From NCBI GenBank assembly GCA_965235115.1, contig OZ249436.1, positions 7,194,001 to 7,258,000 on the forward strand: a stretch of DNA of 64,000 nucleotides, read 5' to 3'. The first letter of the stretch is position 1, and every line of letters begins with the position of its first letter. The notes below the pieces were generated by a model, which was not told the DNA's origin, ran no database searches, and was given only the letters and a program-made list of their open reading frames with translations. Position numbers and translations under genes: made by a program. The DNA comes from Laetmonice hystrix. Taxonomy: Eukaryota. Below are positions 1 to 64,000 of this stretch, piece after piece.

Positions 1-617
1 CGGTGATTTTCATTTGTTATATTATTTGCAAAAAAGCACGCTGCACACCGTATGCAGTGAAAGCAGCTTAAGACTGACTTTTATTAGTGTGTTGTGAACG
101 AGGATTATTGTTGACAACAAGAATTAAATCTCAGGGATGTTTTGAAAGTGTAATTTTTGAAAAACGCACATTTCGATCTCTTCACCATGGTAGGGATGGC
201 CAGGTGGTGATGTATTGACTGGGCCTGGTGGCGTTTACCACAACGTTCAGAAGGGACATTGTTAGGTGAACGACTGTAAGGGACAGCCTGAAATGGTGAT
301 GACGTGAACTTCACCAGTCACTTTGGGTGACAGCTGAGAATTCAACTCTGTGGTCACAAATGATGCAACTGTGTTTGCTTATTTTGATTGCCTTTGTACT
401 TCAACAAGTACTAATGTATATGCCTGTGTGTTTCTTTTTTTTTCCCTTTGGTTCCGCAGTAGGCACAATATTGAAGCGCCATTGTCGCCAAGTGCATACC
501 GCACCATTCCGTACAAAAGGTGAATGTCCACCGCCATGTTTTTGTTACCATGGTTACAAAATCTGTACTATGTGCTAAGCTTTTGATGCCCTTGCTTTGA
601 GGTAGGCGCAACTGCTT

Positions 618-797
618 GTGACCCTACATAATGATGTATGCTATTGTATGGCAGGCTGCTAGTGACCCTACATAATGATGTATGCTATTGTATGGCAGGC
701 TGCTAGTGACCCTACATAATGATGTATGCTATTGTATGGCAGGCTGCTAGTGACCCTACATAATGATGTATGCTATTGTATGGCAGGCTGCTAGTGA
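618..797. repeat. 44-bp minisatellite, 4 copies (GTGACCCTACATAATGATGTATGCTATTGTATGGCAGGCTGCTA)
   Basis: Identical units start at 618, 662, 706 and 750. Confidence 0.95.
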
Positions 798-1289
798 ATG
801 TCAGACGTAGATTTTAACCCATTTGTATGGTTCCTCCTTTATGCTTGATACTAAAAGCTTGGTGACATACCGACAGCAGTTCTTAAACATAAATTGACAT
901 GCTAGAATTAGAAAACTGCGCATCGTATGCGATATTGACGTAGTTCCGGCTCAGTGTTGAGGATGTTTGTATTAAGGGGGGGAAAAAAGTGGTCGACATT
1001 TGTGTGTCTCATTCCATATAAATTAAATGAGGGCACGAATCTTGCCTTTGGCAAGGACAAGTTACAACTGTTCCCATGCTGAACCACAAAGTCAGGTGTC
1101 AGTAATCCAGGATGTCTCCTGAGTATGGTTTCACCCTCCTCAGTGGTTGATTGTCGGTCACTTTGTCATTGATATCCGTACACGTAACGTGTTGGTCAGA
1201 TGGTCCTTGTATCCGTGGACAGTTTCTAGTATTTACACCAACTCAAACCTTGCATTGCTTGTCGCATGGATCACATAGAGGCTGTTACC

Positions 1290-1432
1290 ACCTCTTCTTC
1301 TTCCTCTGGCTCTTCCTACCCTCTTATTTATCCTCCTACCCCTGTTCCTCATTCTCCCTCTTCTTCCTCCTCTTCCTCCCCTCTTATTCATCCTCCCCCT
1401 GTTCCCCATTCTCCCCCTCTTCCTCCTCCTCA
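1290..1432. repeat. CT-rich low-complexity tract with an internal imperfect duplication
   Basis: Pyrimidine-rich run; CCCTCTTATT..ATCCTCC..CCCTGTTCC.CATTCTCCC occurs twice (~1319, ~1379). Explains the low-complexity ORFs at 1151-1499. Confidence 0.7.
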
Positions 1433-2648
1433 CTCGCCACTTCTGTAGGGTGCTGGAGTTGTCCGATATAGACCCGACTTTTTTCGGACTACCATTCATT
1501 AGCTAGGTGTACAGGTATACTCCCTGTTGTCCTGTGATGTTGTGGTAGAGTGTATGGCCGTGGGATAATACTAATGGTCTTTAGCTAGCCTAGGACAGGG
1601 TTCGTTCGGGTTTTGGAAAGGTATGGAAAGTGATCTTTGTGTTTTCCAGGACCTGGAAAGTCGTGGAAAATCAAGTTTTTTGTCATGAGCTATGGAAAAG
1701 TTATGTAAATTTATCACGTTCCTGCTATTTTATAAAGTAGTGCTTCAGCTGAGTTTTTGGTTTCAGTAATTAGCCGTCGTCATCTCTGAATTAGCCAGGC
1801 AGTTAGGGCACTGTGCATTGCTTGGGATTGAAGGTAGAGGGTATGGAAATTTGAATTTTGTGTTTTGGAAAGTTTGGAAAAGTTCTGGAAATTCTTGCAG
1901 CCAAAGCTGTACGAACCCTGCTAAGAGTTTCAGCACACAAGTCTTCATCACCGACAGCACTCGGTGCTACATGAATATCTTCAACTCTATCAGGAAAGAT
2001 CACAGGATAACTAATCACGTAAACAACAAACTTCTAGACGATAGCTACGATTTGCTGTGGTTAGATATGTAAGGATTCTAGACAGGCTTTCAACTGTTAT
2101 ATACAGGTAGTTCTCACAGGATCTCTGGCGCCACTCGTATGACCCTGAAATAGTGACACGTGTCCCCGCGTTCACTTCGATCATGTGCCTGAAGTTCTGG
2201 AAGTATGCAGACCTCTGCAACTTCCAGTTGATTTTGCTGAAAGTGTAGTTTATATCAGATATCAGATATCCCGGTATCACTTTCTTCCTTCCTGTTCATA
2301 CTGTTTTCCCTAAATAGTGAAAGTCAGGAATAACACATGAGGATGTGGTGTAGACGTCATTGTCTGCTTGATAAAAAAAAATGGTGGGAATTTTATTTCC
2401 ATCTTTTAGACATATCTCAGCAAGAACCAGCTGTTTGGGAGAAATAATTACGCTTTTCTTTTCAAATACATGTAATGCTTATTACTCAGTATGTAGTCCC
2501 TTGTGGTATGAATTTCTATTTTACCGAAGCTGTTAGGTGCCCTGCTGTAATCCTGGAATGAATATACTTGGTGGATCATCTCTCACATACTTCTAATGTC
2601 ATATCTGGGAATGCCCCAGAGGCATCGTGGTTACCAGTGCTTGTTGTT

Positions 2649-2706
2649 ACTGTTAGGGGAATGGAAAACTGTTAGGGGAATGGAAAACTGTTAGGGGAAT
2701 GGAAAC
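2649..2706. repeat. 19-bp tandem repeat x3 (ACTGTTAGGGGAATGGAAA)
   Basis: Three direct copies read from the sequence. Confidence 0.9.
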
Positions 2707-3286
2707 CGGTGTGGACTGTGGCTGACCACGCACTCAGCACTACTTGTAATAGTTTCTGACCTAGCAAAGATCGCATGCAACAGCAGAATCCAAAAGCCAC
2801 CTACTTCTTTAAGGTCTCCAGGACGGAATGAAATGTTAACATGTCGCGTCCAGTCCAGACTAACTTTTTGCTTGTTTTTTATTGAATCTGTTTACACAGT
2901 TCACAAATAGCAATACCATAGTTCATTAATTCATCAACAGAAATTTTGCATTCTTAATTACCCTTATAATAAGTTTGTAATGTTAAATACTAAGATAGAT
3001 GTTATGTTTTAGTTCACTTAATCTTTTTTTAATTACTACTTCTTTTTAAGATATAAATGCTTGTCTTTAGTATGCATCCAAAGTTACTCGTTCTGGCAAA
3101 ATTGTTTAAGCGGAGTATTTTCATGCCACATATCGTTATCAAGACTTTAAAATATAATATTTGGTATGCTGATGATGTTGAATGATGGCGGGAGTAGTGA
3201 GGAGGTTTGGTGGCCGCTGTGGAGAGAGTAAGAGAGAGACAGAGGAGAGAGGTTGTTTTGTTAACACGCGTGTGGTGCTGTTGCAG

Positions 3287-6200
3287 TTCTCCTCAGGATG
3301 TGCCTCCCTCCCCACCCACCGAACAGTCGGCCTTCTGCCAGAGGTCGGTTTGATCATGTTAACAGGCCAGCAACCTGCCGGCCACCAACAACCCTCATCT
3401 CCTTCCTTTACCTCCTCCTCCTTCTGCCTCACACACATTGTACAGTCTCTTCTAGCCTGTCCCGCTCTCTCAACCTATCTCCCAGTCGGGTGCATATGGT
3501 AGCGGAAACACTGGTTGCTGCGAAGTCTAGTTGGTTTGAGATCGCTTTCAAGCTCGCGTTGCCAGAACCGTACGTGAACGCAGTTTGTTGTTTGCAGCGG
3601 GAGAGTTTTGAAAGTGAATATCATATGCACTCTTGGTCTTTCTCTCAGAAAGCAATCATGTTTAAAAACATAATAAAATCAGAGCAGGTGCTGCCACCTA
3701 GTGTTAGAAACATTTGACAGACCCCGTCCGTCATCTTGGTCGATATGGATGGGCTGTGAATGCACCGAACACTGCTTGGTATGGGTTAACGTACATATAG
3801 TAAGACAGACCTTACAAACAATCACCCTGGTTTGGTAAGGGTAATTTAGTCTTAGGTGGTCACCAATGTACAGCATGGACCTGCTTCATTAATTCATTGC
3901 TCTTAAATCAAGGGGTCAGAAAGAAAACACCAGTTGAATTAATGATTTACAGTTCAAGACGTGTTGTAGTTACAGTAACACCTTTGCTGTATGTAACTGT
4001 TTGTATATTATCAACTCTAGCATTCAGTATTAATGAGGTGCATAATAAAAGTATGACTACCACTGACCATATAACTGCCCAGTAAAGTCAGCTGTGTCAG
4101 TTTTTCACGGCAAAGATGAAACATTTTCAAGAAATTTGTTATTAACTTGAACTAATTTGCTTTGAGTTAACATGACCCCCCCCCCCTGTCATTAGACTAG
4201 ATATCACGTGATTGCTTCTATCATATTGTATCCTTATTTTTCCAGTGGCAGTCGAGTGGATGAAGACCAGTCTGTTCAAACTAAACAACTGACTAAGAAA
4301 ATTCAGTGTAAGTAATAAAGATTGGGTATGCTACTGTATGGTAATTAGTCGTGTAACATCTAAAGCATACGCAAAAATCTGTAAGTCATCACGTAATGAT
4401 ATAGAGAGATTGTGAAGTGCTATAATTATATTTGTGTAATTCGGATGATATCAAGAATTGTAGCTCAAGTATTTGTATATACGTGTATTGATGGTACTGT
4501 GCATGAAATGTAGTTTCTGCTTGAAAATTTTGCAGCATGCAAACGAAAAATAAAGGTGTTTGAGGAATCATTTGAAGAAGAGCATGGATATCGAGTAAGT
4601 ATATAAGATTTCAAGTTAAAACATATTCATCGACGTTTCAAATTAAATCGTATTCATCGATGTATACATGAATACCATGGTATCTAAGATAGCAACTGGG
4701 AAAGCTTGGTACTTTTGGAATGGAATTCAGTCAATTCAGGCCACATCAGAGGTTGGTAATTACAAGTACATGGCAATAAATACATTAAACATATGAGGCC
4801 ACCATTCAGTAAACTGTGAGGACATGATTTAATCATGATTGTTTTCTGTTGCAGCCCTCGCAGGCAGATAAAGCCTCCCGACCAGAGGTCAAGAAGACAA
4901 TGCAGGAATTGGCCAAGGCTAGGAAAGAGCTCAGACGTGAGTTAAACTATTATTTGTAAAAACAGCAAAATAAATTTGGAGGTTAACATTTACTTTAAGA
5001 TCAAAAAAGAAATTTCCAGTTAAAACTTAAAGAACAACAATTTATCAGTGAACAACTTAGTTTCAAAAACTGGACGTCATGCTGATTGTCATGGTAACAG
5101 GTTGTCAACAGACGAATGAGATTATGAAAAATTTGACTCACAATTTGTTACTGTTATTCCTGTCTGTAGGGTTAAAAGAAGAGATAGAAAACTATGAACA
5201 TTTTGGTGACATGACTGTCTCCATGGATAACACCATCCATCGTAATGTGGTTCGGGATGCATTTACTGTCGAGGAACCTCCACCACGCATGGAAGACACA
5301 CTGGAGGTTTTACAGCGCCGCCTGGCGGAAAAGAGAAGGGAAGCAAGTCGACCTGAAGACCTTGCAGTAGGTATAATCTTGGTCGCAGAAACAGACACAA
5401 AACAGAACAAGACTTGCCAAAGTGTTAAGGGGCTCTCACATGCTACGATTTGGGCTACACGATCTGATATCGTGTGATTTCGGGTCAGCTCGTGTCGCAG
5501 CATACTTAGCTCTCACATGCTGTGATATCATAAGATATCGTGCAATTCTTCTCCATTCAACGCCATTATTTCCTGGCAAAATCGCACGAATGTCCGTCAC
5601 ACGACAAACCCTGCAATATTGTACGATCATCTATGATCATTTACGATCTGATGGAATCGTGTCTTGTCTTGTCGCAAGTGCTCTGCCTCTCACATGTTAC
5701 GATATCGTGCGCACATCACACGTTTATGTATTCAACGATAGCCTGTGTTGACATTAGTAGTGGGGATGCCCTTTTCGTACACTCATTGAGGATAATAAAT
5801 TTGTTCCCACAGCTGGAATCGCGAGATCAGATGACTGAGGAGAAGTTGGCGGTACAGAAAGCTCTCCTCCAATATGAAAATCTCCACGGACGTCCGGTAA
5901 GATACTCTAGGCTGACATGTTGTCAGTAAATTAGAAACTATAGGCTAACATGTTGTCAGTAAATTAGATACTCTAGGCTGACATGTTGTCAGTAAATTAG
6001 ATACTCTAGGCTGATATGTTGTCAGTAAATTATATACTCTAGGCTGACATGTTGTCAGTAGAATAGATACTCTAGGCTGACATGTTGTCAGTAAATTAGA
6101 TACTCTAGGCTGACATGTTGTCAGTAAATTAGATACTCTAGGCTGATATGTTGTCAGTAAATTATATACTCTAGGCTGACATGTTGTCAGTAGAATAGAT

Positions 6201-8220
6201 ACTCTAGGCTGACATGTTGTCAGTAAATTAGATACTCTAGGCTGACATGTTGTCAGTAAATTAGAAACTATAGGCTAACATGTTGTCAGTAAATTAGATA
6301 CTCTAGGCTGACATGTTGTCAGTAAATTAGATACTCTAGGCTGATATGTTGTCAGTAAATTATATACTCTAGGCTGACATGTTGTCAGTAAATTAGATAA
6401 AAAAAAACCTGGAGACGTCCATAGGCGAGGGGAAGGGTCTGAAAACCTGATATGTATGGATTAAATGAAGCACTTCTGTTTACAGTCAAGAATTATTAGA
6501 TTTTGTTCACCCATGAGAGGTAAAAACTCTTGTTTGCACTTGGTTTTATTGTTGACGTAATCGTTAATATTTTGTTTATAGACAACAAAGAATGAGAAAG
6601 ACTTGATGAAGCCACTCTATGATCGGTACAGGTCTATCAAGAGACTCCTAGCAAAACCGGTGTCTGTAAGTATATTCTAGCGCCGCCCCTTTACAATATA
6701 TTTAGCGAGTCAGAGCTGTGTGTTTTTAGTGAAGAAGACATAACAGGAACTTGTGTAACGAAAGCTCTTTGGGACTTAATACTTCAATAATTTGTACGTC
6801 TAACCAGGCCGATGCTGACAGGTGAAAAGGAGTGGTAATGTTTCTGACATTGATTTGATTTGATACTTGAATTAGCCTCGAGAACGCACAAAGACCTTGG
6901 ACCCGGTCCCAGAAGATCAGGCTATAGAGTTTGCAGCCTCTCCAGATAGTAACGGCAAGAGTGGCAACCAGGTAAGAAGTGTTCATGTCCCCGGCTCTTT
7001 CACGGTAAATGTTCTGGACTAAAATTGAAATTTGATGACGTCTATGACATGATTGACATCCATGACCATTGAGAATCTAGTCGTTTTGAGGACTGATCAT
7101 TGGTTCAAACACAAACAGTGTTCTACGGAAGTTACTTACAGTTTGAGCCTCATACAACTGCTGTTAAATATGTGACTGATGTATTCAATTAGGAGGCAGT
7201 TCGGATTCCTACAGCAACTTTGGAAGAGGTGACTGAAAACGAGATGGTTGAAGTGGACAAAGATTTCCTCGTCACCCGTGATTTTAGACTATTGAAGGAG
7301 ACACTGCAGCCAACCAGTCAGAACATAGCAGCCAAGGACCTGTCACCAGAGGGCAGCCTGGCATGGACAACAGAATCTCCCCTCCACGAACTTACAATGT
7401 AAGTTATCATCTCTTTGGTGCCAGACTTTGAGGTTCATTAGGAAAGCGAAGCATTATATTCAAAGTTAAGGATATTGCTGTGAGAGAAATTCTTCATGAT
7501 TGTCCTATAAAACGTGACTTTGGCAGCAATTCCTTCTGTTGCGACAGAAAACAACTTTTGGAAGAACAACAAAAAGCCCGGGTTGAGAAGAAAAGATTAC
7601 GTAAAGTTTTGCGAGAATTTGAAGACGATTTCCTGAAACAAACAGGAAGGTAAGGATTATTTTTTTTAATTGTATGTGAAAAAGTACACTCTGTATGAAG
7701 AAATTAGTACAGTGTATTTAACATTGCTTAGCTGTGAAATTTGTAGTAGACATGATTACACAAGTCTTTAACACTGGTGGAGTTTTCTAGTTTTCCCAGA
7801 AATTGGTTTGAATTCACATGTTCTGTAGAGGTGTACGAAATGAGTAACAGTAACTTCAGTAAATGTGTAGATAAATATGATGTAGCAAGTTCTGTGGTGT
7901 TGCAGGAAGGTACAAAAGGACGACAGGGCTCCAATGGAGACAGAGTATTATGAATATAAGGTAAGTCATTTATGTTTCTCTGTTGATGTTTATTGGCTTT
8001 TTTATAAAATAATTTTATTGAAATAGATATTCACAAATCTGTACAACAAATTTTGAAACTTTTCACTTTAGACGTTCACTGTTGAGGAGAACATCATGAG
8101 AATTGCCACAAATAATCGCATTCTAATCCTGGGTTTGATTTCTGTTTTCAGCAAGTGAAGGCCAGATTAAAACTCCTAGAAGCTCTTCTCTCGAAGCACG
8201 ACCGCACTTCTTCCTACTAG
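3287..8220 (+). CDS. FAM13A: FAM13A/FAM13B-family protein, C-terminal part; 5' exons lie upstream or were not recognised
   Basis: Phase-compatible GT-AG exons: 3287-3343, 4246-4307, 4536-4594, 4855-4936, 5170-5366, 5813-5896, 6582-6665, 6876-6971, 7193-7398, 7548-7649, 7906-7960, 8152-8220 (TAG). The spliced peptide contains [135 protein letters not shown]. These match the FAM13 C-terminal coiled-coil motifs as I recall them. A vs B orthology is not resolvable here. Confidence 0.92.
5428..5720. mobile_element. Probable degenerate non-autonomous DNA transposon fragment in a FAM13 intron
   Basis: CpG-rich island in an AT-rich intron, with CTCTCACATG repeated three times and recurrent ACGA/TCGT motifs. 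No matching right end found. Confidence 0.35.
5901..6399. repeat. 33-bp intronic minisatellite, ~15 copies (GATACTCTAGGCTGACATGTTGTCAGTAAATTA)
   Basis: Period 33 starting 4 nt into the intron. Each unit contains the inverted repeat CTGACA-tgt-TGTCAG. Confidence 0.95.
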
Positions 8221-8336
8221 ACCTGACCGTCGGTCTCCGATGGACAACAAAGGTTCAGTGCTGTGGCAGGTGCATTACATTGGTTCCACAGACTGTAAGC
8301 CAAGCTTATAACAGTGGATGTTGGTGGCTTGTGGCC

Positions 8337-8581
8337 ACATGTCCTGAGGTCTGACAGTGCCACTGATACATAATGTCATGGGTAACAGTCGTTAGCTAAC
8401 ATGTCCTGAGGTCTGACAGTGCCACTGATACATAATGTCATGGGTAACAGTCGTTAGCTAACATGTCCTGAGGTCTGACAGTGCCACTGATACATAATGT
8501 CATGGGTAACAGTCGTTAGCTAACATGTCCTGAAGTCTGACAGTTATACATTATGTCATGGGTAACAGTCGTTAGCTAACA
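8337..8581. repeat. 62-bp tandem repeat, ~4 copies, in the presumed FAM13 3' UTR
   Basis: Units start at 8337, 8399, 8461 and 8523 (last has a small deletion). Confidence 0.93.
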
Positions 8582-11500
8582 GGTTTACAATCTGTGGTCT
8601 GCTTCTGGAATTACTCCAGACAAAAATCTTTCAGCAGCCACTCGACTACTTGACAGTGGCGGTTCGTATCATCATGCTGTGCTTGGTGTCCACTATCACT
8701 GGTATTGATGCCTAGTGTCATTTTCCACGATGGACTATAACTTGTCGGAGGTTATGTGAAGTAACATCAAACAATTCATTTTACTGCAGCATGCCATGCA
8801 TCAGGGCTGCAAACTAAGACATAACCAAAAAACACTTCTGTAAATGGTTGGTGGTTGTGTTATGTGTTACTGTTAGCCATGCATCATTAAATGTCGTAAC
8901 CACTAGTGATCAGTTCATGTGTACAAATTTTAGGCCTTAGTGTAAAATTGATAAGCCTAGCTCAGTAGAGTAAGGAAGGTAGGACTTGATTTCCATTCCA
9001 TACTAGTGGATGTCAGCCAAAGCTGGACCGAACAAGAAGCCAACCCATGTTAGAAAATTATTTTCTGATTTGAGTTGGATATCAAATTAATTGTTTAAAA
9101 AGTCACTCTATACTGTACTGATAAAGCCATACAGAGATTTACTGGTCTTGAAAAAGATCAAAATAAGAGGTTTATTTTTAAACAAATGTGGATTTGACAC
9201 AATCTCTATAGAGTCTAAGTTCTAACAAAGTTATCGAAGTTGTCATAGAATTTGACGGGAACATTAACCTTCACAGAAGTGGACAGGAATAGGGCTTGGA
9301 GAAGAGATAAGTTTGATACAGAGACAAAGAGGCCAGTCTGTTTACTCTTCATGTGAGCCATGTCAATCCGCTTATCAAGCTGACCTAAAAGACCCTTGAA
9401 ATACAAGATATTAACAGAACAGAACTTGTGCGAGCTTCAGCAAAGCAGGGCAAAGATAACATGCTTATTTATACTTACACATCTGTCTCCAGGGTCACAG
9501 ATCCGTGCTTCCTAACTTACAACTTCTCCACACTACTCCCTCCAAGTTTTTCCCCTCTCAAATATTCTCCCATAAAAGGGCATTACATGACGAACTGTGT
9601 GTAAAGTATTGAAGCGTTTAAACACATTTGAGAAAGACTGAGAGTTTGTTTGTTTTTAAATATCAACGGCTGAACATACCGGTAATGAGTGTAACGATAT
9701 GCATCATGATGAAGGCATTTATCACACTAATCAAACTTATAATTAAACGTGTGCGTTTCATGGAGAGAACACAAAAAGTACTACGATATGTTGAATAAAT
9801 GTTTTCTACAAACAATAGAAAATAGAAGACGTTACAATTATAAAATATGTAAAGATTGTGTATACGGTTTGTCAGTGTATTGCATAATAGACATATACCC
9901 AGCTATTGACCATAGCTAAAGTCGGTGTTGTATTACTGCTATTACAGTGTATGAGGTCCCCTGCATTACACATGGTGGATGGACCTTTGACCAAAAATAT
10001 AACATTTTAGCATAGAGTTGCAGTCAAATGCTGGATCTTTCTTGAAGGCAGTCGCAGGTAAAATAGTGTTTGCAGTTTATTCATTGTTAAAAGTTTAATG
10101 AAGGCCAAAGAAATTTTTTAGTTAGACGTATCTGGATGAAAAGAGCCCCATGCAACAATTCAGTGAATGCAAGTTCATTTGGTGTTTGACTGCACTTCTA
10201 TGGGACTGGTACTTGTACAGAAAACCAAACTAGAAGATGTCCTACAGCGTATTCCTGATGGCTAGCTCAGTGTAGATATTATGTATCATATTCCAGTGAT
10301 CAATGAATGAATATATTCCTTATCTATAAATGCTGATGATGTCCCGATAGTAAAGCACATGATACCAAAGAGTTCCTACACTTCACTATATATATCTGTA
10401 TACATGTGTAGAACCTGCACGTAAATTTGTAATTGTTAAGACATAATGTACTCTGGATAAGACAGGAGTTAGTGTAGAATCACACAGGACTCGTCAAGCT
10501 GGTCTGTTAACATTTTGTAACCACTGCCCACCATAATGATGTGGGTCAAGCGGCGTAGGTAGGTATTATGAAATCGATAATCGATTGGCGGCTTGTGAAG
10601 AAGTAATTCCAACTTACCCACCAACCTGTAGGGGTCGTACCATAGCCTGAATGATAGCCATGGGACATTGTATTGACTGTGATATAAGTTTCATAATGTA
10701 GTGTGTATGCGTGATGAGTTTTTCACTCAATGTAGCCAAGCTTATGTTGTGTGGGGTTTCCCTCGGGGGCAAGCCGTACAATGGTCTGATGGCGACGACT
10801 CGCTTCAAGTCGCGTCAAGGTGCTTCCTTTGGGTTTTCTCTCTCTTTTTTTTCTTTTTTTTTTTTTTGGTTGTTGTTGATTCTTTTTTCTATTATCCCTG
10901 AAGGTCAGTCCTTTACTGTGGAGTTATAAAGAAGTGTTTGCAGTAAATAGAGTGGGAGTCAGTGACTGACTGTGATCGTTGTAGTGTCGGTTTGGACAAC
11001 CTAAGCAGGAAGATGTTGTCATGGAGCCTGCCAGTATCGATGGACAGAAGTTAAATGGTGAAACACTATATTGTAGTAACTAATCCACCATGGTCAGTCT
11101 AGTGTAAGTGCCTAAGTTATTATCTCATTTGTTTTGTTTGTTTGGTTTATCTTTATCATTATTGTTATAAGTATTATCACTGTCATTAAGATAATGAGTC
11201 AGTGCTTTAGTGTAGTTCTAATTATGCAGTTGTGTGATACCAAAATGTTGGCTAGGTCATAGAATGGGAGGCTCAGGCAGCTAGCAAAGCAGGGTACGTC
11301 GTTACCTTATGTTTTGATACATTATTATGACAGTAGTGTATAAGGGTATTAACCCTCGTGTGACAGTGAGTATCATGATACAGTGGATATGTTTGAACGG
11401 TATCATTTTGGCTTTGTTGTCCTGGTAACCAGCAATTACTAACTCCCTGTGCGTGATTTATTAGAGATATTGGTCGAGGGAGCAGTGCTAGGCGCATGGG

Positions 11501-11734
11501 GCTAAAACTAACTGTCCAGGTCCAGCGTCCTCAATTCCCTGGTTTTTCTTCATAATTTACCGGTATGTTATCGTAATAGAAATTCATAGCCTTGTAACAA
11601 AAACATTTAATTGATAACAGTTATCAATCAAACTTGAAAATTTGGATGATGAAAGTAAGGTGAATGACGATGAAGTAAATGGTTGGGTTGTTTAACCTGC
11701 GGCGGCTTTCAGTGGGTTTGATGTGTGGGGGTGG

Positions 11735-11766
<32 letters not shown>

Positions 11767-13458
11767 ACGACCTTCTACTGATGCCCACTGCATGGTTTTT
11801 TTTATTTGCATGCACAAACTACACTTAGGCAGGTTTTGTCTCCAGGATTCTCACGTGCGATTTTCGTTCTTACTTTTTCTCCCTAATCCAGATTCATTCC
11901 CGTTTTACTTTCTGCATTCATGTACAGCTTTCTGAAATCACACGGACAGAGAGAATTATCGAGTCTCATTTAGTAAAACAAAGCCAGGTCCAAATCTCGT
12001 CGAACACGCGCCGTCTGTGCCAAAACCGGGATGGTTTGGATGAAGTGGGAGGGGTTAGAAGTCAGTATAGAGTTCTCTAACATCGTCATGTTTCAAGGTC
12101 AGTCAAGGACAGTTTACGAGTGTTTCATTACATAATTATACATACTACAGTTGAACTCATGTACAAGTGGATAGGAGGTAGTTCTGTCTGTAATAGTGAC
12201 GTTGACACAGGGTGATAATTAGTTATAGTCGCTTGGTAATTTGGACCCTGAAGACGCTGTGGGACAACAATTGACACTAACAAAGGTAGTTTGATGTTGG
12301 GAAGGCTGACATACCCACAGATCAGAAACATGCCAGAAGAAATGTGCCATGACCCCGATAATGAAGAATAGTTACTCACAAACTATGAAGCCTTTGTTTC
12401 ATACATCTAACGTACATGCATACACACACATAATAACATTCATGCATGCATGTATACGCATACATTGTGTAATGTATCTGTTTATAGGCCACGGTCTTTT
12501 TCGCAACTTTATTTAAATTCTGTTTTTCTTTTCTTTCTTTTCTGTATAATAGAAACTTGGTTATTAAGAATTGTAATGTAATATTGCTATGATCTCTTGC
12601 TGTGTTCTCTCTTATCATATTGTCATCCATTTAACATCGCAAACATTCGTAAAGGTCCACAGAACGGAAATAATTAAGGGTTCTATGTGTAGAATAGTTT
12701 AAAAAAAAAGAAAATTGTCTCCATGGTAACAAGACCAAAACGTTCCAGCAGATTATGGGCAAACTGCACATTAAATATACAGTGGCTAATGAAAGGTGTT
12801 GTGAAACTGCAACAGGTTTAGTACTTGTACACAGTTGACCAATTGTGAAATCCATGCCAGAATCCGCAGCCTGTGCAGCTGGGCCTAGTTCTGAATGTAT
12901 TGTACGTATGTAAATACATTGTACACATCTATATATACACACCTATAGCGTATTTAACCTATATATATTAGAGTCAGCAATTGGTAAGCACTGGTTGATG
13001 TACAGCCGAGCACATACTTGATATTTATACACAGCACATATTCGCCTGAAGTTCATTTTTAATGTCAATTCAAAAGCTTGCGCTGTAGATTCACTGTTGG
13101 TCAAGTGGAGGCGTCTAGAATACTTATAATTCCAGAATTAGTTCTTGTTTCTTGTTGCTTTTTCGGGCAAACTGAAGCCATAGAGAGAAAGGTGTGGCCC
13201 GGGTAGGAAGCCATGTTTCGTGCATCTTTACCAGTTGATGAAGTTCAAGTGATTCAAGTTCATTTTGGATGTTTAGTTCTCTGTCAAATGGAGATATTTA
13301 ATGGACAGGTGAAAAGTAGCTTTTCATTGATCAGCGATTTACTTCGAAAATTAAAACATAAGCGTGGCTTTGTTGTAAAATGTACAGACAGTATGAAAAT
13401 GCTGAATTCTACAGATAGTATATTTTTGATGTGTTTCTATGGAAATGTGATACAAAGA

Positions 13459-13464
13459 AATAAA
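13459..13464 (+). promoter_or_regulatory. Candidate distal polyadenylation signal (AATAAA) for the FAM13 gene
   Basis: AATAAA followed ~35 nt later by GT-rich TATGTTATGTGTTCTGTTT, at the end of a long AT-rich, repeat-poor tract. Another AATAAA occurs near 9794. Needs transcript data. Confidence 0.3.
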
Positions 13465-14054
13465 TAATGTACATAATAATGTTGAGGAGATTTACGTATG
13501 TTATGTGTTCTGTTTCAAGGGTGTGGTTGGGACTATATTTGTACCTAGACGGCGCCAGGGGAAGGAGGGGACGGGACCCTTACCAAATATTGAACTTGGG
13601 ATCATCAGGATGTCAGCCCCTGGGATAAGGGCAATTGCAGAAACCGTTGTAAGGGATGTAAAAGGTCCAATGTCCCGAGCAGCTGATCCCGAGGTATGGT
13701 CAAATTGGCAGGTGTTTGATGTCAAAGGTTTACCGTTTCAAACCCACCAAATTGTGTCGGAAGTAAAGATCCATAGCTGCCCTGACCTTATCCCCAACTC
13801 CTAACTTCGGTCCCTACACCTCCCAAAAACATATCCCTACTGGAAGTTAGCATGAGAGAATAACCCTGGCCGTTCGTACTTTGGAATGGCGTCAGACGCC
13901 CACGAACCTACATGACATTGAACTAACAAAGTACCCTGGGGACGTGATTGTGATGTTGAGAGAAAGCAGACTGCCAGGTCGTAGGCAGCGCTCCCGGTTC
14001 TTGTAAAAGCCATAAATGACACCGACTTTGGGGATAACATTCAGAAACGTGCAG

Positions 14055-14060
14055 TTTAAT
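14055..14060 (-). promoter_or_regulatory. Candidate polyadenylation signal (ATTAAA) of the GPx gene
   Basis: First poly(A) hexamer downstream of the candidate SECIS on the minus strand. Confidence 0.4.
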
Positions 14061-14126
14061 GTTGGCGTGGTCAACAAGACTAAAGCGCCACCTGTTGGTG
14101 TAATGCACTGGTAACACCGCCAGGTT

Positions 14127-14200
14127 CTGCTAAAAATCGAGACTGTGTCGCCCCCTGCTGGGGTTTCTGGCAAGTCCGTCAAGACGCTTGTTTTGAACAG
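14127..14200 (-). promoter_or_regulatory. Candidate SECIS element (type 2) in the GPx 3' UTR
   Basis: Minus strand reads CUGUUCAAAA caagcgucu UGAC GGACUUGCCAG AAA CCCC agca GGGG GCGACACAGUCU CGAU UUUUAGCAG. Quartet UGAC (14181-14178)/CGAU (14139-14136); AAA 11 nt after the quartet; apical CCCC/GGGG mini-stem; helix II GGACU/AGUCU; helix I CUGUU(C)AAAA/UUUUAGCAG. Lies ~80 nt after the stop codon. Folded by eye. Confidence 0.72.
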
Positions 14201-14277
14201 GAAAATTGAACTGCATTTTTCCAAAATATCGCTTGGTATATAGAATTTATAGTAAGTTATATATTTTTTAATCTATT

Positions 14278-17200
14278 TTAATTGGGTCCACCATGATTGA
14301 GTAGGTCGCTTAAACGTGGATGTGTGTCGGCGGGGACTTCGTTACGGCTTCTTTCCACGTTTTGCAGAGAAGCGGCGGCTGTTTTGGGGGAGGATTCCAT
14401 CGCTAGTTCTTTGATGTCATCATAAATCTTCATAGGGTCAACTGCCGGGTAGTATCGCTTCCTAGGGTGGCCATTCTTGTCGATGAGAAACTTCTCGAAG
14501 TTCCACGTGACATCGGACTGCTTGACGGGTGACCAGTATATGCCTTTAGTCGCGACAATAGTTTCAGTTGTCCCTGGGCACCAACTCTGTTAAAACACAA
14601 TCCGAAATCATATAATTATAACGGAAAGGCAATATAAATGAATTGTGGCTAAGGGAAACACTTTATGGCTTCCTATCTATCATTAACAGTAGGGCGTCGG
14701 ATCTGAGGTTATCTTAAACAGCTTGGATCGGGACACGGACCAACCATGCAGATATTCAGAGTTGAGGCCCAAGTCAGCCAATAGATAATTATGGACCATT
14801 ATCGAAAATATGGGTCATCAATCTATGTTAAAAGAAGTAATCCAAAGGAAACGAAGAACATTATTTTATGAGTCTCACTGCTTTACTGCAACAGTTGTAG
14901 ATCTAAGCATAACAGTTACATTACATTAAATCAGTATTGTCAGGGGGTTTTTTTTCTCTTTTTTTCAAAATCAGGTCAATTCTTTGGGGGTGGGGGCTGC
15001 TAAGTGAAACTCAGCCCCTGAACCTCTAATATCAGGGGCATGGCTCCGCGTGTTCCAATGCCCGTACAAAATAGGCCTAGACCAAAAAGGTGCATGACCT
15101 TGATTTGACCTTCGAAGTTGGGAAATGTCAAATTGTGCTAAACGCTCTGTAATGGTCAGTCATCTCGACAGCACTGTTGCTGGGGATGATCCTACCTTAA
15201 GAAACGTAAAGAGTGGATGTTCTGAAGCCCCGTTGACATCCACTTTTTGTGTGATGCTAAACTTGGGAACGTATCCCCCGCCTGGCCTCACGTATTTGTA
15301 GCCGTTCAGCAGCTCCTCGTTACGACCTGGTTCTTGTAGTAAAAAGTTGTTGCAAGGGAAGCCAACCACAGCAAGGGAATCCTTTGACAGTGTGGCCTCG
15401 ACCTTGTCGATCAGTGCATTAAAACTTCTAAAGTTGGTCCAAGTGCCCCCTGCAGAGAGAGTCCATGTTTAGACAGTTCGAATAGGCTTATACACTCTGT
15501 ATATCGAGATGTCTACCTATATCAGGGGCGGATCCAGGAATTTGGAAGGGGGGATCCAACACGATTAATTCAGAAAGCTCTATGAAAAAAGTGAGAATGA
15601 CACCAAACGATCCCCAATACTGTATATATCCTACATAGCAACGTGTTAATGATTTTAGCCCCCTCCCTCAGCAGTTGGTTTGGTATAGGCCTAAGAGTTA
15701 GCATGTCTATAGCCTCTCCCTCTCCCTGGACACACCCACTCCGAAACACACTTCTACATCACTCCCGACGCTAAGGGCTGTGTCGGTCATTTACCTCATG
15801 AACCTGGAGTGTAGGAATATTACACAGATAAACAGTTTGTTATTTGATTGGCTTTCTGGAGGAAGTTTATCTCGTTATTATTACTGGGATAGGTACCTAA
15901 GGCCTGTGTGCATTACGGGGCAATGGTTTGTGTGGGGCAAATGGCCGAGTGTCGGGTTAGAGAACTATCTGTGGGGCACAGACTGATTTACAGCCTCCTG
16001 GGCCCGGTTCACAAGGAAAGTCAAGTCAAATTTAATTAACTTGAAACCCATTTTAACCAATCAGATTCAAGGAAAACTGACTTCAAGTTAAGTAAAATGG
16101 ACTTGACTTTCCTTGTGAACCGGGCTAACGTGTCCGATCTGCTCGACTCGAATATAGGCCTATAGGTTATATATAAACGAGCCAAAGCCTTTTTTCTAAC
16201 CGTTTAGGCTACAACAGGTCCCATGACTAGACAAATGTGACAGTTATATTCTTGCCTTAATCCGGGTGAAATACTAGCGACAGGATGCATGCCTACTATA
16301 ACCCCTCAATTAACGCCACTGACCCCTGGGTTCCAGTGACCGTAATGTGGCATACTATGATACTCCGGCAATTATAGATCAATATCGAAAGTTACATATA
16401 TAGGGTAACACTAAAAAGGGGAGGGAACTGAACGGTTGGCAGGTCGCCGGCCTCCTATTGACTGTAACCGGACAAAATAATGCCTGAAATATAGTCGGCC
16501 AGACGACTGACTTTTTCACTGTGTTCAGGCGTTGACATCACACTCGCGCTCCCTCGGACTTCCCGTACATTAACTTTGTGTATGTTGTATTTCCGTAACT
16601 GGCGCCACCTGGTGAGTAGGCCTACATACGTCCATGCCTTCGTGAGATTGAACTATAGGAATCCGACTATAGGGGACCCCCCCCCCCTCCCAGGTCTGAA
16701 GTTGGAGGGCCAGCATTATACCCCCCCCCCCCCCCCAGCTCAAACAGCAGAAGAGAGTTTTAATGAACACTCGTGAGTAGAACACGGGCCCGTAGCTATA
16801 GCGGGCCGGGGGCAGCTCCCCCCTTGTGAAGCCCCCGAAAAATGTATTCTAGGCCTACTTTAGGCCTAAAGACTGGTACAAAACCTTACATTTTGTTCCC
16901 AGATGCCAGGAAAACGCGTATTTGGCACTATAATTTTCACATTTTTGTATGGGGGAGGGCCCAGAACCCCGCTCAAGGCTCTGCGCCTTCGATGAAGATG
17001 GGTGCACCCTTTCCCAATTTCCGCGATCACCTCTGACTGACCTCCCAGTAAGAAATGTCTAGCTACAGCCTGTTAGCTATACCACTCCGCAGATATCACT
17101 GGGTAACCCCCGCCCCGCCTCTCGAACATGTGTGCCTGATATCGGCCCCAATAATTCTGTGCTATATCTCTATAATATATAGTATGGAACACGCCACGTT

Positions 17201-17708
17201 CCTGATGGTAAAACATGCATATAAAACGTTAAAACCCCTCCATGCATGTTGGAGAGCTACCACACTTAGCCCGGCTGGGATAGGCTAGAATCTATACCAA
17301 ACCCCTCCAAAAATTATTTAGCACCTTCCGGAGAAAACAACCAAATCGACTGCATGTTGAGTACATAGGCCTAAAGCATTTAAGAAAATCTCAACCCACC
17401 AAAAAAAGACATTTCTCTCAGCCTTCCAGCCCGCTGAGACGGGGTTGATGGTATTGGCTAATTAAGTTTCGTCCAATCAAAAACCTGACTTGATTACCTC
17501 AGAAGGTGGCCACGTTGGATACCAGGATAACACGCCCCTTGTAGTCGGCCAGGGAGATGTTCTTAGACCCGTCGACTAGCGGGGCCGAGAACCCATAGAC
17601 ATCCTTGTCCGTGTCGGTGCAGGCTGACTGCTGGGCCCTGACGACCACGGCCGCCAGGAGCAGTGAGGCCGCCACGGTGGCCGGCCACCGTCTCCACGCC
17701 TCCATCAT
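14278..17708 (-). CDS. GPX: Selenocysteine-containing glutathione peroxidase, secreted GPx3-like (257 aa)
   Basis: Exons 17708-17498, 15449-15196, 14586-14278 (774 nt, GT-AG, phases match). N-terminal hydrophobic signal-like segment (ATVAASLLLAAVVVRA). Motifs SNVATF-U(TGA 17501-17499)-GGT, VVGFPCNNFLLQEP, YVRPGGGYVPKF, KVDVNGASEHPLFTFLK and WNFEKFLIDKNG give an intact Sec/Gln/Trp/Asn tetrad. Confidence 0.95.
16001..16125. mobile_element. MITE with long terminal inverted repeats, in GPx intron 1 (possibly PIF/Harbinger-type)
   Basis: GCCCGGTTCACAAGGAAAGTCAAGTC ... GACTTGACTTTCCTTGTGAACCGGGC is a perfect 26-bp inverted repeat with further imperfect pairing inside. No clean TSD; superfamily is a guess from the GGC terminus. 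Confidence 0.8.
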
Positions 17709-17754
17709 CACGCCACTGACTCGTCGATCTGACTCTGGATCCCGGCACGAGAGG

Positions 17755-17761
17755 TTTTATA
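17755..17761 (-). promoter_or_regulatory. TATA box of the GPx gene
   Basis: TATAAAA on the minus strand in a GC-rich context, 47 nt upstream of the ATG at 17708. Confidence 0.6.
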
Positions 17762-18139
17762 CCCGCTAATACCGACGCCGGCTGATGGCTGACCTCTGGT
17801 CTACATACCCTATCAACCACTTGTAGGTCCCTATACGATTTGACATCATGCGCTATAAATAGATCAGCACCCCTTGTGATGGTGTTAGGGGGAGGGGAAA
17901 AATCGATTAGCCCTAAAAAAAAACTCGCTCCACGCAGGACACTTACCCCCACCCCCTTCCTAAATCCCGAATCCGGCCCAGATGTGCAGGCCGGCGGTAT
18001 CTGAACATAATAATATGCCTATTGTGTTGGCATAGAACAATGCCCACCTGTAGGCACTGAAGTTTCTTCTAAATAGGTCGTACATTATTATTGGTGCTTA
18101 ATCAGAGGAAGTATGGGCGTAACCAGATAAATTGTAGAC

Positions 18140-18320
18140 CAGGGACGGATCCAGGTTTGCGCCAACGGGGGTGGGGTTGTGGGGTGCCAAGGGGGCGGGC
18201 TGTGGGTGTGGTGGGTGTGTATGTTTTGTGTGAACCTTTTTTAAAGCTGGAAAAAAGAGAGATTACTTCGTAACGGGGGTTCAACCCCCGTAACCCCCCC
18301 CCCCCTTAAATCCGCCACTG
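18140..18320 (+). mobile_element. Non-autonomous TIR element (CAG...CTG ends); diverged sister copy inverted at 22965-23103
   Basis: Ends CAGGGACGGAT / ATCCGCCACTG. Internal ATTACTTCGTAACGGGG and CCAGGTTTGCGCCAA recur reverse-complemented in calpain intron 2. Confidence 0.65.
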
Positions 18321-18405
18321 TATGCCCATAAACGTAGGCCTACATGAACATTGATCTCCAAAATAGGTCGATATATTTGCTGGAGGACAGGCAGGCCGAT
18401 AAGGA

Positions 18406-19031
18406 AGAGGTGTATAATGGTCGGGATAACGTGTGCCATCGACCTGTACGGAGAGGTGTATATATAATGGTCGGGATAACATCTGCCATCGACCTGTACG
18501 GAGAGGTGTATAATGGTCGGGATAATGTCTGCTGCCATCGACCTGTACGGAGAGCTGGTCGGGATAACGTGTGCCATCGACCTGTACGGAGAGGTGTATA
18601 ATGGTCGGGATAACGTCTGCCATCGACCTGAACAGGATTTTTGCATTTCGCGTCGACCTGGCTGGCCTGGCTGGCCTTCCCTGTTTACGGAAATGAGTTC
18701 CATCCTTTAATCTTAAAAGTAGTCAAATAAAAATGTGATGTCACAATCGCATGGACGTCGCAAGGAAAATCGCAGTATAGATCTACGTCTGCCATCGACC
18801 TGTACGGAGAGGTGTATAATGGTCGGGATAACGTCTGCCATCGACCTGTACGGAGAGGTGTATAATGGTCGGGACAACGTCTGCCATCGACCTGTACGGA
18901 GAGGTGTATAATGGTCCGGATAACGTCTGCCATCGACCTGTACGGAGAGGTGTGTAATGGTCGGGATAACGTCTGCCATCGACCTGTACGGAGAGGTGTC
19001 AATGGTCGGGATAACGTCTGCCATCGACCTG
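18406..19031. repeat. 46-bp minisatellite in two blocks (18406-18631 and 18786-19031) separated by ~155 bp of unique sequence
   Basis: Unit GAGGTGTATAATGGTCGGGATAACGTCTGCCATCGACCTGTACGGA, ~5 copies per block. Both blocks end in CATCGACCTGAAC. Confidence 0.93.
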
Positions 19032-19310
19032 AACCGGTATATTGCGCTTACATGCACCCACCCCTTCTGCGTGTTATGGCTTATACTGCCGGTGTGCCGC
19101 CACCAGGAACTGGTGTACGAGTTATCCGCAGATAAAGTACTCTGTGTACAAGATATTATATGCGACATCACTAACGCAGTGAAACCGAAATACGCGATTC
19201 CAGTAGCTATTTACACAAGTGTCCAGCAAATCTTCCCGAAGGTCCCACAAGATATGGAGGGCCTATACGCTGCACGTAAATATCAATAAACAAGGCATGT
19301 GCACGGGGTC

Positions 19311-21387
19311 GTTTGTCTCCAGTGTGGGCAGTGTGCGGTGTTAGCGGGAGAGTTCTGGTCAACCTTTATACCATCTAACACAGATAGGCCTATATCTGTT
19401 TGTCTCCAGTGTGGGCAGTGTGCGGTGTTAGCGGGAGAGTGGTCAACCTTTATACGATCTAACACAGACAGGCCTATATCTGTTTGTCTCCAGTGTGGGC
19501 AGTGTGCGGTGTTAGCGGGAGAGTTCTGGTCAACCTTTATACCATCTAACACAGATAGGCCTATATCTGTTTGTCTCCAGTGTGGGCAGTGTGCGGTGTT
19601 AACGGGAGAGTTCTGGTCAACCTTTATACCATCTAACACAGATAGGCCTATATCTGTTTGTCTCCAGTGTGGGCAGTGTGCGGTGTTAGCGGGAGAGTTC
19701 TGGTCAACCTTTATACCATCTAACACAGATAGGCCTATATCTGTTTGTCTCCAGTGTGGGCAGTGTGCGGTGTTAGCGGGAGAGTTCTGGTCAACCTTTA
19801 TACCATCTAACACAGATAGGCCTATATCTGTTTGTCTCCAGTGTGGGCAGTGTGCGGTGTTAACGGGAGAGTTCTGGTCAACCTTTATACCATCTAACAC
19901 AGATAGGCCTATATCTGTTTGTCTCCAGTGTGGGCAGTGTGCGGTGTTAGCGGGAGAGTTCTGGTCAACCTTTATACCATCTAACACAGATAGGCCTATA
20001 TCTGTTTGTCTCCAGTGTGGGCAGTGTGCGGTGTTAGCGGGAGAGTTCTGGTCAACCTTTATACCATCTAACACAGATAGGCCTATATCTGTTTGTCTCC
20101 AGTGTGGGCAGTATGCGGTGTTAGCGGGAGAGTTCTGGTCAACCTTTATACCATCTAACACAGATAGGCCTATATCTGTTTGTCTCCAGTGTGGGCAGTG
20201 TGCGGTGTTAGCGGGAGAGTTCTGGTCAACCTTTATACCATCTAACACAGATAGGCCTATATCTGTTTGTCTCCAGTGTGGGCAGTGTGCGGTGTTAGCG
20301 GGAGAGTTCTGGTCAACCTTTATACCATCTAACACAGACAGGCCTATATATGTTTGGCTCCAGTGTGGGCAGTGTGCGGTGTTAGCGGGAGAGTTCTGGT
20401 CAACCTTTATACCATCTAACACAGACAGGCCTATATATGTTTGGCTCCAGTGTGGGCAGTGTGCGGTGTTAGCGGGAGAGTTCTGGTCAACCTTTATACC
20501 ATCTAACACAGATAGGCCTATATCTGTTTGTCTCCAGTGTGGGCAGTGTGCGGTGTTAACGGGAGAGTTCTGGTCAACCTTTATACCATCTAACACAGAT
20601 AGGCCTATATCTGTTTGTCTCCAGTGTGGGCAGTGTGCGGTGTTAGCGGGAGAGTTCTGGTCAACCTTTATACCATCTAACACAGATAGGCCTATATCTG
20701 TTTGTCTCCAGTGTGGGCAGTGTGCGGTGTTAGCGGGAGAGTTCTGGTCAACCTTTATACCATCTAACACAGACAGGCCTATATCTGTTTGGCTCCAGTG
20801 TGGGCAGTGTGCGGTGTTAACGGGAGAGTTCTGGTCAACCTTTATACCATCTAACACAGATAGGCCTATATCTGTTTGTCTCCAGTGTGGGCAGTGTGCG
20901 GTGTTAGCGGGAGAGTTCTGGTCAACCTTTATACCATCTAACACAGATAGGCCTATATCTGTTTGTCTCCAGTGTGGGCAGTGTGCGGTGTTAACGGGAG
21001 AGTTCTGGTCAACCTTTATACCATCTAACACAGATAGGCCTATATCTGTTTGTCTCCAGTGTGGGCAGTGTGCGGTGTTAACGGGAGAGTTCTGGTCAAC
21101 CTATACCATCTAACACAGATAGGCCTATATCTGTTTGTCTCCAGTGTGGGCAGTGTGCGGTGTTAGCGGGAGAGTTCTGGTCAACCTTTATACCATCTAA
21201 CACAGATAGGCCTATATCTGTTTGTCTCCAGTGTGGGCAGTGTGCGGTGTTAGCGGGAGAGTTCTGGTCAACCTTTATACCATCTAACACAGATAGGCCT
21301 ATATCTGTTTGTCTCCAGTGTGGGCAGTGTGCGGTGTTAACGGGAGAGTTCTGGTCAACCTATACCATCTAACACAGATAGGCCTAT
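19311..21387. repeat. 87-bp minisatellite, ~24 near-identical copies
   Basis: Unit GTTTGTCTCCAGTGTGGGCAGTGTGCGGTGTTAGCGGGAGAGTTCTGGTCAACCTTTATACCATCTAACACAGATAGGCCTATATCT. Produces the 604-aa (+) and 582-aa (-) repetitive ORFs. Confidence 0.97.
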
Positions 21388-21644
21388 CTATATGTTCAAT
21401 GTATAATATAGGGATTATCAATCAATACCGAGTTCTAATTAAATTTAACAATGAGGATAAAGAGCAGTATTGTATTCTACGGCAGGTACTAGCCAGATGT
21501 TTCTACTTAACGAACGCTATACTCTAAATGCAGTTTACCATACACTACCATATCAAAACATACGTGAGAATACACGGTCCTGTAACAAAATGGCATTTGA
21601 TGAGTGCAAGACTAATTATTAAAAAAACATAACATGATAGTTCG

Positions 21645-21868
21645 CTGGCTGAGAGCAAGAATAGCGCCTATTGTATCTGCAGAAATTGAAAAATGGGTTT
21701 AATGGAACATTAAGTAGGTCTCATGAATATACGCATCTGTGCAGCTATATTGTATCCTGTACAAAACAGTTAAGGTGGTATAATAAGTTGCAGAGTATTG
21801 TATCTCCATAAAATATTTTGCACTTTATTTTGCAATTTTGCACTTACGATTTTCTTGCTCTCAGCCAG
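21645..21868. mobile_element. MITE-like element just upstream of the calpain start codon
   Basis: 17-bp perfect inverted repeat CTGGCTGAGAGCAAGAA / TTCTTGCTCTCAGCCAG, extendable imperfectly by ~6 bp outward. Confidence 0.7.
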
Positions 21869-22139
21869 AGAATTGTCTATGTAGGTTGTAGGACTAATAG
21901 AACATGACTCCCCGGCATGTTGCTGAGGACAACCGACTCTCTAAGGTATAACTATGTCACTTGTTTCCCTGCTGACTCAGAACAGATATTGGGGGAGACG
22001 AGGGAGAGGGTAAAAACCCCCCTTTGTATATTCTATGTTCCCGGACCTAAGGAAAGCAGAGAACTAAGCGCCTGGGTTATACTTCTCTGAACATTTACTG
22101 GGAACGCCAACTGCCGATAACAGCCGCCTCTTCGCAAAC

Positions 22140-25100
22140 ATGGCGAATTTCGTCAATATCAAAACCGATCTCATCCTCAACGGTCAACTTTACGAGGACA
22201 ATGATTTCCCTTGTGTGCGTAGATCGATGTTTTACAAACTTGATGAAGACGACGAGGACCAGGAGACTTTGCTAAACAGGGTGATTTGGAAGCGTCCAAA
22301 GGTAGGCAATGGCAGGGAAGTATTTATAGCTCACTTCCAGTAACTTCTAATGCTGGAGGGGTGTATACACGTATTCTATGAGACTTCACCTGTCTGGACG
22401 CACATAGACACGTCTCTATACCGATACCATAATCACATATCCCGTACCCTGGTTTCTCTAGAAAAATATAGGGCCTATGAAGATGTAGTGGAAATATGAA
22501 GCAATTTCGCTGGTCTATATGCCCGTTTTGATTTAAAACATACTTTATTACACTATAAATCATGCAGGTATATTATAGTATATTGAGGACAGGAAGTATA
22601 TACAATAAACAGTTTCATTTTCCCCCCACATTTCCGTGGTAGCATCACAACAAATCATATTAGCCTCGTACAATACAATAAACAGTTCCACTGGCAGTGC
22701 AATATAGCAGTATGGAAAGGGTATAGTGTTAGTGTTTATCGACAAGAACAGCACGCCTGTTTTATGTAAATTAAGATTGGTATTCTGAATAATGTTTGGC
22801 CACAATTTTACAGGATATTGTTAATGAACCTCGGTTCATAGTCGAGGGAGCCAGCAAAAGCGACTTCTGCCAGGGTAAACTGGGTAAGTTTCATCCAACT
22901 TTAATAAGTTGTAAAGTTATGCGCGCAGCTCACACAGCATTGACTAATCTTAATCTTATAAGTCCAGTGCTATTGCGGATCGGGGAGGAGGTTACGGGGT
23001 TGCACCACCCCCGTTACGAAGTAATTTTTCCCTTTTTTCTCCTTGAAATATTCAAACCAAACATACACCCCCCCCCCCTTGGCGCCAACCTGGATGCACC
23101 CCGGAAACCCTGTTTACAATATAATTCCTACAGGTTATAATAGAGGTCTATGCCGGATTATCAGCTCTGATGGGCGTTTTTGTTTACAATGACATTAATA
23201 CAGGTCTATCTATACAGGTATAGGTCTATGCCGGATTATCAGCTCTGATGGGCGTTCTATATTAATATAGTTTGACTTTTAGATATACAACACAATGTTA
23301 CCTTATCATGTGACCTCATCCACGAGAGCCTTCCTCTGTCACACTATATGGGGGGCGGGTCACGGGTCACCACCCCCCCCCCCCCCACACACACACATGA
23401 AAGTGTAGCTATAGGGGAAATCGTTAGACTAACCCTTTATTGATGTATAACGTTAGTTTCAAAATTCATTTTTAGAGGAGGTTCGTTACCCTTTTCATGG
23501 CGGGCGTCGAATTTCAATTAATGGGGAACTCCATGCACCCCCCCCCCCCCCACCCAATCTAAGAATGAGATGCTCACATTTTCGAAAAAGTGCCTACATC
23601 ATATGCCCTTCTTGCCACCAGACCCGCAACCACTACCAAAAATGTTTCCCCAACCGTCCTTGCCACCTTCTCACTATCCTTACCAGAGGTATCATCATTC
23701 CAACATTAACAAATGTCGACTGGTTATCGTCTGACTGTTGACAGGAGATTGTTGGTTCCTGGCGGCTGCCGCCACGCTCGCCACCCGTCCCCTTCTCCTA
23801 AAACGGGTTGTTCCTCACGACCAGACGTTGAAGGAAGGAGATTACGCGGGAATATTTCACTTCATGTTCTGGCGGTATGGGCAGTGGGAGGAGGTTGTCA
23901 TCGACGATAGACTTCCTGTGGACAGTGACAACGACGAAATGCTCTTCGTTTGCAATAAACGCCAAAAGGATGAATTCTGGGCAGCCCTGTTAGAGAAGGC
24001 CTATGCCAAGTAAGTTAGTACGCCCCCTAAATAAAGTAGTACGTATATATACGTCAGAACCTAGGTTACCCATACCCTGATAGGGAATCTTCTTATATCA
24101 AAAACAGCCTTTAATTCATCAAAATCAGTCAAGCGAATCAAAAGTTATGCCGTTTTGGGTGGAGCACAGTATTTGCCTCTATTTACAGTGGCCAGTTCGC
24201 TGTCAGATAATGAGATCTGGCTAATGAACTAGGGTGTGACTCAATACCACACCTGGTTTGGCGTGGACATTTTGTTGAAACACCCTGTATAGGCCTATAG
24301 TCTGGCAGTTATACTCCTCAAGTGCCAGTCTAGAGATGTGTGATTTCTGACAGATGTAAACCTATATTAATATTCTGATATTATCAATAAAACTGTACAT
24401 TCGCCAAGTAAGCCGTAAGGTGGTTTCTTTCTTTCTTTTCGGTTCGTTGTTGGTTTTTTTTATTGTTTTTCTGGTTGTTTTTGTTTAATTGGTATTGACC
24501 CGTTTAAAAAAGGCCTATTCCGTTAACTTGTAAGCGTGCAGTATTTTCCCCTTGCTCAGCTCTTCCCTCCTCTCGCCGTCTTGCACAGGTTACACGGGTC
24601 CTACCAGGCTCTGTCAGGAGGACTTCCCCACGACGCTCTCGTCGACTTTACTGGCGGTATTTCTGAGTTCGTCTATCCGTTACCACAGGAAGAGGAAGAA
24701 CGCGTTGCGACTTTTGGTCGTCTGCTCAGGTTGCAGAAGATGCACACCCTTATGGCATCTGGAGTCTTCGTGAGAGTTGCTTCCATATGCATGTTGATAT
24801 TAGCCTAATTGGTAGGCCTATTTTATTTCGTTATTTCATACCGATGAGTAATCTTTGTTACTTTAAATGTTATGGATACTGTATGATATGTGGGACTCAC
24901 ATATATATTCTACTGTGATACTTTCTTTACAATACCAAAATCGTGTTATTTGGACCTTGACATTTTTCATGTAATTTTAGGTCCACAAGGGCAAGGAACG
25001 CGAGACCCGTTTAGACAACGGCATTGTCACTGGGCATGCGTATAGCATCACAAGGGTCATGGAGGTCTGTAGGAACGAATAAGGCCATCATTGAAACATG

Positions 25101-28100
25101 CATAATTTTATCAATTTACAGAATCATAGGCCTACCGGTAAAATGATAAAAAATTGATCTGTACATGTATGCAGTGAGGTTCATGCATATCGTAATGCGT
25201 TCCTGCCTGTGTCATGTATAGGCCTATAAGGTTGGCGGAATCATGCGTTACTTCTCTGAGGAGTATGTTTCATATTTTTGAAGAGTGAGTTTCTCATGCA
25301 AGGTTCCCCTTTCATTTTCTTGTTCCTATTGGCAGACAAAGATCAAAGGAAAGGCGGTGCGACTGATCTGCCTTCGGAATCCGTGGGGACAGAAGGAGTG
25401 GAATGGCGCTTGGTGTGACGAGTAGGTGTCTCACCATGCACACGAGAACTGTTGACGAACCAAGAGACGAGTACATGACCTTTTTTTCTCAAATGGGACT
25501 TGCGGACATTTCCAAATGTTGAATTGTTTGGGGGTGATTCCAGTGCATTGGAGAATAGTAAAATATGTTTGTATTTTCTTATATGATTTCCCGACTTTAC
25601 ACTTTCGTTTTCTCGACTCTTCACTTCCGATTTCTCGACTTTTCACTTCCGTTTTCCCGACATGTCACTTCCGTTTTCCTGACTTTTCACTCCCGCTTTC
25701 CTGACTTTTTTGCATTTTGTTGAAAAAAGTCGGGAAAATGAAAAACAAAATCAACAAAATGCAAAAAAGCCAGGAAATCCAGGGATGTCAGGAAGTGAAA
25801 ATTCAGGAAAAACGGAAGGGAAAAGTTGGGAAAACGAAAGAGAAAAGTCGGGAAAACGAAAAAAAAAATTTGCATGTCCTTTCCCAGCCACCGTAAATAC
25901 TCCACTATCACCGTAGAATAATGTTGGCTTATTTACCCAGTTCCACAGAATGGAAGGGCATCAATGACCAAGAAAAGAAGAAATACTGTCTCGCCAAGGA
26001 CGATGACGGTGAATTTTGGCAAGTATCCATCACAGCTAAGAGTAAGCTTTAGTGGAGCTTTACATTCCCATTATTCAGTCCCGGCTACCAATACGCTCAG
26101 ACATTCGCATGAGAAATTCGCATGAATCGCTGTAGTGGATTTGCCATTCGCAAGAGAAATTCGCATGAATCGCTGTAGTGGATTTGCCATTCGCTTGGGA
26201 TTCGCATCAGTCGCAACATTCGCACGATCGCATGTGTCGCATGAGAATTTCAATGCGAATATCGTCGCCTTGGTGGATCTATAGCCCATAAGAGTTTGTG
26301 CCAATGTCCATCGCATCGGGACTTCATTACCAGGCGATTCAGTTGTTAAACTGCGCGTGCGCAGTGCGAACCCTCTTTTTCGAATCATCGAAATTACTTT
26401 CGAATGCAACGGATGAGATCAACCCCCTCTTCACCAGTTGGTGAAATCACTCCGGACCATTGATCGATTGTATTCTGGTGTTCATTCTGCGTCTTCTATT
26501 GCAGGATGTCTTTCAAGGATTTCATACACAACTTCGACATGTTGGATATATGTCATATGGGAATAGAAGATGAGTCTGGAAAGGTATTAAACTGCTCGCG
26601 CTCACTCGTCAGATACACTTGTATAGATTTAATTCCAATGATTGGAACTGAATCGCGAACAGAGCGACATATTGTTCTCGTCTGTGATACAATATTATTA
26701 TTCAGACTGTTTGTACAATATACAATTCGTGAGGTTGCGGAAAGTCAAAGGTATAGGAATGTCGCTTTTAAAATCCAGCGTTTCTCCTCTCTTCCTTGTA
26801 GGTCGTTAAGAAGCCCTGGGTTATGACGTCATATCATGGGGCTTGGGTCGAGGGCGTGTCTGCAGGCGGTTGCAGGGTCAAGGAGGAAACTATACGTGAC
26901 TATTAACAATTGATTTTTCTATAATTGAGGCAACTGAATCATTACAAACTTGATATGGGATCTAACTGCATCTAACGGAGAGACTATAATTTATTCTCGG
27001 CCTACATGACGTGGCCATTTGAAATCTCAGTCACTGAAGACAGAGCGGTAGATCGTTTAACACTTACGGTAATTTTATCACTTTATATCTTTTCATACGC
27101 AGTTCCCCAGGGCGATGAGACCGGTAGGTATATTCATTCCAAACTTTCATACAGTACATATGTCTCTTTATATTCATCGATGTCCACGGTGGCGAGGGGA
27201 CACGCTTCCCGCTTTCTCCCCCTGAAAAAGATGACAGAGGCATGCTTTGTGCACATTATAACCTTCAGCAGTTGAAGTGAACATGATATTGGAGTAATTC
27301 ACCAAGTGAACTGTACAGTTAATCTTCGATCAAATGTAATCCATCTGACCCGTGCAGATACGTACTGGAGTAACCCTCAATACCTGCTGAATGTCACTGA
27401 CCCGGATCTGGACGATGACGAAAACAAAGCCACCTTGGTGGTGTCCCTCATCCAGAAATATGGCCGCAAGTGGCGCACAGTGCTCGAGTTAGACCGCAGC
27501 ATTGACAACTACATGGGCTTCGACCTCCTCAAGGTGGGCGACATGCGGAGCCTACACGCGCCTATTTTGTCAACTTTATATGTTATTGTATCTGACATTC
27601 ATCTATTTTACAATTTGTGAATTTATTGAAGAATATAACTTAATTAAATATGACGTTCTGTCAAGGTCAAGGTTTCAAGGATTTAGGTTGAGATGGCATT
27701 GTCCTATAAGCAGATCAATTTTGATGAGGGTCTACCGCATTTCTCTCCCCCAATCTGACTACCTAGGCTATGTGTAAATATACCCCTAAAAGGGTTCTCT
27801 TATTCGGCTCCTGATCTTAGTTCAAAAAGGAGGATGCATTGACGCTACTTTCTGGGAGCGCTGTGGATGTAGCAGACCGCATACAGTCCATCGAATGTAA
27901 GGCCCCGCGTCCCTACAGGGAATCGTCTGCTGTGTTTCGCGTCACGCCCGGCGTCTATTGCATCATCGTGTCGTACGGCCTTCCCGGCCACCAGGGGGAG
28001 TATCTGTTGCGGTTTGCCACTGAGAACAAAGTCACATCAGCGTAAGGATGCGCTTCACACTTTATGCGCTAAGTACATATTCTTGTTGAAGACAAAAAGA

Positions 28101-31100
28101 CTAATGTTCATTGCTAGCCCTCGTCTATCATTGTTCTATGATATTAATTGGGAAGAAGTGTAGTATATGGATTGTTTGTGTGTTATGTTCTGGAAGAGTA
28201 TAGGCTACGCCAACCATAAATATCGTTTTGTGGTATAAAACGATATTTATATTACTTTAATCCCCCACTTAGATCTACCTGCCCTATTCCCGAAGTGGCC
28301 GAAAATTGTCTAAGTTCGAAAAGGTACTACATTAAGCCGCTTTCACATGCATACGGTGTGCGGCATGCGGCGTGCGTTTTGTTAATAATGTAACAAATGT
28401 AAATCGCTGCACGCCGCACACCGGAGACATGTGAATGGTTATATCTATTTTCAATTGTTCCATTTTTTGCAAAAACGCACGCCGCACACCACAAACCGTA
28501 TGTATGTGAAAGCGGCTAGTTAGGGGTAACAACCGATAACAGAACAGCCCTATCAAAACCATGTCGGGTATCTTTTTGAATAGGACATGCTGAGTTGTTG
28601 CGTCAGTATTTCAGACGGTTCCATGGCTGTTCCATCCATTGCTCTCCGACCCATTCAGTATTTATAGGGATTTCTGGACTTTGAAATTTTATGCGCTCTG
28701 GAATAGGACAGGTAAGTGGGGATAGAAGTATTTGTAACAAACTCATGACATGACACCCCTTTCTCCTTCAGGGAAATCGACACACCAACTCAAACAAGCC
28801 TGGTGAGTTTTGCCAGATGTTATGATCGTTGTGACCGGTTGAAATAGGTATGAGGCATATAACTTAAGTCGAGACTGGGAATGAAGAAACATAAAATTAT
28901 CACAGCCACATCCAAATGTCACTGGTGTGCGATACGTCCGGTAAACCGTTGTTATTGGTGTATGATAAATACACCCTTAGCATGTAGGCTTTCTTCATGT
29001 ATGAACGCTGATTTTCTTCAGATGCTGCGCCAGAAAGCCAATCTTTTCCGGCGTTTGTTCAACCAGCACTGTGGCGGCGATGAATGTGTGGATGCCGTCG
29101 AGCTTCGGCAGATGCTTAATGGCGGTCTTATGAAGGGTGAGTTGAACTTGCCACTATCCACCACCTTTTACACAGAGTGATAGGGCCGTAAATAGCCAGG
29201 CTGAGGCAGGGGAGGCAGTCGCCTTCTCTGATTCTAGGGCAGTTAGATCTAAGTATGAGCCGCAAAAATTATAATAGTATACCCCCCCCCCCATAGAGTC
29301 ACTTGTGTAAAACTCCCGGTCCTGGACCGTGCTTGGACTGGACTGGACTGGACCAGTTGGTGACGGGACTGGACCAGTTGGTGATGGGACTGGACCAGTT
29401 GGTGATGGGACTGGACCAGTTGGTGATGGGACTGGACCAGTTGGTGATGGGACTGGTGATAGGGGCCTTCTGGTATATATATTCACGGCCATCTTAAAGG
29501 ACCAGTGTATTCCTTTGAACGCCCTATTGGCCCCCACTGTTGTGTACATCCGCACAGAACATAGTTCCCGACATCAATTCCCGAAAAATGAATTGTAGCC
29601 GCAGGTACAACTAGGCCGCATAGTAAATAATATTACGTGCATTATTTGAAACATCTAAATCATATTTTAGTGTGATATAGGTGAGCGGAGTAGGTTATGA
29701 AACCGACTTGGGCCGGATATCCAGGGGGCGCCACCCTCTCCGACGCGAATACACTGGTCCTTTAAATGAGGCAAACAAGGGCGCGAATAGAGGACCAGTC
29801 CTATAAACCCGCCTGGAGTCCATAACCGGTAGTTTTACATTACTCACATAAGGCGGGAATACATTTCCAATTCGATATAGGTTTGTCCCATTGCACTGAT
29901 AGACCTCTACCCCCCCCCCCCCACCCCCCCCACCCGGGTCGTCAGAGTTGCCTACCCAAACTATCTTATTTTTCGTTTTACTTAAAGCGACCGTCTCGTC
30001 CTTCAGCTTTGTGCCATAGGCTTCTATCCTAACGGTCGATGTGCTATTTATAGACGTCAGTTCCTATGCTGGCCAGCCTATCGCACAACGCTAAAGGACG
30101 AGACTGTCGCTTTAAACCTATATTTAATTTAATGTGATACAAGTCTCTGTGAACTTATTTTTTGTTATTTCAGGGAAGGAGGTGATTTCGAAGGAGACGT
30201 GTCGCATATTGATCTCAACCAAGTCGGTATCCTTTATCTTTCTGCGCGCATGGAGAATGCTTTACTTAGACACTGGATTCTCATGACCTATGGGTATAAA
30301 ACCACACGCGAGAATGAGTGCATAGATAGCCTGTTGTAGATAGACCTACCTGTCGGTGAGACCTTTTCCAAACATCTAAGGTCTTGTGAATTGCAATAAT
30401 GAAGCAGTTTATTCCTTTGGCGATTCTCAAATATTTTTATGGGATATAGTCTATATATAGGCCTATATAGATTTGCGATTTGTAGTTACTTTCTTTTGGT
30501 CTTGTCCTTAACAACGCATAGTCGTATATCCCAGGCCGATTGGATTATAAAGAAGCGCAAGAACAATGGCGCCTTGCCAAGGATCTGATTGTGGGTAAAT
30601 CCTACCATCATTCGGCTAGACAATTATTTATGTTCGCCTATTGTTATTTATATATTCTAGGCCTTAGCGGCGATAAGGATTTAAAGTCTCCAGCTGACCA
30701 GTGTAATTCTAAGTGTCGTTTTTACGACAGGCCGCCGTTAGGGCTATGCTACATAATACTTGCGTTATGGCATTCTTATGGCATTCATTATTCAGATCAC
30801 CTTTGAGGAATTTGACAAGAACTCATCTGGTTTCATCACTACTGCGGAGCTGATGAAAGGGCTTAAATCTGTAGGTAAGTGAAAAGGCATAGGCATCTAT
30901 GCCTGTACGGGGCCACAGACAGCCAAGAATTGCTAAGGGGCTCGCTACGGTCACCCTTTTATTTTACTGTGATTTGAGACTAAAGGACTAAAGGATGTCA
31001 CCCATTTCCTTAAACAGGGAAGGCCAGCCAGGAAAAAAATCAAAATGATATTCGACCATTAAATGAAAAATCGCATGGCCGTCGCAAGGGAAATCGCCTT

Positions 31101-31931
31101 AACTGGATCAGGCCCTTTAGGCAGTGTAAAATCGACCCGTCCTGAAGCAGTGACAGTTGATGATATCAGAGAGTACTACACTCTCTGATGATATCCCGTT
31201 CCAGTCCTGAAGCAGTGACAGTTGATGATATCAGAGAGTACAACACTCTCTGGTGATATCCCGTTCCAGTCCTGAAGCAGTGACAGTTGATGATATCAAA
31301 GAGTACTGCACTTTCTGATGATATCCCGTTCCAGGTGTCGAGGTGAGCCGCAGGGTGGCGCGGGCGGTTGCCTTTCGATTTGGCGGGAAACGAGCTCATG
31401 TCGAAGTGGACGATTTCTTGCAGTGTGCCTTGAAAATATCTAAACTCAGTGGTAAGTCGGGGCAGTTATTAACGAATAGACTGTATTCTGAGCTAGAAAG
31501 CTCCATCTATACCCTTCTTTAAAATGGATTTAAGTAATCCACTTGAGGTATGGCTCGGTCCACTAATATTTTCACCCGAATGTATTACCAGCCCGTTTTG
31601 TAGACTGGCCCACTATTTGTCTTTCCAGACATATACAATGACATCATCATAAAACCTTCTGCGCGTTTTGGGGACGGGACGCCTTTTATAACACTGGAGG
31701 AGGTATGTAAGTTTGTGTGTGAAAGTCGTACGTATCCCTCCTATATACATGTATATGTATATACGGGGGCTGCTGACGGTGAAGGTGCATGGTCTTTTGG
31801 CGGCTGTGTGCCTGTCATATGAAGGTATGTAATCCACGTATTAGGGTGTGCACTGGTATAGACTACCACTTACTTTTAAGCTTTTTTCTTGGCTCTCTCC
31901 TTAGTGGCTGGAGACGACACTTTTGGTGTGA
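22140..31931 (+). CDS. CAPN: Classical calpain large subunit (CysPc + C2-like domain III + penta-EF-hand), 686 aa
   Basis: 19 phase-compatible exons: 22140-22301, 22814-22883, 23745-24009, 24589-24769, 24981-25064, 25336-25421, 25941-26018, 26505-26583, 26802-26895, 27358-27533, 27821-28041, 28772-28802, 29022-29136, 30174-30226, 30522-30590, 30796-30874, 31335-31451, 31629-31702, 31905-31931 (2061 nt). Catalytic triad QGKLGDCW / GHAYSIT / LRNPWG; also [50 protein letters not shown]-hand [12 protein letters not shown] and terminal EWLETTLLV. Confidence 0.95.
22965..23103 (-). mobile_element. Diverged inverted copy of the 18140-18320 element
   Basis: Shares GGTTACGGGG, CCCCGTTACGAAGTAAT and TTGGCGCCAACCTGGAT with the reverse complement of 18140-18320. 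Confidence 0.6.
25575..25895. mobile_element. Degenerate foldback-type TIR element with short subterminal repeats
   Basis: Left arm of repeated TTTCCCGACTTTTCACTTCCG-like units mirrored by a right arm of GAAAAGTCGGGAAAACG-like units; inner TTTTTTGCATTTTGTTGA / TCAACAAAATGCAAAAAA inverted pair. Confidence 0.65.
26019..26504 (+). other. GC-AG intron (calpain intron 7)
   Basis: The conserved DGEFW|MSF motif requires TG|GCAAGT as donor joined to GCAG|G ATG. No GT donor restores the motif. Confidence 0.88.
28335..28517. mobile_element. MITE with long imperfect TIRs in calpain intron 11
   Basis: AGCCGCTTTCACATGCATACGG...TGCGGCGTGCGTTTT(T)G mirrored by CAAAAACGCACGCCGCA...CCGTATGTATGTGAAAGCGGCT. 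Confidence 0.8.
29335..29460. repeat. 21-bp minisatellite (GGACTGGACCAGTTGGTGATG) ~5.5 copies, preceded by (GGACT)n
   Basis: Direct copies read from sequence. Explains the PVPSPTG and GDGTGPV ORFs. Confidence 0.93.
29498..29761. mobile_element. TTAA-flanked MITE (Kolobok-like AG...CT ends), 264 bp
   Basis: TTAA(29494-97)-AGGACCAGTGTATTC ... GAATACACTGGTCCT-TTAA(29762-65): perfect 15-bp TIR with TTAA duplication. Confidence 0.8.
29986..30111. mobile_element. TTAA-flanked MITE (Kolobok-like AG...CT ends), 126 bp
   Basis: TTAA(29982-85)-AGCGACCGTCTCGTCCTTCAGCTTTGTGCCATAGGCT ... AGCCTATCGCACAACGCTAAAGGACGAGACTGTCGCT-TTAA(30112-15). Confidence 0.82.
30227..30521 (+). other. U12-type (minor spliceosome) GT-AG intron, calpain intron 14
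   Basis: 5' site GTATCCTTT; branch site TCCTTAAC at 30505-30512; AG at 30520-21 with no polypyrimidine tract between; frame is preserved into the 69-nt EF-hand exon. Confidence 0.92.
31140..31334. repeat. 65-bp tandem repeat x3 that ends in the splice acceptor of calpain exon 17
   Basis: CCTGAAGCAG at 31141, 31206 and 31271. Every unit ends CCCGTTCCAG. Confidence 0.92.
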
Positions 31932-31940
31932 CATCGTTCC

Positions 31941-32098
31941 ATAGACCTGGATTTACCTTGGACACGATAACTGGGACGTACTATCAATGTTGCCTGGATA
32001 CTGAGTCTGAGGCCTGGATAGACCTGGATTAACCTTGGATACAATAACTGGGACGTACTTTCAATGCTGCCTGGATACTGAGTCTGAGGCCTGGATAG
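31941..32098. repeat. 77-bp tandem duplication in the calpain 3' UTR
   Basis: ATAGACCTGGATT.ACCTTGGA...TGAGTCTGAGGCCTGG at 31941 and 32018. Confidence 0.88.
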
Positions 32099-32165
32099 GC
32101 CAAGATTATCAATGCAATCCCGAAACTGTTAATGGCTTTATTTGTGGGTATTCCAGCATCAGCAC

Positions 32166-32368
32166 CAGTGCCGGATTTATAGGGGAAAAGGGGTAATTGC
32201 CCCGGTGTCCCCTGCCAGGGGGGGGGGGGCTCTATATAAAAATATAATAAGATGTGTTGGTGATTTGCCGTATACAACACGTAGCCTAAATTGTATTTTA
32301 ATTTCTGTGTATTAAAGGCCCACTGAACCTGAAGTGCCCTGGCCCCCCAAGGTCTAAATCCGGTCCTG
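32166..32368. mobile_element. hAT-like MITE
   Basis: TIR CAGTGCCGGATTTA / TAAATCCGGTCCTG. Flanks ATCAGCAC and ATCAGGAA match at 6/8, consistent with a decayed 8-bp TSD. Confidence 0.68.
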
Positions 32369-33114
32369 ATCAGGAATTCTCATAATCAGTAATGGCAGGA
32401 TTCCGACGGCCTTATACTCAAGCGTTCCGTCCATATGAAGGAGGAAGCAACTCTTGAAAGTTAAGGCCTGTGTTTTCATATATAAGCAGCCTGTTCAAAG
32501 TTTGCAGAAGGCCAAATGGGGAGAGGGCTAATGCCCTATGCCCCTCGCTAAGCCGCATGCCTTCCTTCCAACATTGTCCTCCAAAAATAAAACTTGAATT
32601 GCCTACAGCTAAGAAGCTCTGTAAGTTCTTTGTAGAATTGTTTTAAGCATCGTTGCCACGCTCACATTCGCGCCCATTTGCTGAAATGAACGCTCACAGA
32701 TCCTGCACGGGAGCCTGGGTAAGCCACAGGGGACCAGGCACCGCCTGCCGAACTAGGCCTATTTCTTTTGAGAAGCTATATGGCGGATTTCCCCGTGACA
32801 CTAGCCGAACCGGTGGTTAATCGAAAGACGAACACGCCATCGTAAGTTTAAATAAAGAAATATCACTGCTTGACGCCCCTCTTCGATAGGCCTAGGCCTA
32901 CTTTATGTCACTGGTGTAGTAAGCTAACGAGTGAGGTGGCGCGGATGCTCCTAATCGGGCCTAGATGTCGGCAGTTCCATCATGGCCATAGAGTCCGGCA
33001 GGCACTATAGTGCGCAACAATCTGACCCTTTCTTTCTTTGTCCATCCCCTACCTCCCTCTCTCAATCTCTGTTGTTATACATGATTCTACTAGTAAGGGG
33101 GATAGTCTTTGCGT

Positions 33115-33115
33115 T

Positions 33116-33188
<73 letters not shown>

Positions 33189-33195
33189 TAGTAGT
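33115..33195. repeat. (GTA)n microsatellite, ~27 units
   Basis: Direct read. Explains the poly-Val ORF at 33038-33223. Confidence 0.97.
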
Positions 33196-33199
33196 GGAA

Positions 33200-34700
33200 T
33201 ATCTATCAAGGCGGTTTGATTAGGCAAGGGTCTTGCCAAAGACTGACCGTTCGTTTGACCTTTGACCTTAGGGAGAACTGGGTCCTAGATCGTAAATCGG
33301 TCAAATCCCTACTTCTTCTTTATTTTTTGATAAAACTTGTCAATATTTGGCAAAAGGACTCTCTGACAAGAGCTTCTGAAGTTATCTAAGGATAAGCGAT
33401 TTGACCTATTTTCGCGGAGGCACGTGATATTGAAATTTTTAACAGTGCCCAGTTTAGATATCTATGGCTATAGGCCTAACTCGAAGATGCTTCTCATAAA
33501 GTGTTTATTATTGTACACAAATAGAAAGTGATATGATCTGTCGTTTGGCAACATTACTTTTAAGGATTTGACCTATTTTCGCCGAACCACGTGACCTGCA
33601 GGTTTTAAAGTTAGGTCATTTGGAAGATTCCTGGCTGTAACTATTGAAAGATTTAAGACAGAGCCATAATTGTTCCTGAATACACACCTTGACCAGGACA
33701 AAGACAGGTGATACAATCAGTCATGACGTGACGTCATGACGTCAAACGTGATTTGTCCATTGAGGCCATTTTTTAAGCTCAGATTGAGAATTTCCAAAAC
33801 CCATCATGGTGCTATAATCATGTCATGCTCATGTCATGTCATGCTTAAAATTGAGCCTTCATTTGACCTTTCACCTTGGACCTTTGGCCCAGTTTGGGAG
33901 AACTGGGCCTCACCGTACAAAATTGCTCGAGAATAAGGCCAGTCAGTACATATGTTGAGCTCTCACTGTAATGTTTGCTCGAGGATAAAGCCAGATATTA
34001 CATGTTGGGAGCCCTCACTGTAGTGTTTGCTTGAGTATAAGGCCAGCCAATACATGTAAGGAACCCTCGCTGTAGTGTTTGCTCCAGCCCAACGGCATTC
34101 AATACATATAGGTAGCCCTCACTGTAGTGTTTGCTCCAGCCCAAGGGTAGTCAATACATGTGAAGGGCCCTCACTGTAGTGTTTGCTCCAGTCTAAGGTC
34201 AACCAATACATATAGAGATGTAGTGCTTGCTCGAGTATAAGGCCAGCCAATACATGTAGGGAACCCTCACTGTAGTGTTCGCTAGAGTATAAGGCCAGTC
34301 AGTACATGTGGTGAGCCCTCACCGTAGTAGTAGCTCGAGAATAAGGCCAGACAGCACATGTGGTGAGCCCTCACTGTAGTGTTTGCTCGAGTATAAGGCC
34401 AGACAGTACATGTACAACATGTACAAAACCCTCACTGTAGTGTTCGCTCCAGTCCAAGGGCAGTCAATACACGTGGGGAGCCATCACTGTAGTGTTTGCT
34501 CCAGTCTAAGGCCAGATAGTACATGTTGGGAGCCCTCACTGTAGTTTTTGTCGATTAAGATGTAAATTTTTGGCTTATAGCATTGCAGAATCCTATCTCT
34601 GGGAAGCGCCGCAGGTGCCCGGTATCCCGGCCAGGTATACGTGGTGATTCCATGAGAAGCCGCGAGGTGGCAGAGCTCGCGGCTCTAAAAGGCGTCCTCC
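33200..34700. mobile_element. Possible non-autonomous Helentron-like element with an internal tandem array
   Basis: Short hairpin GGCAAG-ggt-CTTGCC (33223-33237) beside a microsatellite, recurrent TGACCT(T) motifs, a repeated GATTTGACCTATTTTCGC (33399, 33565) and a central 52-bp array. Classification is inferred from architecture only. Confidence 0.4.
33905..34548. repeat. Diverged 52-bp minisatellite, ~12 copies (CCCTCACTGTAGTGTTTGCTCGAGTATAAGGCCAGCCAATACATGT...)
   Basis: CTC(A/G)C(T/C)GTA recurs at 33962, 34014, 34066, 34118, 34170, 34266, 34318, 34370, 34431, 34483 and 34535. Confidence 0.9.
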
Positions 34701-34818
34701 CAAAATTGACATAATATCCTGTCTGGAAGAGTATGCCTATGTGTAGGCCTAATGAAGACACCATTCGTGGTATAGTCACCAATCTTGAATCACTAGGCCT
34801 ATAGCCTGTATAGGCCTA

Positions 34819-35207
34819 CAGTAAAACTCGCATAAGTCGGATTCAAGTGGGCCAAGCGATTTTATCCGAGTTAGCTGAGAATCCGACTTATGTAAAGATT
34901 GTCATTTTTGGATCTTCATGGGAACTATGATAGACGAGTAGTAGATGTCATTAAAACAAACGTTATGCTTATTTGAGCACAAGGTCAACACTGGATAACG
35001 ACAACATCTAGTCAACACTAAACAGAGACGTTTTATTCTAAGAACTACACAAACTCTATCACATTGAACAAAAAGAAAAATAATAATCAGTTTACTCCAA
35101 GAAATCTGTAATTTTGTTTGTTTGAGACAGCTCTCTGTCTGCCTCATCAAAATAAGCTCCACCTCCACAGCGGCGTGATTTAGTCGGCGTTCAACTTCCA
35201 GAAAGGT
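34819..35207 (+). mobile_element. Truncated pogo/Tigger-like (Tc1/mariner) left end
   Basis: TA followed by CAGTAAAACTCGCATAAGTCGGA, with internal inverted echoes TCCGAGTTA and TCCGACTTAT. No right TIR; the satellite begins abruptly at ~35208. Confidence 0.5.
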
Positions 35208-38200
35208 GCCTCACTGTAGTGTTCGCTTGGGTGCTAGGCCAGCCAGTACCTTGTAGCGATTCCTCACTGTACTGTTTTTCCTCCCTGTACCGTTTGCTTG
35301 AATACAACAGTAGCCATTAATATAGGGACGCCTCATCTTTCATGTTTCCATGCCTTTATTGTCCAGGAGGCAGGCCATACGTTTCGTCTATCATCTACTC
35401 CCATCTAATCTGTGTCCCCTACAAACCATCTGTAAGCGTGCGACAACGTTGTCAGGTCGTCCCAATGACTGTTTGCCGTAAAGGTTTAGTTAACAATGAC
35501 AAATGACGTTGTACGCCTTTTCTATATCAGATATCTCTTCCCCAAGTAAGAAACAAAGAAAGAAAGAGTACAGAGATATTGCAGACAAGAAACACCAGGG
35601 TGCAGCGCAGCTCTACTGAAGCGGCACGGGGGCGGCGACTGCACTGCCATCTTCCGGCTACCGGTGGAATCACCACGTATACCTGGCCGGGCTGGCGGGC
35701 ACCTGTGGCTCTTAGGTTAAAGCAATGAGAAGCGAAAAATGGCTACATTTCTGATACGTCAAATTAAAGCTACGCCCCCCAAAGTTATGATTCTTAGGCC
35801 AGATGTATAACTGTCAAACGTATAGGTCTCGTACGCTCGCTAGAGATATATGGTTGTGATGTGTAAACTTCCCATTTGAGTATCTTCTCCAGATTTTAAC
35901 ATTAGATGCTCCTCGCCAGTATCTTTCATTTCCACTACCTCACTGTAGTGTTTGCATGGCTACTAGGCAAGTCGGTAAGATGTAGGGACTTGTCACTCTA
36001 CTGGTTGGCCGCCCACACTGCTTGGCCTCACAGTGTACTGTTTGGCCTGACTGTACCCTTTGGCCTCACTGTAGTGTTCGCTTGGGTGCTAGGCCAGCCA
36101 GTACCTTGTAGCGATTCCTCACTGTACTGTTTGTCCTCCCTGTACCGTTTGCTTGAATACAACAGTAGCCATTAATATAGGGACGCCTCATGTTTCATGT
36201 TTCCATGCCTTTATTGTCCAGGAGGCAGGCCATACGTTTCGTCTATCATCTACTCCCATATGCATCTAATCTGTGTCCCCTACAGACCATCTGTAAGCGT
36301 GCGACAACGTTGTCAGATCGTCCCAATGACTGTTTGCCGTAAAGGTTTAGTTAACAATGACAAATGACGTTGTACGCCTTTTCTATATCAGATATCCATT
36401 AATATAGGGACGCCTCATGTTTCATGTTTCCATGCCTTAATTTATTGTCAAGGAGGCAGGCCATATACGTTTCGTCTATCATCTACTCCCATCTAATCTG
36501 TCTCCCCTACAGACTATCTGTAAGCGTGCGACAACGTTGTCAGGTCGTCCCAATGACTGTTTGCCGTGAAGGTTTAGTTAACAATGACAAATGACGTTGT
36601 ACGCCTTTTCTATATCAGATATCCCATCCCCAAGTAAGAAACAGAGAAAGAAAGAGTATTGCAGACAAGAAACACCAGGGTGCAGCGCAGCTCTACTGAA
36701 GCGGCACGGGGGCGGCGACTGCACTGCCATCTTCCGGCTACCGGTGGAATCACCATGTATACCTGGCCGGGCTGGCGGGCACCTGTGGCTCTTAGGTTAA
36801 AGCAATGAGAAGCGAAAAATGGCTACATTTCTGATACGTCAAATTAAAACTACGCCCCCCAAAGTTATGATTCTTAGGCCAGATGTATAACTGTCAAACG
36901 TATAGGTCTCGTACGTTCGCTACAGATATATGGTTGTGAAGTGTATACTTCCCATTTGAGTATCTTCTCCAGATTTTAACATTAGATGCTCCTCGCCAGT
37001 ATCTTTCATTTCCACTATCTCAATGTAGTGTTTGCATGGCTACTAGGCAAGTCGGTAAGATGTAGGGACTTGTCACTCTACTGGTTGGCCGGCCACACTG
37101 CTTGGCCTCACAGTGTACTCTTTGGCCTGACTGTACCCTTTGGCCTCACTGTAGTGTTCGCTTGGGTGCTAGGCCAGCCAGTACCTTGTAGCGATTCCTC
37201 ACTGTACTGTTTGTCCTCCCTGTACCGTTTGCTTGAATACAACAGTAGCCATTAATATAGGGACGCCTCATGTTTCATGTTTCCATGCCTTTATTGTCCA
37301 GGAGGCAGGCCATACGTTTCGTCTGATATCATCTACTCCCATCTAATCTGTGTCCCCTACAGACCATCTGTAAGCGTGCGACAACGTTGTCAGGTCGTCC
37401 CAATGACTGTTTGCCGTAAAGGTTTAGTTAACAATGACAAATGACGTTGTACGCCTTTTCTATATCAGATATCCCATCCCCAAGTAAGAAACAGAGAAAG
37501 AAAGAGTATTGCAGACAAGAAACACCAGGGTGCAGCGCAGTTGTACTGAAGCGGCACGGGGGCGGCGATTGCACTGCCATCTTCCGGCTACCGGTGGAAT
37601 CACCACGTTTTCCTGGCCGGGCTGGCGGGCACCTGTGGCTCTTAGGTTAAATCAATGACAAGCGAAAAATGGCTACATTTCTGATACGTCAAATTAAAAC
37701 TACGCCCCCCCCCCAAAGTTATTATTCTTAGGCCAGATGTATAACTGTCAAACGTATAGGTCTCGTACGTTCGCTAGAGATATATGGTTGTGATGTGTAT
37801 ACTTCCCATTTGAGTATCTTCTCCAGATTTTAACATTAGATGCTCCTCGCCAGTATCTTTCATTTCCACTACCTCACTGTAGTGTTTGCATGGCTACTAG
37901 GCAAGTCGGTAACATGTAGGGACTTGTCACTCTACTGGTTGGCCGGCCACACTGCTTGGCCTCACAGTGTAGGCCTACTGTTTGGCCTGACTGTACCCTT
38001 TGGCCTCACTGTAGTGTTCGCTTGGGTGCTAGGCCAGCCAGTACCTTGTAGCGATTCCTCACTGTACTGTTTGTCCTCCCTGTACCGTTTGCTTATATAC
38101 AACAGTAGCCATTAATATAGGGACGCCTCATGTTTCATGTTTCCATGCCTTTATTGTCCAGGAGGCAGGCCATACGTTTCGTCTGATATCATCTACTCCC

Positions 38201-41200
38201 ATCTAATCTGTGTCCCCTACAGACCATCTGTAAGCGTGCGACAACGTTGTCAGGTCGTCCCAATGACTGTTTGCCGTAAAGGTTTACTTAACAATGACAA
38301 ATGACGTTGTACGCCTTTTCTATATCAGATATCCCATCCCCAAGTAAGAAACAAAGAAAGAAAGAGTACAGAGATATTGCAGACAAGAAACACCAGGGTG
38401 CAGCGCAGCTCTACTAAAGCGGCACCGGGGCGGCGACGGCACTGCCATCTTCCGGCTACCGGTGGAATCACCACGTATACCTGGCCGGGCTGGCGGGCAC
38501 CTGTGGCTCTTAGGTTAAAGCAATGAGAAGCGAAAAATGGCTACATTTCGGATACGTCAAATTGAAACTACGCCCCCCAAAGTTATGATTCTTAGGCCAG
38601 ATGTATAACTGTCAAACGTATAGGTCTCGTACGTTCGCTACAGATATATGGTTGTGATGTGTATACTTCCCATTTGAGTATTTCTCCAGATTTTAACATT
38701 AGATGCTCCTCGCCAGTATCTTTCATTTCCGCTACCTCGCTGTAGTGTTTGCATGGCTACTAGGCAAGTCGGTAAGATGTAGGGACTTGTCACTCTACTG
38801 GTTGGCCGCCCACACTGCTTGGCCTCACAGTGTACTGTTTGGCCTGACTGTACTCTTTGGCCTCACTGTAGTGTTCGCTTGGGTGGTAGGCCAGCCAGTA
38901 CCTTGTAGCGATTCCTCACTGTACTGTTTGTCCTCCCTGTACCGTTTGCTTGAATACAACAGTAGCCATTAATATAGGGACGCCTCATGTTTCATGTTTC
39001 CATGCCTTTATTGTCCAGGAGGCAGGCCATACGTTTCGTCTATCATCTACTCCCATCTAATCTGTGTCCCCTACAGACCATCTGTAAGCGTGCGACAACG
39101 TTGTCAGGTCGTCCCAATGACTGTTTGCCGTAAAGGTTTAGTTAACAATGACAAATGGCGTTGTACGCCTTTTCTATATCAGATATCCCATCCCCAAGTA
39201 AGAAACAAAGAAAGAAAGAGTACAGAGATATTGCAGACAAGAAACACCAGGGTGCAGCGCAGCTCTACTGAAGCGGCACGGGGGCGGCGACTGCACTGCC
39301 ATCTTCCGGCTACCGGTGGAATCACCATGTATACCTGGCCGGGCTGGCGGGCACCTGTGGCTCTTAGGTTAAAGCAATGAGAAGCGAAAAATGGCTACAT
39401 TTCTGATACGTCAAATTAAAACTACGCCCCCCAAAGTTATGATTCTTAGGCCAGATGTATAACTGTCAAACGTATAGGTCTCGTACGTTCGCTACAGATA
39501 TATGGTTGTGATGTGTATACTTCCCATTTGAGTATCTTCTCCAGATTTTAACATTAGATGCTCCTCGCCAGTATCTTTCATTTCCACTATCTCAATGTAG
39601 TGTTTGCATGGCTACTAGGCAAGTCGGTAAGATGTAGGGACTTGTCACTCTACTGGTTGGCCGGCCACACTGCTTGGCCTCACAGTGTACTGTTTGGCCT
39701 GACTGTACCCTTTGGCCTCACTGTAGTGTTCGCTTGGGTGCTAGGCCAGCCAGTACCTTGTAGCGATTCCTCACTGTACTGTTTGTCCTCCCTATACCGT
39801 TTGCTTGAATACAACAGTAGCCATTAATATAGGGATGCCTCATGTTTCCATGCCTTTATTGTCCAGGAAGCAGGCCATACGTTTCGTCTATCATCTACTC
39901 CCATCTAGTCTCTGTGCCCTACATACCATCTGTAAGCGTGCGACAACGTTGTCAGGTCGTCCCAATGACTGTTTGCCGTAAAGGTTTAGTTAACAATGAC
40001 AAATGACGTTGTACGCCTTTTCTATATCAGATATCCCATCCCCAAGTAAGAAACAGAGAAAGAAAGAGTATTGCAGACAAGAAACACCAGGGTGCAGCGC
40101 AGTTGTACTGAAGCGGCACTGGGGCGGCGATTGCACTGCCATCTTCCGGCGACCGGTGGAATCACCATGTATACCTGGCCGGGCTGGCGGGCACCTGTGG
40201 CTCTTAGGTTAAAGCAATGAGAAGCGAAAAATGGCTACATTTCTGATACGTCAAATTAAAACTACGCCCCCCAAAGTTATGATTCTTAGGCCAGATGTAT
40301 AACTGTCAAACGTATAGGTCTCGTACGTTCGCTACAGATATATGGTTGTGATGTGTATACTTCCCATTTGAGTATCTTCTCCAGATTTTAACATTAGATG
40401 CTCCTCGCCAGTATCTTTCATTTCCACTACCTCACTGTAGTGTTTGCATGGCTACTAGGCCAGTCCGTAAGATGTAGGGACTTGTCACTCTACTGGTTGG
40501 CCGGCCACACTGCTTGGCCTCACAGTGTACTGTTTGGCCTGACTGTACCCTTTGGCCTCACTGTAGTGTTCGCTTGGGTGCTAGGCCAGCCAGTACCTTG
40601 TAGCGATTCCTCACAGTACTGTTTGTCCTCCCTGTACCGTTTGCTTGAATACAACAGAGGCCATTAATATAGGGATGCCTCATGTTTCCATGCCTTTATT
40701 GTCCAGGAAGCAGGCCATACGTTTCGTCTATCATCTAGGCCTACTCCCATCTAGTCTCTGTGCCCTACATACCATCTGTAAGCGTGCGACAACGTTGTCA
40801 GGTCGTCCCAATGACTGTTTGCCGTAAAGGTTTAGTTAACAATGACAAATGACGTTGTACGCCTTTTCTATATCAGATATCCCATCCCCAAGTAAGAAAC
40901 AGAGAAAGAAAGAGTATTGCAGACAAGAAACACCAGGGTGCAGCGCAGCTCTACTGAAGCGGCACGGGGGCGGCGACTGCACTGCCATCTTCCGGCTACC
41001 GGTGGAATCACCATGTATACCTGGCCGGGCTGGCGGGCACCTGTGGCTCTTAGGTTAAAGCAATGAGAAGCGAAAAATGGCTACATTTCTGATACGTCAA
41101 ATTAAAACTACGCCCCCCAAAGTTATGATTCTTAGGCCAGATGTATAACTGTCAAACGTATAGGTCTCGTACGTTCGCTACAGATATATGGTTGTGATGT

Positions 41201-44200
41201 GTATACTTCCCATTTGAGTATCTTCTCCAGATTTTAACATTAGATGCTCCTCGCCAGTATCTTTCATTTCCACTATCTCAATGTAGTGTTTCCATGGCTA
41301 CTAGGCAAGTCGGTAAGATGTAGGGACTTGTCACTCTACTGGTTGGCCGGCCACACTGCTTGGCCTCACAGTGTACTGTTTGGCCTGACTGTACCCTTTG
41401 GCCTCACTGTAGTGTTCGCTTGGGTGCTAGGCCAGCCAGTACCTTGTAGCGATTCCTCACTGTACTGTTTGTCCTCCCTGTACCGTTTGCTTGAATACAA
41501 CAGTAGCCATTAATATAGGGACGCCTCATGTTTCATGTTTCCATGCCTTTATTGTCCAGGAGGCAGGCCATACGTTTCGTCTGATATCATCTACTCCCAT
41601 CTAATCTGTGTCCCCTACAGACCATCTGTAAGCGTGCGACAACGTTGTCAGGTCGTCCCAATGACTGTTTGCCGTAAAGGTTTAGTTAACAATGACAAAT
41701 GACGTTGTACGCCTTTTCTATATCAGATATCCCATCCCCAAGTAAGAAACAGAGAAAGAAAGAGTATTGCAGACAAGAAACACCAGGGTGCAGCGCAGTT
41801 GTACTGAAGCGGCACTGGGGCGGCGATTGCACTGCCATCTTCCGGCTACCGGTGGAATCACCACGTTTTCCTGGCCGGGCTGGCGGGGACCTGTGGCTCT
41901 TAGGTTAAATCAATGACAAGCGAAAAATGGCTACATTTCTGATACGTCAAATTAAAACTACGCCCCCCCCCCCAAAGTTATTATTCTTAGGCCAGATGTA
42001 TAACTGTCAAACGTATAGGTCTCGTACGTTCGCTACAGATATATGGTTGTGATGTGTATACTTCCCATTTGAGTATCTTCTCCAGATTTTAACATTAGAG
42101 GCTCCTCGCCAGTATATTTAATTTCCCCTACCTCATTGTAGTGTTTGCATGGGTACTAGGCAAGTCGGTAAGATGTAGGGACTTGTCACTCTACTGGTTG
42201 GCCGCCCACACTGCTTGGCCTCACAGTGTACTGTTTGGCCTGACTGTACCCTTTGGCCTCACTGTAGTGTTCGCTTGGGTGCTAGGCCAGCCAGTACCTT
42301 GTAGCGATTCCTCACTGTACTGTTTGTCCTCCCTGTACCGTTTGCTTGAATACAACAGTAGCCATTAATATAGGGACGCCTCATGTTTCATGTTTCCATG
42401 CCTTTATTGTCCAGGAGGCAGGCCATACGCTTCGTCTGATATCATCTACTCCCATCTAATCTGTGTCCCCTACAGACCATCTGTAAGCGTGCGACAACGT
42501 TGTCAGGTCGTCCCAATGACTGTTTGCCGTAAAGGTTTAGTTAACAATGACAAATGACGTTGTACGCCTTTTCTATATCAGATATCCCATCCCCAAGTAA
42601 GAAACAGAGAAAGAAAGAGTATTGCAGACAAGAAACACCAGGGTGCAGCGCAGCTCTACTGAAGCGGCACGGGGGCGGCGACTGCACTGCCATCTTCCGG
42701 CTACCGGTGGAATCACCATGTATACCTGGCCGGGCTGGCGGGCACCTGTGGCTCTTAGGTTAAAGCAATGAGAAGCGAAAAATGGCTACATTTCGGATAC
42801 GTCAAATTAAAACTACGCCCCCCAAAGTTATGATTCTTAGGCCAGATGTATAACTGTCAAACGTATAGGTCTCGTACGTTCGCTACAGATATATGGTTGT
42901 GATGTGTATACTTCCCATTTGAGTATTTCTCCAGATTTTAACATTAGATGCTCCTCGCCAGTATCTTTCATTTCCGCTACCTCGCTGTAGTGTTTGCATA
43001 GCTACTAGGCAAGTCGGTAAGATGTAGGGACTTGTCACTCTACTGGTTGGCCGCCCACACTGCTTGGCCTCACAGTGTACTGTTTGGCCTGACTGTACTC
43101 TTTGGCCTCACTGTAGTGTTCGCTTGGGTGGTAGGCCAGCCAGTACCTTGTAGCGATTCCTCACTGTACTGTTTGTCCTCCCTGTACCGTTTGCTTGAAT
43201 ACAACAGTAGCCATTAATATAGGGACGCCTCATGTTTCATGTTTCCATGCCTTTATTGTCCAGGAGGCAGGCCATACGTTTCGTCTATCATCTACTCCCA
43301 TCTAATCTGTGTCCCCTACAGACCATCTGTAAGCGTGCGACAACGTTGTCAGGTCGTCCCAATGACTGTTTGCCGTAAAGGTTTAGTTAACAATGACAAA
43401 TGGCGTTGTACGCCTTTTCTATATCAGATATCCCATCCCCAAGTAAGAAACAAAGAAAGAAAGAGTACAGAGATATTGCAGACAAGAAACACCAGGGTGC
43501 AGCGCAGCTCTACTGTAGCGGCACGGGGGCGGCGACTGCACTGCCATCTTCCGGCTACCGGTGGAATCACCACGTATACCTGGCCGGGCTGGCGGGCACC
43601 TGTGGCTCTTAGGTTAAAGCAATGAGAAGCGAAAAATGGCTACATTTCGGATACGTCAAATTGAAACTACGCCCCCCAAAGTTATGATTCTTAGGCCAGA
43701 TGTATAACTGTCAAACGTATAGGTCTCGTACGTTCGCTACAGATATATGGTTGTGATGTGTATACTTCCCATTTGAGTATTTCTCCAGATTTTAACATTA
43801 GATGCTCCTCGCCAGTATCTTTCATTTCCGCTACCTCGCTGTAGTGTTTGCATGGCTACTAGGCAAGTCGGTAAGATGTAGGGACTTGTCACTCTACTGG
43901 TTGGCCGCCCACACTGCTTGGCCTCACAGTGTACTGTTTGGCCTGACTGTACTCTTTGGCCTCACTGTAGTGTTCGCTTGGGTGGTAGGCCAGCCAGTAC
44001 CTTGTAGCGATTCCTCACTGTACTGTTTGTCCTCCCTGTACCGTTTGCTTGAATACAACAGTAGCCATTAATATAGGGACGCCTCATGTTTCATGTTTCC
44101 ATGCCTTTATTGTCCAGGAGGCAGGCCATACGTTTCGTCTATCATCTACTCCCATCTAATCTGTGTCCCCTACAGACCATCTGTAAGCGTGCGACAACGT

Positions 44201-47200
44201 TGTCAGGTCGTCCCAATGACTGTTTGCCGTAAAGGTTTAGTTAAAAATGACAAATGACGTTGTACGCCTTTTCTATATCAGATATCCCATCCCCAAGTAA
44301 GAAACAGAGAAAGAAAGAGTATTGCAGACAAGAAACACCAGGGTGCAGCGCAGCTCTACTGAAGCGGCACTGGGGCGGCGATTGCACTGCCATCTTCCGG
44401 CGACCGGTGGAATCACCACGTTTTCTTGCCCGGGCTGGCGGGCACCTGTGGCTCTTAGGTTAAAGCAATGAGAAGCGAAAAATGGCTACATTTCTGATAC
44501 GTCAAATTAAAACTACGCCCCCCAAAGTTATGATTCTTAGGCCAGATGTATAACTGTCAAACGTATAGGTCTCGTACGTTCGCTACAGATATATGGTTGT
44601 GATGTGTATACTTCCCATTTGAGTATCTTCTCCAGATTTTAACATTAGAGGCTCCTCGCCAGTATATTTAATTTCCCCTACCTCATTGTAGTGTTTGCAT
44701 GGGTACTAGGCAAGTCGGTAAGATGTAGGGACTTGTCACTCTACTGGTTGGCCGCCCACACTGCTTGGCCTCACAGTGTACTGTTTGGCCTGACTGTACC
44801 CTTTGGCCTCACTGTAGTGTTCGCTTGGGTGCTAGGCCAGCCAGTACCTTGTAGCGATTCCTCACTGTACTGTTTGTCCTCCCTGTACCGTTTGCTTGAA
44901 TACAACAGTAGCCATTAATATAGGGACGCCTCATGTTTCATGTTTCCATGCCTTTATTGTCCAGGAGGCAGGCCATACGCTTCGTCTGATATCATCTACT
45001 CCCATCTAATCTGTGTCCCCTACAGACCATCTGTAAGCGTGCGACAACGTTGTCAGGTCGTCCCAATGACTGTTTGCCGTAAAGGTTTAGTTAACAATGA
45101 CAAATGACGTTGTACGCCTTTTCTATATCAGATATCCCATCCCCAAGTAAGAAACAGAGAAAGAAAGAGTATTGCAGACAAGAAACACCAGGGTGCAGCG
45201 CAGCTCTACTGAAGCGGCACGGGGGCGGCGACTGCACTGCCATCTTCCGGCTACCGGTGGAATCACCATGTATACCTGGCCGGGCTGGCGGGCACCTGTG
45301 GCTCTTAGGTTAAAGCAATGAGAAGCGAAAAATGGCTACATTTCGGATACGTCAAATTAAAACTACGCCCCCCAAAGTTATGATTCTTAGGCCAGATGTA
45401 TAACTGTCAAACGTATAGGTCTCGTACGTTCGCTACAGATATATGGTTGTGATGTGTATACTTCCCATTTGAGTATCTTCTCCAGATTTTAACATTAGAT
45501 GCTCCTCGCCAGTATCTTTCATTTCCACTATCTCAATGTAGTGTTTCCATGGCTACTAGGCAAGTCGGTAAGATGTAGGGACTTGTCACTCTACTGGTTG
45601 GCCGGCCACACTGCTTGGCCTCACAGTGTACTGTTTGGCCTGACTGTACCCTTTGGTCTCACTGTAGTGTTCGCTTGGGTGCTAGGCCAGCCAGTACCTT
45701 GTAGCGATTCCTCACTGTACTGTTTGTCCTCCCTGTACCGTTTGCTTGAATACAACAGTAGCCATTAATATAGGGATGCCTCATGTTTCCATGCCTTTAT
45801 TGTCCAGGAAGCAGGCCATACGTTTCGTCTATCATCTACTCCCATCTAGTCTCTGTGCCCTACATACCATCTGTAAGCGTGCGACAACGTTGTCAGGTCG
45901 TCCCAATGACTGTTTGCCGTAAAGGTTTAGTTAACAATGACAAATGACGTTGTACGCCTTTTCTATATCAGATATCCCATCCCCAAGTAAGAAACAGAGA
46001 AAGAAAGAGTATTGCAGACAAGAAACACCAGGGTGCAGCGCAGCTCTACTGAAGCGGCACGGGGGCGGCGACTGCACTGCCATCTTCCGGCTACCGGTGG
46101 AATCACCATGTATACCTGGCCGGGCTGGCGGGCACCTGTGGCTCTTAGGTTAAAGCAATGAGAAGCGAAAAATGGCTACATTTCTGATACGTCAAATTAA
46201 AACTACGCCCCCCAAAGTTATGATTCTTAGGCCAGATGTATAACTGTCAAACGTATAGGTCTCGTACGTTCGCTACAGATATATGGTTGTGATGTGTATA
46301 CTTCCCATTTGAGTATCTTCTCCAGATTTTAACATTAGATGCTCCTCGCCAGTATCTTTCATTTCCACTATCTCAATGTAGTGTTTCCATGGCTACTAGG
46401 CAAGTCGGTAAGATGTAGGGACTTGTCACTCTACTGGTTGGCCGGCCACACTGCTTGGCCTCACAGTGTACTGTTTGGCCTGACTGTACCCTTTGGCCTC
46501 ACTGTAGTGTTCGCTTGGGTGCTAGGCCAGCCAGTACCTTGTAGCGATTCCTCACTGTACTGTTTGTCCTCCCTGTACCGTTTGCTTGAATACAACAGTA
46601 GCCATTAATATAGGGACGCCTCATGTTTCATGTTTCCATGCCTTTATTGTCCAGGAGGCAGGCCATACGTTTCGTCTGATATCATCTACTCCCATCTAAT
46701 CTGTGTCCCCTACAGACCATCTGTAAGCGTGCGACAACGTTGTCAGGTCGTCCCAATGACTGTTTGCCGTAAAGGTTTAGTTAACAATGACAAATGACGT
46801 TGTACGCCTTTTCTATATCAGATATCCCATCCCCAAGTAAGAAACAGAGAAAGAAAGAGTATTGCAGACAAGAAACACCAGGGTGCAGCGCAGTTGTACT
46901 GAAGCGGCACGGGGGCGGCGACTGCACTGCCATCTTCCGGCTACCGGTGGAATCACCATGTATACCTGGCCGGGCTGGCGGGCACCTGTGGCTCTTAGGT
47001 TAAAGCAATGAGAAGCGAAAAATGGCTACATTTCTGATACGTCAAATTAAAACTACGCCCCCCAAAGTTATGATTCTTAGGCCAGATGTATAACTGTCAA
47101 ACGTATAGGTGTCGTACGTTCGCTACAGATATATGGTTGTGATGTGTATACTTCCCATTTGAGTATCTTCTCCAGATTTTAACATTAGAGGCTCCTCGCC

Positions 47201-50200
47201 AGTATATTTCATTACCACTACCTCACTGTAGTGTTTGCATGGCTACTAGGCAAGTCGGTAAGATGTAGGGACTTGTCACTCTACTGGTTGGCCGGCCACA
47301 CTGCTTGGCCTCACAGTGTACTGTTTGGCCTGACTGTACCCTTTGGCCTCACTGTAGTGTTCGCTTGGGTGCTAGGCCAGCCAGTACCTTGTAGCGATTC
47401 CTCACTGTACTGTTTGTCCTCCCTGTACCGTTTGCTTGAATACAACAGTAGCCATTAATATAGGGATGCCTCATGTTTCCATGCCTTTATTGTCCAGGAA
47501 GCAGGCCATACGTTTCGTCTATCATCTACTCCCATCTAGTCTCTGTGCCCAAATGACGTTGTACGCCTTTTCTATATCAGATATCCCATCCCCAAGTAAG
47601 AAACAGAGAAAGAAAGAGTATTGCAGACAAGAAACACCAGGGTGCAGCGCAGCTCTACTGAAGCGGCACGGGGGCGGCGACTGCACTGCCATCTTCCGGC
47701 TACCGGTAGAATCACCATGTATACCTGGCCGGGCTGGCGGGCACCTGTGGCTCTTAGGTTAAAGCAATGAGAAGCGAAAAATGGCTACATTTCTGATACG
47801 TCAAATTAAAATTACGCCCCCCAAAGTTATGATTCTTAGGCCAGATGTATAACTGTCAAACGTATAGGTCTCGTACGTTCGCTACAGATATATGGTTGTG
47901 ATGTGTATACTTCCCATTTGAGTATCTTCTCCAGATTTTAACATTAGATGCTCCTCGCCAGTATCTTTCATTTCCACTATCTCAATGTAGTGTTTGCATG
48001 GCTACTAGGCAAGTCGGTAAGATGTAGGGACTTGTCACTCTACTGGTTGGCCGGCCACACTGCTTGGCCTCACAGTGTACTGTTTGGCCTGACTGTACCC
48101 TTTGGCCTCACTGTAGTTTTCGCTTGGGTGCTAGGCCAGCCAGTACCTTGTAGCGATTCCTCACTGTACTGTTTGTCCTCCCTGTACCGTTTGCTTGAAT
48201 ACAACAGTAGCCATTAATATAGGGACGCCTCATGTTTCATGTTTCCATGCCTTTATTGTCCAGGAGGCAGGCCATACGTTTCGTCTGATATCATCTACTC
48301 CCATCTAATCTGTGTCCCCTACAGACCATCTGTAAGCGTGCGACAACGTTGTCAGGTCGTCCCAATGACTGTTTGCCGTAAAGGTTTAGTTAACAATGAC
48401 AAATGACGTTGTACGCCTTTTCTATATCAGATATCCCATCCCCAAGTAAGAAACAGAGAAAGAAAGAGTATTGCAGACAAGAAACACCAGGGTGCAGCGC
48501 AGCTCTACTGAAGCGGCACGGGGGCGGCGACTGCACTGCCATCTTCCGGCTACCGGTAGAATCACCATGTATACCTGGCCGGGCTGGCGGGCACCTGTGG
48601 CTCTTAGGTTAAAGCAATGAGAAGCGAAAAATGGCTACATTTCTGATACGTCAAATTAAAACTACGCCCCCCAAAGTTATGATTCTTAGGCCAGATGTAT
48701 AACTGTCAAACGTATAGGTCTCGTACGTTCGCTACAGATATATGGTTGTGATGTGTATACTTCCCATTTGAGTATCTTCTCCAGATTTTAACATTACATG
48801 CTCCTCGCCAGTATCTTTCATTTCCACTATCTCAATGTAGTGTTTGCATGGCTACTAGGCAAGTCGGTAAGATGTAGGGACTTGTCACTCTACTGGTTGG
48901 CCGGCCACACTGCTTGGCCTCACAGTGTACTGTTTGGCCTGACTGTACCCTTTGGCCTCACTGTAGTGTTCGCTTGGGTGCTAGGCCAGCCAGTACCTTG
49001 TAGCGATTCCTCACTGTACTGTTTGTCCTCCCTGTACCGTTTGCTTGAATACAACAGTAGCCATTAATATAGGGACGCCTCATGTTTCATGTTTCCATGC
49101 CTTTATTGTCCAGGAGGCAGGCCATACGTTTCGTCTGATATCATCTACTCCCATCTAATCTGTGTCCCCTACAGACCATCTGTAAGCGTGCGACAACGTT
49201 GTCAGGTCGTCCCAATGACTGTTTGCCGTAAAGGTTTAGTTAACAATGACAAATGACGTTGTACGCCTTTTCTATATCAGATATCCCATCCCCAAGTAAG
49301 AAACAGAGAAAGAAAGAGTATTGCAGACAAGAAACACCAGGGTGCAGCGCAGCTCTACTGAAGCGGCACGGGGGCGGCGACTGCACTGCCATCTTCCGGC
49401 TACCGGTGGAATCACCATGTATACCTGGCCGGGCTGGCGGGCACCTGTGGCTCTTAGGTTAAAGCAATGAGAAGCGAAAAATGGCTACATTTCTGATACG
49501 TCAAATTAAAACTACGCCCCCCAAAGTTATGATTCTTAGGCCAGATGTATAACTGTCAAACGTATAGGTCTCGTACGTTCGCTACAGATATATGGTTGTG
49601 ATGTGTATACTTCCCATTTGAGTATCTTCTCCAGATTTTAACATTAGATGCTCCTCGCCAGTATCTTTCATTTCCACTATCTCAATGTAGTGTTTCCATG
49701 GCTACTAGGCAAGTCGGTAAGATGTAGGGACTTGTCACTCTACTGCGGGTTGGCCGGCCACACTGCTTGGCCTCACAGTGTACTGTTTGGCCTGACTGTA
49801 CCCTTTGGCCTCACTGTAGTGTTCGCTTGGGTGCTAGGCCAGCCAGTACCTTGTAGCGATTCCTCACTGTACTGTTTGTCCTCCCTGTACCGTTTGCTTG
49901 AATACAACAGTAGCCATTAATATAGGGACGCCTCATGTTTCATGTTTCCATGCCTTTATTGTCCAGGAGGCAGGCCATACGTTTCGTCTGATATCATCTA
50001 CTCCCATCTAATCTGTGTCCCCTACAGACCATCTGTAAGCGTGCGACAACGTTGTCAGGTCGTCCCAATGACTGTTTGCCGTAAAGGTTTAGTTAACAAT
50101 GACAAATGACGTTGTACGCCTTTTCTATATCAGATATCCCATCCCCAAGTAAGAAACAGAGAAAGAAAGAGTATTGCAGACAAGAAACACCAGGGTGCAG

Positions 50201-53200
50201 CGCATCTCTACTGAAGCGGCACGGGGGCGGCGACTGCACTGCCATCTTCCGGCTACCGGTGGAATCACCATGTATACCTGGCCGGGCTGGCGGGCACCTG
50301 TGGCTGTTAGGTTAAAGCAATGAGAAGCGAAAAATGGCTACATTTCTGATACGTCAAATTAAAACTACGCCCCCCCAAGTTATGATTCTTAGGCCAGATG
50401 TATAACTGTCAAACGTATAGGTCTGGTACGTTCGCTACAGATATATGGTTGTGATGTGTATACTTCCCTTTTGAGTATCTTCTCCAGATTTTAACATTAG
50501 ATGCTCCTCGCCAGTATCTTTCATTTCCACTACCTCACTGTAGTGTTTGCATGGCTACTAGGCAAGTCGGTAAGATGTAGGGACTTGTCACTCTACTGGT
50601 TGGCCGGCCACACTGCTTGGCCTCACAGTGTACTGTTTGGCCTGACTGTACCCTTTGGCCTCACTGTAGTGTTCGCTTGGGTGCTAGGCCAGCCAGTACC
50701 TTGTAGCGATTCCTCACTGTACTGTTTGTCCTCCCTGTACCGTTTGCTTGAATACAACACAGGCCATTAATATAGGGATGCCTCATGTTTCCATGCCTTT
50801 ATTGTCCAGGAAGCAGGCCATACGTTTCGTCTATCATCTAGGCCTACTCCCATCTAGTCTCTGTGCCCTACATACCATCTGTAAGCGTGCGACAACGTTG
50901 TCAGGTCGTCCCAATGACTGTTTGCCGTAAAGGTTTAGTTAACAATGACAAATGACGTTGTACGCCTTTTCTATATCAGATATCCCATCCCCAAGTAAGA
51001 AACAGAGAAAGAAAGAGTATTGCAGACAAGAAACACCAGGGTGCAGCGCAGCTCTATTGAAGCGGCACGGGGGCGGCGACTGCACTGCCATCTTCCGGCT
51101 ACCGGTAGAATCACCATGTATACCTGGCCGGGCTGGCGGGCACCTGTGGCTCTTAGGTTAAAGCAATGAGAAGCGAAAAATGGCTACATTTCTGATACGT
51201 CAAATTAAAACTACGCCCCCCAAAGTTATGATTCTTAGGCCAGATGTATAACTGTCAAACGTATAGGTCTCGCACGTTCGCTACAGATATATGGTTGTGA
51301 TGTGTATACTTCCCATTTGAGTATCTTCTCCAGATTTTAACATTAGATGCTCCTCGCCAGTATCTTTCATTTCCACTATCTCAATGTAGTGTTTGCATGG
51401 CTACTAGTCAAGTCGGTAAGATGTAGGGACTTGTCACTCTACTGGTTGGCCGGCCACACTGCTTGGCCTCACAGTGTACTGTTTGGCCTGACTGTACCCT
51501 TTGGCCTCACTGTAGTGTTCGCTTGGGTGCTAGGCCAGCCAGTACCTTGTAGCGATTCCTCACTGTACTGTTTGTCCTCCCTGTACCGTTTGCTTGAATA
51601 CAACAGTAGCCATTAATATAGGGACGCCTCATGTTTCATGTTTCCATGCCTTTATTGTCCAGGAGGCAGGCCATACGTTTCGTCTGATATCATCTACTCC
51701 CATCTAATCTGTGTCCCCTACAGACCATCTGTAAGCGTGCGACAACGTTGTCAGGTCGTCCCAATGACTGTTTGCCGTAAAGGTTTAGTTAACAATGACA
51801 AATGACGTTGTACGCCTTTTCTATATCAGATATCCCATCCCCAAGTAAGAAACAAAGAAAGAAAGAGTACAGAGATATTGCAGACAAGAAACACCAGGGT
51901 GCACCGCAGATCTACTAAAGCGGCACGGGGGCGGCGACGGCACTGCCATCTTCCGGCTACCGGTGGAATCACCACGTATACCTGGCCGGGCTGGCGGGCA
52001 CCTGTGGCTCTTAGGTTAAAGCAATGAGAAGCGAAAAATGGCTACATTTGGGATACGTCAAATTGAAACTACGCCCCCCAAAGTTATGATTCTTAGGCCA
52101 GATGTATAACTGTCAAACGTATAGGTCTCGTACGTTCGCTACAGATATATGGTTGTGATGTGTATACTTCCCATTTGAGTATTTCTCCAGATTTTAACAT
52201 TAGATGCTCCTCGCCAGTATCTTTCATTTCCGCTACCTCGCTGTAGTGTTTGCATGGCTACTAGGCAAGTCGGTAAGATGTAGGGACTTGTCACTCTACT
52301 GGTTGGCCGCCCACACTGCTTGGCCTCACAGTGTACTGTTTGGCCTGACTGTACTCTTTGGCCTCACTGTAGTGTTCGCTTGGGTGCTAGGCCAGCCAGT
52401 ACCTTGTAGCGATTCCTCACTGTACTGTTTGTCCTCCCTGTACCGTTTGCTTGAATACAACAGTAGCCATTAATATAGGGACGCCTCATGTTTCATGTTT
52501 CCATGCCTTTATTGTCCAGGAGGCAGGCCATACGTTTCGTCTGATATCATCTACTCCCATCTAATCTGTGTCCCCTACAGACCATCTGTAAGCGTGCGAC
52601 AACGTTGTCAGGTCGTCCCAATGACTGTTTGCCGTAAAGGTTTAGTTAACAATGACAAATGACGTTGTACGCCTTTTCTATATCAGATATCCCATCCCCA
52701 AGTAAGAAACAGAGAAAGAAAGAGTATTGCAGACAAGAAACACCAGGGTGCAGCGCAGCTCTACTGTAGCGGCACGGGGGCGGCGACTGCACTGCCATCT
52801 TCCGGCTACCGGTGGAATCACCACGTATACCTGGCCGGGCTGGCGGGTACCTGTGGCTCTTAGGTTAAAGCAATGAGAAGCGAAAAAATGGCTACATTTC
52901 GGATACGTCAAATTGAAACTACGCCCCCCAAAGTTATGATTCTTAGGCCAGATGTATAACTGTCAAACGTATAGGTCTCGTACGTTCGCTACAGATATAT
53001 GGTTGTGATGTGTATACTTCCCATTTGAGTATTTCTCCAGATTTTAACATTAGATGCTCCTCGCCAGTATCTTTCATTTCCGCTACCTCGCTGTAGTGTT
53101 TGCATGGCTACTAGGCAAGTCGGTAAGATGTAGGGACTTGTCACTCTACTGGGTGGCCGCCCACACTGCTTGGCCTCACAGTGTACTGTTTGGCCTGACT

Positions 53201-56200
53201 GTACTCTTTGGCCTCACTGTAGTGTTCGCTTGGGTGGTAGGCCAGCCAGTACCTTGTAGCGATTCCTCACTGTACTGTTTGTCCTCCCTGTACCGTTTGC
53301 TTGAATACAACAGTAGCCATTAATATAGGGACGCCTCATGTTTCATGTTTCCATGCCTTTATTGTCCAGGAGGCAGGCCATACGTTTCGTCTATCATCTA
53401 CTCCCATCTAATCTGTGTCCCCTACAGACCATCTGTAAGCGTGCGACAACGTTGTCAGGTCGTCCCAATGACTGTTTGCCGTAAAGGTTTAGTTAACAAT
53501 GACAAATGACGTTGTACGCCTTTTCTATATCAGATATCCCATCCCCAAGTAAGAAACAGAGAAAGAAAGAGTATTGCAGACAAGAAACACCAGGGTGCAG
53601 CGCAGCTCTACTGAAGCGGCACGGGGGCCGCGACTGCACTGCCATCTTCCGGCTACCGGTGGAATCACCATGTATACCTGGCCGGGCTGGCGGGCACCTG
53701 GGGCTCTTAGGTTAAAGCAATGAGAAGCGAAAAATGGCTACATTTCTGATACGTCAAATTAAAACTACGCCCCCCAAAGTTATGATTCTTAGGCCAGATG
53801 TATAACTGTCAAACGTATAGGTCTCGTACGTTCGCTACAGATATATGGTTGTGATGTGTATACTTTCCATTTGAGTATCTTCTCCAGATTTTAACATTAG
53901 ATGCTCCTCGCCAGTATCTTTCATTTCCACTATCTCAATGTAGTGTTTCCATGGCTACTAGGCAAGTCGGTAAGATGTAGGGACTTGTCACTCTACTGGT
54001 TGGCCGGCCACACTGCTTGGCCTCACAGTGTACTGTTTGGCCTCACTGTACCCTTTGGCCTCACTGTAGTGTTCGCTTGGGTGCTAGGCCAGCCAGTACC
54101 TTGTAGCGATTCCTCACTGTACTGTTTGTCCTCCCTGTACCGTTTGCTTGAATACAACAGTAGCCATTAATATAGGGACGCCTCATGTTTCATGTTTCCA
54201 TGCCTTTATTGTCCAGGAGGCAGGCCATACGTTTCGTCTGATATCATCTACTCCCATCTAATCTGTGTCCCCTACAGACCATCTGTAAGCGTGCGACAAC
54301 GTTGTCAGGTCGTCCCAATGACTGTTTGCCGTAAAGGTTTAGTTAACAATGACAAATGACGTTGTACGCCTTTTCTATATCAGATATCCCATCCCCAAGT
54401 AAGAAACAGAGAAAGAAAGAGTATTGCAGACTAGAAACACCAGGGTGCAGCGCAGTTGTACTGAAGCGGCACTGGGGCGGCGATTGCACTGCCATCTTCC
54501 GGCTACCGGTGGAATCACCACGTTTTCCTGGCCGGGCTGGCGGGCACCTGTGGCTCTTAGGTTAAAGCAATGAGAAGCGAAAAATGGCTACATTTCTGAT
54601 ACGTCGAATTAAAACTACGCCCCCCCCCCCCAAAGTTATTATTCTTAGGCCAGATGTATAACTGTCAAACGTATAGGTCTCGTACGTTCGCTAGAGATAT
54701 ATGGTTGTGATGTGTATACTTCCCATTTGAGTATCTTCTCCAGATTTTAACATTAGATGCTCCTCGCCAGTATCTTTCATTTCCACTACCTCACTGTAGT
54801 GTTTGCATGGCTACTAGGCAAGTCGGTAACATGTAGGGACTTGTCACTCTACTGGTTGGCCGCCCACACTGCTTGGCCTCACAGTGTAGGCCTACTGTTT
54901 GGCCTGACTGTACCCTTTGGCCTCACTGTAGTGTTCGCTTGGGTGCTAGGCCAGCCAGTACCTTGTAGCGATTCCTCACTGTACTGTTTGTCCTCCCTGT
55001 ACCGTTTGCTTGAATACAACAGTAGCCATTAATATAGGGACGCCTCATGTTTCATGTTTCCATGCCTTTATTGTCCAGGAGGCAGGCCATACGTTTCGTC
55101 TGATATCATCTACTCCCATATAATCTGTGTCCCCTACAGACCATCTGTAAGCGTGCGACAACGTTGTCAGGTCGTCCCAATGACTGTTTGCCGTAAAGGT
55201 TTACTTAACAATGACAAATGACGTTGTACGCCTTTTCTATATCAGATATCCCATCCCCAAGTAAGAAACAAAGAAAGAAAGAGTACAGAGATATTGCAGA
55301 CAAGAAACACCAGGGTGCAGCGCAGCTCTACTGAAGCGGCACGGGGGCGGCGACGGCACTGCCATCTTCCGGCTACCGGTGGAATCACCACGTATACCTG
55401 GCCGGGCTGGCGGGCACCTGTGGCTCTTAGGTTAAAGCAATGAGAAGCGAAAAATGGCTACATTTCGGATACGTCAAATTGAAACTACGCCCCCCAAAGT
55501 TATGATTCTTAGGCCAGATGTATAACTGTCAAACGTATAGGTCTCGTACGTTCGCTACAGATATATGGTTGTGATGTGTATACTTCCCATTTGAGTATCT
55601 TCTCCAGATTTTAACATTAGATGCTCCTCGCCAGTATCTTTCATTTCCGCTACCTCGCTGTAGTGTTTGCATGGCTACTAGGCAAGTCGGTAAGATGTAG
55701 GGACTTGTCACTCTACTGGTTGGCCGCCCACACTGCTTGGCCTCACAGTGTACTGTTTGGCCTGACTGTACTCTTTGGCCTCACTGTAGTGTTCGCTTGG
55801 GTGCTAGGCCAGCCAGTACCTTGTAGCGATTCCTCACTGTACTGTTTGTCCTCCCTGTACCGTTTGCTTGAATACAACAGTAGCCATTAATATAGGGACG
55901 CCTCATGTTTCATGTTTCCATGCCTTTATTGTCCAGGAGGCAGGCCATACGTTTCGTCTATCATCTACTCCCATCTAATCTGTGTCCCCTACAGACCATC
56001 TGTAAGCGTGCGACAACGTTGTCAGGTCGTCCCAATGACTGTTTGCCGTAAAGGTTTAGTTAACAATGACAAATGGCGTTGTACGCCTTTTCTATATCAG
56101 ATATCCCATCCCCAAGTAAGAAACAAAGATAGAAAGAGTACAGAGATATTGCAGACAAGAAACACCAGGGTGCAGCGCAGCTCTACTGTAGCGGCACGGG

Positions 56201-59200
56201 GGCGGCGACTGCACTGCCATCTTCCGGCTACCGGTGGAATCACCACGTATACCTGGCCGGGCTGGCGGGCACCTGTGGCTCTTAGGTTAAAGCAATGAGA
56301 AGCGAAAAATGGCTACATTTCGGATACGTCAAATTGAAACTACGCCCCCCAAAGTTATGATTCTTAGGCCAGATGTATAACTGTCAAACGTATAGGTCTC
56401 GTACGTTCGCTACAGATATATGGTTGTGATGTGTATACTTCCCATTTGAGTATTTCTCCAGATTTTAACATTAGATGCTCCTCGCCAGTATCTTTCATTT
56501 CCGCTACCTCGCTGTAGTGTTTGCATGGCTACTAGGCAAGTCGGTAAGATGTAGGGACTTGTCACTCTACTGGTTGGCCGCCCACACTGCTTGGCCTCAC
56601 AGTGTACTGTTTGGCCTGACTGTACTCTTTGGCCTCACTGTAGTGTTCGCTTGGGTGGTAGGCCAGCCAGTACCTTGTAGCGATTCCTCACTGTACTGTT
56701 TGTCCTCCCTGTACCGTTTGCTTGAATACAACAGTAGCCATTAATATAGGGACGCCTCATGTTTCATGTTTCCATGCCTTTATTGTCCAGGAGGCAGGCC
56801 ATACGTTTCGTCTCTCATCTACTCCCATCTAATCTGTGTCCCCTACAGACCATCTGTAAGCGTGCGACAACGTTGTCAGGTCGTCCCAATGACTGTTTGC
56901 CGTAAAGGTTTAGTTAAAAATGACAAATGACGTTGTACGCCTTTTCTATATCAGATATCCCATCCCCAAGTAAGAAACAGAGAAAGAAAGAGTATTGCAG
57001 ACAAGAAACACCAGGGTGCAGCGCAGCTCTACTGAAGCGGCACTGGGGCGGCGATTGCACTGCCATCTTCCGGCTACCGGTGGAATCACCACGTTTTCTT
57101 GCCCGGGCTGGCGGGCACCTGTGGCTCTTAGGTTAAAGCAATGAGAAGCGAAAAATGGCTACATTTCTTATACGTCAAATTAAAACTACGCCCCCCAAAG
57201 TTATGATTCTTAGGCCAGATGTATAACTGTCAAACGTATAGGTCTCGTACGTTCGCTACAGATATATGGTTGTGATGTGTATACTTCCCATTTGAGTATC
57301 TTCTCCAGATTTTAACATTAGAGGCTCCTCGCCAGTATATTTAATTTCCCCTACCTCATTGTAGTGTTTGCATGGGTACTAGGCAAGTCGGTAAGATGTA
57401 GGGACTTGTCACTCTACTGGTTGGCCGCCCACACTGCTTGGCCTCACAGTGTACTGTTTGGCCTGACTGTACCCTTTGGCCTCACTGTAGTGTTCGCTTG
57501 GGTGCTAGGCCAGCCAGTACCTTGTAGCGATTCCTCACTGTACTGTTTGTCCTCCCTGTACCGTTTGCTTGAATACAACAGTAGCCATTAATATAGGGAC
57601 GCCTCATGTTTCATGTTTCCATGCCTTTATTGTCCAGGAGGCAGGCCATACGCTTCGTCTGATATCATCTACTCCCATCTAATCTGTGTCCCCTACAGAC
57701 CATCTGTAAGCGTGCGACAACGTTGTCAGGTCGTCCCAATGACTGTTTGCCGTAAAGGTTTAGTTAACAATGACAAATGACGTTGTACGCCTTTTCTATA
57801 TCAGATATCCCATCCCCAAGGAAGAAACAGAGAAAGAAAGAGTATTGCAGACAAGAAACACCAGGGTGCAGCGCAGCTCTACTGAAGCGGCACGGGGGCG
57901 GCGACTGCACTGCCATCTTCCGGCTACCGGTGGAATCACCACGTTTTCTTGCCCGGGCTGGCGGGCACCTGTGGCTCTTAGGTTAAAGCAATGAGAAGCG
58001 AAAAATGGCTACATTTCTGATACGTCAAATTAAAACTACGCCCCCCAAAGTTATGATTCTTAGGCCAGATGTATAACTGTCAAACGTATAGGTCTCGTAC
58101 GTTCGCTACAGATATATGGTTGTGATGTGTATACTTCCCATTTGAGTATCTTCTCCAGATTTTAACATTAGAGGCTCCTCGCCAGTATATTTAATTTCCC
58201 CTACCTCATTGTAGTGTTTGCATGGGTACTAGGCAAGTCGGTAAGATGTAGGGACTTGTCACTCTACTGGTTGGCCGCCCACACTGCTTGGCCTCACAGT
58301 GTACTGTTTGGCCTGACTGTACCCTTTGGCCTCACTGTAGTGTTCGCTTGGGTGCTAGGCCAGCCAGTACCTTGTAGCGATTCCTCACTGTACTGTTTGT
58401 CCTCCCTGTACCGTTTGCTTGAATACAACAGTAGCCATTAATATAGGGACGCCTCATGTTTCATGTTTCCATGCCTTTATTGTCCAGGAGGCAGGCCATA
58501 CGCTTCGTCTGATATCATCTACTCCCATCTAATCTGTGTCCCCTACAGACCATCTGTAAGCGTGCGACAACGTTGTCAGGTCGTCCCAATGACTGTTTGC
58601 CGTAAAGGTTTAGTTAACAATGACAAATGACGTTGTACGCCTTTTCTATATCAGATATCCCATCCCCAAGTAAGAAACAGAGAAAGAAAGAGTATTGCAG
58701 ACAAGAAACACCAGGGTGCAGCGCAGCTCTACTGTAGCGGCACGGGGGCGGCGACTGCACTGCCATCTTCCGGCTACCGGTGGAATCACCACGTATACCT
58801 GGCCGGGCTGGCGGGTACCTGTGGCTCTTAGGTTAAAGCAATGAGAAGCGAAAAAATGGCTACATTTCGGATACGTCAAATTGAAACTACGCCCCCCAAA
58901 GTTATGATTCTTAGGCCAGATGTATAACTGTCAAACGTATAGGTCTCGTACGTTCGCTACAGATATATGGTTGTGATGTGTATACTTCCCATTTGAGTAT
59001 TTCTCCAGATTTTAACATTAGATGCTCCTCGCCAGTATCTTTCATTTCCGCTACCTCGCTGTAGTGTTTGCATGGCTACTAGGCAAGTCGGTAAGATGTA
59101 GGGACTTGTCACTCTACTGGGTGGCCGCCCACACTGCTTGGCCTCACAGTGTACTGTTTGGCCTGACTGTACTCTTTGGCCTCACTGTAGTGTTCGCTTG

Positions 59201-62200
59201 GGTGGTAGGCCAGCCAGTACCTTGTAGCGATTCCTCACTGTACTGTTTGTCCTCCCTGTACCGTTTGCTTGAATACAACAGTAGCCATTAATATAGGGAC
59301 GCCTCATGTTTCATGTTTCCATGCCTTTATTGTCCAGGAGGCAGGCCATACGTTTCGTCTATCATCTACTCCCATCTAATCTGTGTCCCCTACAGACCAT
59401 CTGTAAGCGTGCGACAACGTTGTCAGGTCGTCCCAATGACTGTTTGCCGTAAAGGTTTAGTTAACAATGACAAATGACGTTGTACGCCTTTTCTATATCA
59501 GATATCCCATCCCCAAGTAAGAAACAGAGAAAGAAAGAGTATTGCAGACAAGAAACACCAGGGTGCAGCGCAGCTCTACTGAAGCGGCACGGGGGCCGCG
59601 ACTGCACTGCCATCTTCCGGCTACCGGTGGAATCACCATGTATACCTGGCCGGGCTGGCGGGCACCTGGGGCTCTTAGGTTAAAGCAATGAGAAGCGAAA
59701 AATGGCTACATTTCTGATACGTCAAATTAAAACTACGCCCCCCAAAGTTATGATTCTTAGGCCAGATGTATAACTGTCAAACGTATAGGTCTCGTACGTT
59801 CGCTACAGATATATGGTTGTGATGTGTATACTTTCCATTTGAGTATCTTCTCCAGATTTTAACATTAGATGCTCCTCGCCAGTATCTTTCATTTCCACTA
59901 TCTCAATGTAGTGTTTCCATGGCTACTAGGCAAGTCGGTAAGATGTAGGGACTTGTCACTCTACTGGTTGGCCGGCCACACTGCTTGGCCTCACAGTGTA
60001 CTGTTTGGCCTCACTGTACCCTTTGGCCTCACTGTAGTGTTCGCTTGGGTGCTAGGCCAGCCAGTACCTTGTAGCGATTCCTCACTGTACTGTTTGTCCT
60101 CCCTGTACCGTTTGCTTGAATACAACAGTAGCCATTAATATAGGGACGCCTCATGTTTCATGTTTCCATGCCTTTATTGTCCAGGAGGCAGGCCATACGT
60201 TTCGTCTGATATCATCTACTCCCATCTAATCTGTGTCCCCTACAGACCATCTGTAAGCGTGCGACAACGTTGTCAGGTCGTCCCAATGACTGTTTGCCGT
60301 AAAGGTTTAGTTAACAATGACAAATGACGTTGTACGCCTTTTCTATATCAGATATCCCATCCCCAAGTAAGAAACAGAGAAAGAAAGAGTATTGCAGACT
60401 AGAAACACCAGGGTGCAGCGCAGTTGTACTGAAGCGGCACTGGGGCGGCGATTGCACTGCCATCTTCCGGCTACCGGTGGAATCACCACGTTTTCCTGGC
60501 CGGGCTGGCGGGCACCTGTGGCTCTTAGGTTAAAGCAATGAGAAGCGAAAAATGGCTACATTTCTGATACGTCGAATTAAAACTACGCCCCCCCCCCCCA
60601 AAGTTATTATTCTTAGGCCAGATGTATAACTGTCAAACGTATAGGTCTCGTACGTTCGCTAGAGATATATGGTTGTGATGTGTATACTTCCCATTTGAGT
60701 ATCTTCTCCAGATTTTAACATTAGATGCTCCTCGCCAGTATCTTTCATTTCCACTACCTCACTGTAGTGTTTGCATGGCTACTAGGCAAGTCGGTAACAT
60801 GTAGGGACTTGTCACTCTACTGGTTGGCCGCCCACACTGCTTGGCCTCACAGTGTAGGCCTACTGTTTGGCCTGACTGTACCCTTTGGCCTCACTGTAGT
60901 GTTCGCTTGGGTGCTAGGCCAGCCAGTACCTTGTAGCGATTCCTCACTGTACTGTTTGTCCTCCCTGTACCGTTTGCTTGAATACAACAGTAGCCATTAA
61001 TATAGGGACGCCTCATGTTTCATGTTTCCATGCCTTTATTGTCCAGGAGGCAGGCCATACGTTTCGTCTGATATCATCTACTCCCATATAATCTGTGTCC
61101 CCTACAGACCATCTGTAAGCGTGCGACAACGTTGTCAGGTCGTCCCAATGACTGTTTGCCGTAAAGGTTTACTTAACAATGACAAATGACGTTGTACGCC
61201 TTTTCTATATCAGATATCCCATCCCCAAGTAAGAAACAAAGAAAGAAAGAGTACAGAGATATTGCAGACAAGAAACACCAGGGTGCAGCGCAGCTCTACT
61301 GAAGCGGCACGGGGGCGGCGACGGCACTGCCATCTTCCGGCTACCGGTGGAATCACCACGTATACCTGGCCGGGCTGGCGGGCACCTGTGGCTCTTAGGT
61401 TAAAGCAATGAGAAGCGAAAAATGGCTACATTTCGGATACGTCAAATTGAAACTACGCCCCCCAAAGTTATGATTCTTAGGCCAGATGTATAACTGTCAA
61501 ACGTATAGGTCTCGTACGTTCGCTACAGATATATGGTTGTGATGTGTATACTTCCCATTTGAGTATCTTCTCCAGATTTTAACATTAGATGCTCCTCGCC
61601 AGTATCTTTCATTTCCGCTACCTCGCTGTAGTGTTTGCATGGCTACTAGGCAAGTCGGTAAGATGTAGGGACTTGTCACTCTACTGGTTGGCCGCCCACA
61701 CTGCTTGGCCTCACAGTGTACTGTTTGGCCTGACTGTACTCTTTGGCCTCACTGTAGTGTTCGCTTGGGTGCTAGGCCAGCCAGTACCTTGTAGCGATTC
61801 CTCACTGTACTGTTTGTCCTCCCTGTACCGTTTGCTTGAATACAACAGTAGCCATTAATATAGGGACGCCTCATGTTTCATGTTTCCATGCCTTTATTGT
61901 CCAGGAGGCAGGCCATACGTTTCGTCTATCATCTACTCCCATCTAATCTGTGTCCCCTACAGACCATCTGTAAGCGTGCGACAACGTTGTCAGGTCGTCC
62001 CAATGACTGTTTGCCGTAAAGGTTTAGTTAACAATGACAAATGGCGTTGTACGCCTTTTCTATATCAGATATCCCATCCCCAAGTAAGAAACAAAGATAG
62101 AAAGAGTACAGAGATATTGCAGACAAGAAACACCAGGGTGCAGCGCAGCTCTACTGTAGCGGCACGGGGGCGGCGACTGCACTGCCATCTTCCGGCTACC

Positions 62201-64000
62201 GGTGGAATCACCACGTATACCTGGCCGGGCTGGCGGGCACCTGTGGCTCTTAGGTTAAAGCAATGAGAAGCGAAAAATGGCTACATTTCGGATACGTCAA
62301 ATTGAAACTACGCCCCCCAAAGTTATGATTCTTAGGCCAGATGTATAACTGTCAAACGTATAGGTCTCGTACGTTCGCTACAGATATATGGTTGTGATGT
62401 GTATACTTCCCATTTGAGTATTTCTCCAGATTTTAACATTAGATGCTCCTCGCCAGTATCTTTCATTTCCGCTACCTCGCTGTAGTGTTTGCATGGCTAC
62501 TAGGCAAGTCGGTAAGATGTAGGGACTTGTCACTCTACTGGTTGGCCGCCCACACTGCTTGGCCTCACAGTGTACTGTTTGGCCTGACTGTACTCTTTGG
62601 CCTCACTGTAGTGTTCGCTTGGGTGGTAGGCCAGCCAGTACCTTGTAGCGATTCCTCACTGTACTGTTTGTCCTCCCTGTACCGTTTGCTTGAATACAAC
62701 AGTAGCCATTAATATAGGGACGCCTCATGTTTCATGTTTCCATGCCTTTATTGTCCAGGAGGCAGGCCATACGTTTCGTCTCTCATCTACTCCCATCTAA
62801 TCTGTGTCCCCTACAGACCATCTGTAAGCGTGCGACAACGTTGTCAGGTCGTCCCAATGACTGTTTGCCGTAAAGGTTTAGTTAAAAATGACAAATGACG
62901 TTGTACGCCTTTTCTATATCAGATATCCCATCCCCAAGTAAGAAACAGAGAAAGAAAGAGTATTGCAGACAAGAAACACCAGGGTGCAGCGCAGCTCTAC
63001 TGAAGCGGCACTGGGGCGGCGATTGCACTGCCATCTTCCGGCTACCGGTGGAATCACCACGTTTTCTTGCCCGGGCTGGCGGGCACCTGTGGCTCTTAGG
63101 TTAAAGCAATGAGAAGCGAAAAATGGCTACATTTCTTATACGTCAAATTAAAACTACGCCCCCCAAAGTTATGATTCTTAGGCCAGATGTATAACTGTCA
63201 AACGTATAGGTCTCGTACGTTCGCTACAGATATATGGTTGTGATGTGTATACTTCCCATTTGAGTATCTTCTCCAGATTTTAACATTAGAGGCTCCTCGC
63301 CAGTATATTTAATTTCCCCTACCTCATTGTAGTGTTTGCATGGGTACTAGGCAAGTCGGTAAGATGTAGGGACTTGTCACTCTACTGGTTGGCCGCCCAC
63401 ACTGCTTGGCCTCACAGTGTACTGTTTGGCCTGACTGTACCCTTTGGCCTCACTGTAGTGTTCGCTTGGGTGCTAGGCCAGCCAGTACCTTGTAGCGATT
63501 CCTCACTGTACTGTTTGTCCTCCCTGTACCGTTTGCTTGAATACAACAGTAGCCATTAATATAGGGACGCCTCATGTTTCATGTTTCCATGCCTTTATTG
63601 TCCAGGAGGCAGGCCATACGCTTCGTCTGATATCATCTACTCCCATCTAATCTGTGTCCCCTACAGACCATCTGTAAGCGTGCGACAACGTTGTCAGGTC
63701 GTCCCAATGACTGTTTGCCGTAAAGGTTTAGTTAACAATGACAAATGACGTTGTACGCCTTTTCTATATCAGATATCCCATCCCCAAGGAAGAAACAGAG
63801 AAAGAAAGAGTATTGCAGACAAGAAACACCAGGGTGCAGCGCAGCTCTACTGAAGCGGCACGGGGGCGGCGACTGCACTGCCATCTTCCGGCTACCGGTG
63901 GAATCACCACGTTTTCTTGCCCGGGCTGGCGGGCACCTGTGGCTCTTAGGTTAAAGCAATGAGAAGCGAAAAATGGCTACATTTCTGATACGTCAAATTA
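35208..64000. repeat. ~850-bp macrosatellite, ~34 head-to-tail units, continuing beyond the window
   Basis: Homologous positions recur at 35906, 36986, 37840, 38703, 39558, 40398 ... 62443, 63290. Most units are 840-864 bp; one is 1080 bp (internal duplication near 36398) and one 759 bp (deletion at 47550). Confidence 0.98.
52545..64000. repeat. 5968-bp higher-order repeat (7 monomers), ~1.9 copies visible
   Basis: Rare diagnostic variants and ORFs recur at exactly +5968: 52678/58646, 53054/59022, 54757/60725, 55529/61497, 57770/63738. Confidence 0.93.

Follow-up and report, generated by a model that had tools for sequence, protein, structure and literature searches.

Abundant copies of TAGGCCTA in the Laetmonice hystrix genome as probable excision scars of GG-ended pogo/Fot-like transposons

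What has placed the palindrome TAGGCCTA so often in the non-coding DNA around the GPx and calpain genes of Laetmonice hystrix? An earlier note had listed 20 copies in a window of 64,000 nt (the whole stretch of DNA analysed here) and read them, together with TAGGCTA and TAGCCTA, as footprints of a TA-targeting transposon with GGC…GCC ends. The coordinates of all 20 copies and of the two 7-mers proved exact, as did the absence of TAGGCCTA from positions 1-15000; moreover, 0/20 fall in the GPx/calpain exon intervals, which are approximate (2,621 nt, drawn by eye). We propose, with a probability of about 0.7, that TAGGCCTA is an end-joining scar, TA+GG+CC+TA, of pogo/Fot-like transposons that have GG…CC ends and leave 2-nt overhangs as Tc1 does.

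Abundance of the word in the window and in the genome

The copies and related words around GPx and calpain are as follows (no strand is assigned to any feature listed in the window).

15072..15079: TAGGCCTA, unique DNA, GPx intron
15686..15693: TAGGCCTA, GPx intron
15890..15899: TAGGTACCTA, candidate for a longer scar, with a match to GGT(A) element ends, a single case
16155..16162: TAGGCCTA, GPx intron
16205..16211: TAGGCTA, candidate one-base-short scar (others at 17281, 27764 and 28201; TAGCCTA at 1586 and 32282)
16617..16624: TAGGCCTA, GPx intron
16850..16868: TAGGCCTA pair (16850 and 16861) spaced 11 bp, GPx intron
17366..17373: TAGGCCTA, GPx intron close to exon 1
18335..18342: TAGGCCTA, upstream of GPx
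24290..24297: TAGGCCTA, calpain intron
24801..24820: TAGCCTA (24801) adjoining TAGGCCTA (24813), calpain intron
25127..25134: TAGGCCTA, calpain intron
25219..25226: TAGGCCTA, calpain intron
30458..30465: TAGGCCTA within a (TA)n run, calpain intron
34811..34818: TAGGCCTA, the second TA abutting a short repeat that starts with CAGT (34817-34900)

No paralog was found for 15000-15150, around the first site, and none of the indels listed from the reads of one sample concerned the TAGGCCTA sites in unique DNA.

The window holds 45 copies of TAGGCCTA: the 20 above and in the repeats discussed below, 20 in an 87-bp tandem array and five in an 850-bp satellite. In the TRF-masked interval 15001-35000 (15,928 nt), the 20 copies compare with a mean of 0.245 and a maximum of 2 in 200 dinucleotide shuffles, far above chance as had been claimed. 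The enrichment extends to the whole genome, where TAGGCCTA occurs 168,757 times and the reversed word 3,469 times, the latter being a low control because it contains CpG. It was also confirmed in an unselected sample of 17 stretches of 10 kb each, 118 kb of it unmasked, with 44 copies vs 2.5 expected under a third-order Markov model, and 34/44 left once near-identical copies were dropped. In this sample TAGGCCTA is seemingly the commonest non-tandem palindromic word. The special concentration around GPx and calpain that the earlier note had suggested was not borne out, the pattern being genome-wide. An Rfam search gave no match.

The 7-mers TAGGCTA and TAGCCTA are only weakly enriched in the unselected sample (16 vs 10.9). 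In the masked interval 15001-35000 there are six, with a shuffle mean of 1.86 and 2/200 shuffles reaching 6; these are candidate one-base-short scars, some of them due to chance. The 7-mers are also present at 5941 and 6271, within a 33-bp tandem. Ten-mers of the form RTAGGNNCCTAY number 4,965 vs 2,251 for their control, and a hand count of the first 50 places gave 29 GGGGCC/GGCCCC, three GGGTCC, two GGTACC, one GGCGCC and no GGGCCC.

Filled and empty copies of the same TA sites

Comparison of paralogous copies shows that TAGGCCTA arises at TA sites as a clean insertion of six bases with the TA doubled. The most informative sites in the window are listed below.

37970..37977 (also 54887 and 60855): +6 insertion at satellite site A, 3/33 units filled and 30 empty
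40736..40743 (also 50839): +6 insertion at satellite site B, 2/33 units filled and 31 empty
33471..33478: +6 insertion at TA, de novo in one dispersed-repeat copy, 20/20 paralogs empty
34744..34751: +6 insertion common to a repeat subfamily, filled in 3/10 paralogs, empty in 5 and unclear in 2
34794..34801: +6 insertion within a TA run of that repeat, filled in 3/10 paralogs (one with a substitution), lacking in 6 and deleted in 1

The three copies of site A represent one event that was copied. In a related array (L142), both of the units seen are filled at a third satellite TA. The filled copy at 33471 is unique genome-wide, and high-depth contigs are 6 nt shorter there. These sites, and others elsewhere, bear out the view that TAGGCCTA was inserted with duplication of the TA and did not come about by substitution; its copies occupy many unrelated contexts.

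Defined TA sites in repeats were also followed genome-wide. In a first set, 3/3 insertions between the TAs were GGCC, GGCC (in sister copies) and GGC; two other searches gave a GG/CC-type insertion in 1/1 and 1/1, and one more TA showed no insertion. Another search gave 14 insertions: two TAGGCCTA, one TAGCCTA, one stacked TAGGCTA+TAGGCCCTA, one stacked TACCTA with TACATGTA (the footprint word of Tc1), one TA-GAGGAC-TA, three extra TA and five other cores, so that a clear GG/CC core is missing in 9/14. These repeat comparisons likewise place the 7-mers as insertions at TAs that TAGGCCTA also uses, as had been supposed.

Several copies in the window were multiplied or inherited with a repeat.

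19311..21387: 87-bp tandem array of 24 units, TAGGCCTA in 20 and CAGGCCTA in 4
32754..32761: TAGGCCTA in a CAC-ended dispersed element, present in 20/20 paralogs, one with a substitution
32887..32900: doublet TAGGCCTAGGCCTA (32887 and 32893) in a CAC-ended dispersed element

The 87-bp array probably reflects a single scar amplified along with its unit. The copies at 32754, 32887 and 32893 (3/20) were inherited from the master copy of the CAC-ended element and are therefore not independent events at this locus. One paralog of the element (L043) has a third unit added to the doublet. The genome-wide doublet count (3,141 vs 1) was dropped as proof of repeated insertion; it is inflated because the CAC-ended repeat (1,447 candidates) has the doublet in its master copy. 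Viral contigs gave 50 doublet matches.

Candidate donors and the proposed mechanism

The genome holds intact-looking, multi-copy pogo/Fot-like transposons (HTH_psq, DDE_1, DD35/36D), with non-autonomous derivatives bounded by TA-GG(G/T)…CC-TA. Two families were mapped to both ends.

G000:C20:9327060-9330828: family A, 3,769 bp, TA-GG…CC-TA, TIR matches 20/24
C13:26832818-26837781: family C, 4,964 bp, TA-GG…CC-TA, TIR matches 20/24

For family A, the homology common to five copies (99-100% identical) begins at the flanking TA, and 6/7 exact 5′ ends are preceded by TA in varied flanks. Its domain scan gave DDE_1 and HTH_psq together with HTH_Tnp_Tc5; that of family B, for which no right end was found, gave DDE_1 and HTH_psq, and that of family C gave DDE_1 on a piece that excludes the N-terminus. 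Families A and C have long repetitive C-termini, and the similarity matches of the candidate donor proteins are animal pogo-type proteins. The TIR pattern, with up to three mismatches, returned 331 ends, and 100/100 of those listed start with TAGGGGAA. The TA-flanked GG elements found start with GGGG, GGGT or GGTA, and 5/5 non-autonomous copies read TA-GGGG…CCCC-TA; the GG and CC of the scar core are thus the terminal bases of these copies and of families A and C. A purine precedes the TA on 131/176 scar sides (74%; background 53%) and at 20/23 element ends (hand tally), a preference common to scars and GG-ended elements that is weak and non-specific.

Transposon footprints consist of the element's terminal 2-4 nt, according to PMC6943129, and Tc1 excision leaves non-complementary 2-nt 3′ overhangs, as stated in PMC4490562. 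We suggest a similar course here. GG…CC elements enter a TA, preferably one with a purine before it, and have TA on both sides, as observed. By analogy with Tc1, the transposase would then cut two bases in from each end on the non-transferred strand and leave an empty site with non-complementary 3′ GG overhangs. Filling of both overhangs by end joining would give TA-GG-CC-TA; if one base is lost, the result would be TAGGCTA or TAGCCTA, and if two are lost from one side, TACCTA. A cut that goes deeper on one side would give TA-GGGG-CC-TA. The expected result is the observed net gain of six bases at TA, with stacked scars where events recur at the same or neighbouring TAs, and with scars in repeats multiplied by tandem amplification or host-repeat copying, as also seen above. 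Many families have only the first two bases, GG, in common, so that the same word would result from each of them; this would account for the dominance of TAGGCCTA.

The proposed scars resemble the end-joining footprints of Tc1/mariner elements in the doubled TA around the element's terminal bases, the variable trimming and the purine/pyrimidine-alternating target. They differ in the core, GG+CC instead of CAG/CTG or CA+TG (Sleeping Beauty leaves TACAGTA/TACTGTA; PMC6943129, in part), and in being read from natural genome history, in about 1.7e5 copies for which we infer the donor. Like Fot and Fot-like pogo elements (short TIRs; TA, TAA or TAAA TSD), the candidate donors carry DDE_1 with HTH_psq and/or HTH_Tnp_Tc5 and have TA on both sides. 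The triad of that group is DD35D, rarely DD36D; here family B has DD35D and families A and C DD36D. Unlike that group, these elements have an animal host: the accessible passages of Gao et al. 2020 (PMC7386202) name no animal Fot-like elements, and the GG-ended rows seen of their table have TAA/TAAA TSDs, whereas the TSD here is TA. Six oyster sequences are mentioned in the accessible pogo section of Dupeyron et al. 2020 (PMC7325037). The literature searched gave no footprint data for Fot-like elements of this kind.

Other transposases were considered as donors. ISL2EU elements (PHIS superfamily) share GG-starting TIRs, a 2-bp TSD and animal hosts, but their TSD is AT within A-AT-T (PMC4482050, in part), whereas in this genome the empty sites are TA, with G-TA-C and C-TA-C among their contexts; ISL2EU elements were rejected on target site only, and 151 PHIS-type loci are listed in the genome. 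DDE_3 families were also rejected: 3/6 fetched loci showed ends, all with CAG-like starts (L065, Tc1; L066 and L067, DD82E elements), and no ends were seen at the other three, L068 running past the fetched stretch. Ends were inspected at 3/129 DDE_1 loci (picked from the long-ORF group), 6/57 DDE_3 loci and 0/151 DDE_Tnp_4 loci. Local TIR scans of about 270 kb found no GG-ended TA element; the first two demanded exact starts and would have passed over families A and C, whose TIRs are imperfect. About 1.6e5 excess scars compare with a few hundred known element ends. Among the indels listed in three runs of one sample, no locus carried an element on one allele and a scar on the other, and because no such pair was seen we infer the donor.

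Alternative origins and wider meaning

The GGC…GCC version put forward in the earlier note, in which another element that duplicates TA and has the ends GGC(C)…(G)GCC leaves self-complementary GC or GGCC overhangs that anneal, is improbable. The same 8-mer and 7-mers would be expected from it, and a uniform product would follow from annealing. The longer scars are ambiguous, for GGCCCC (with GGGGCC, 29/50 places) can also be read as GGCC+CC, as expected of GGCC ends; TAGGCGCCTA was found at only 1/50 places, a count that CpG decay could have lowered. The search for elements bounded by TA-GGC…GCC-TA yielded no multi-copy element in about 270 kb, where no word other than the scar recurs after TA-GGC. 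A single TA-GGCCC…GGGCC-TA pair (L003, 17/24) has ends that are not repeated elsewhere, and the loci inspected for ends are a minority of the transposase loci. In the accessible part of the pogo table of PMC7386202, words starting with GGC gave five matches in two rows, a fungal FotA (TAA TSD) and a degenerate Tigger. GG-ended TA elements, by comparison, are present in this genome.

A transposon-independent origin, with TA breaks or slips repaired by an insert templated on nearby GGCC and the palindrome then selected, is slightly less probable still. Polymerase-theta repair is known to give templated inserts (PMC4490562, in part), another GGCC lies within 30 nt of 34/106 scars (32%; 24% for background TAs, p = 0.05) and near 4/4 of the first insertion events found, and scars cluster, with several gaps below 100 nt. 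However, no other GGCC lies within 30 nt of 72/106 scars, and templated inserts should differ by flank, whereas the core does not vary and the TA is doubled exactly. Other TA-xy-x′y′-TA words are also far less enriched (TAGATCTA 7.5, TACCGGTA 4.2 and TACATGTA 2.1, vs 20 for TAGGCCTA), and AGGCCT is not enriched in non-TA flanks.

It is very unlikely that TAGGCCTA is a selected binding site, for example of a zinc-finger factor, building up in regulatory DNA. We take the word to resemble the ZFX-type motif AGGCCTAG, and its copies cluster about the first exon of GPx and in the calpain introns. Its distribution is patchy (chi-square p = 3e-6), with 0.53 scars per kb above and 0.20 below a CpG o/e of 0.6; the correlation of scar density with CpG o/e, as a proxy for the accessible chromatin in which the earlier note had placed recurrent insertion and excision, was weak and not significant (rho 0.07-0.09). 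Against selection stand the +6 insertions inside satellites and transposon copies, where selection of a site is unlikely; selection would also leave the origin unexplained, and some scars could have been co-opted later.

The proposed excision scar of GG-ended pogo/Fot-like elements is of a known mechanistic kind; its scale and donor were not found in the literature searched. Titles and abstract openings, in a search mostly outside subscription papers, gave no account in which TAGGCCTA is a scar in a genome; some of the matches resembled primers or sequence with no relation to it. Tentatively, one clade of Fot-like pogo elements with GG ends may have undergone long-lasting, low-copy, hit-and-run transposition in the germ line, with hundreds of scars per element. 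We presume that TAGGCCTA/TAGGCTA richness in other aquatic animals may have the same origin, and that ZFX-like motif calls in their open chromatin may come from the same scars; words like TAGGCCTA can be mistaken for regulatory motifs. Families A and C offer intact candidate transposases with which the scar is directly testable.

As a rule, excision cannot be seen in genome sequence. In this genome it seems to leave a very common word, so that one assembly would show how often the pogo clade jumped, which targets it chose, where it cut and how the breaks were repaired, and past jumps would be naturally recorded in very large number. If the low-copy, hit-and-run transposition suggested above is real, pogo scars would be a main source of small non-coding insertions, and the density of TAGGCCTA would map, like a fossil record across the genome, where the transposase had access in the germ line and how end joining turned out.

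Abundance of the word and features of the window

The TA-bounded palindrome TAGGCCTA occurs 45 times in the window, 25 of them held in tandem arrays, and all 20 positions reported for it in the earlier note proved exact. In masked 15001-35000, 20 occurrences compare with a shuffle mean of 0.245. The window lies on C1 of a 627-Mb animal assembly, which contains 168,757 copies of the word versus 3,469 of the reversed control word, itself containing a CpG. Nineteen ten-kb stretches were sampled; two had been chosen as motif-rich and were excluded from the unselected counts, and the remaining 17 held 44 copies (34 once de-replicated) versus 2.5 expected. Among the 16 words of the form TA-xy-x'y'-TA, TAGGCCTA ranked first by observed/expected ratio (20), followed by TAGATCTA (7.5), TACCGGTA (4.2), TAGCGCTA (3.8) and TACATGTA (2.1). 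The 7-mers TAGGCTA/TAGCCTA were enriched just 1.5-fold, their density being 0.39 per kb in kilobases with the 8-mer and 0.10 per kb in the others. The distribution of the 8-mer is patchy (p = 3e-6), and the CpG proxy for chromatin is weak.

Features of the window
14278-17756, - strand: glutathione peroxidase gene (PF00255)
22068-31900, + strand: calpain gene of several exons (one matching PF00648, the late ones EF-hand-like)
32657-32961: 5' portion of a dispersed element that starts with CAC (1,447 candidates, copies 92-97% identical; the master carries three TAGGCCTA)
35200-64000: 850-bp satellite (33 full units, 97-99% identical to the consensus)

The end of glutathione peroxidase exon 1 has an in-frame TGA (~17499-17501) at the NVATF-U-G position, so that the product is probably a selenoprotein. 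The satellite has signs of higher-order duplication and no match in Rfam; a 73-nt piece of it reappears inverted at 34604-34676.

Insertion at TA in repeat copies

Comparison of filled and empty copies in the satellite and in dispersed repeats established that TAGGCCTA arises as an insertion at TA, adding six bases. The satellite serves as an internal control: the six bases create the word at one TA in 3/33 units and at a second TA in 2/33, the remainder being empty. A related array (85% identical to the window satellite) opens C1; both of its units that were seen carry the word at a third TA, and the word recurs there at unit spacing across ~70 kb.

At 33471, the window copy of a dispersed repeat is filled while 20/20 paralogs are empty; this copy is the sole genome-wide match, and high-depth contigs lack the 6 nt at that place. 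Two sister paralogs of this repeat carry +6 at a different TA, where a third copy has a 7-mer. Site 34744 is filled in 3/10 paralogs and empty in 5/10, site 34794 filled in 3/10 and empty in 6/10, with an additional +6 in one paralog of that repeat. The occurrences at 32754, 32887 and 32893, previously counted as separate sites, are present in 20/20 paralogs apart from substitutions. Thus, among the six testable sites of the 20, three are shown insertions and three are inherited.

Fourteen insertions were found at the TATA of the CAC-ended element: five with clear GG/CC cores (two of these stacked with another scar), three consisting of an extra TA, five with other cores, and one that may be a decayed scar. 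In a DD82E-type MITE, the single insertion found at one TA was the scar word, and no insertion was found at the second TA tested. Separately, TAGATCTA comes next after TAGGCCTA in enrichment among TA-bounded palindromes (13 versus 1.7 in stretches L006-L024; also at L003:1670-1685 and 2085-2107). Taken with TA-TC-TA and TA-GACTC-TA at the CAC-ended element's TATA, it may be a scar left by an element with GA…TC ends.

Candidate donors

Three of 129 DDE_1 loci, taken from the long-ORF group, were fetched, and all three start with TA-GG by eye. In family A, homology of five copies begins at that TA, and the C20 copy spans 3,769 bp (TA-GGGG…CCCC-TA). Family C, on C13, spans 4,964 bp (TA-GGTAA…TTACC-TA), its pattern giving 11 ends (five pairs and one single), several with an extra G. 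The right end of family B was not found, and its second copy is truncated. Families A and B encode DDE_1 and HTH_psq, and A also HTH_Tnp_Tc5; the catalytic triad in A-C is DD35D or DD36D, and protein relatives, where named, are from mollusc, insect and rotifer. These domains match the architecture that Gao et al. give for Fot/Fot-like elements, and their Table S1 contains Fot-like elements with GG-starting TIRs (PMC7386202, sections consulted). From sequence, the donors look Fot-like. In L071 and L072, long Fot-like transposase C-termini are coded by an in-frame minisatellite and vary in length among copies.

A degenerate pattern of the family A TIR matches 331 ends, including paired non-autonomous copies of 0.5-1.6 kb. 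All five copies checked were bordered by TA at each end and sat in flanks unrelated to one another, and two lay within 120 nt of a scar (4 scars in 1,200 nt, 3 from a single flank), which is only suggestive of a link.

Other transposase groups were also considered. DDE_3 families were rejected, as the visible ends were CAG-like (3/6 fetched loci, the three with visible ends). The window's short inverted-repeat, MITE-like elements (16002-16125, 28335-28517, 29982-30115, 25573-25869) have other ends, not of the TA-GG type. L066, L067 and L068:3012-3301 carry DD82E transposases, the group named Sailor, with TA-CAGTC-type ends, and the associated MITE is high-copy (906 candidates). The Tc1 element at L065 is intact and multi-copy; L068-L070 hold multi-copy IS630-like ORFs whose elements exceed the fetched stretches. 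Harbinger-type transposase genes form tandem arrays on C12 (27.56-27.93 Mb, spacing 13-16 kb), C1 (26.03-26.08 Mb, 7 kb) and C11 (22.36-22.37 Mb, 6 kb). ISL2EU shares the GG ends, but its target in the account consulted is AT (PMC4482050), whereas the scar site is TA.

Excision as the probable source of the scar

GG-ended elements insert at TA, the scar is a +6 at TA, and a bias for a purine before the TA is common to both (scars 74%, element ends 20/23, background 53%). In the sections consulted, Tc1/mariner enzymes are described as placing their cut in the non-transferred strand a few bases in from the end, with end joining leaving the terminal 2-4 nt (PMC6943129), and Tc1 excision as giving non-complementary 2-nt overhangs (PMC4490562). 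A 2-nt stagger at GG-ended elements followed by end joining would leave a constant GG+CC between doubled TA; we infer 2 nt because the third base of the ends is G or T, so that other staggers give no constant GG+CC. Among the first 50 ten-mers, GGGGCC/GGCCCC (29), GGGTCC (3) and GGTACC (2) are what 4+2 products of these element ends would give, though GGCCCC can also be parsed as GGCC+CC; the 3+3 product GGGCCC was absent (0). At the sequence level, the scar would have the same workings as a Tc1/mariner footprint and the properties expected of one.

We therefore consider it likely, at a probability of roughly 0.7, that TAGGCCTA is the excision scar of GG-ended Fot-like elements. The phenomenon proposed in the earlier note is real and largely as guessed; the probable donor changes from a GGC…GCC element to GG-ended Fot-like families. 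No description of the scar appeared in the literature listings covered, the original footprint reports on Fot1 and Tc1 aside. The reading also took in parts of PMC2874221, PMC7913693 and PMC12730594, together with what PMC7325037 says on pogo; GG-ended elements from animals could be listed in supplementary data beyond Table S1 of Gao et al.

Against this reading, no element on one allele paired with a scar on the other was seen in sequencing runs from one sample. The search for elements covered ~270 kb of the genome and a minority of the transposase loci. Nearby GGCC is slightly in excess around scars (p = 0.05), with none for 72/106. For each known element end there are several hundred scars, an imbalance that requires either elements that stayed mobile for a long time without gaining copies or a much larger number of GG-ended families.

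Follow-up and report, generated by a model that had tools for sequence, protein, structure and literature searches.

The same 6-bp gain, TA to TAGGCCTA, has occurred at two independent TA sites of a satellite array in Laetmonice hystrix, and the resulting word is strongly enriched in the DNA beside the array. We regard these gains as probable scars, left on excision by a cut-and-paste DNA transposon that targets TA and whose termini are predicted to be GGC, and put the probability of this reading at about 0.58. In cut-and-paste transposition, excision is harder to see than insertion; if this reading holds, its products can be counted here, with 1.6% of the TAs in the exposed region scarred and about one scar per kb in the assembled sequence. 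The window is the whole 64,000-nucleotide stretch that was analysed (contig OZ249436.1, positions 7,194,001 to 7,258,000), and its features are collected in Table 1.

Table 1. Positions of the array, the inserts and the related words in the window.
Feature	Positions	Strand	Remarks
21 independent TAGGCCTA words in the neighbourhood of GPx and calpain genes	15072..34818		87-bp tandem counted once
Nested scar-like words TA-GGCC-TA-CCGG-TA	25127..25140		
Double scar TA-GGCC-TA-GGCC-TA	32887..32900		
TAGGCCTA in dispersed repeat	33471..33478		High-depth family contig without 1+5 letters; depth 6917/7505 at 33473 in X1
Degenerate 52-bp array with sub-repeat common to site 1	33923..34554	+	Internal outgroup; 12/12 listed units empty
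Satellite array, ~850-bp monomer, ~34 units	35221..64000		Continues beyond window end; very high summed contig depth
Site 3 long allele TA-CAGAGA-TA	35569..35578	+	Long in 9/34 units; loose ends at 35570 in pooled contigs
Site 1 TAGGCCTA, event 1	37970..37977		Clade 90/94 with the 54887 and 60855 copies; indels stripped before tree
Site 2 TAGGCCTA, event 2	40736..40743		Clade 99/95 nested in 91/99 clade with empty units
Site 2 TAGGCCTA, copy of event 2	50839..50846		Motif match and tree
Perfect duplication, seven monomers, period 5968 bp	52536..64000		
Site 1 TAGGCCTA, copy of event 1	54887..54894		Motif match and tree
Site 1 TAGGCCTA, copy of 54887	60855..60862		Inside the perfect 5968-bp-period duplication

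Gains within the satellite array

The monomers of the array have a mean pairwise divergence of 2.05%. Every motif named in the original prediction was found exactly where it had been placed, and the change from TA to TAGGCCTA in a minority of units was confirmed at both sites, with the long allele present in 3 of 33 copies of site 1 and 2 of 35 copies of site 2. The five occurrences are real gains, but as a count of events they were overstated, as they represent two events copied by array duplication. In particular, the inserts at 54887 and 60855 lie in one perfect duplication of 5968-bp period (4236/4236 letters identical in the part compared; start 52536) and are therefore not separate events. 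This duplication could have arisen very recently, or could be an artefact of assembly. The probability that a 6-letter insertion of random sequence changes TA into TAGGCCTA is ~5e-5, so that two such events are not explained by chance. Nor are read errors a likely source, since each insertion recurs in units that are distinguished by several further differences. The empty sites read G-TA-C and C-TA-C, and in the long form TA stands on both sides of the core, i.e. 2 bp are duplicated. An alignment that places AGGCCT between T and A without duplication is formally equivalent. Neither array insertion is among the 12 pooled-contig indel rows listed out of 286 (one sample's contigs). A 21-mer of the satellite monomer had no matches in the metagenome contigs, and Rfam gave no matches on 33000-38000.

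It had also been proposed that the core was inserted after amplification of the array began, and this is supported by a paralogous outgroup, by the monomer tree and by the family contig of the dispersed repeat at 33471. At site 1 the outgroup comparison covered the seven remaining sub-repeats listed in one stretch of monomer and, in the 52-bp array, the 12 units that were listed, all of them without the insert. The long pair at site 2 (99/95) nests among empty units (91/99), and none of 32 units carries both inserts. These comparisons show the long alleles to be derived at three sites (site 1, site 2 and 33471). The opposite reading, in which the long form came first and deletion between the two TAs removed GGCCTA from most units, is very improbable and already largely refuted. 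Deletion at TA microhomology is plausible and probably explains site 3, and the monomer tree has no root and little resolution (stars on 4 of its 21 inner branches), but the older paralogous sub-repeats of site 1 are all empty, the root cannot fall on both long clades, and the 33471 family contig is short.

The third variant, at site 3, had been grouped with the other two as a similar gain, which was not supported. Its core is not GGCC, all 9 units with the long allele also have a linked A upstream of it, and the long form with its linked A is also present in a more diverged monomer type (pooled contigs, loose ends at 35570), so that the long form is probably ancestral. The variant is probably an old deletion that lies outside the GGCC process.

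The insert outside the array

Between positions 14901 and 35200, TAGGCCTA (the +6 form) was found 21 times against 0.31 expected. The +5 form, TAGGCTA/TAGCCTA, was found 6 times against 1.7 expected, a count reached by 0 of 100 simulations, and the +4 form was not enriched (8 vs 8.7). Palindromic cores other than GGCC were also enriched in the window, namely CATG (5 vs 0.56) and GATC (3 vs 0.25), and TAGGG/CCCTA was not (30 vs 37). The flanks of TAGGCCTA lean to T at -2 and to a purine at -1. Words one mismatch away from TAGGCCTA numbered 13 vs 6.8, against 21 exact words, an excess that implies a mean scar age near 0.035. A 15-kb CpG-poor gene body contains no TAGGCCTA, against 21 elsewhere (P=3e-6), which suggests that chromatin state shapes where the small insertions arise; the TAGGCCTA excess is no evidence for a regulatory motif. 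The best single-domain match of the calpain was to an annelid (67%), and one GPx match was to a nemertean (58%).

The spectrum was also determined in 66 of 80 listed metagenome loci (eukaryote-like contigs), leaving out the clusters used to find the loci. In these loci the +6 form numbered 147 vs 2.9 expected, the +5 form 109 vs 22, the +4 form 83 vs 82 and the +7 form 17 vs 0.8, with a control of single-letter deletions at 20 vs 15.6. The enrichment of +7 words indicates that some of the +5 words are made by slippage in GG/CC; another element could also be a source of the +5 words. One pair of related loci (L016/L120) has TA in one member and TAGGCCTA in the other.

The satellite provides a rough clock, i.e. 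two gains per at least 101 substitutions, or ~0.27 gains per TA per substitution per base (n=2). As a matter of consistency, this rate would scar 1.6% of TAs in ~0.06 substitutions per site.

Origin of the insert

In the mechanism that we favour, an element would insert at TA and duplicate it, and excision would cut 3 nt inside each of its ends, leaving a GGC-3' overhang on both flanks. Pairing of the last two overhang bases (GC), filling of the 1-nt gaps and ligation would then give TA-GGCC-TA (+6), and full overlap with a central mismatch would give the Sleeping-Beauty-type +5 words. Scarred monomers would be copied along the array by unequal crossing-over or duplication. The spectrum, in which +6 and +5 are enriched and +4 is not, best fits an element that ends in GGC and leaves 3-nt overhangs; it thereby predicts the termini and cut geometry of an element matched to no family checked, which makes the search for that element straightforward. 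The arrival and departure of the element remain an inference, as no filled allele was seen at a scarred site among the best rows from one sample's contigs.

TIR scans of 36 kb of the window and 389 kb of other loci found no element of the form TA-GGC...GCC-TA. TIR matches at two loci (L058 and L060) were rejected as internal to longer palindromes, their flanks being inverted as well. Pfam found no transposase domain in the 105 window ORFs or in 36 of the 105 long metagenome-locus ORFs. A TA-flanked MITE with CC ends at 28278-28712 indicates that TA-targeting elements exist in the window; MITE-like elements at 16002-16125 and 28335-28517, which are without matching TA flanks, were rejected as the parent. 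No TA-TSD family starting with GGC is among the MS rows in part 4 of 6 of a supplement, and TATAGGC is absent from the Sailor file. According to its literature listing, PMC2275977, on motifs of the trout RAG 3' UTR, contains both +5 words. Among the matches listed from a literature mostly without subscription papers and Repbase Reports, no paper describes TAGGCCTA / TACATGTA as a scar or transposon footprint, or TAGGCTA together with TAGCCTA as a scar, and genome-wide footprint polymorphism gave no literature matches.

It is possible, though a good deal less likely, that the words are excision scars of another geometry, left by a GGCC-ended element with 4-nt cohesive overhangs or by a GG-ended element whose 2-nt overhangs are filled on both sides. 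A Minos-like stagger has 4-nt cohesive overhangs. Either model yields a uniform +6 palindrome, and the model with two 2-nt overhangs accounts for the palindromic form of the other enriched cores, CATG and GATC, and agrees with the 2-nt overhangs given for Tc1 in the text available of PMC4490562. However, a 2-nt element should also leave the +4 form, which is the typical somatic Tc1 scar (78%; PMC13148408, accessible part) and is not enriched here, and the +5 excess is not predicted by a 4-nt element.

A wider proposal, which we regard as rather unlikely, is that the insertion of a fixed GGC/GGCC at TA goes on as a mutational process of its own in several animal lineages, at about a quarter of the per-base substitution rate per exposed TA, that CpG-poor (likely methylated) gene bodies are spared, and that the process is driven by a still-unclassified transposon group or runs without any resident element. 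An element-free origin in the narrower sense is unlikely. Here a transposase-like or host enzyme would cut TA with a 2-nt stagger and add a fixed GGC/GGCC oligonucleotide, by abortive integration or terminal addition, which agrees with the uniform product, the high rate per TA and the failure to find a parent in the window and loci scanned. That absence from the window is weak evidence, because a family with a few thousand members would have on average less than one copy in 36 kb. We know of no enzyme that adds a fixed GGC/GGCC at TA, and the several cores (GGCC, CATG, GATC and CCGG) suit several element families better than one enzyme.

The original prediction had excluded slippage on the ground that GGCC is adjacent to neither TA. 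This is strictly true, but GGCC-containing words lie within 30 bp of both sites: GGCCT flanks site 1, upstream by 12 bp and downstream by 8 bp, and AGGCC stands 27 bp before site 2. A TAGGCC is also found further off, at +54 of site 1. Templated insertion during end-joining of the polymerase theta type, with GGCC copied from such nearby DNA, would be in keeping with the templated inserts common in germline repair (PMC4490562, in its accessible part), and is nevertheless quite improbable. The templates at the array sites are unremarkable because 21 of 63 monomer TAs have one; among unique sites a template within 40 bp is found at 2 of 21, against 16% of ordinary TAs, and templated inserts differ in length and sequence. 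Telomerase-type addition of G to two break ends that finish in TA, followed by their head-to-head joining (TAGG+CCTA), is extremely improbable, since, although TAGG matches the register of the animal telomere repeat and a +7 class exists, TAGGG/CCCTA is not enriched, the length is fixed and the other cores are unlike telomere repeats.

Comparison with known systems

Zator termini are GG. According to the accessible text of PMC10045372 and PMC4482050, Zator and PIF/Harbinger resemble the insert in having purine/GG-type termini but make a 3-bp duplication (TWA for Harbinger), whereas the array sites are without TWA and have only 2 bp duplicated at both, on which ground these groups were rejected. 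ISL2EU/IS4EU elements have TIRs that usually begin with GG and an animal distribution, but in the available part of PMC4482050 they duplicate AT in A-AT-T, IS4EU-1_BF and IS4EU-2_DR included, whereas the sites here are G-TA-C and C-TA-C. The empty sites GTAC and CTAC, and a supplement table that gives AT and not TA as the duplication in its accessible portion, led us to reject this group as well. Sailor (DD82E) has a TATA target duplication (PMC8533490, text in part), and TATA is at neither array site.

ITm elements generally make TA TSDs (PMC10045372), and elements of the Tc1/mariner type leave 3' overhangs on excision and, between the TAs, footprints of 2-4 nt (PMC6943129 and PMC7913693, accessible parts). 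At the TAGGCCTA sites, likewise, the empty site is a single TA, the derived site has TA on both sides, the long allele is the derived one, and the same core of this size recurs at unrelated sites (GGCC at the two array sites and 21 outside, with the 3-nt class enriched). C. elegans Tc1 resembles them in the TA duplication with retained element ends. It differs in its 2-nt overhangs, its +4 somatic product and its mixed germline spectrum (26 products in 103 animals; PMC4490562, as far as accessible), whereas here +4 is not enriched and the product is uniform; because of this uniform +6, the Tc1 scars count against the excision reading. Without a parent element, the word is still a scar of a known kind. 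The excision reading is illustrated by Sleeping Beauty (TACAGTA/TACTGTA; PMC6943129, in part). The core here is GGC/GGCC and not CAG/CTG, a +6 palindrome dominates among the products, and the scars are carried in an assembled genome at about one per kb, without a parent found, but in both systems the single TA gives way to two TAs with a short fixed core between them, a +5 class occurs and the flanks lean to AT.

Long alleles in the satellite array

Exons of calpain and glutathione peroxidase mark the window as animal DNA, and every motif named in the original prediction was found at its position. Within the satellite array, the long allele occurs in 3 of 33 copies at site 1 and 2 of 35 at site 2, where TAGGCCTA (TA-GGCC-TA, a +6 gain) replaces TA, and in 9 of 34 at site 3 (TA-CAGAGA-TA). 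We built a tree from 30 of the 32 complete units with the three indels stripped; of the two units set aside, one has an internal duplication and the other a deletion. All three site-1 carriers fell in a single clade (support 90/94) and both site-2 carriers in their own (99/95). These clades, together with the 5968-bp duplication, therefore reduce the five long sites to two events; the GGCC gain does recur at two TA sites, as predicted, but not as five separate gains. A random six-letter insertion would make TAGGCCTA from TA with P of about 5e-5, and two events are far beyond chance.

Site 3 had been proposed as a gain like the other two, a claim not supported by its CAGAGA core, by an upstream A linked to it in 9 of 9 units, or by loose ends of pooled contigs at 35570, where a more diverged monomer type combines the upstream A with an allele that is longer still. 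Here the long form is probably the older one, and the short form probably arose by deletion between TAs, although the reference unit carries the long allele and the evidence is therefore one-sided; alternatively, the long form could be a templated copy of the ACAGAGA immediately upstream. The inverted copy at the array's edge and the neighbouring 52-bp array suggest that the monomer may be a composite of older repeats.

Features of the window and of pooled contigs aligned to it (X1, one of the contig sets compared)
Position	Feature	Details
~35221 to window end	Satellite array, ~850-bp monomer	about 34 units; mean divergence 2.05%
37970, 54887, 60855	Site 1, long alleles	
40736, 50839	Site 2, long alleles	
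35569 (example)	Site 3, long allele	
from 52536	Perfect duplication, period 5968 bp	holds 2 of the site-1 carriers
36169-36624 and ~47400-48150	Atypical monomers	one with 227-bp internal duplication, another with ~90-bp deletion
near 36253	6-letter gain	ATGCAT type
34604-34676	Inverted copy of monomer positions 416-488	81% identical; directly upstream of array
35246, 35963	TA to TATA gains, other monomers of pooled contigs	52 and 35 contigs in X1; slippage or target duplication alone
35715	About 11 extra letters, AGG-bounded, other monomers of pooled contigs	loose ends; absent from all window units
19311-21387	87-bp tandem, 24 copies	TAGGCCTA at centre of 24-bp near-palindrome per unit
32887	Stacked scar	double
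25127	Stacked scar	CCGG core
9677, 11558, 25133	TACCGGTA words	
28278-28712	TA-flanked MITE, CCTG...CAGG ends	second palindromic MITE nested at 28335-28517
29497-29762, 29982-30115	MITE-like elements	TTAA-flanked; high-copy; presumably Kolobok-like

Direction of the change

Because the tree has no root and is resolved in few places (stars on 4 of 21 inner branches), the paralog test weighs most. Site 1 is located in a short sub-repeat. In one monomer stretch the 7 further sub-repeats that were listed all have plain TA, as do the listed units of the adjacent 52-bp array (12 of 12). The site-2 pair is nested with empty units in a 91/99 clade. No unit (0 of 32) has both inserts; had the ancestor been long at both sites, several exact losses would be required. 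Among contigs from three runs of one sample, the dominant contig at 33471, in a dispersed repeat, is shorter by 1+5 letters (at 33473, 6917 of a depth of 7505 in X1). Without these letters the motif is gone and one further substitution remains, and 33471 gives a third case for direction beside sites 1 and 2. The two array insertions were not among the 12 listed of 286 indels in the pooled contigs, which is uninformative in either direction. The empty paralogs, the nesting and the contig at 33471 bear out the original prediction that the long TAGGCCTA alleles were derived by insertion; the 6-bp gain is real and derived, with two events in the array.

Proposed scars in the window and in other DNA

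We counted scars, i.e. proposed excision footprints at TA, in 14901-35200, taking the 87-bp tandem as one, since it is probably a minisatellite whose amplification multiplied a scar within it. TAGGCCTA was observed 21 times (0.31 expected), TAGGCTA/TAGCCTA (+5) 6 times (1.7) and TAGGTA/TACCTA (+4) 8 times (8.7). One-mismatch words were slightly in excess (13 vs 6.8); the scars are therefore young, at about 3.5% divergence by arithmetic from this excess. Their clustering within 60 bp was marginal (7 vs 2.9, P=0.049). TACATGTA (5 vs 0.56) and TAGATCTA (3 vs 0.25) were also enriched, which suggests further scar families. Window positions 1-14900 are an intron-rich, CpG-poor gene region (CpG o/e about 0.5-0.7); their 1109 TAs include no TAGGCCTA, and the 1333 TAs downstream include 21 (P=3e-6). 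This gap may reflect gene-body methylation, as read from CpG content alone at one boundary in one window.

A cluster pattern matched at least 120 metagenome stretches from pooled hosts (about 4200 estimated for the whole collection), none resembling the window. Of the 80 listed loci, 66 entered the count: 8 were set aside by name because they were tandem, telomeric or atypical, and the remainder because of their GC content. The clusters through which the loci had been detected were masked. Here +6 was observed 147 times against 2.9 expected, +5 109 against 22, +4 83 against 82, +7 17 against 0.8 and control deletions 20 against 15.6; one pair of related loci differed by TA vs TAGGCCTA. The +5 excess (87) about equals the summed excess of all 24 single substitutions (96), so decay alone is an unlikely source, although slippage also feeds the +5 class, as the +7 words show.

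Proposed mechanism and comparison with known elements

Tc1/mariner-type elements duplicate TA. On excision the cut falls some bases within each end, and NHEJ converts the resulting 3' overhangs into 2-4-nt footprints (available parts of PMC6943129, PMC7913693, PMC2874221, PMC10045372). If an element ended in GGC, pairing of the terminal GC of the two overhangs would yield TAGGCCTA and their full overlap TAGGCTA/TAGCCTA, a scheme whose steps we infer and whose products agree with a spectrum of +6 and +5 but not +4. The gains are most likely excision scars of a putative GGC-ended, TA-targeting transposon. Local templating as the source of GGCC is disfavoured: GGCC words do lie near both array sites, but a local template accompanies only 2 of 21 scars, against 207 of 1285 ordinary TAs. 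For the array, 2 events at 63 TAs, set against 101 or more substitutions in 850 columns, give a rate of about 0.27 gains per TA per substitution per base; its error is wide, but it is consistent with the 1.6% scarred TAs outside the array and the apparent scar age.

No TA-GGC element was found in the window or the other loci, and no transposase in the window or among the 36 of 105 long ORFs scanned in the other loci. Among candidate parents, ISL2EU/IS4EU have GG ends but duplicate AT (PMC4482050, PMC4122938, in part); in the descriptions available, the target duplication is 3 bp long for Zator and Harbinger and is TATA for Sailor. MS elements duplicate TA, yet none of those listed in the accessible text starts with GGC. 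The available portions of PMC7386202, PMC9179366, PMC3673617 and PMC4455052 name no GGC-ended TA family.

New in this analysis are the direction of the gain, its rate, a spectrum with +6 and +5 but no +4 excess, and the lack of scars across the CpG-poor gene. An element with a 2-nt overhang, like somatic Tc1, which left +4 in 78% of cases (PMC13148408, available part), would be expected to leave +4, whereas here +4 is not in excess. Germline repair of Tc1 in worms is heterogeneous (PMC4490562, in part) whereas the scars here are uniform, and this uniformity therefore needs favoured annealing or another process.
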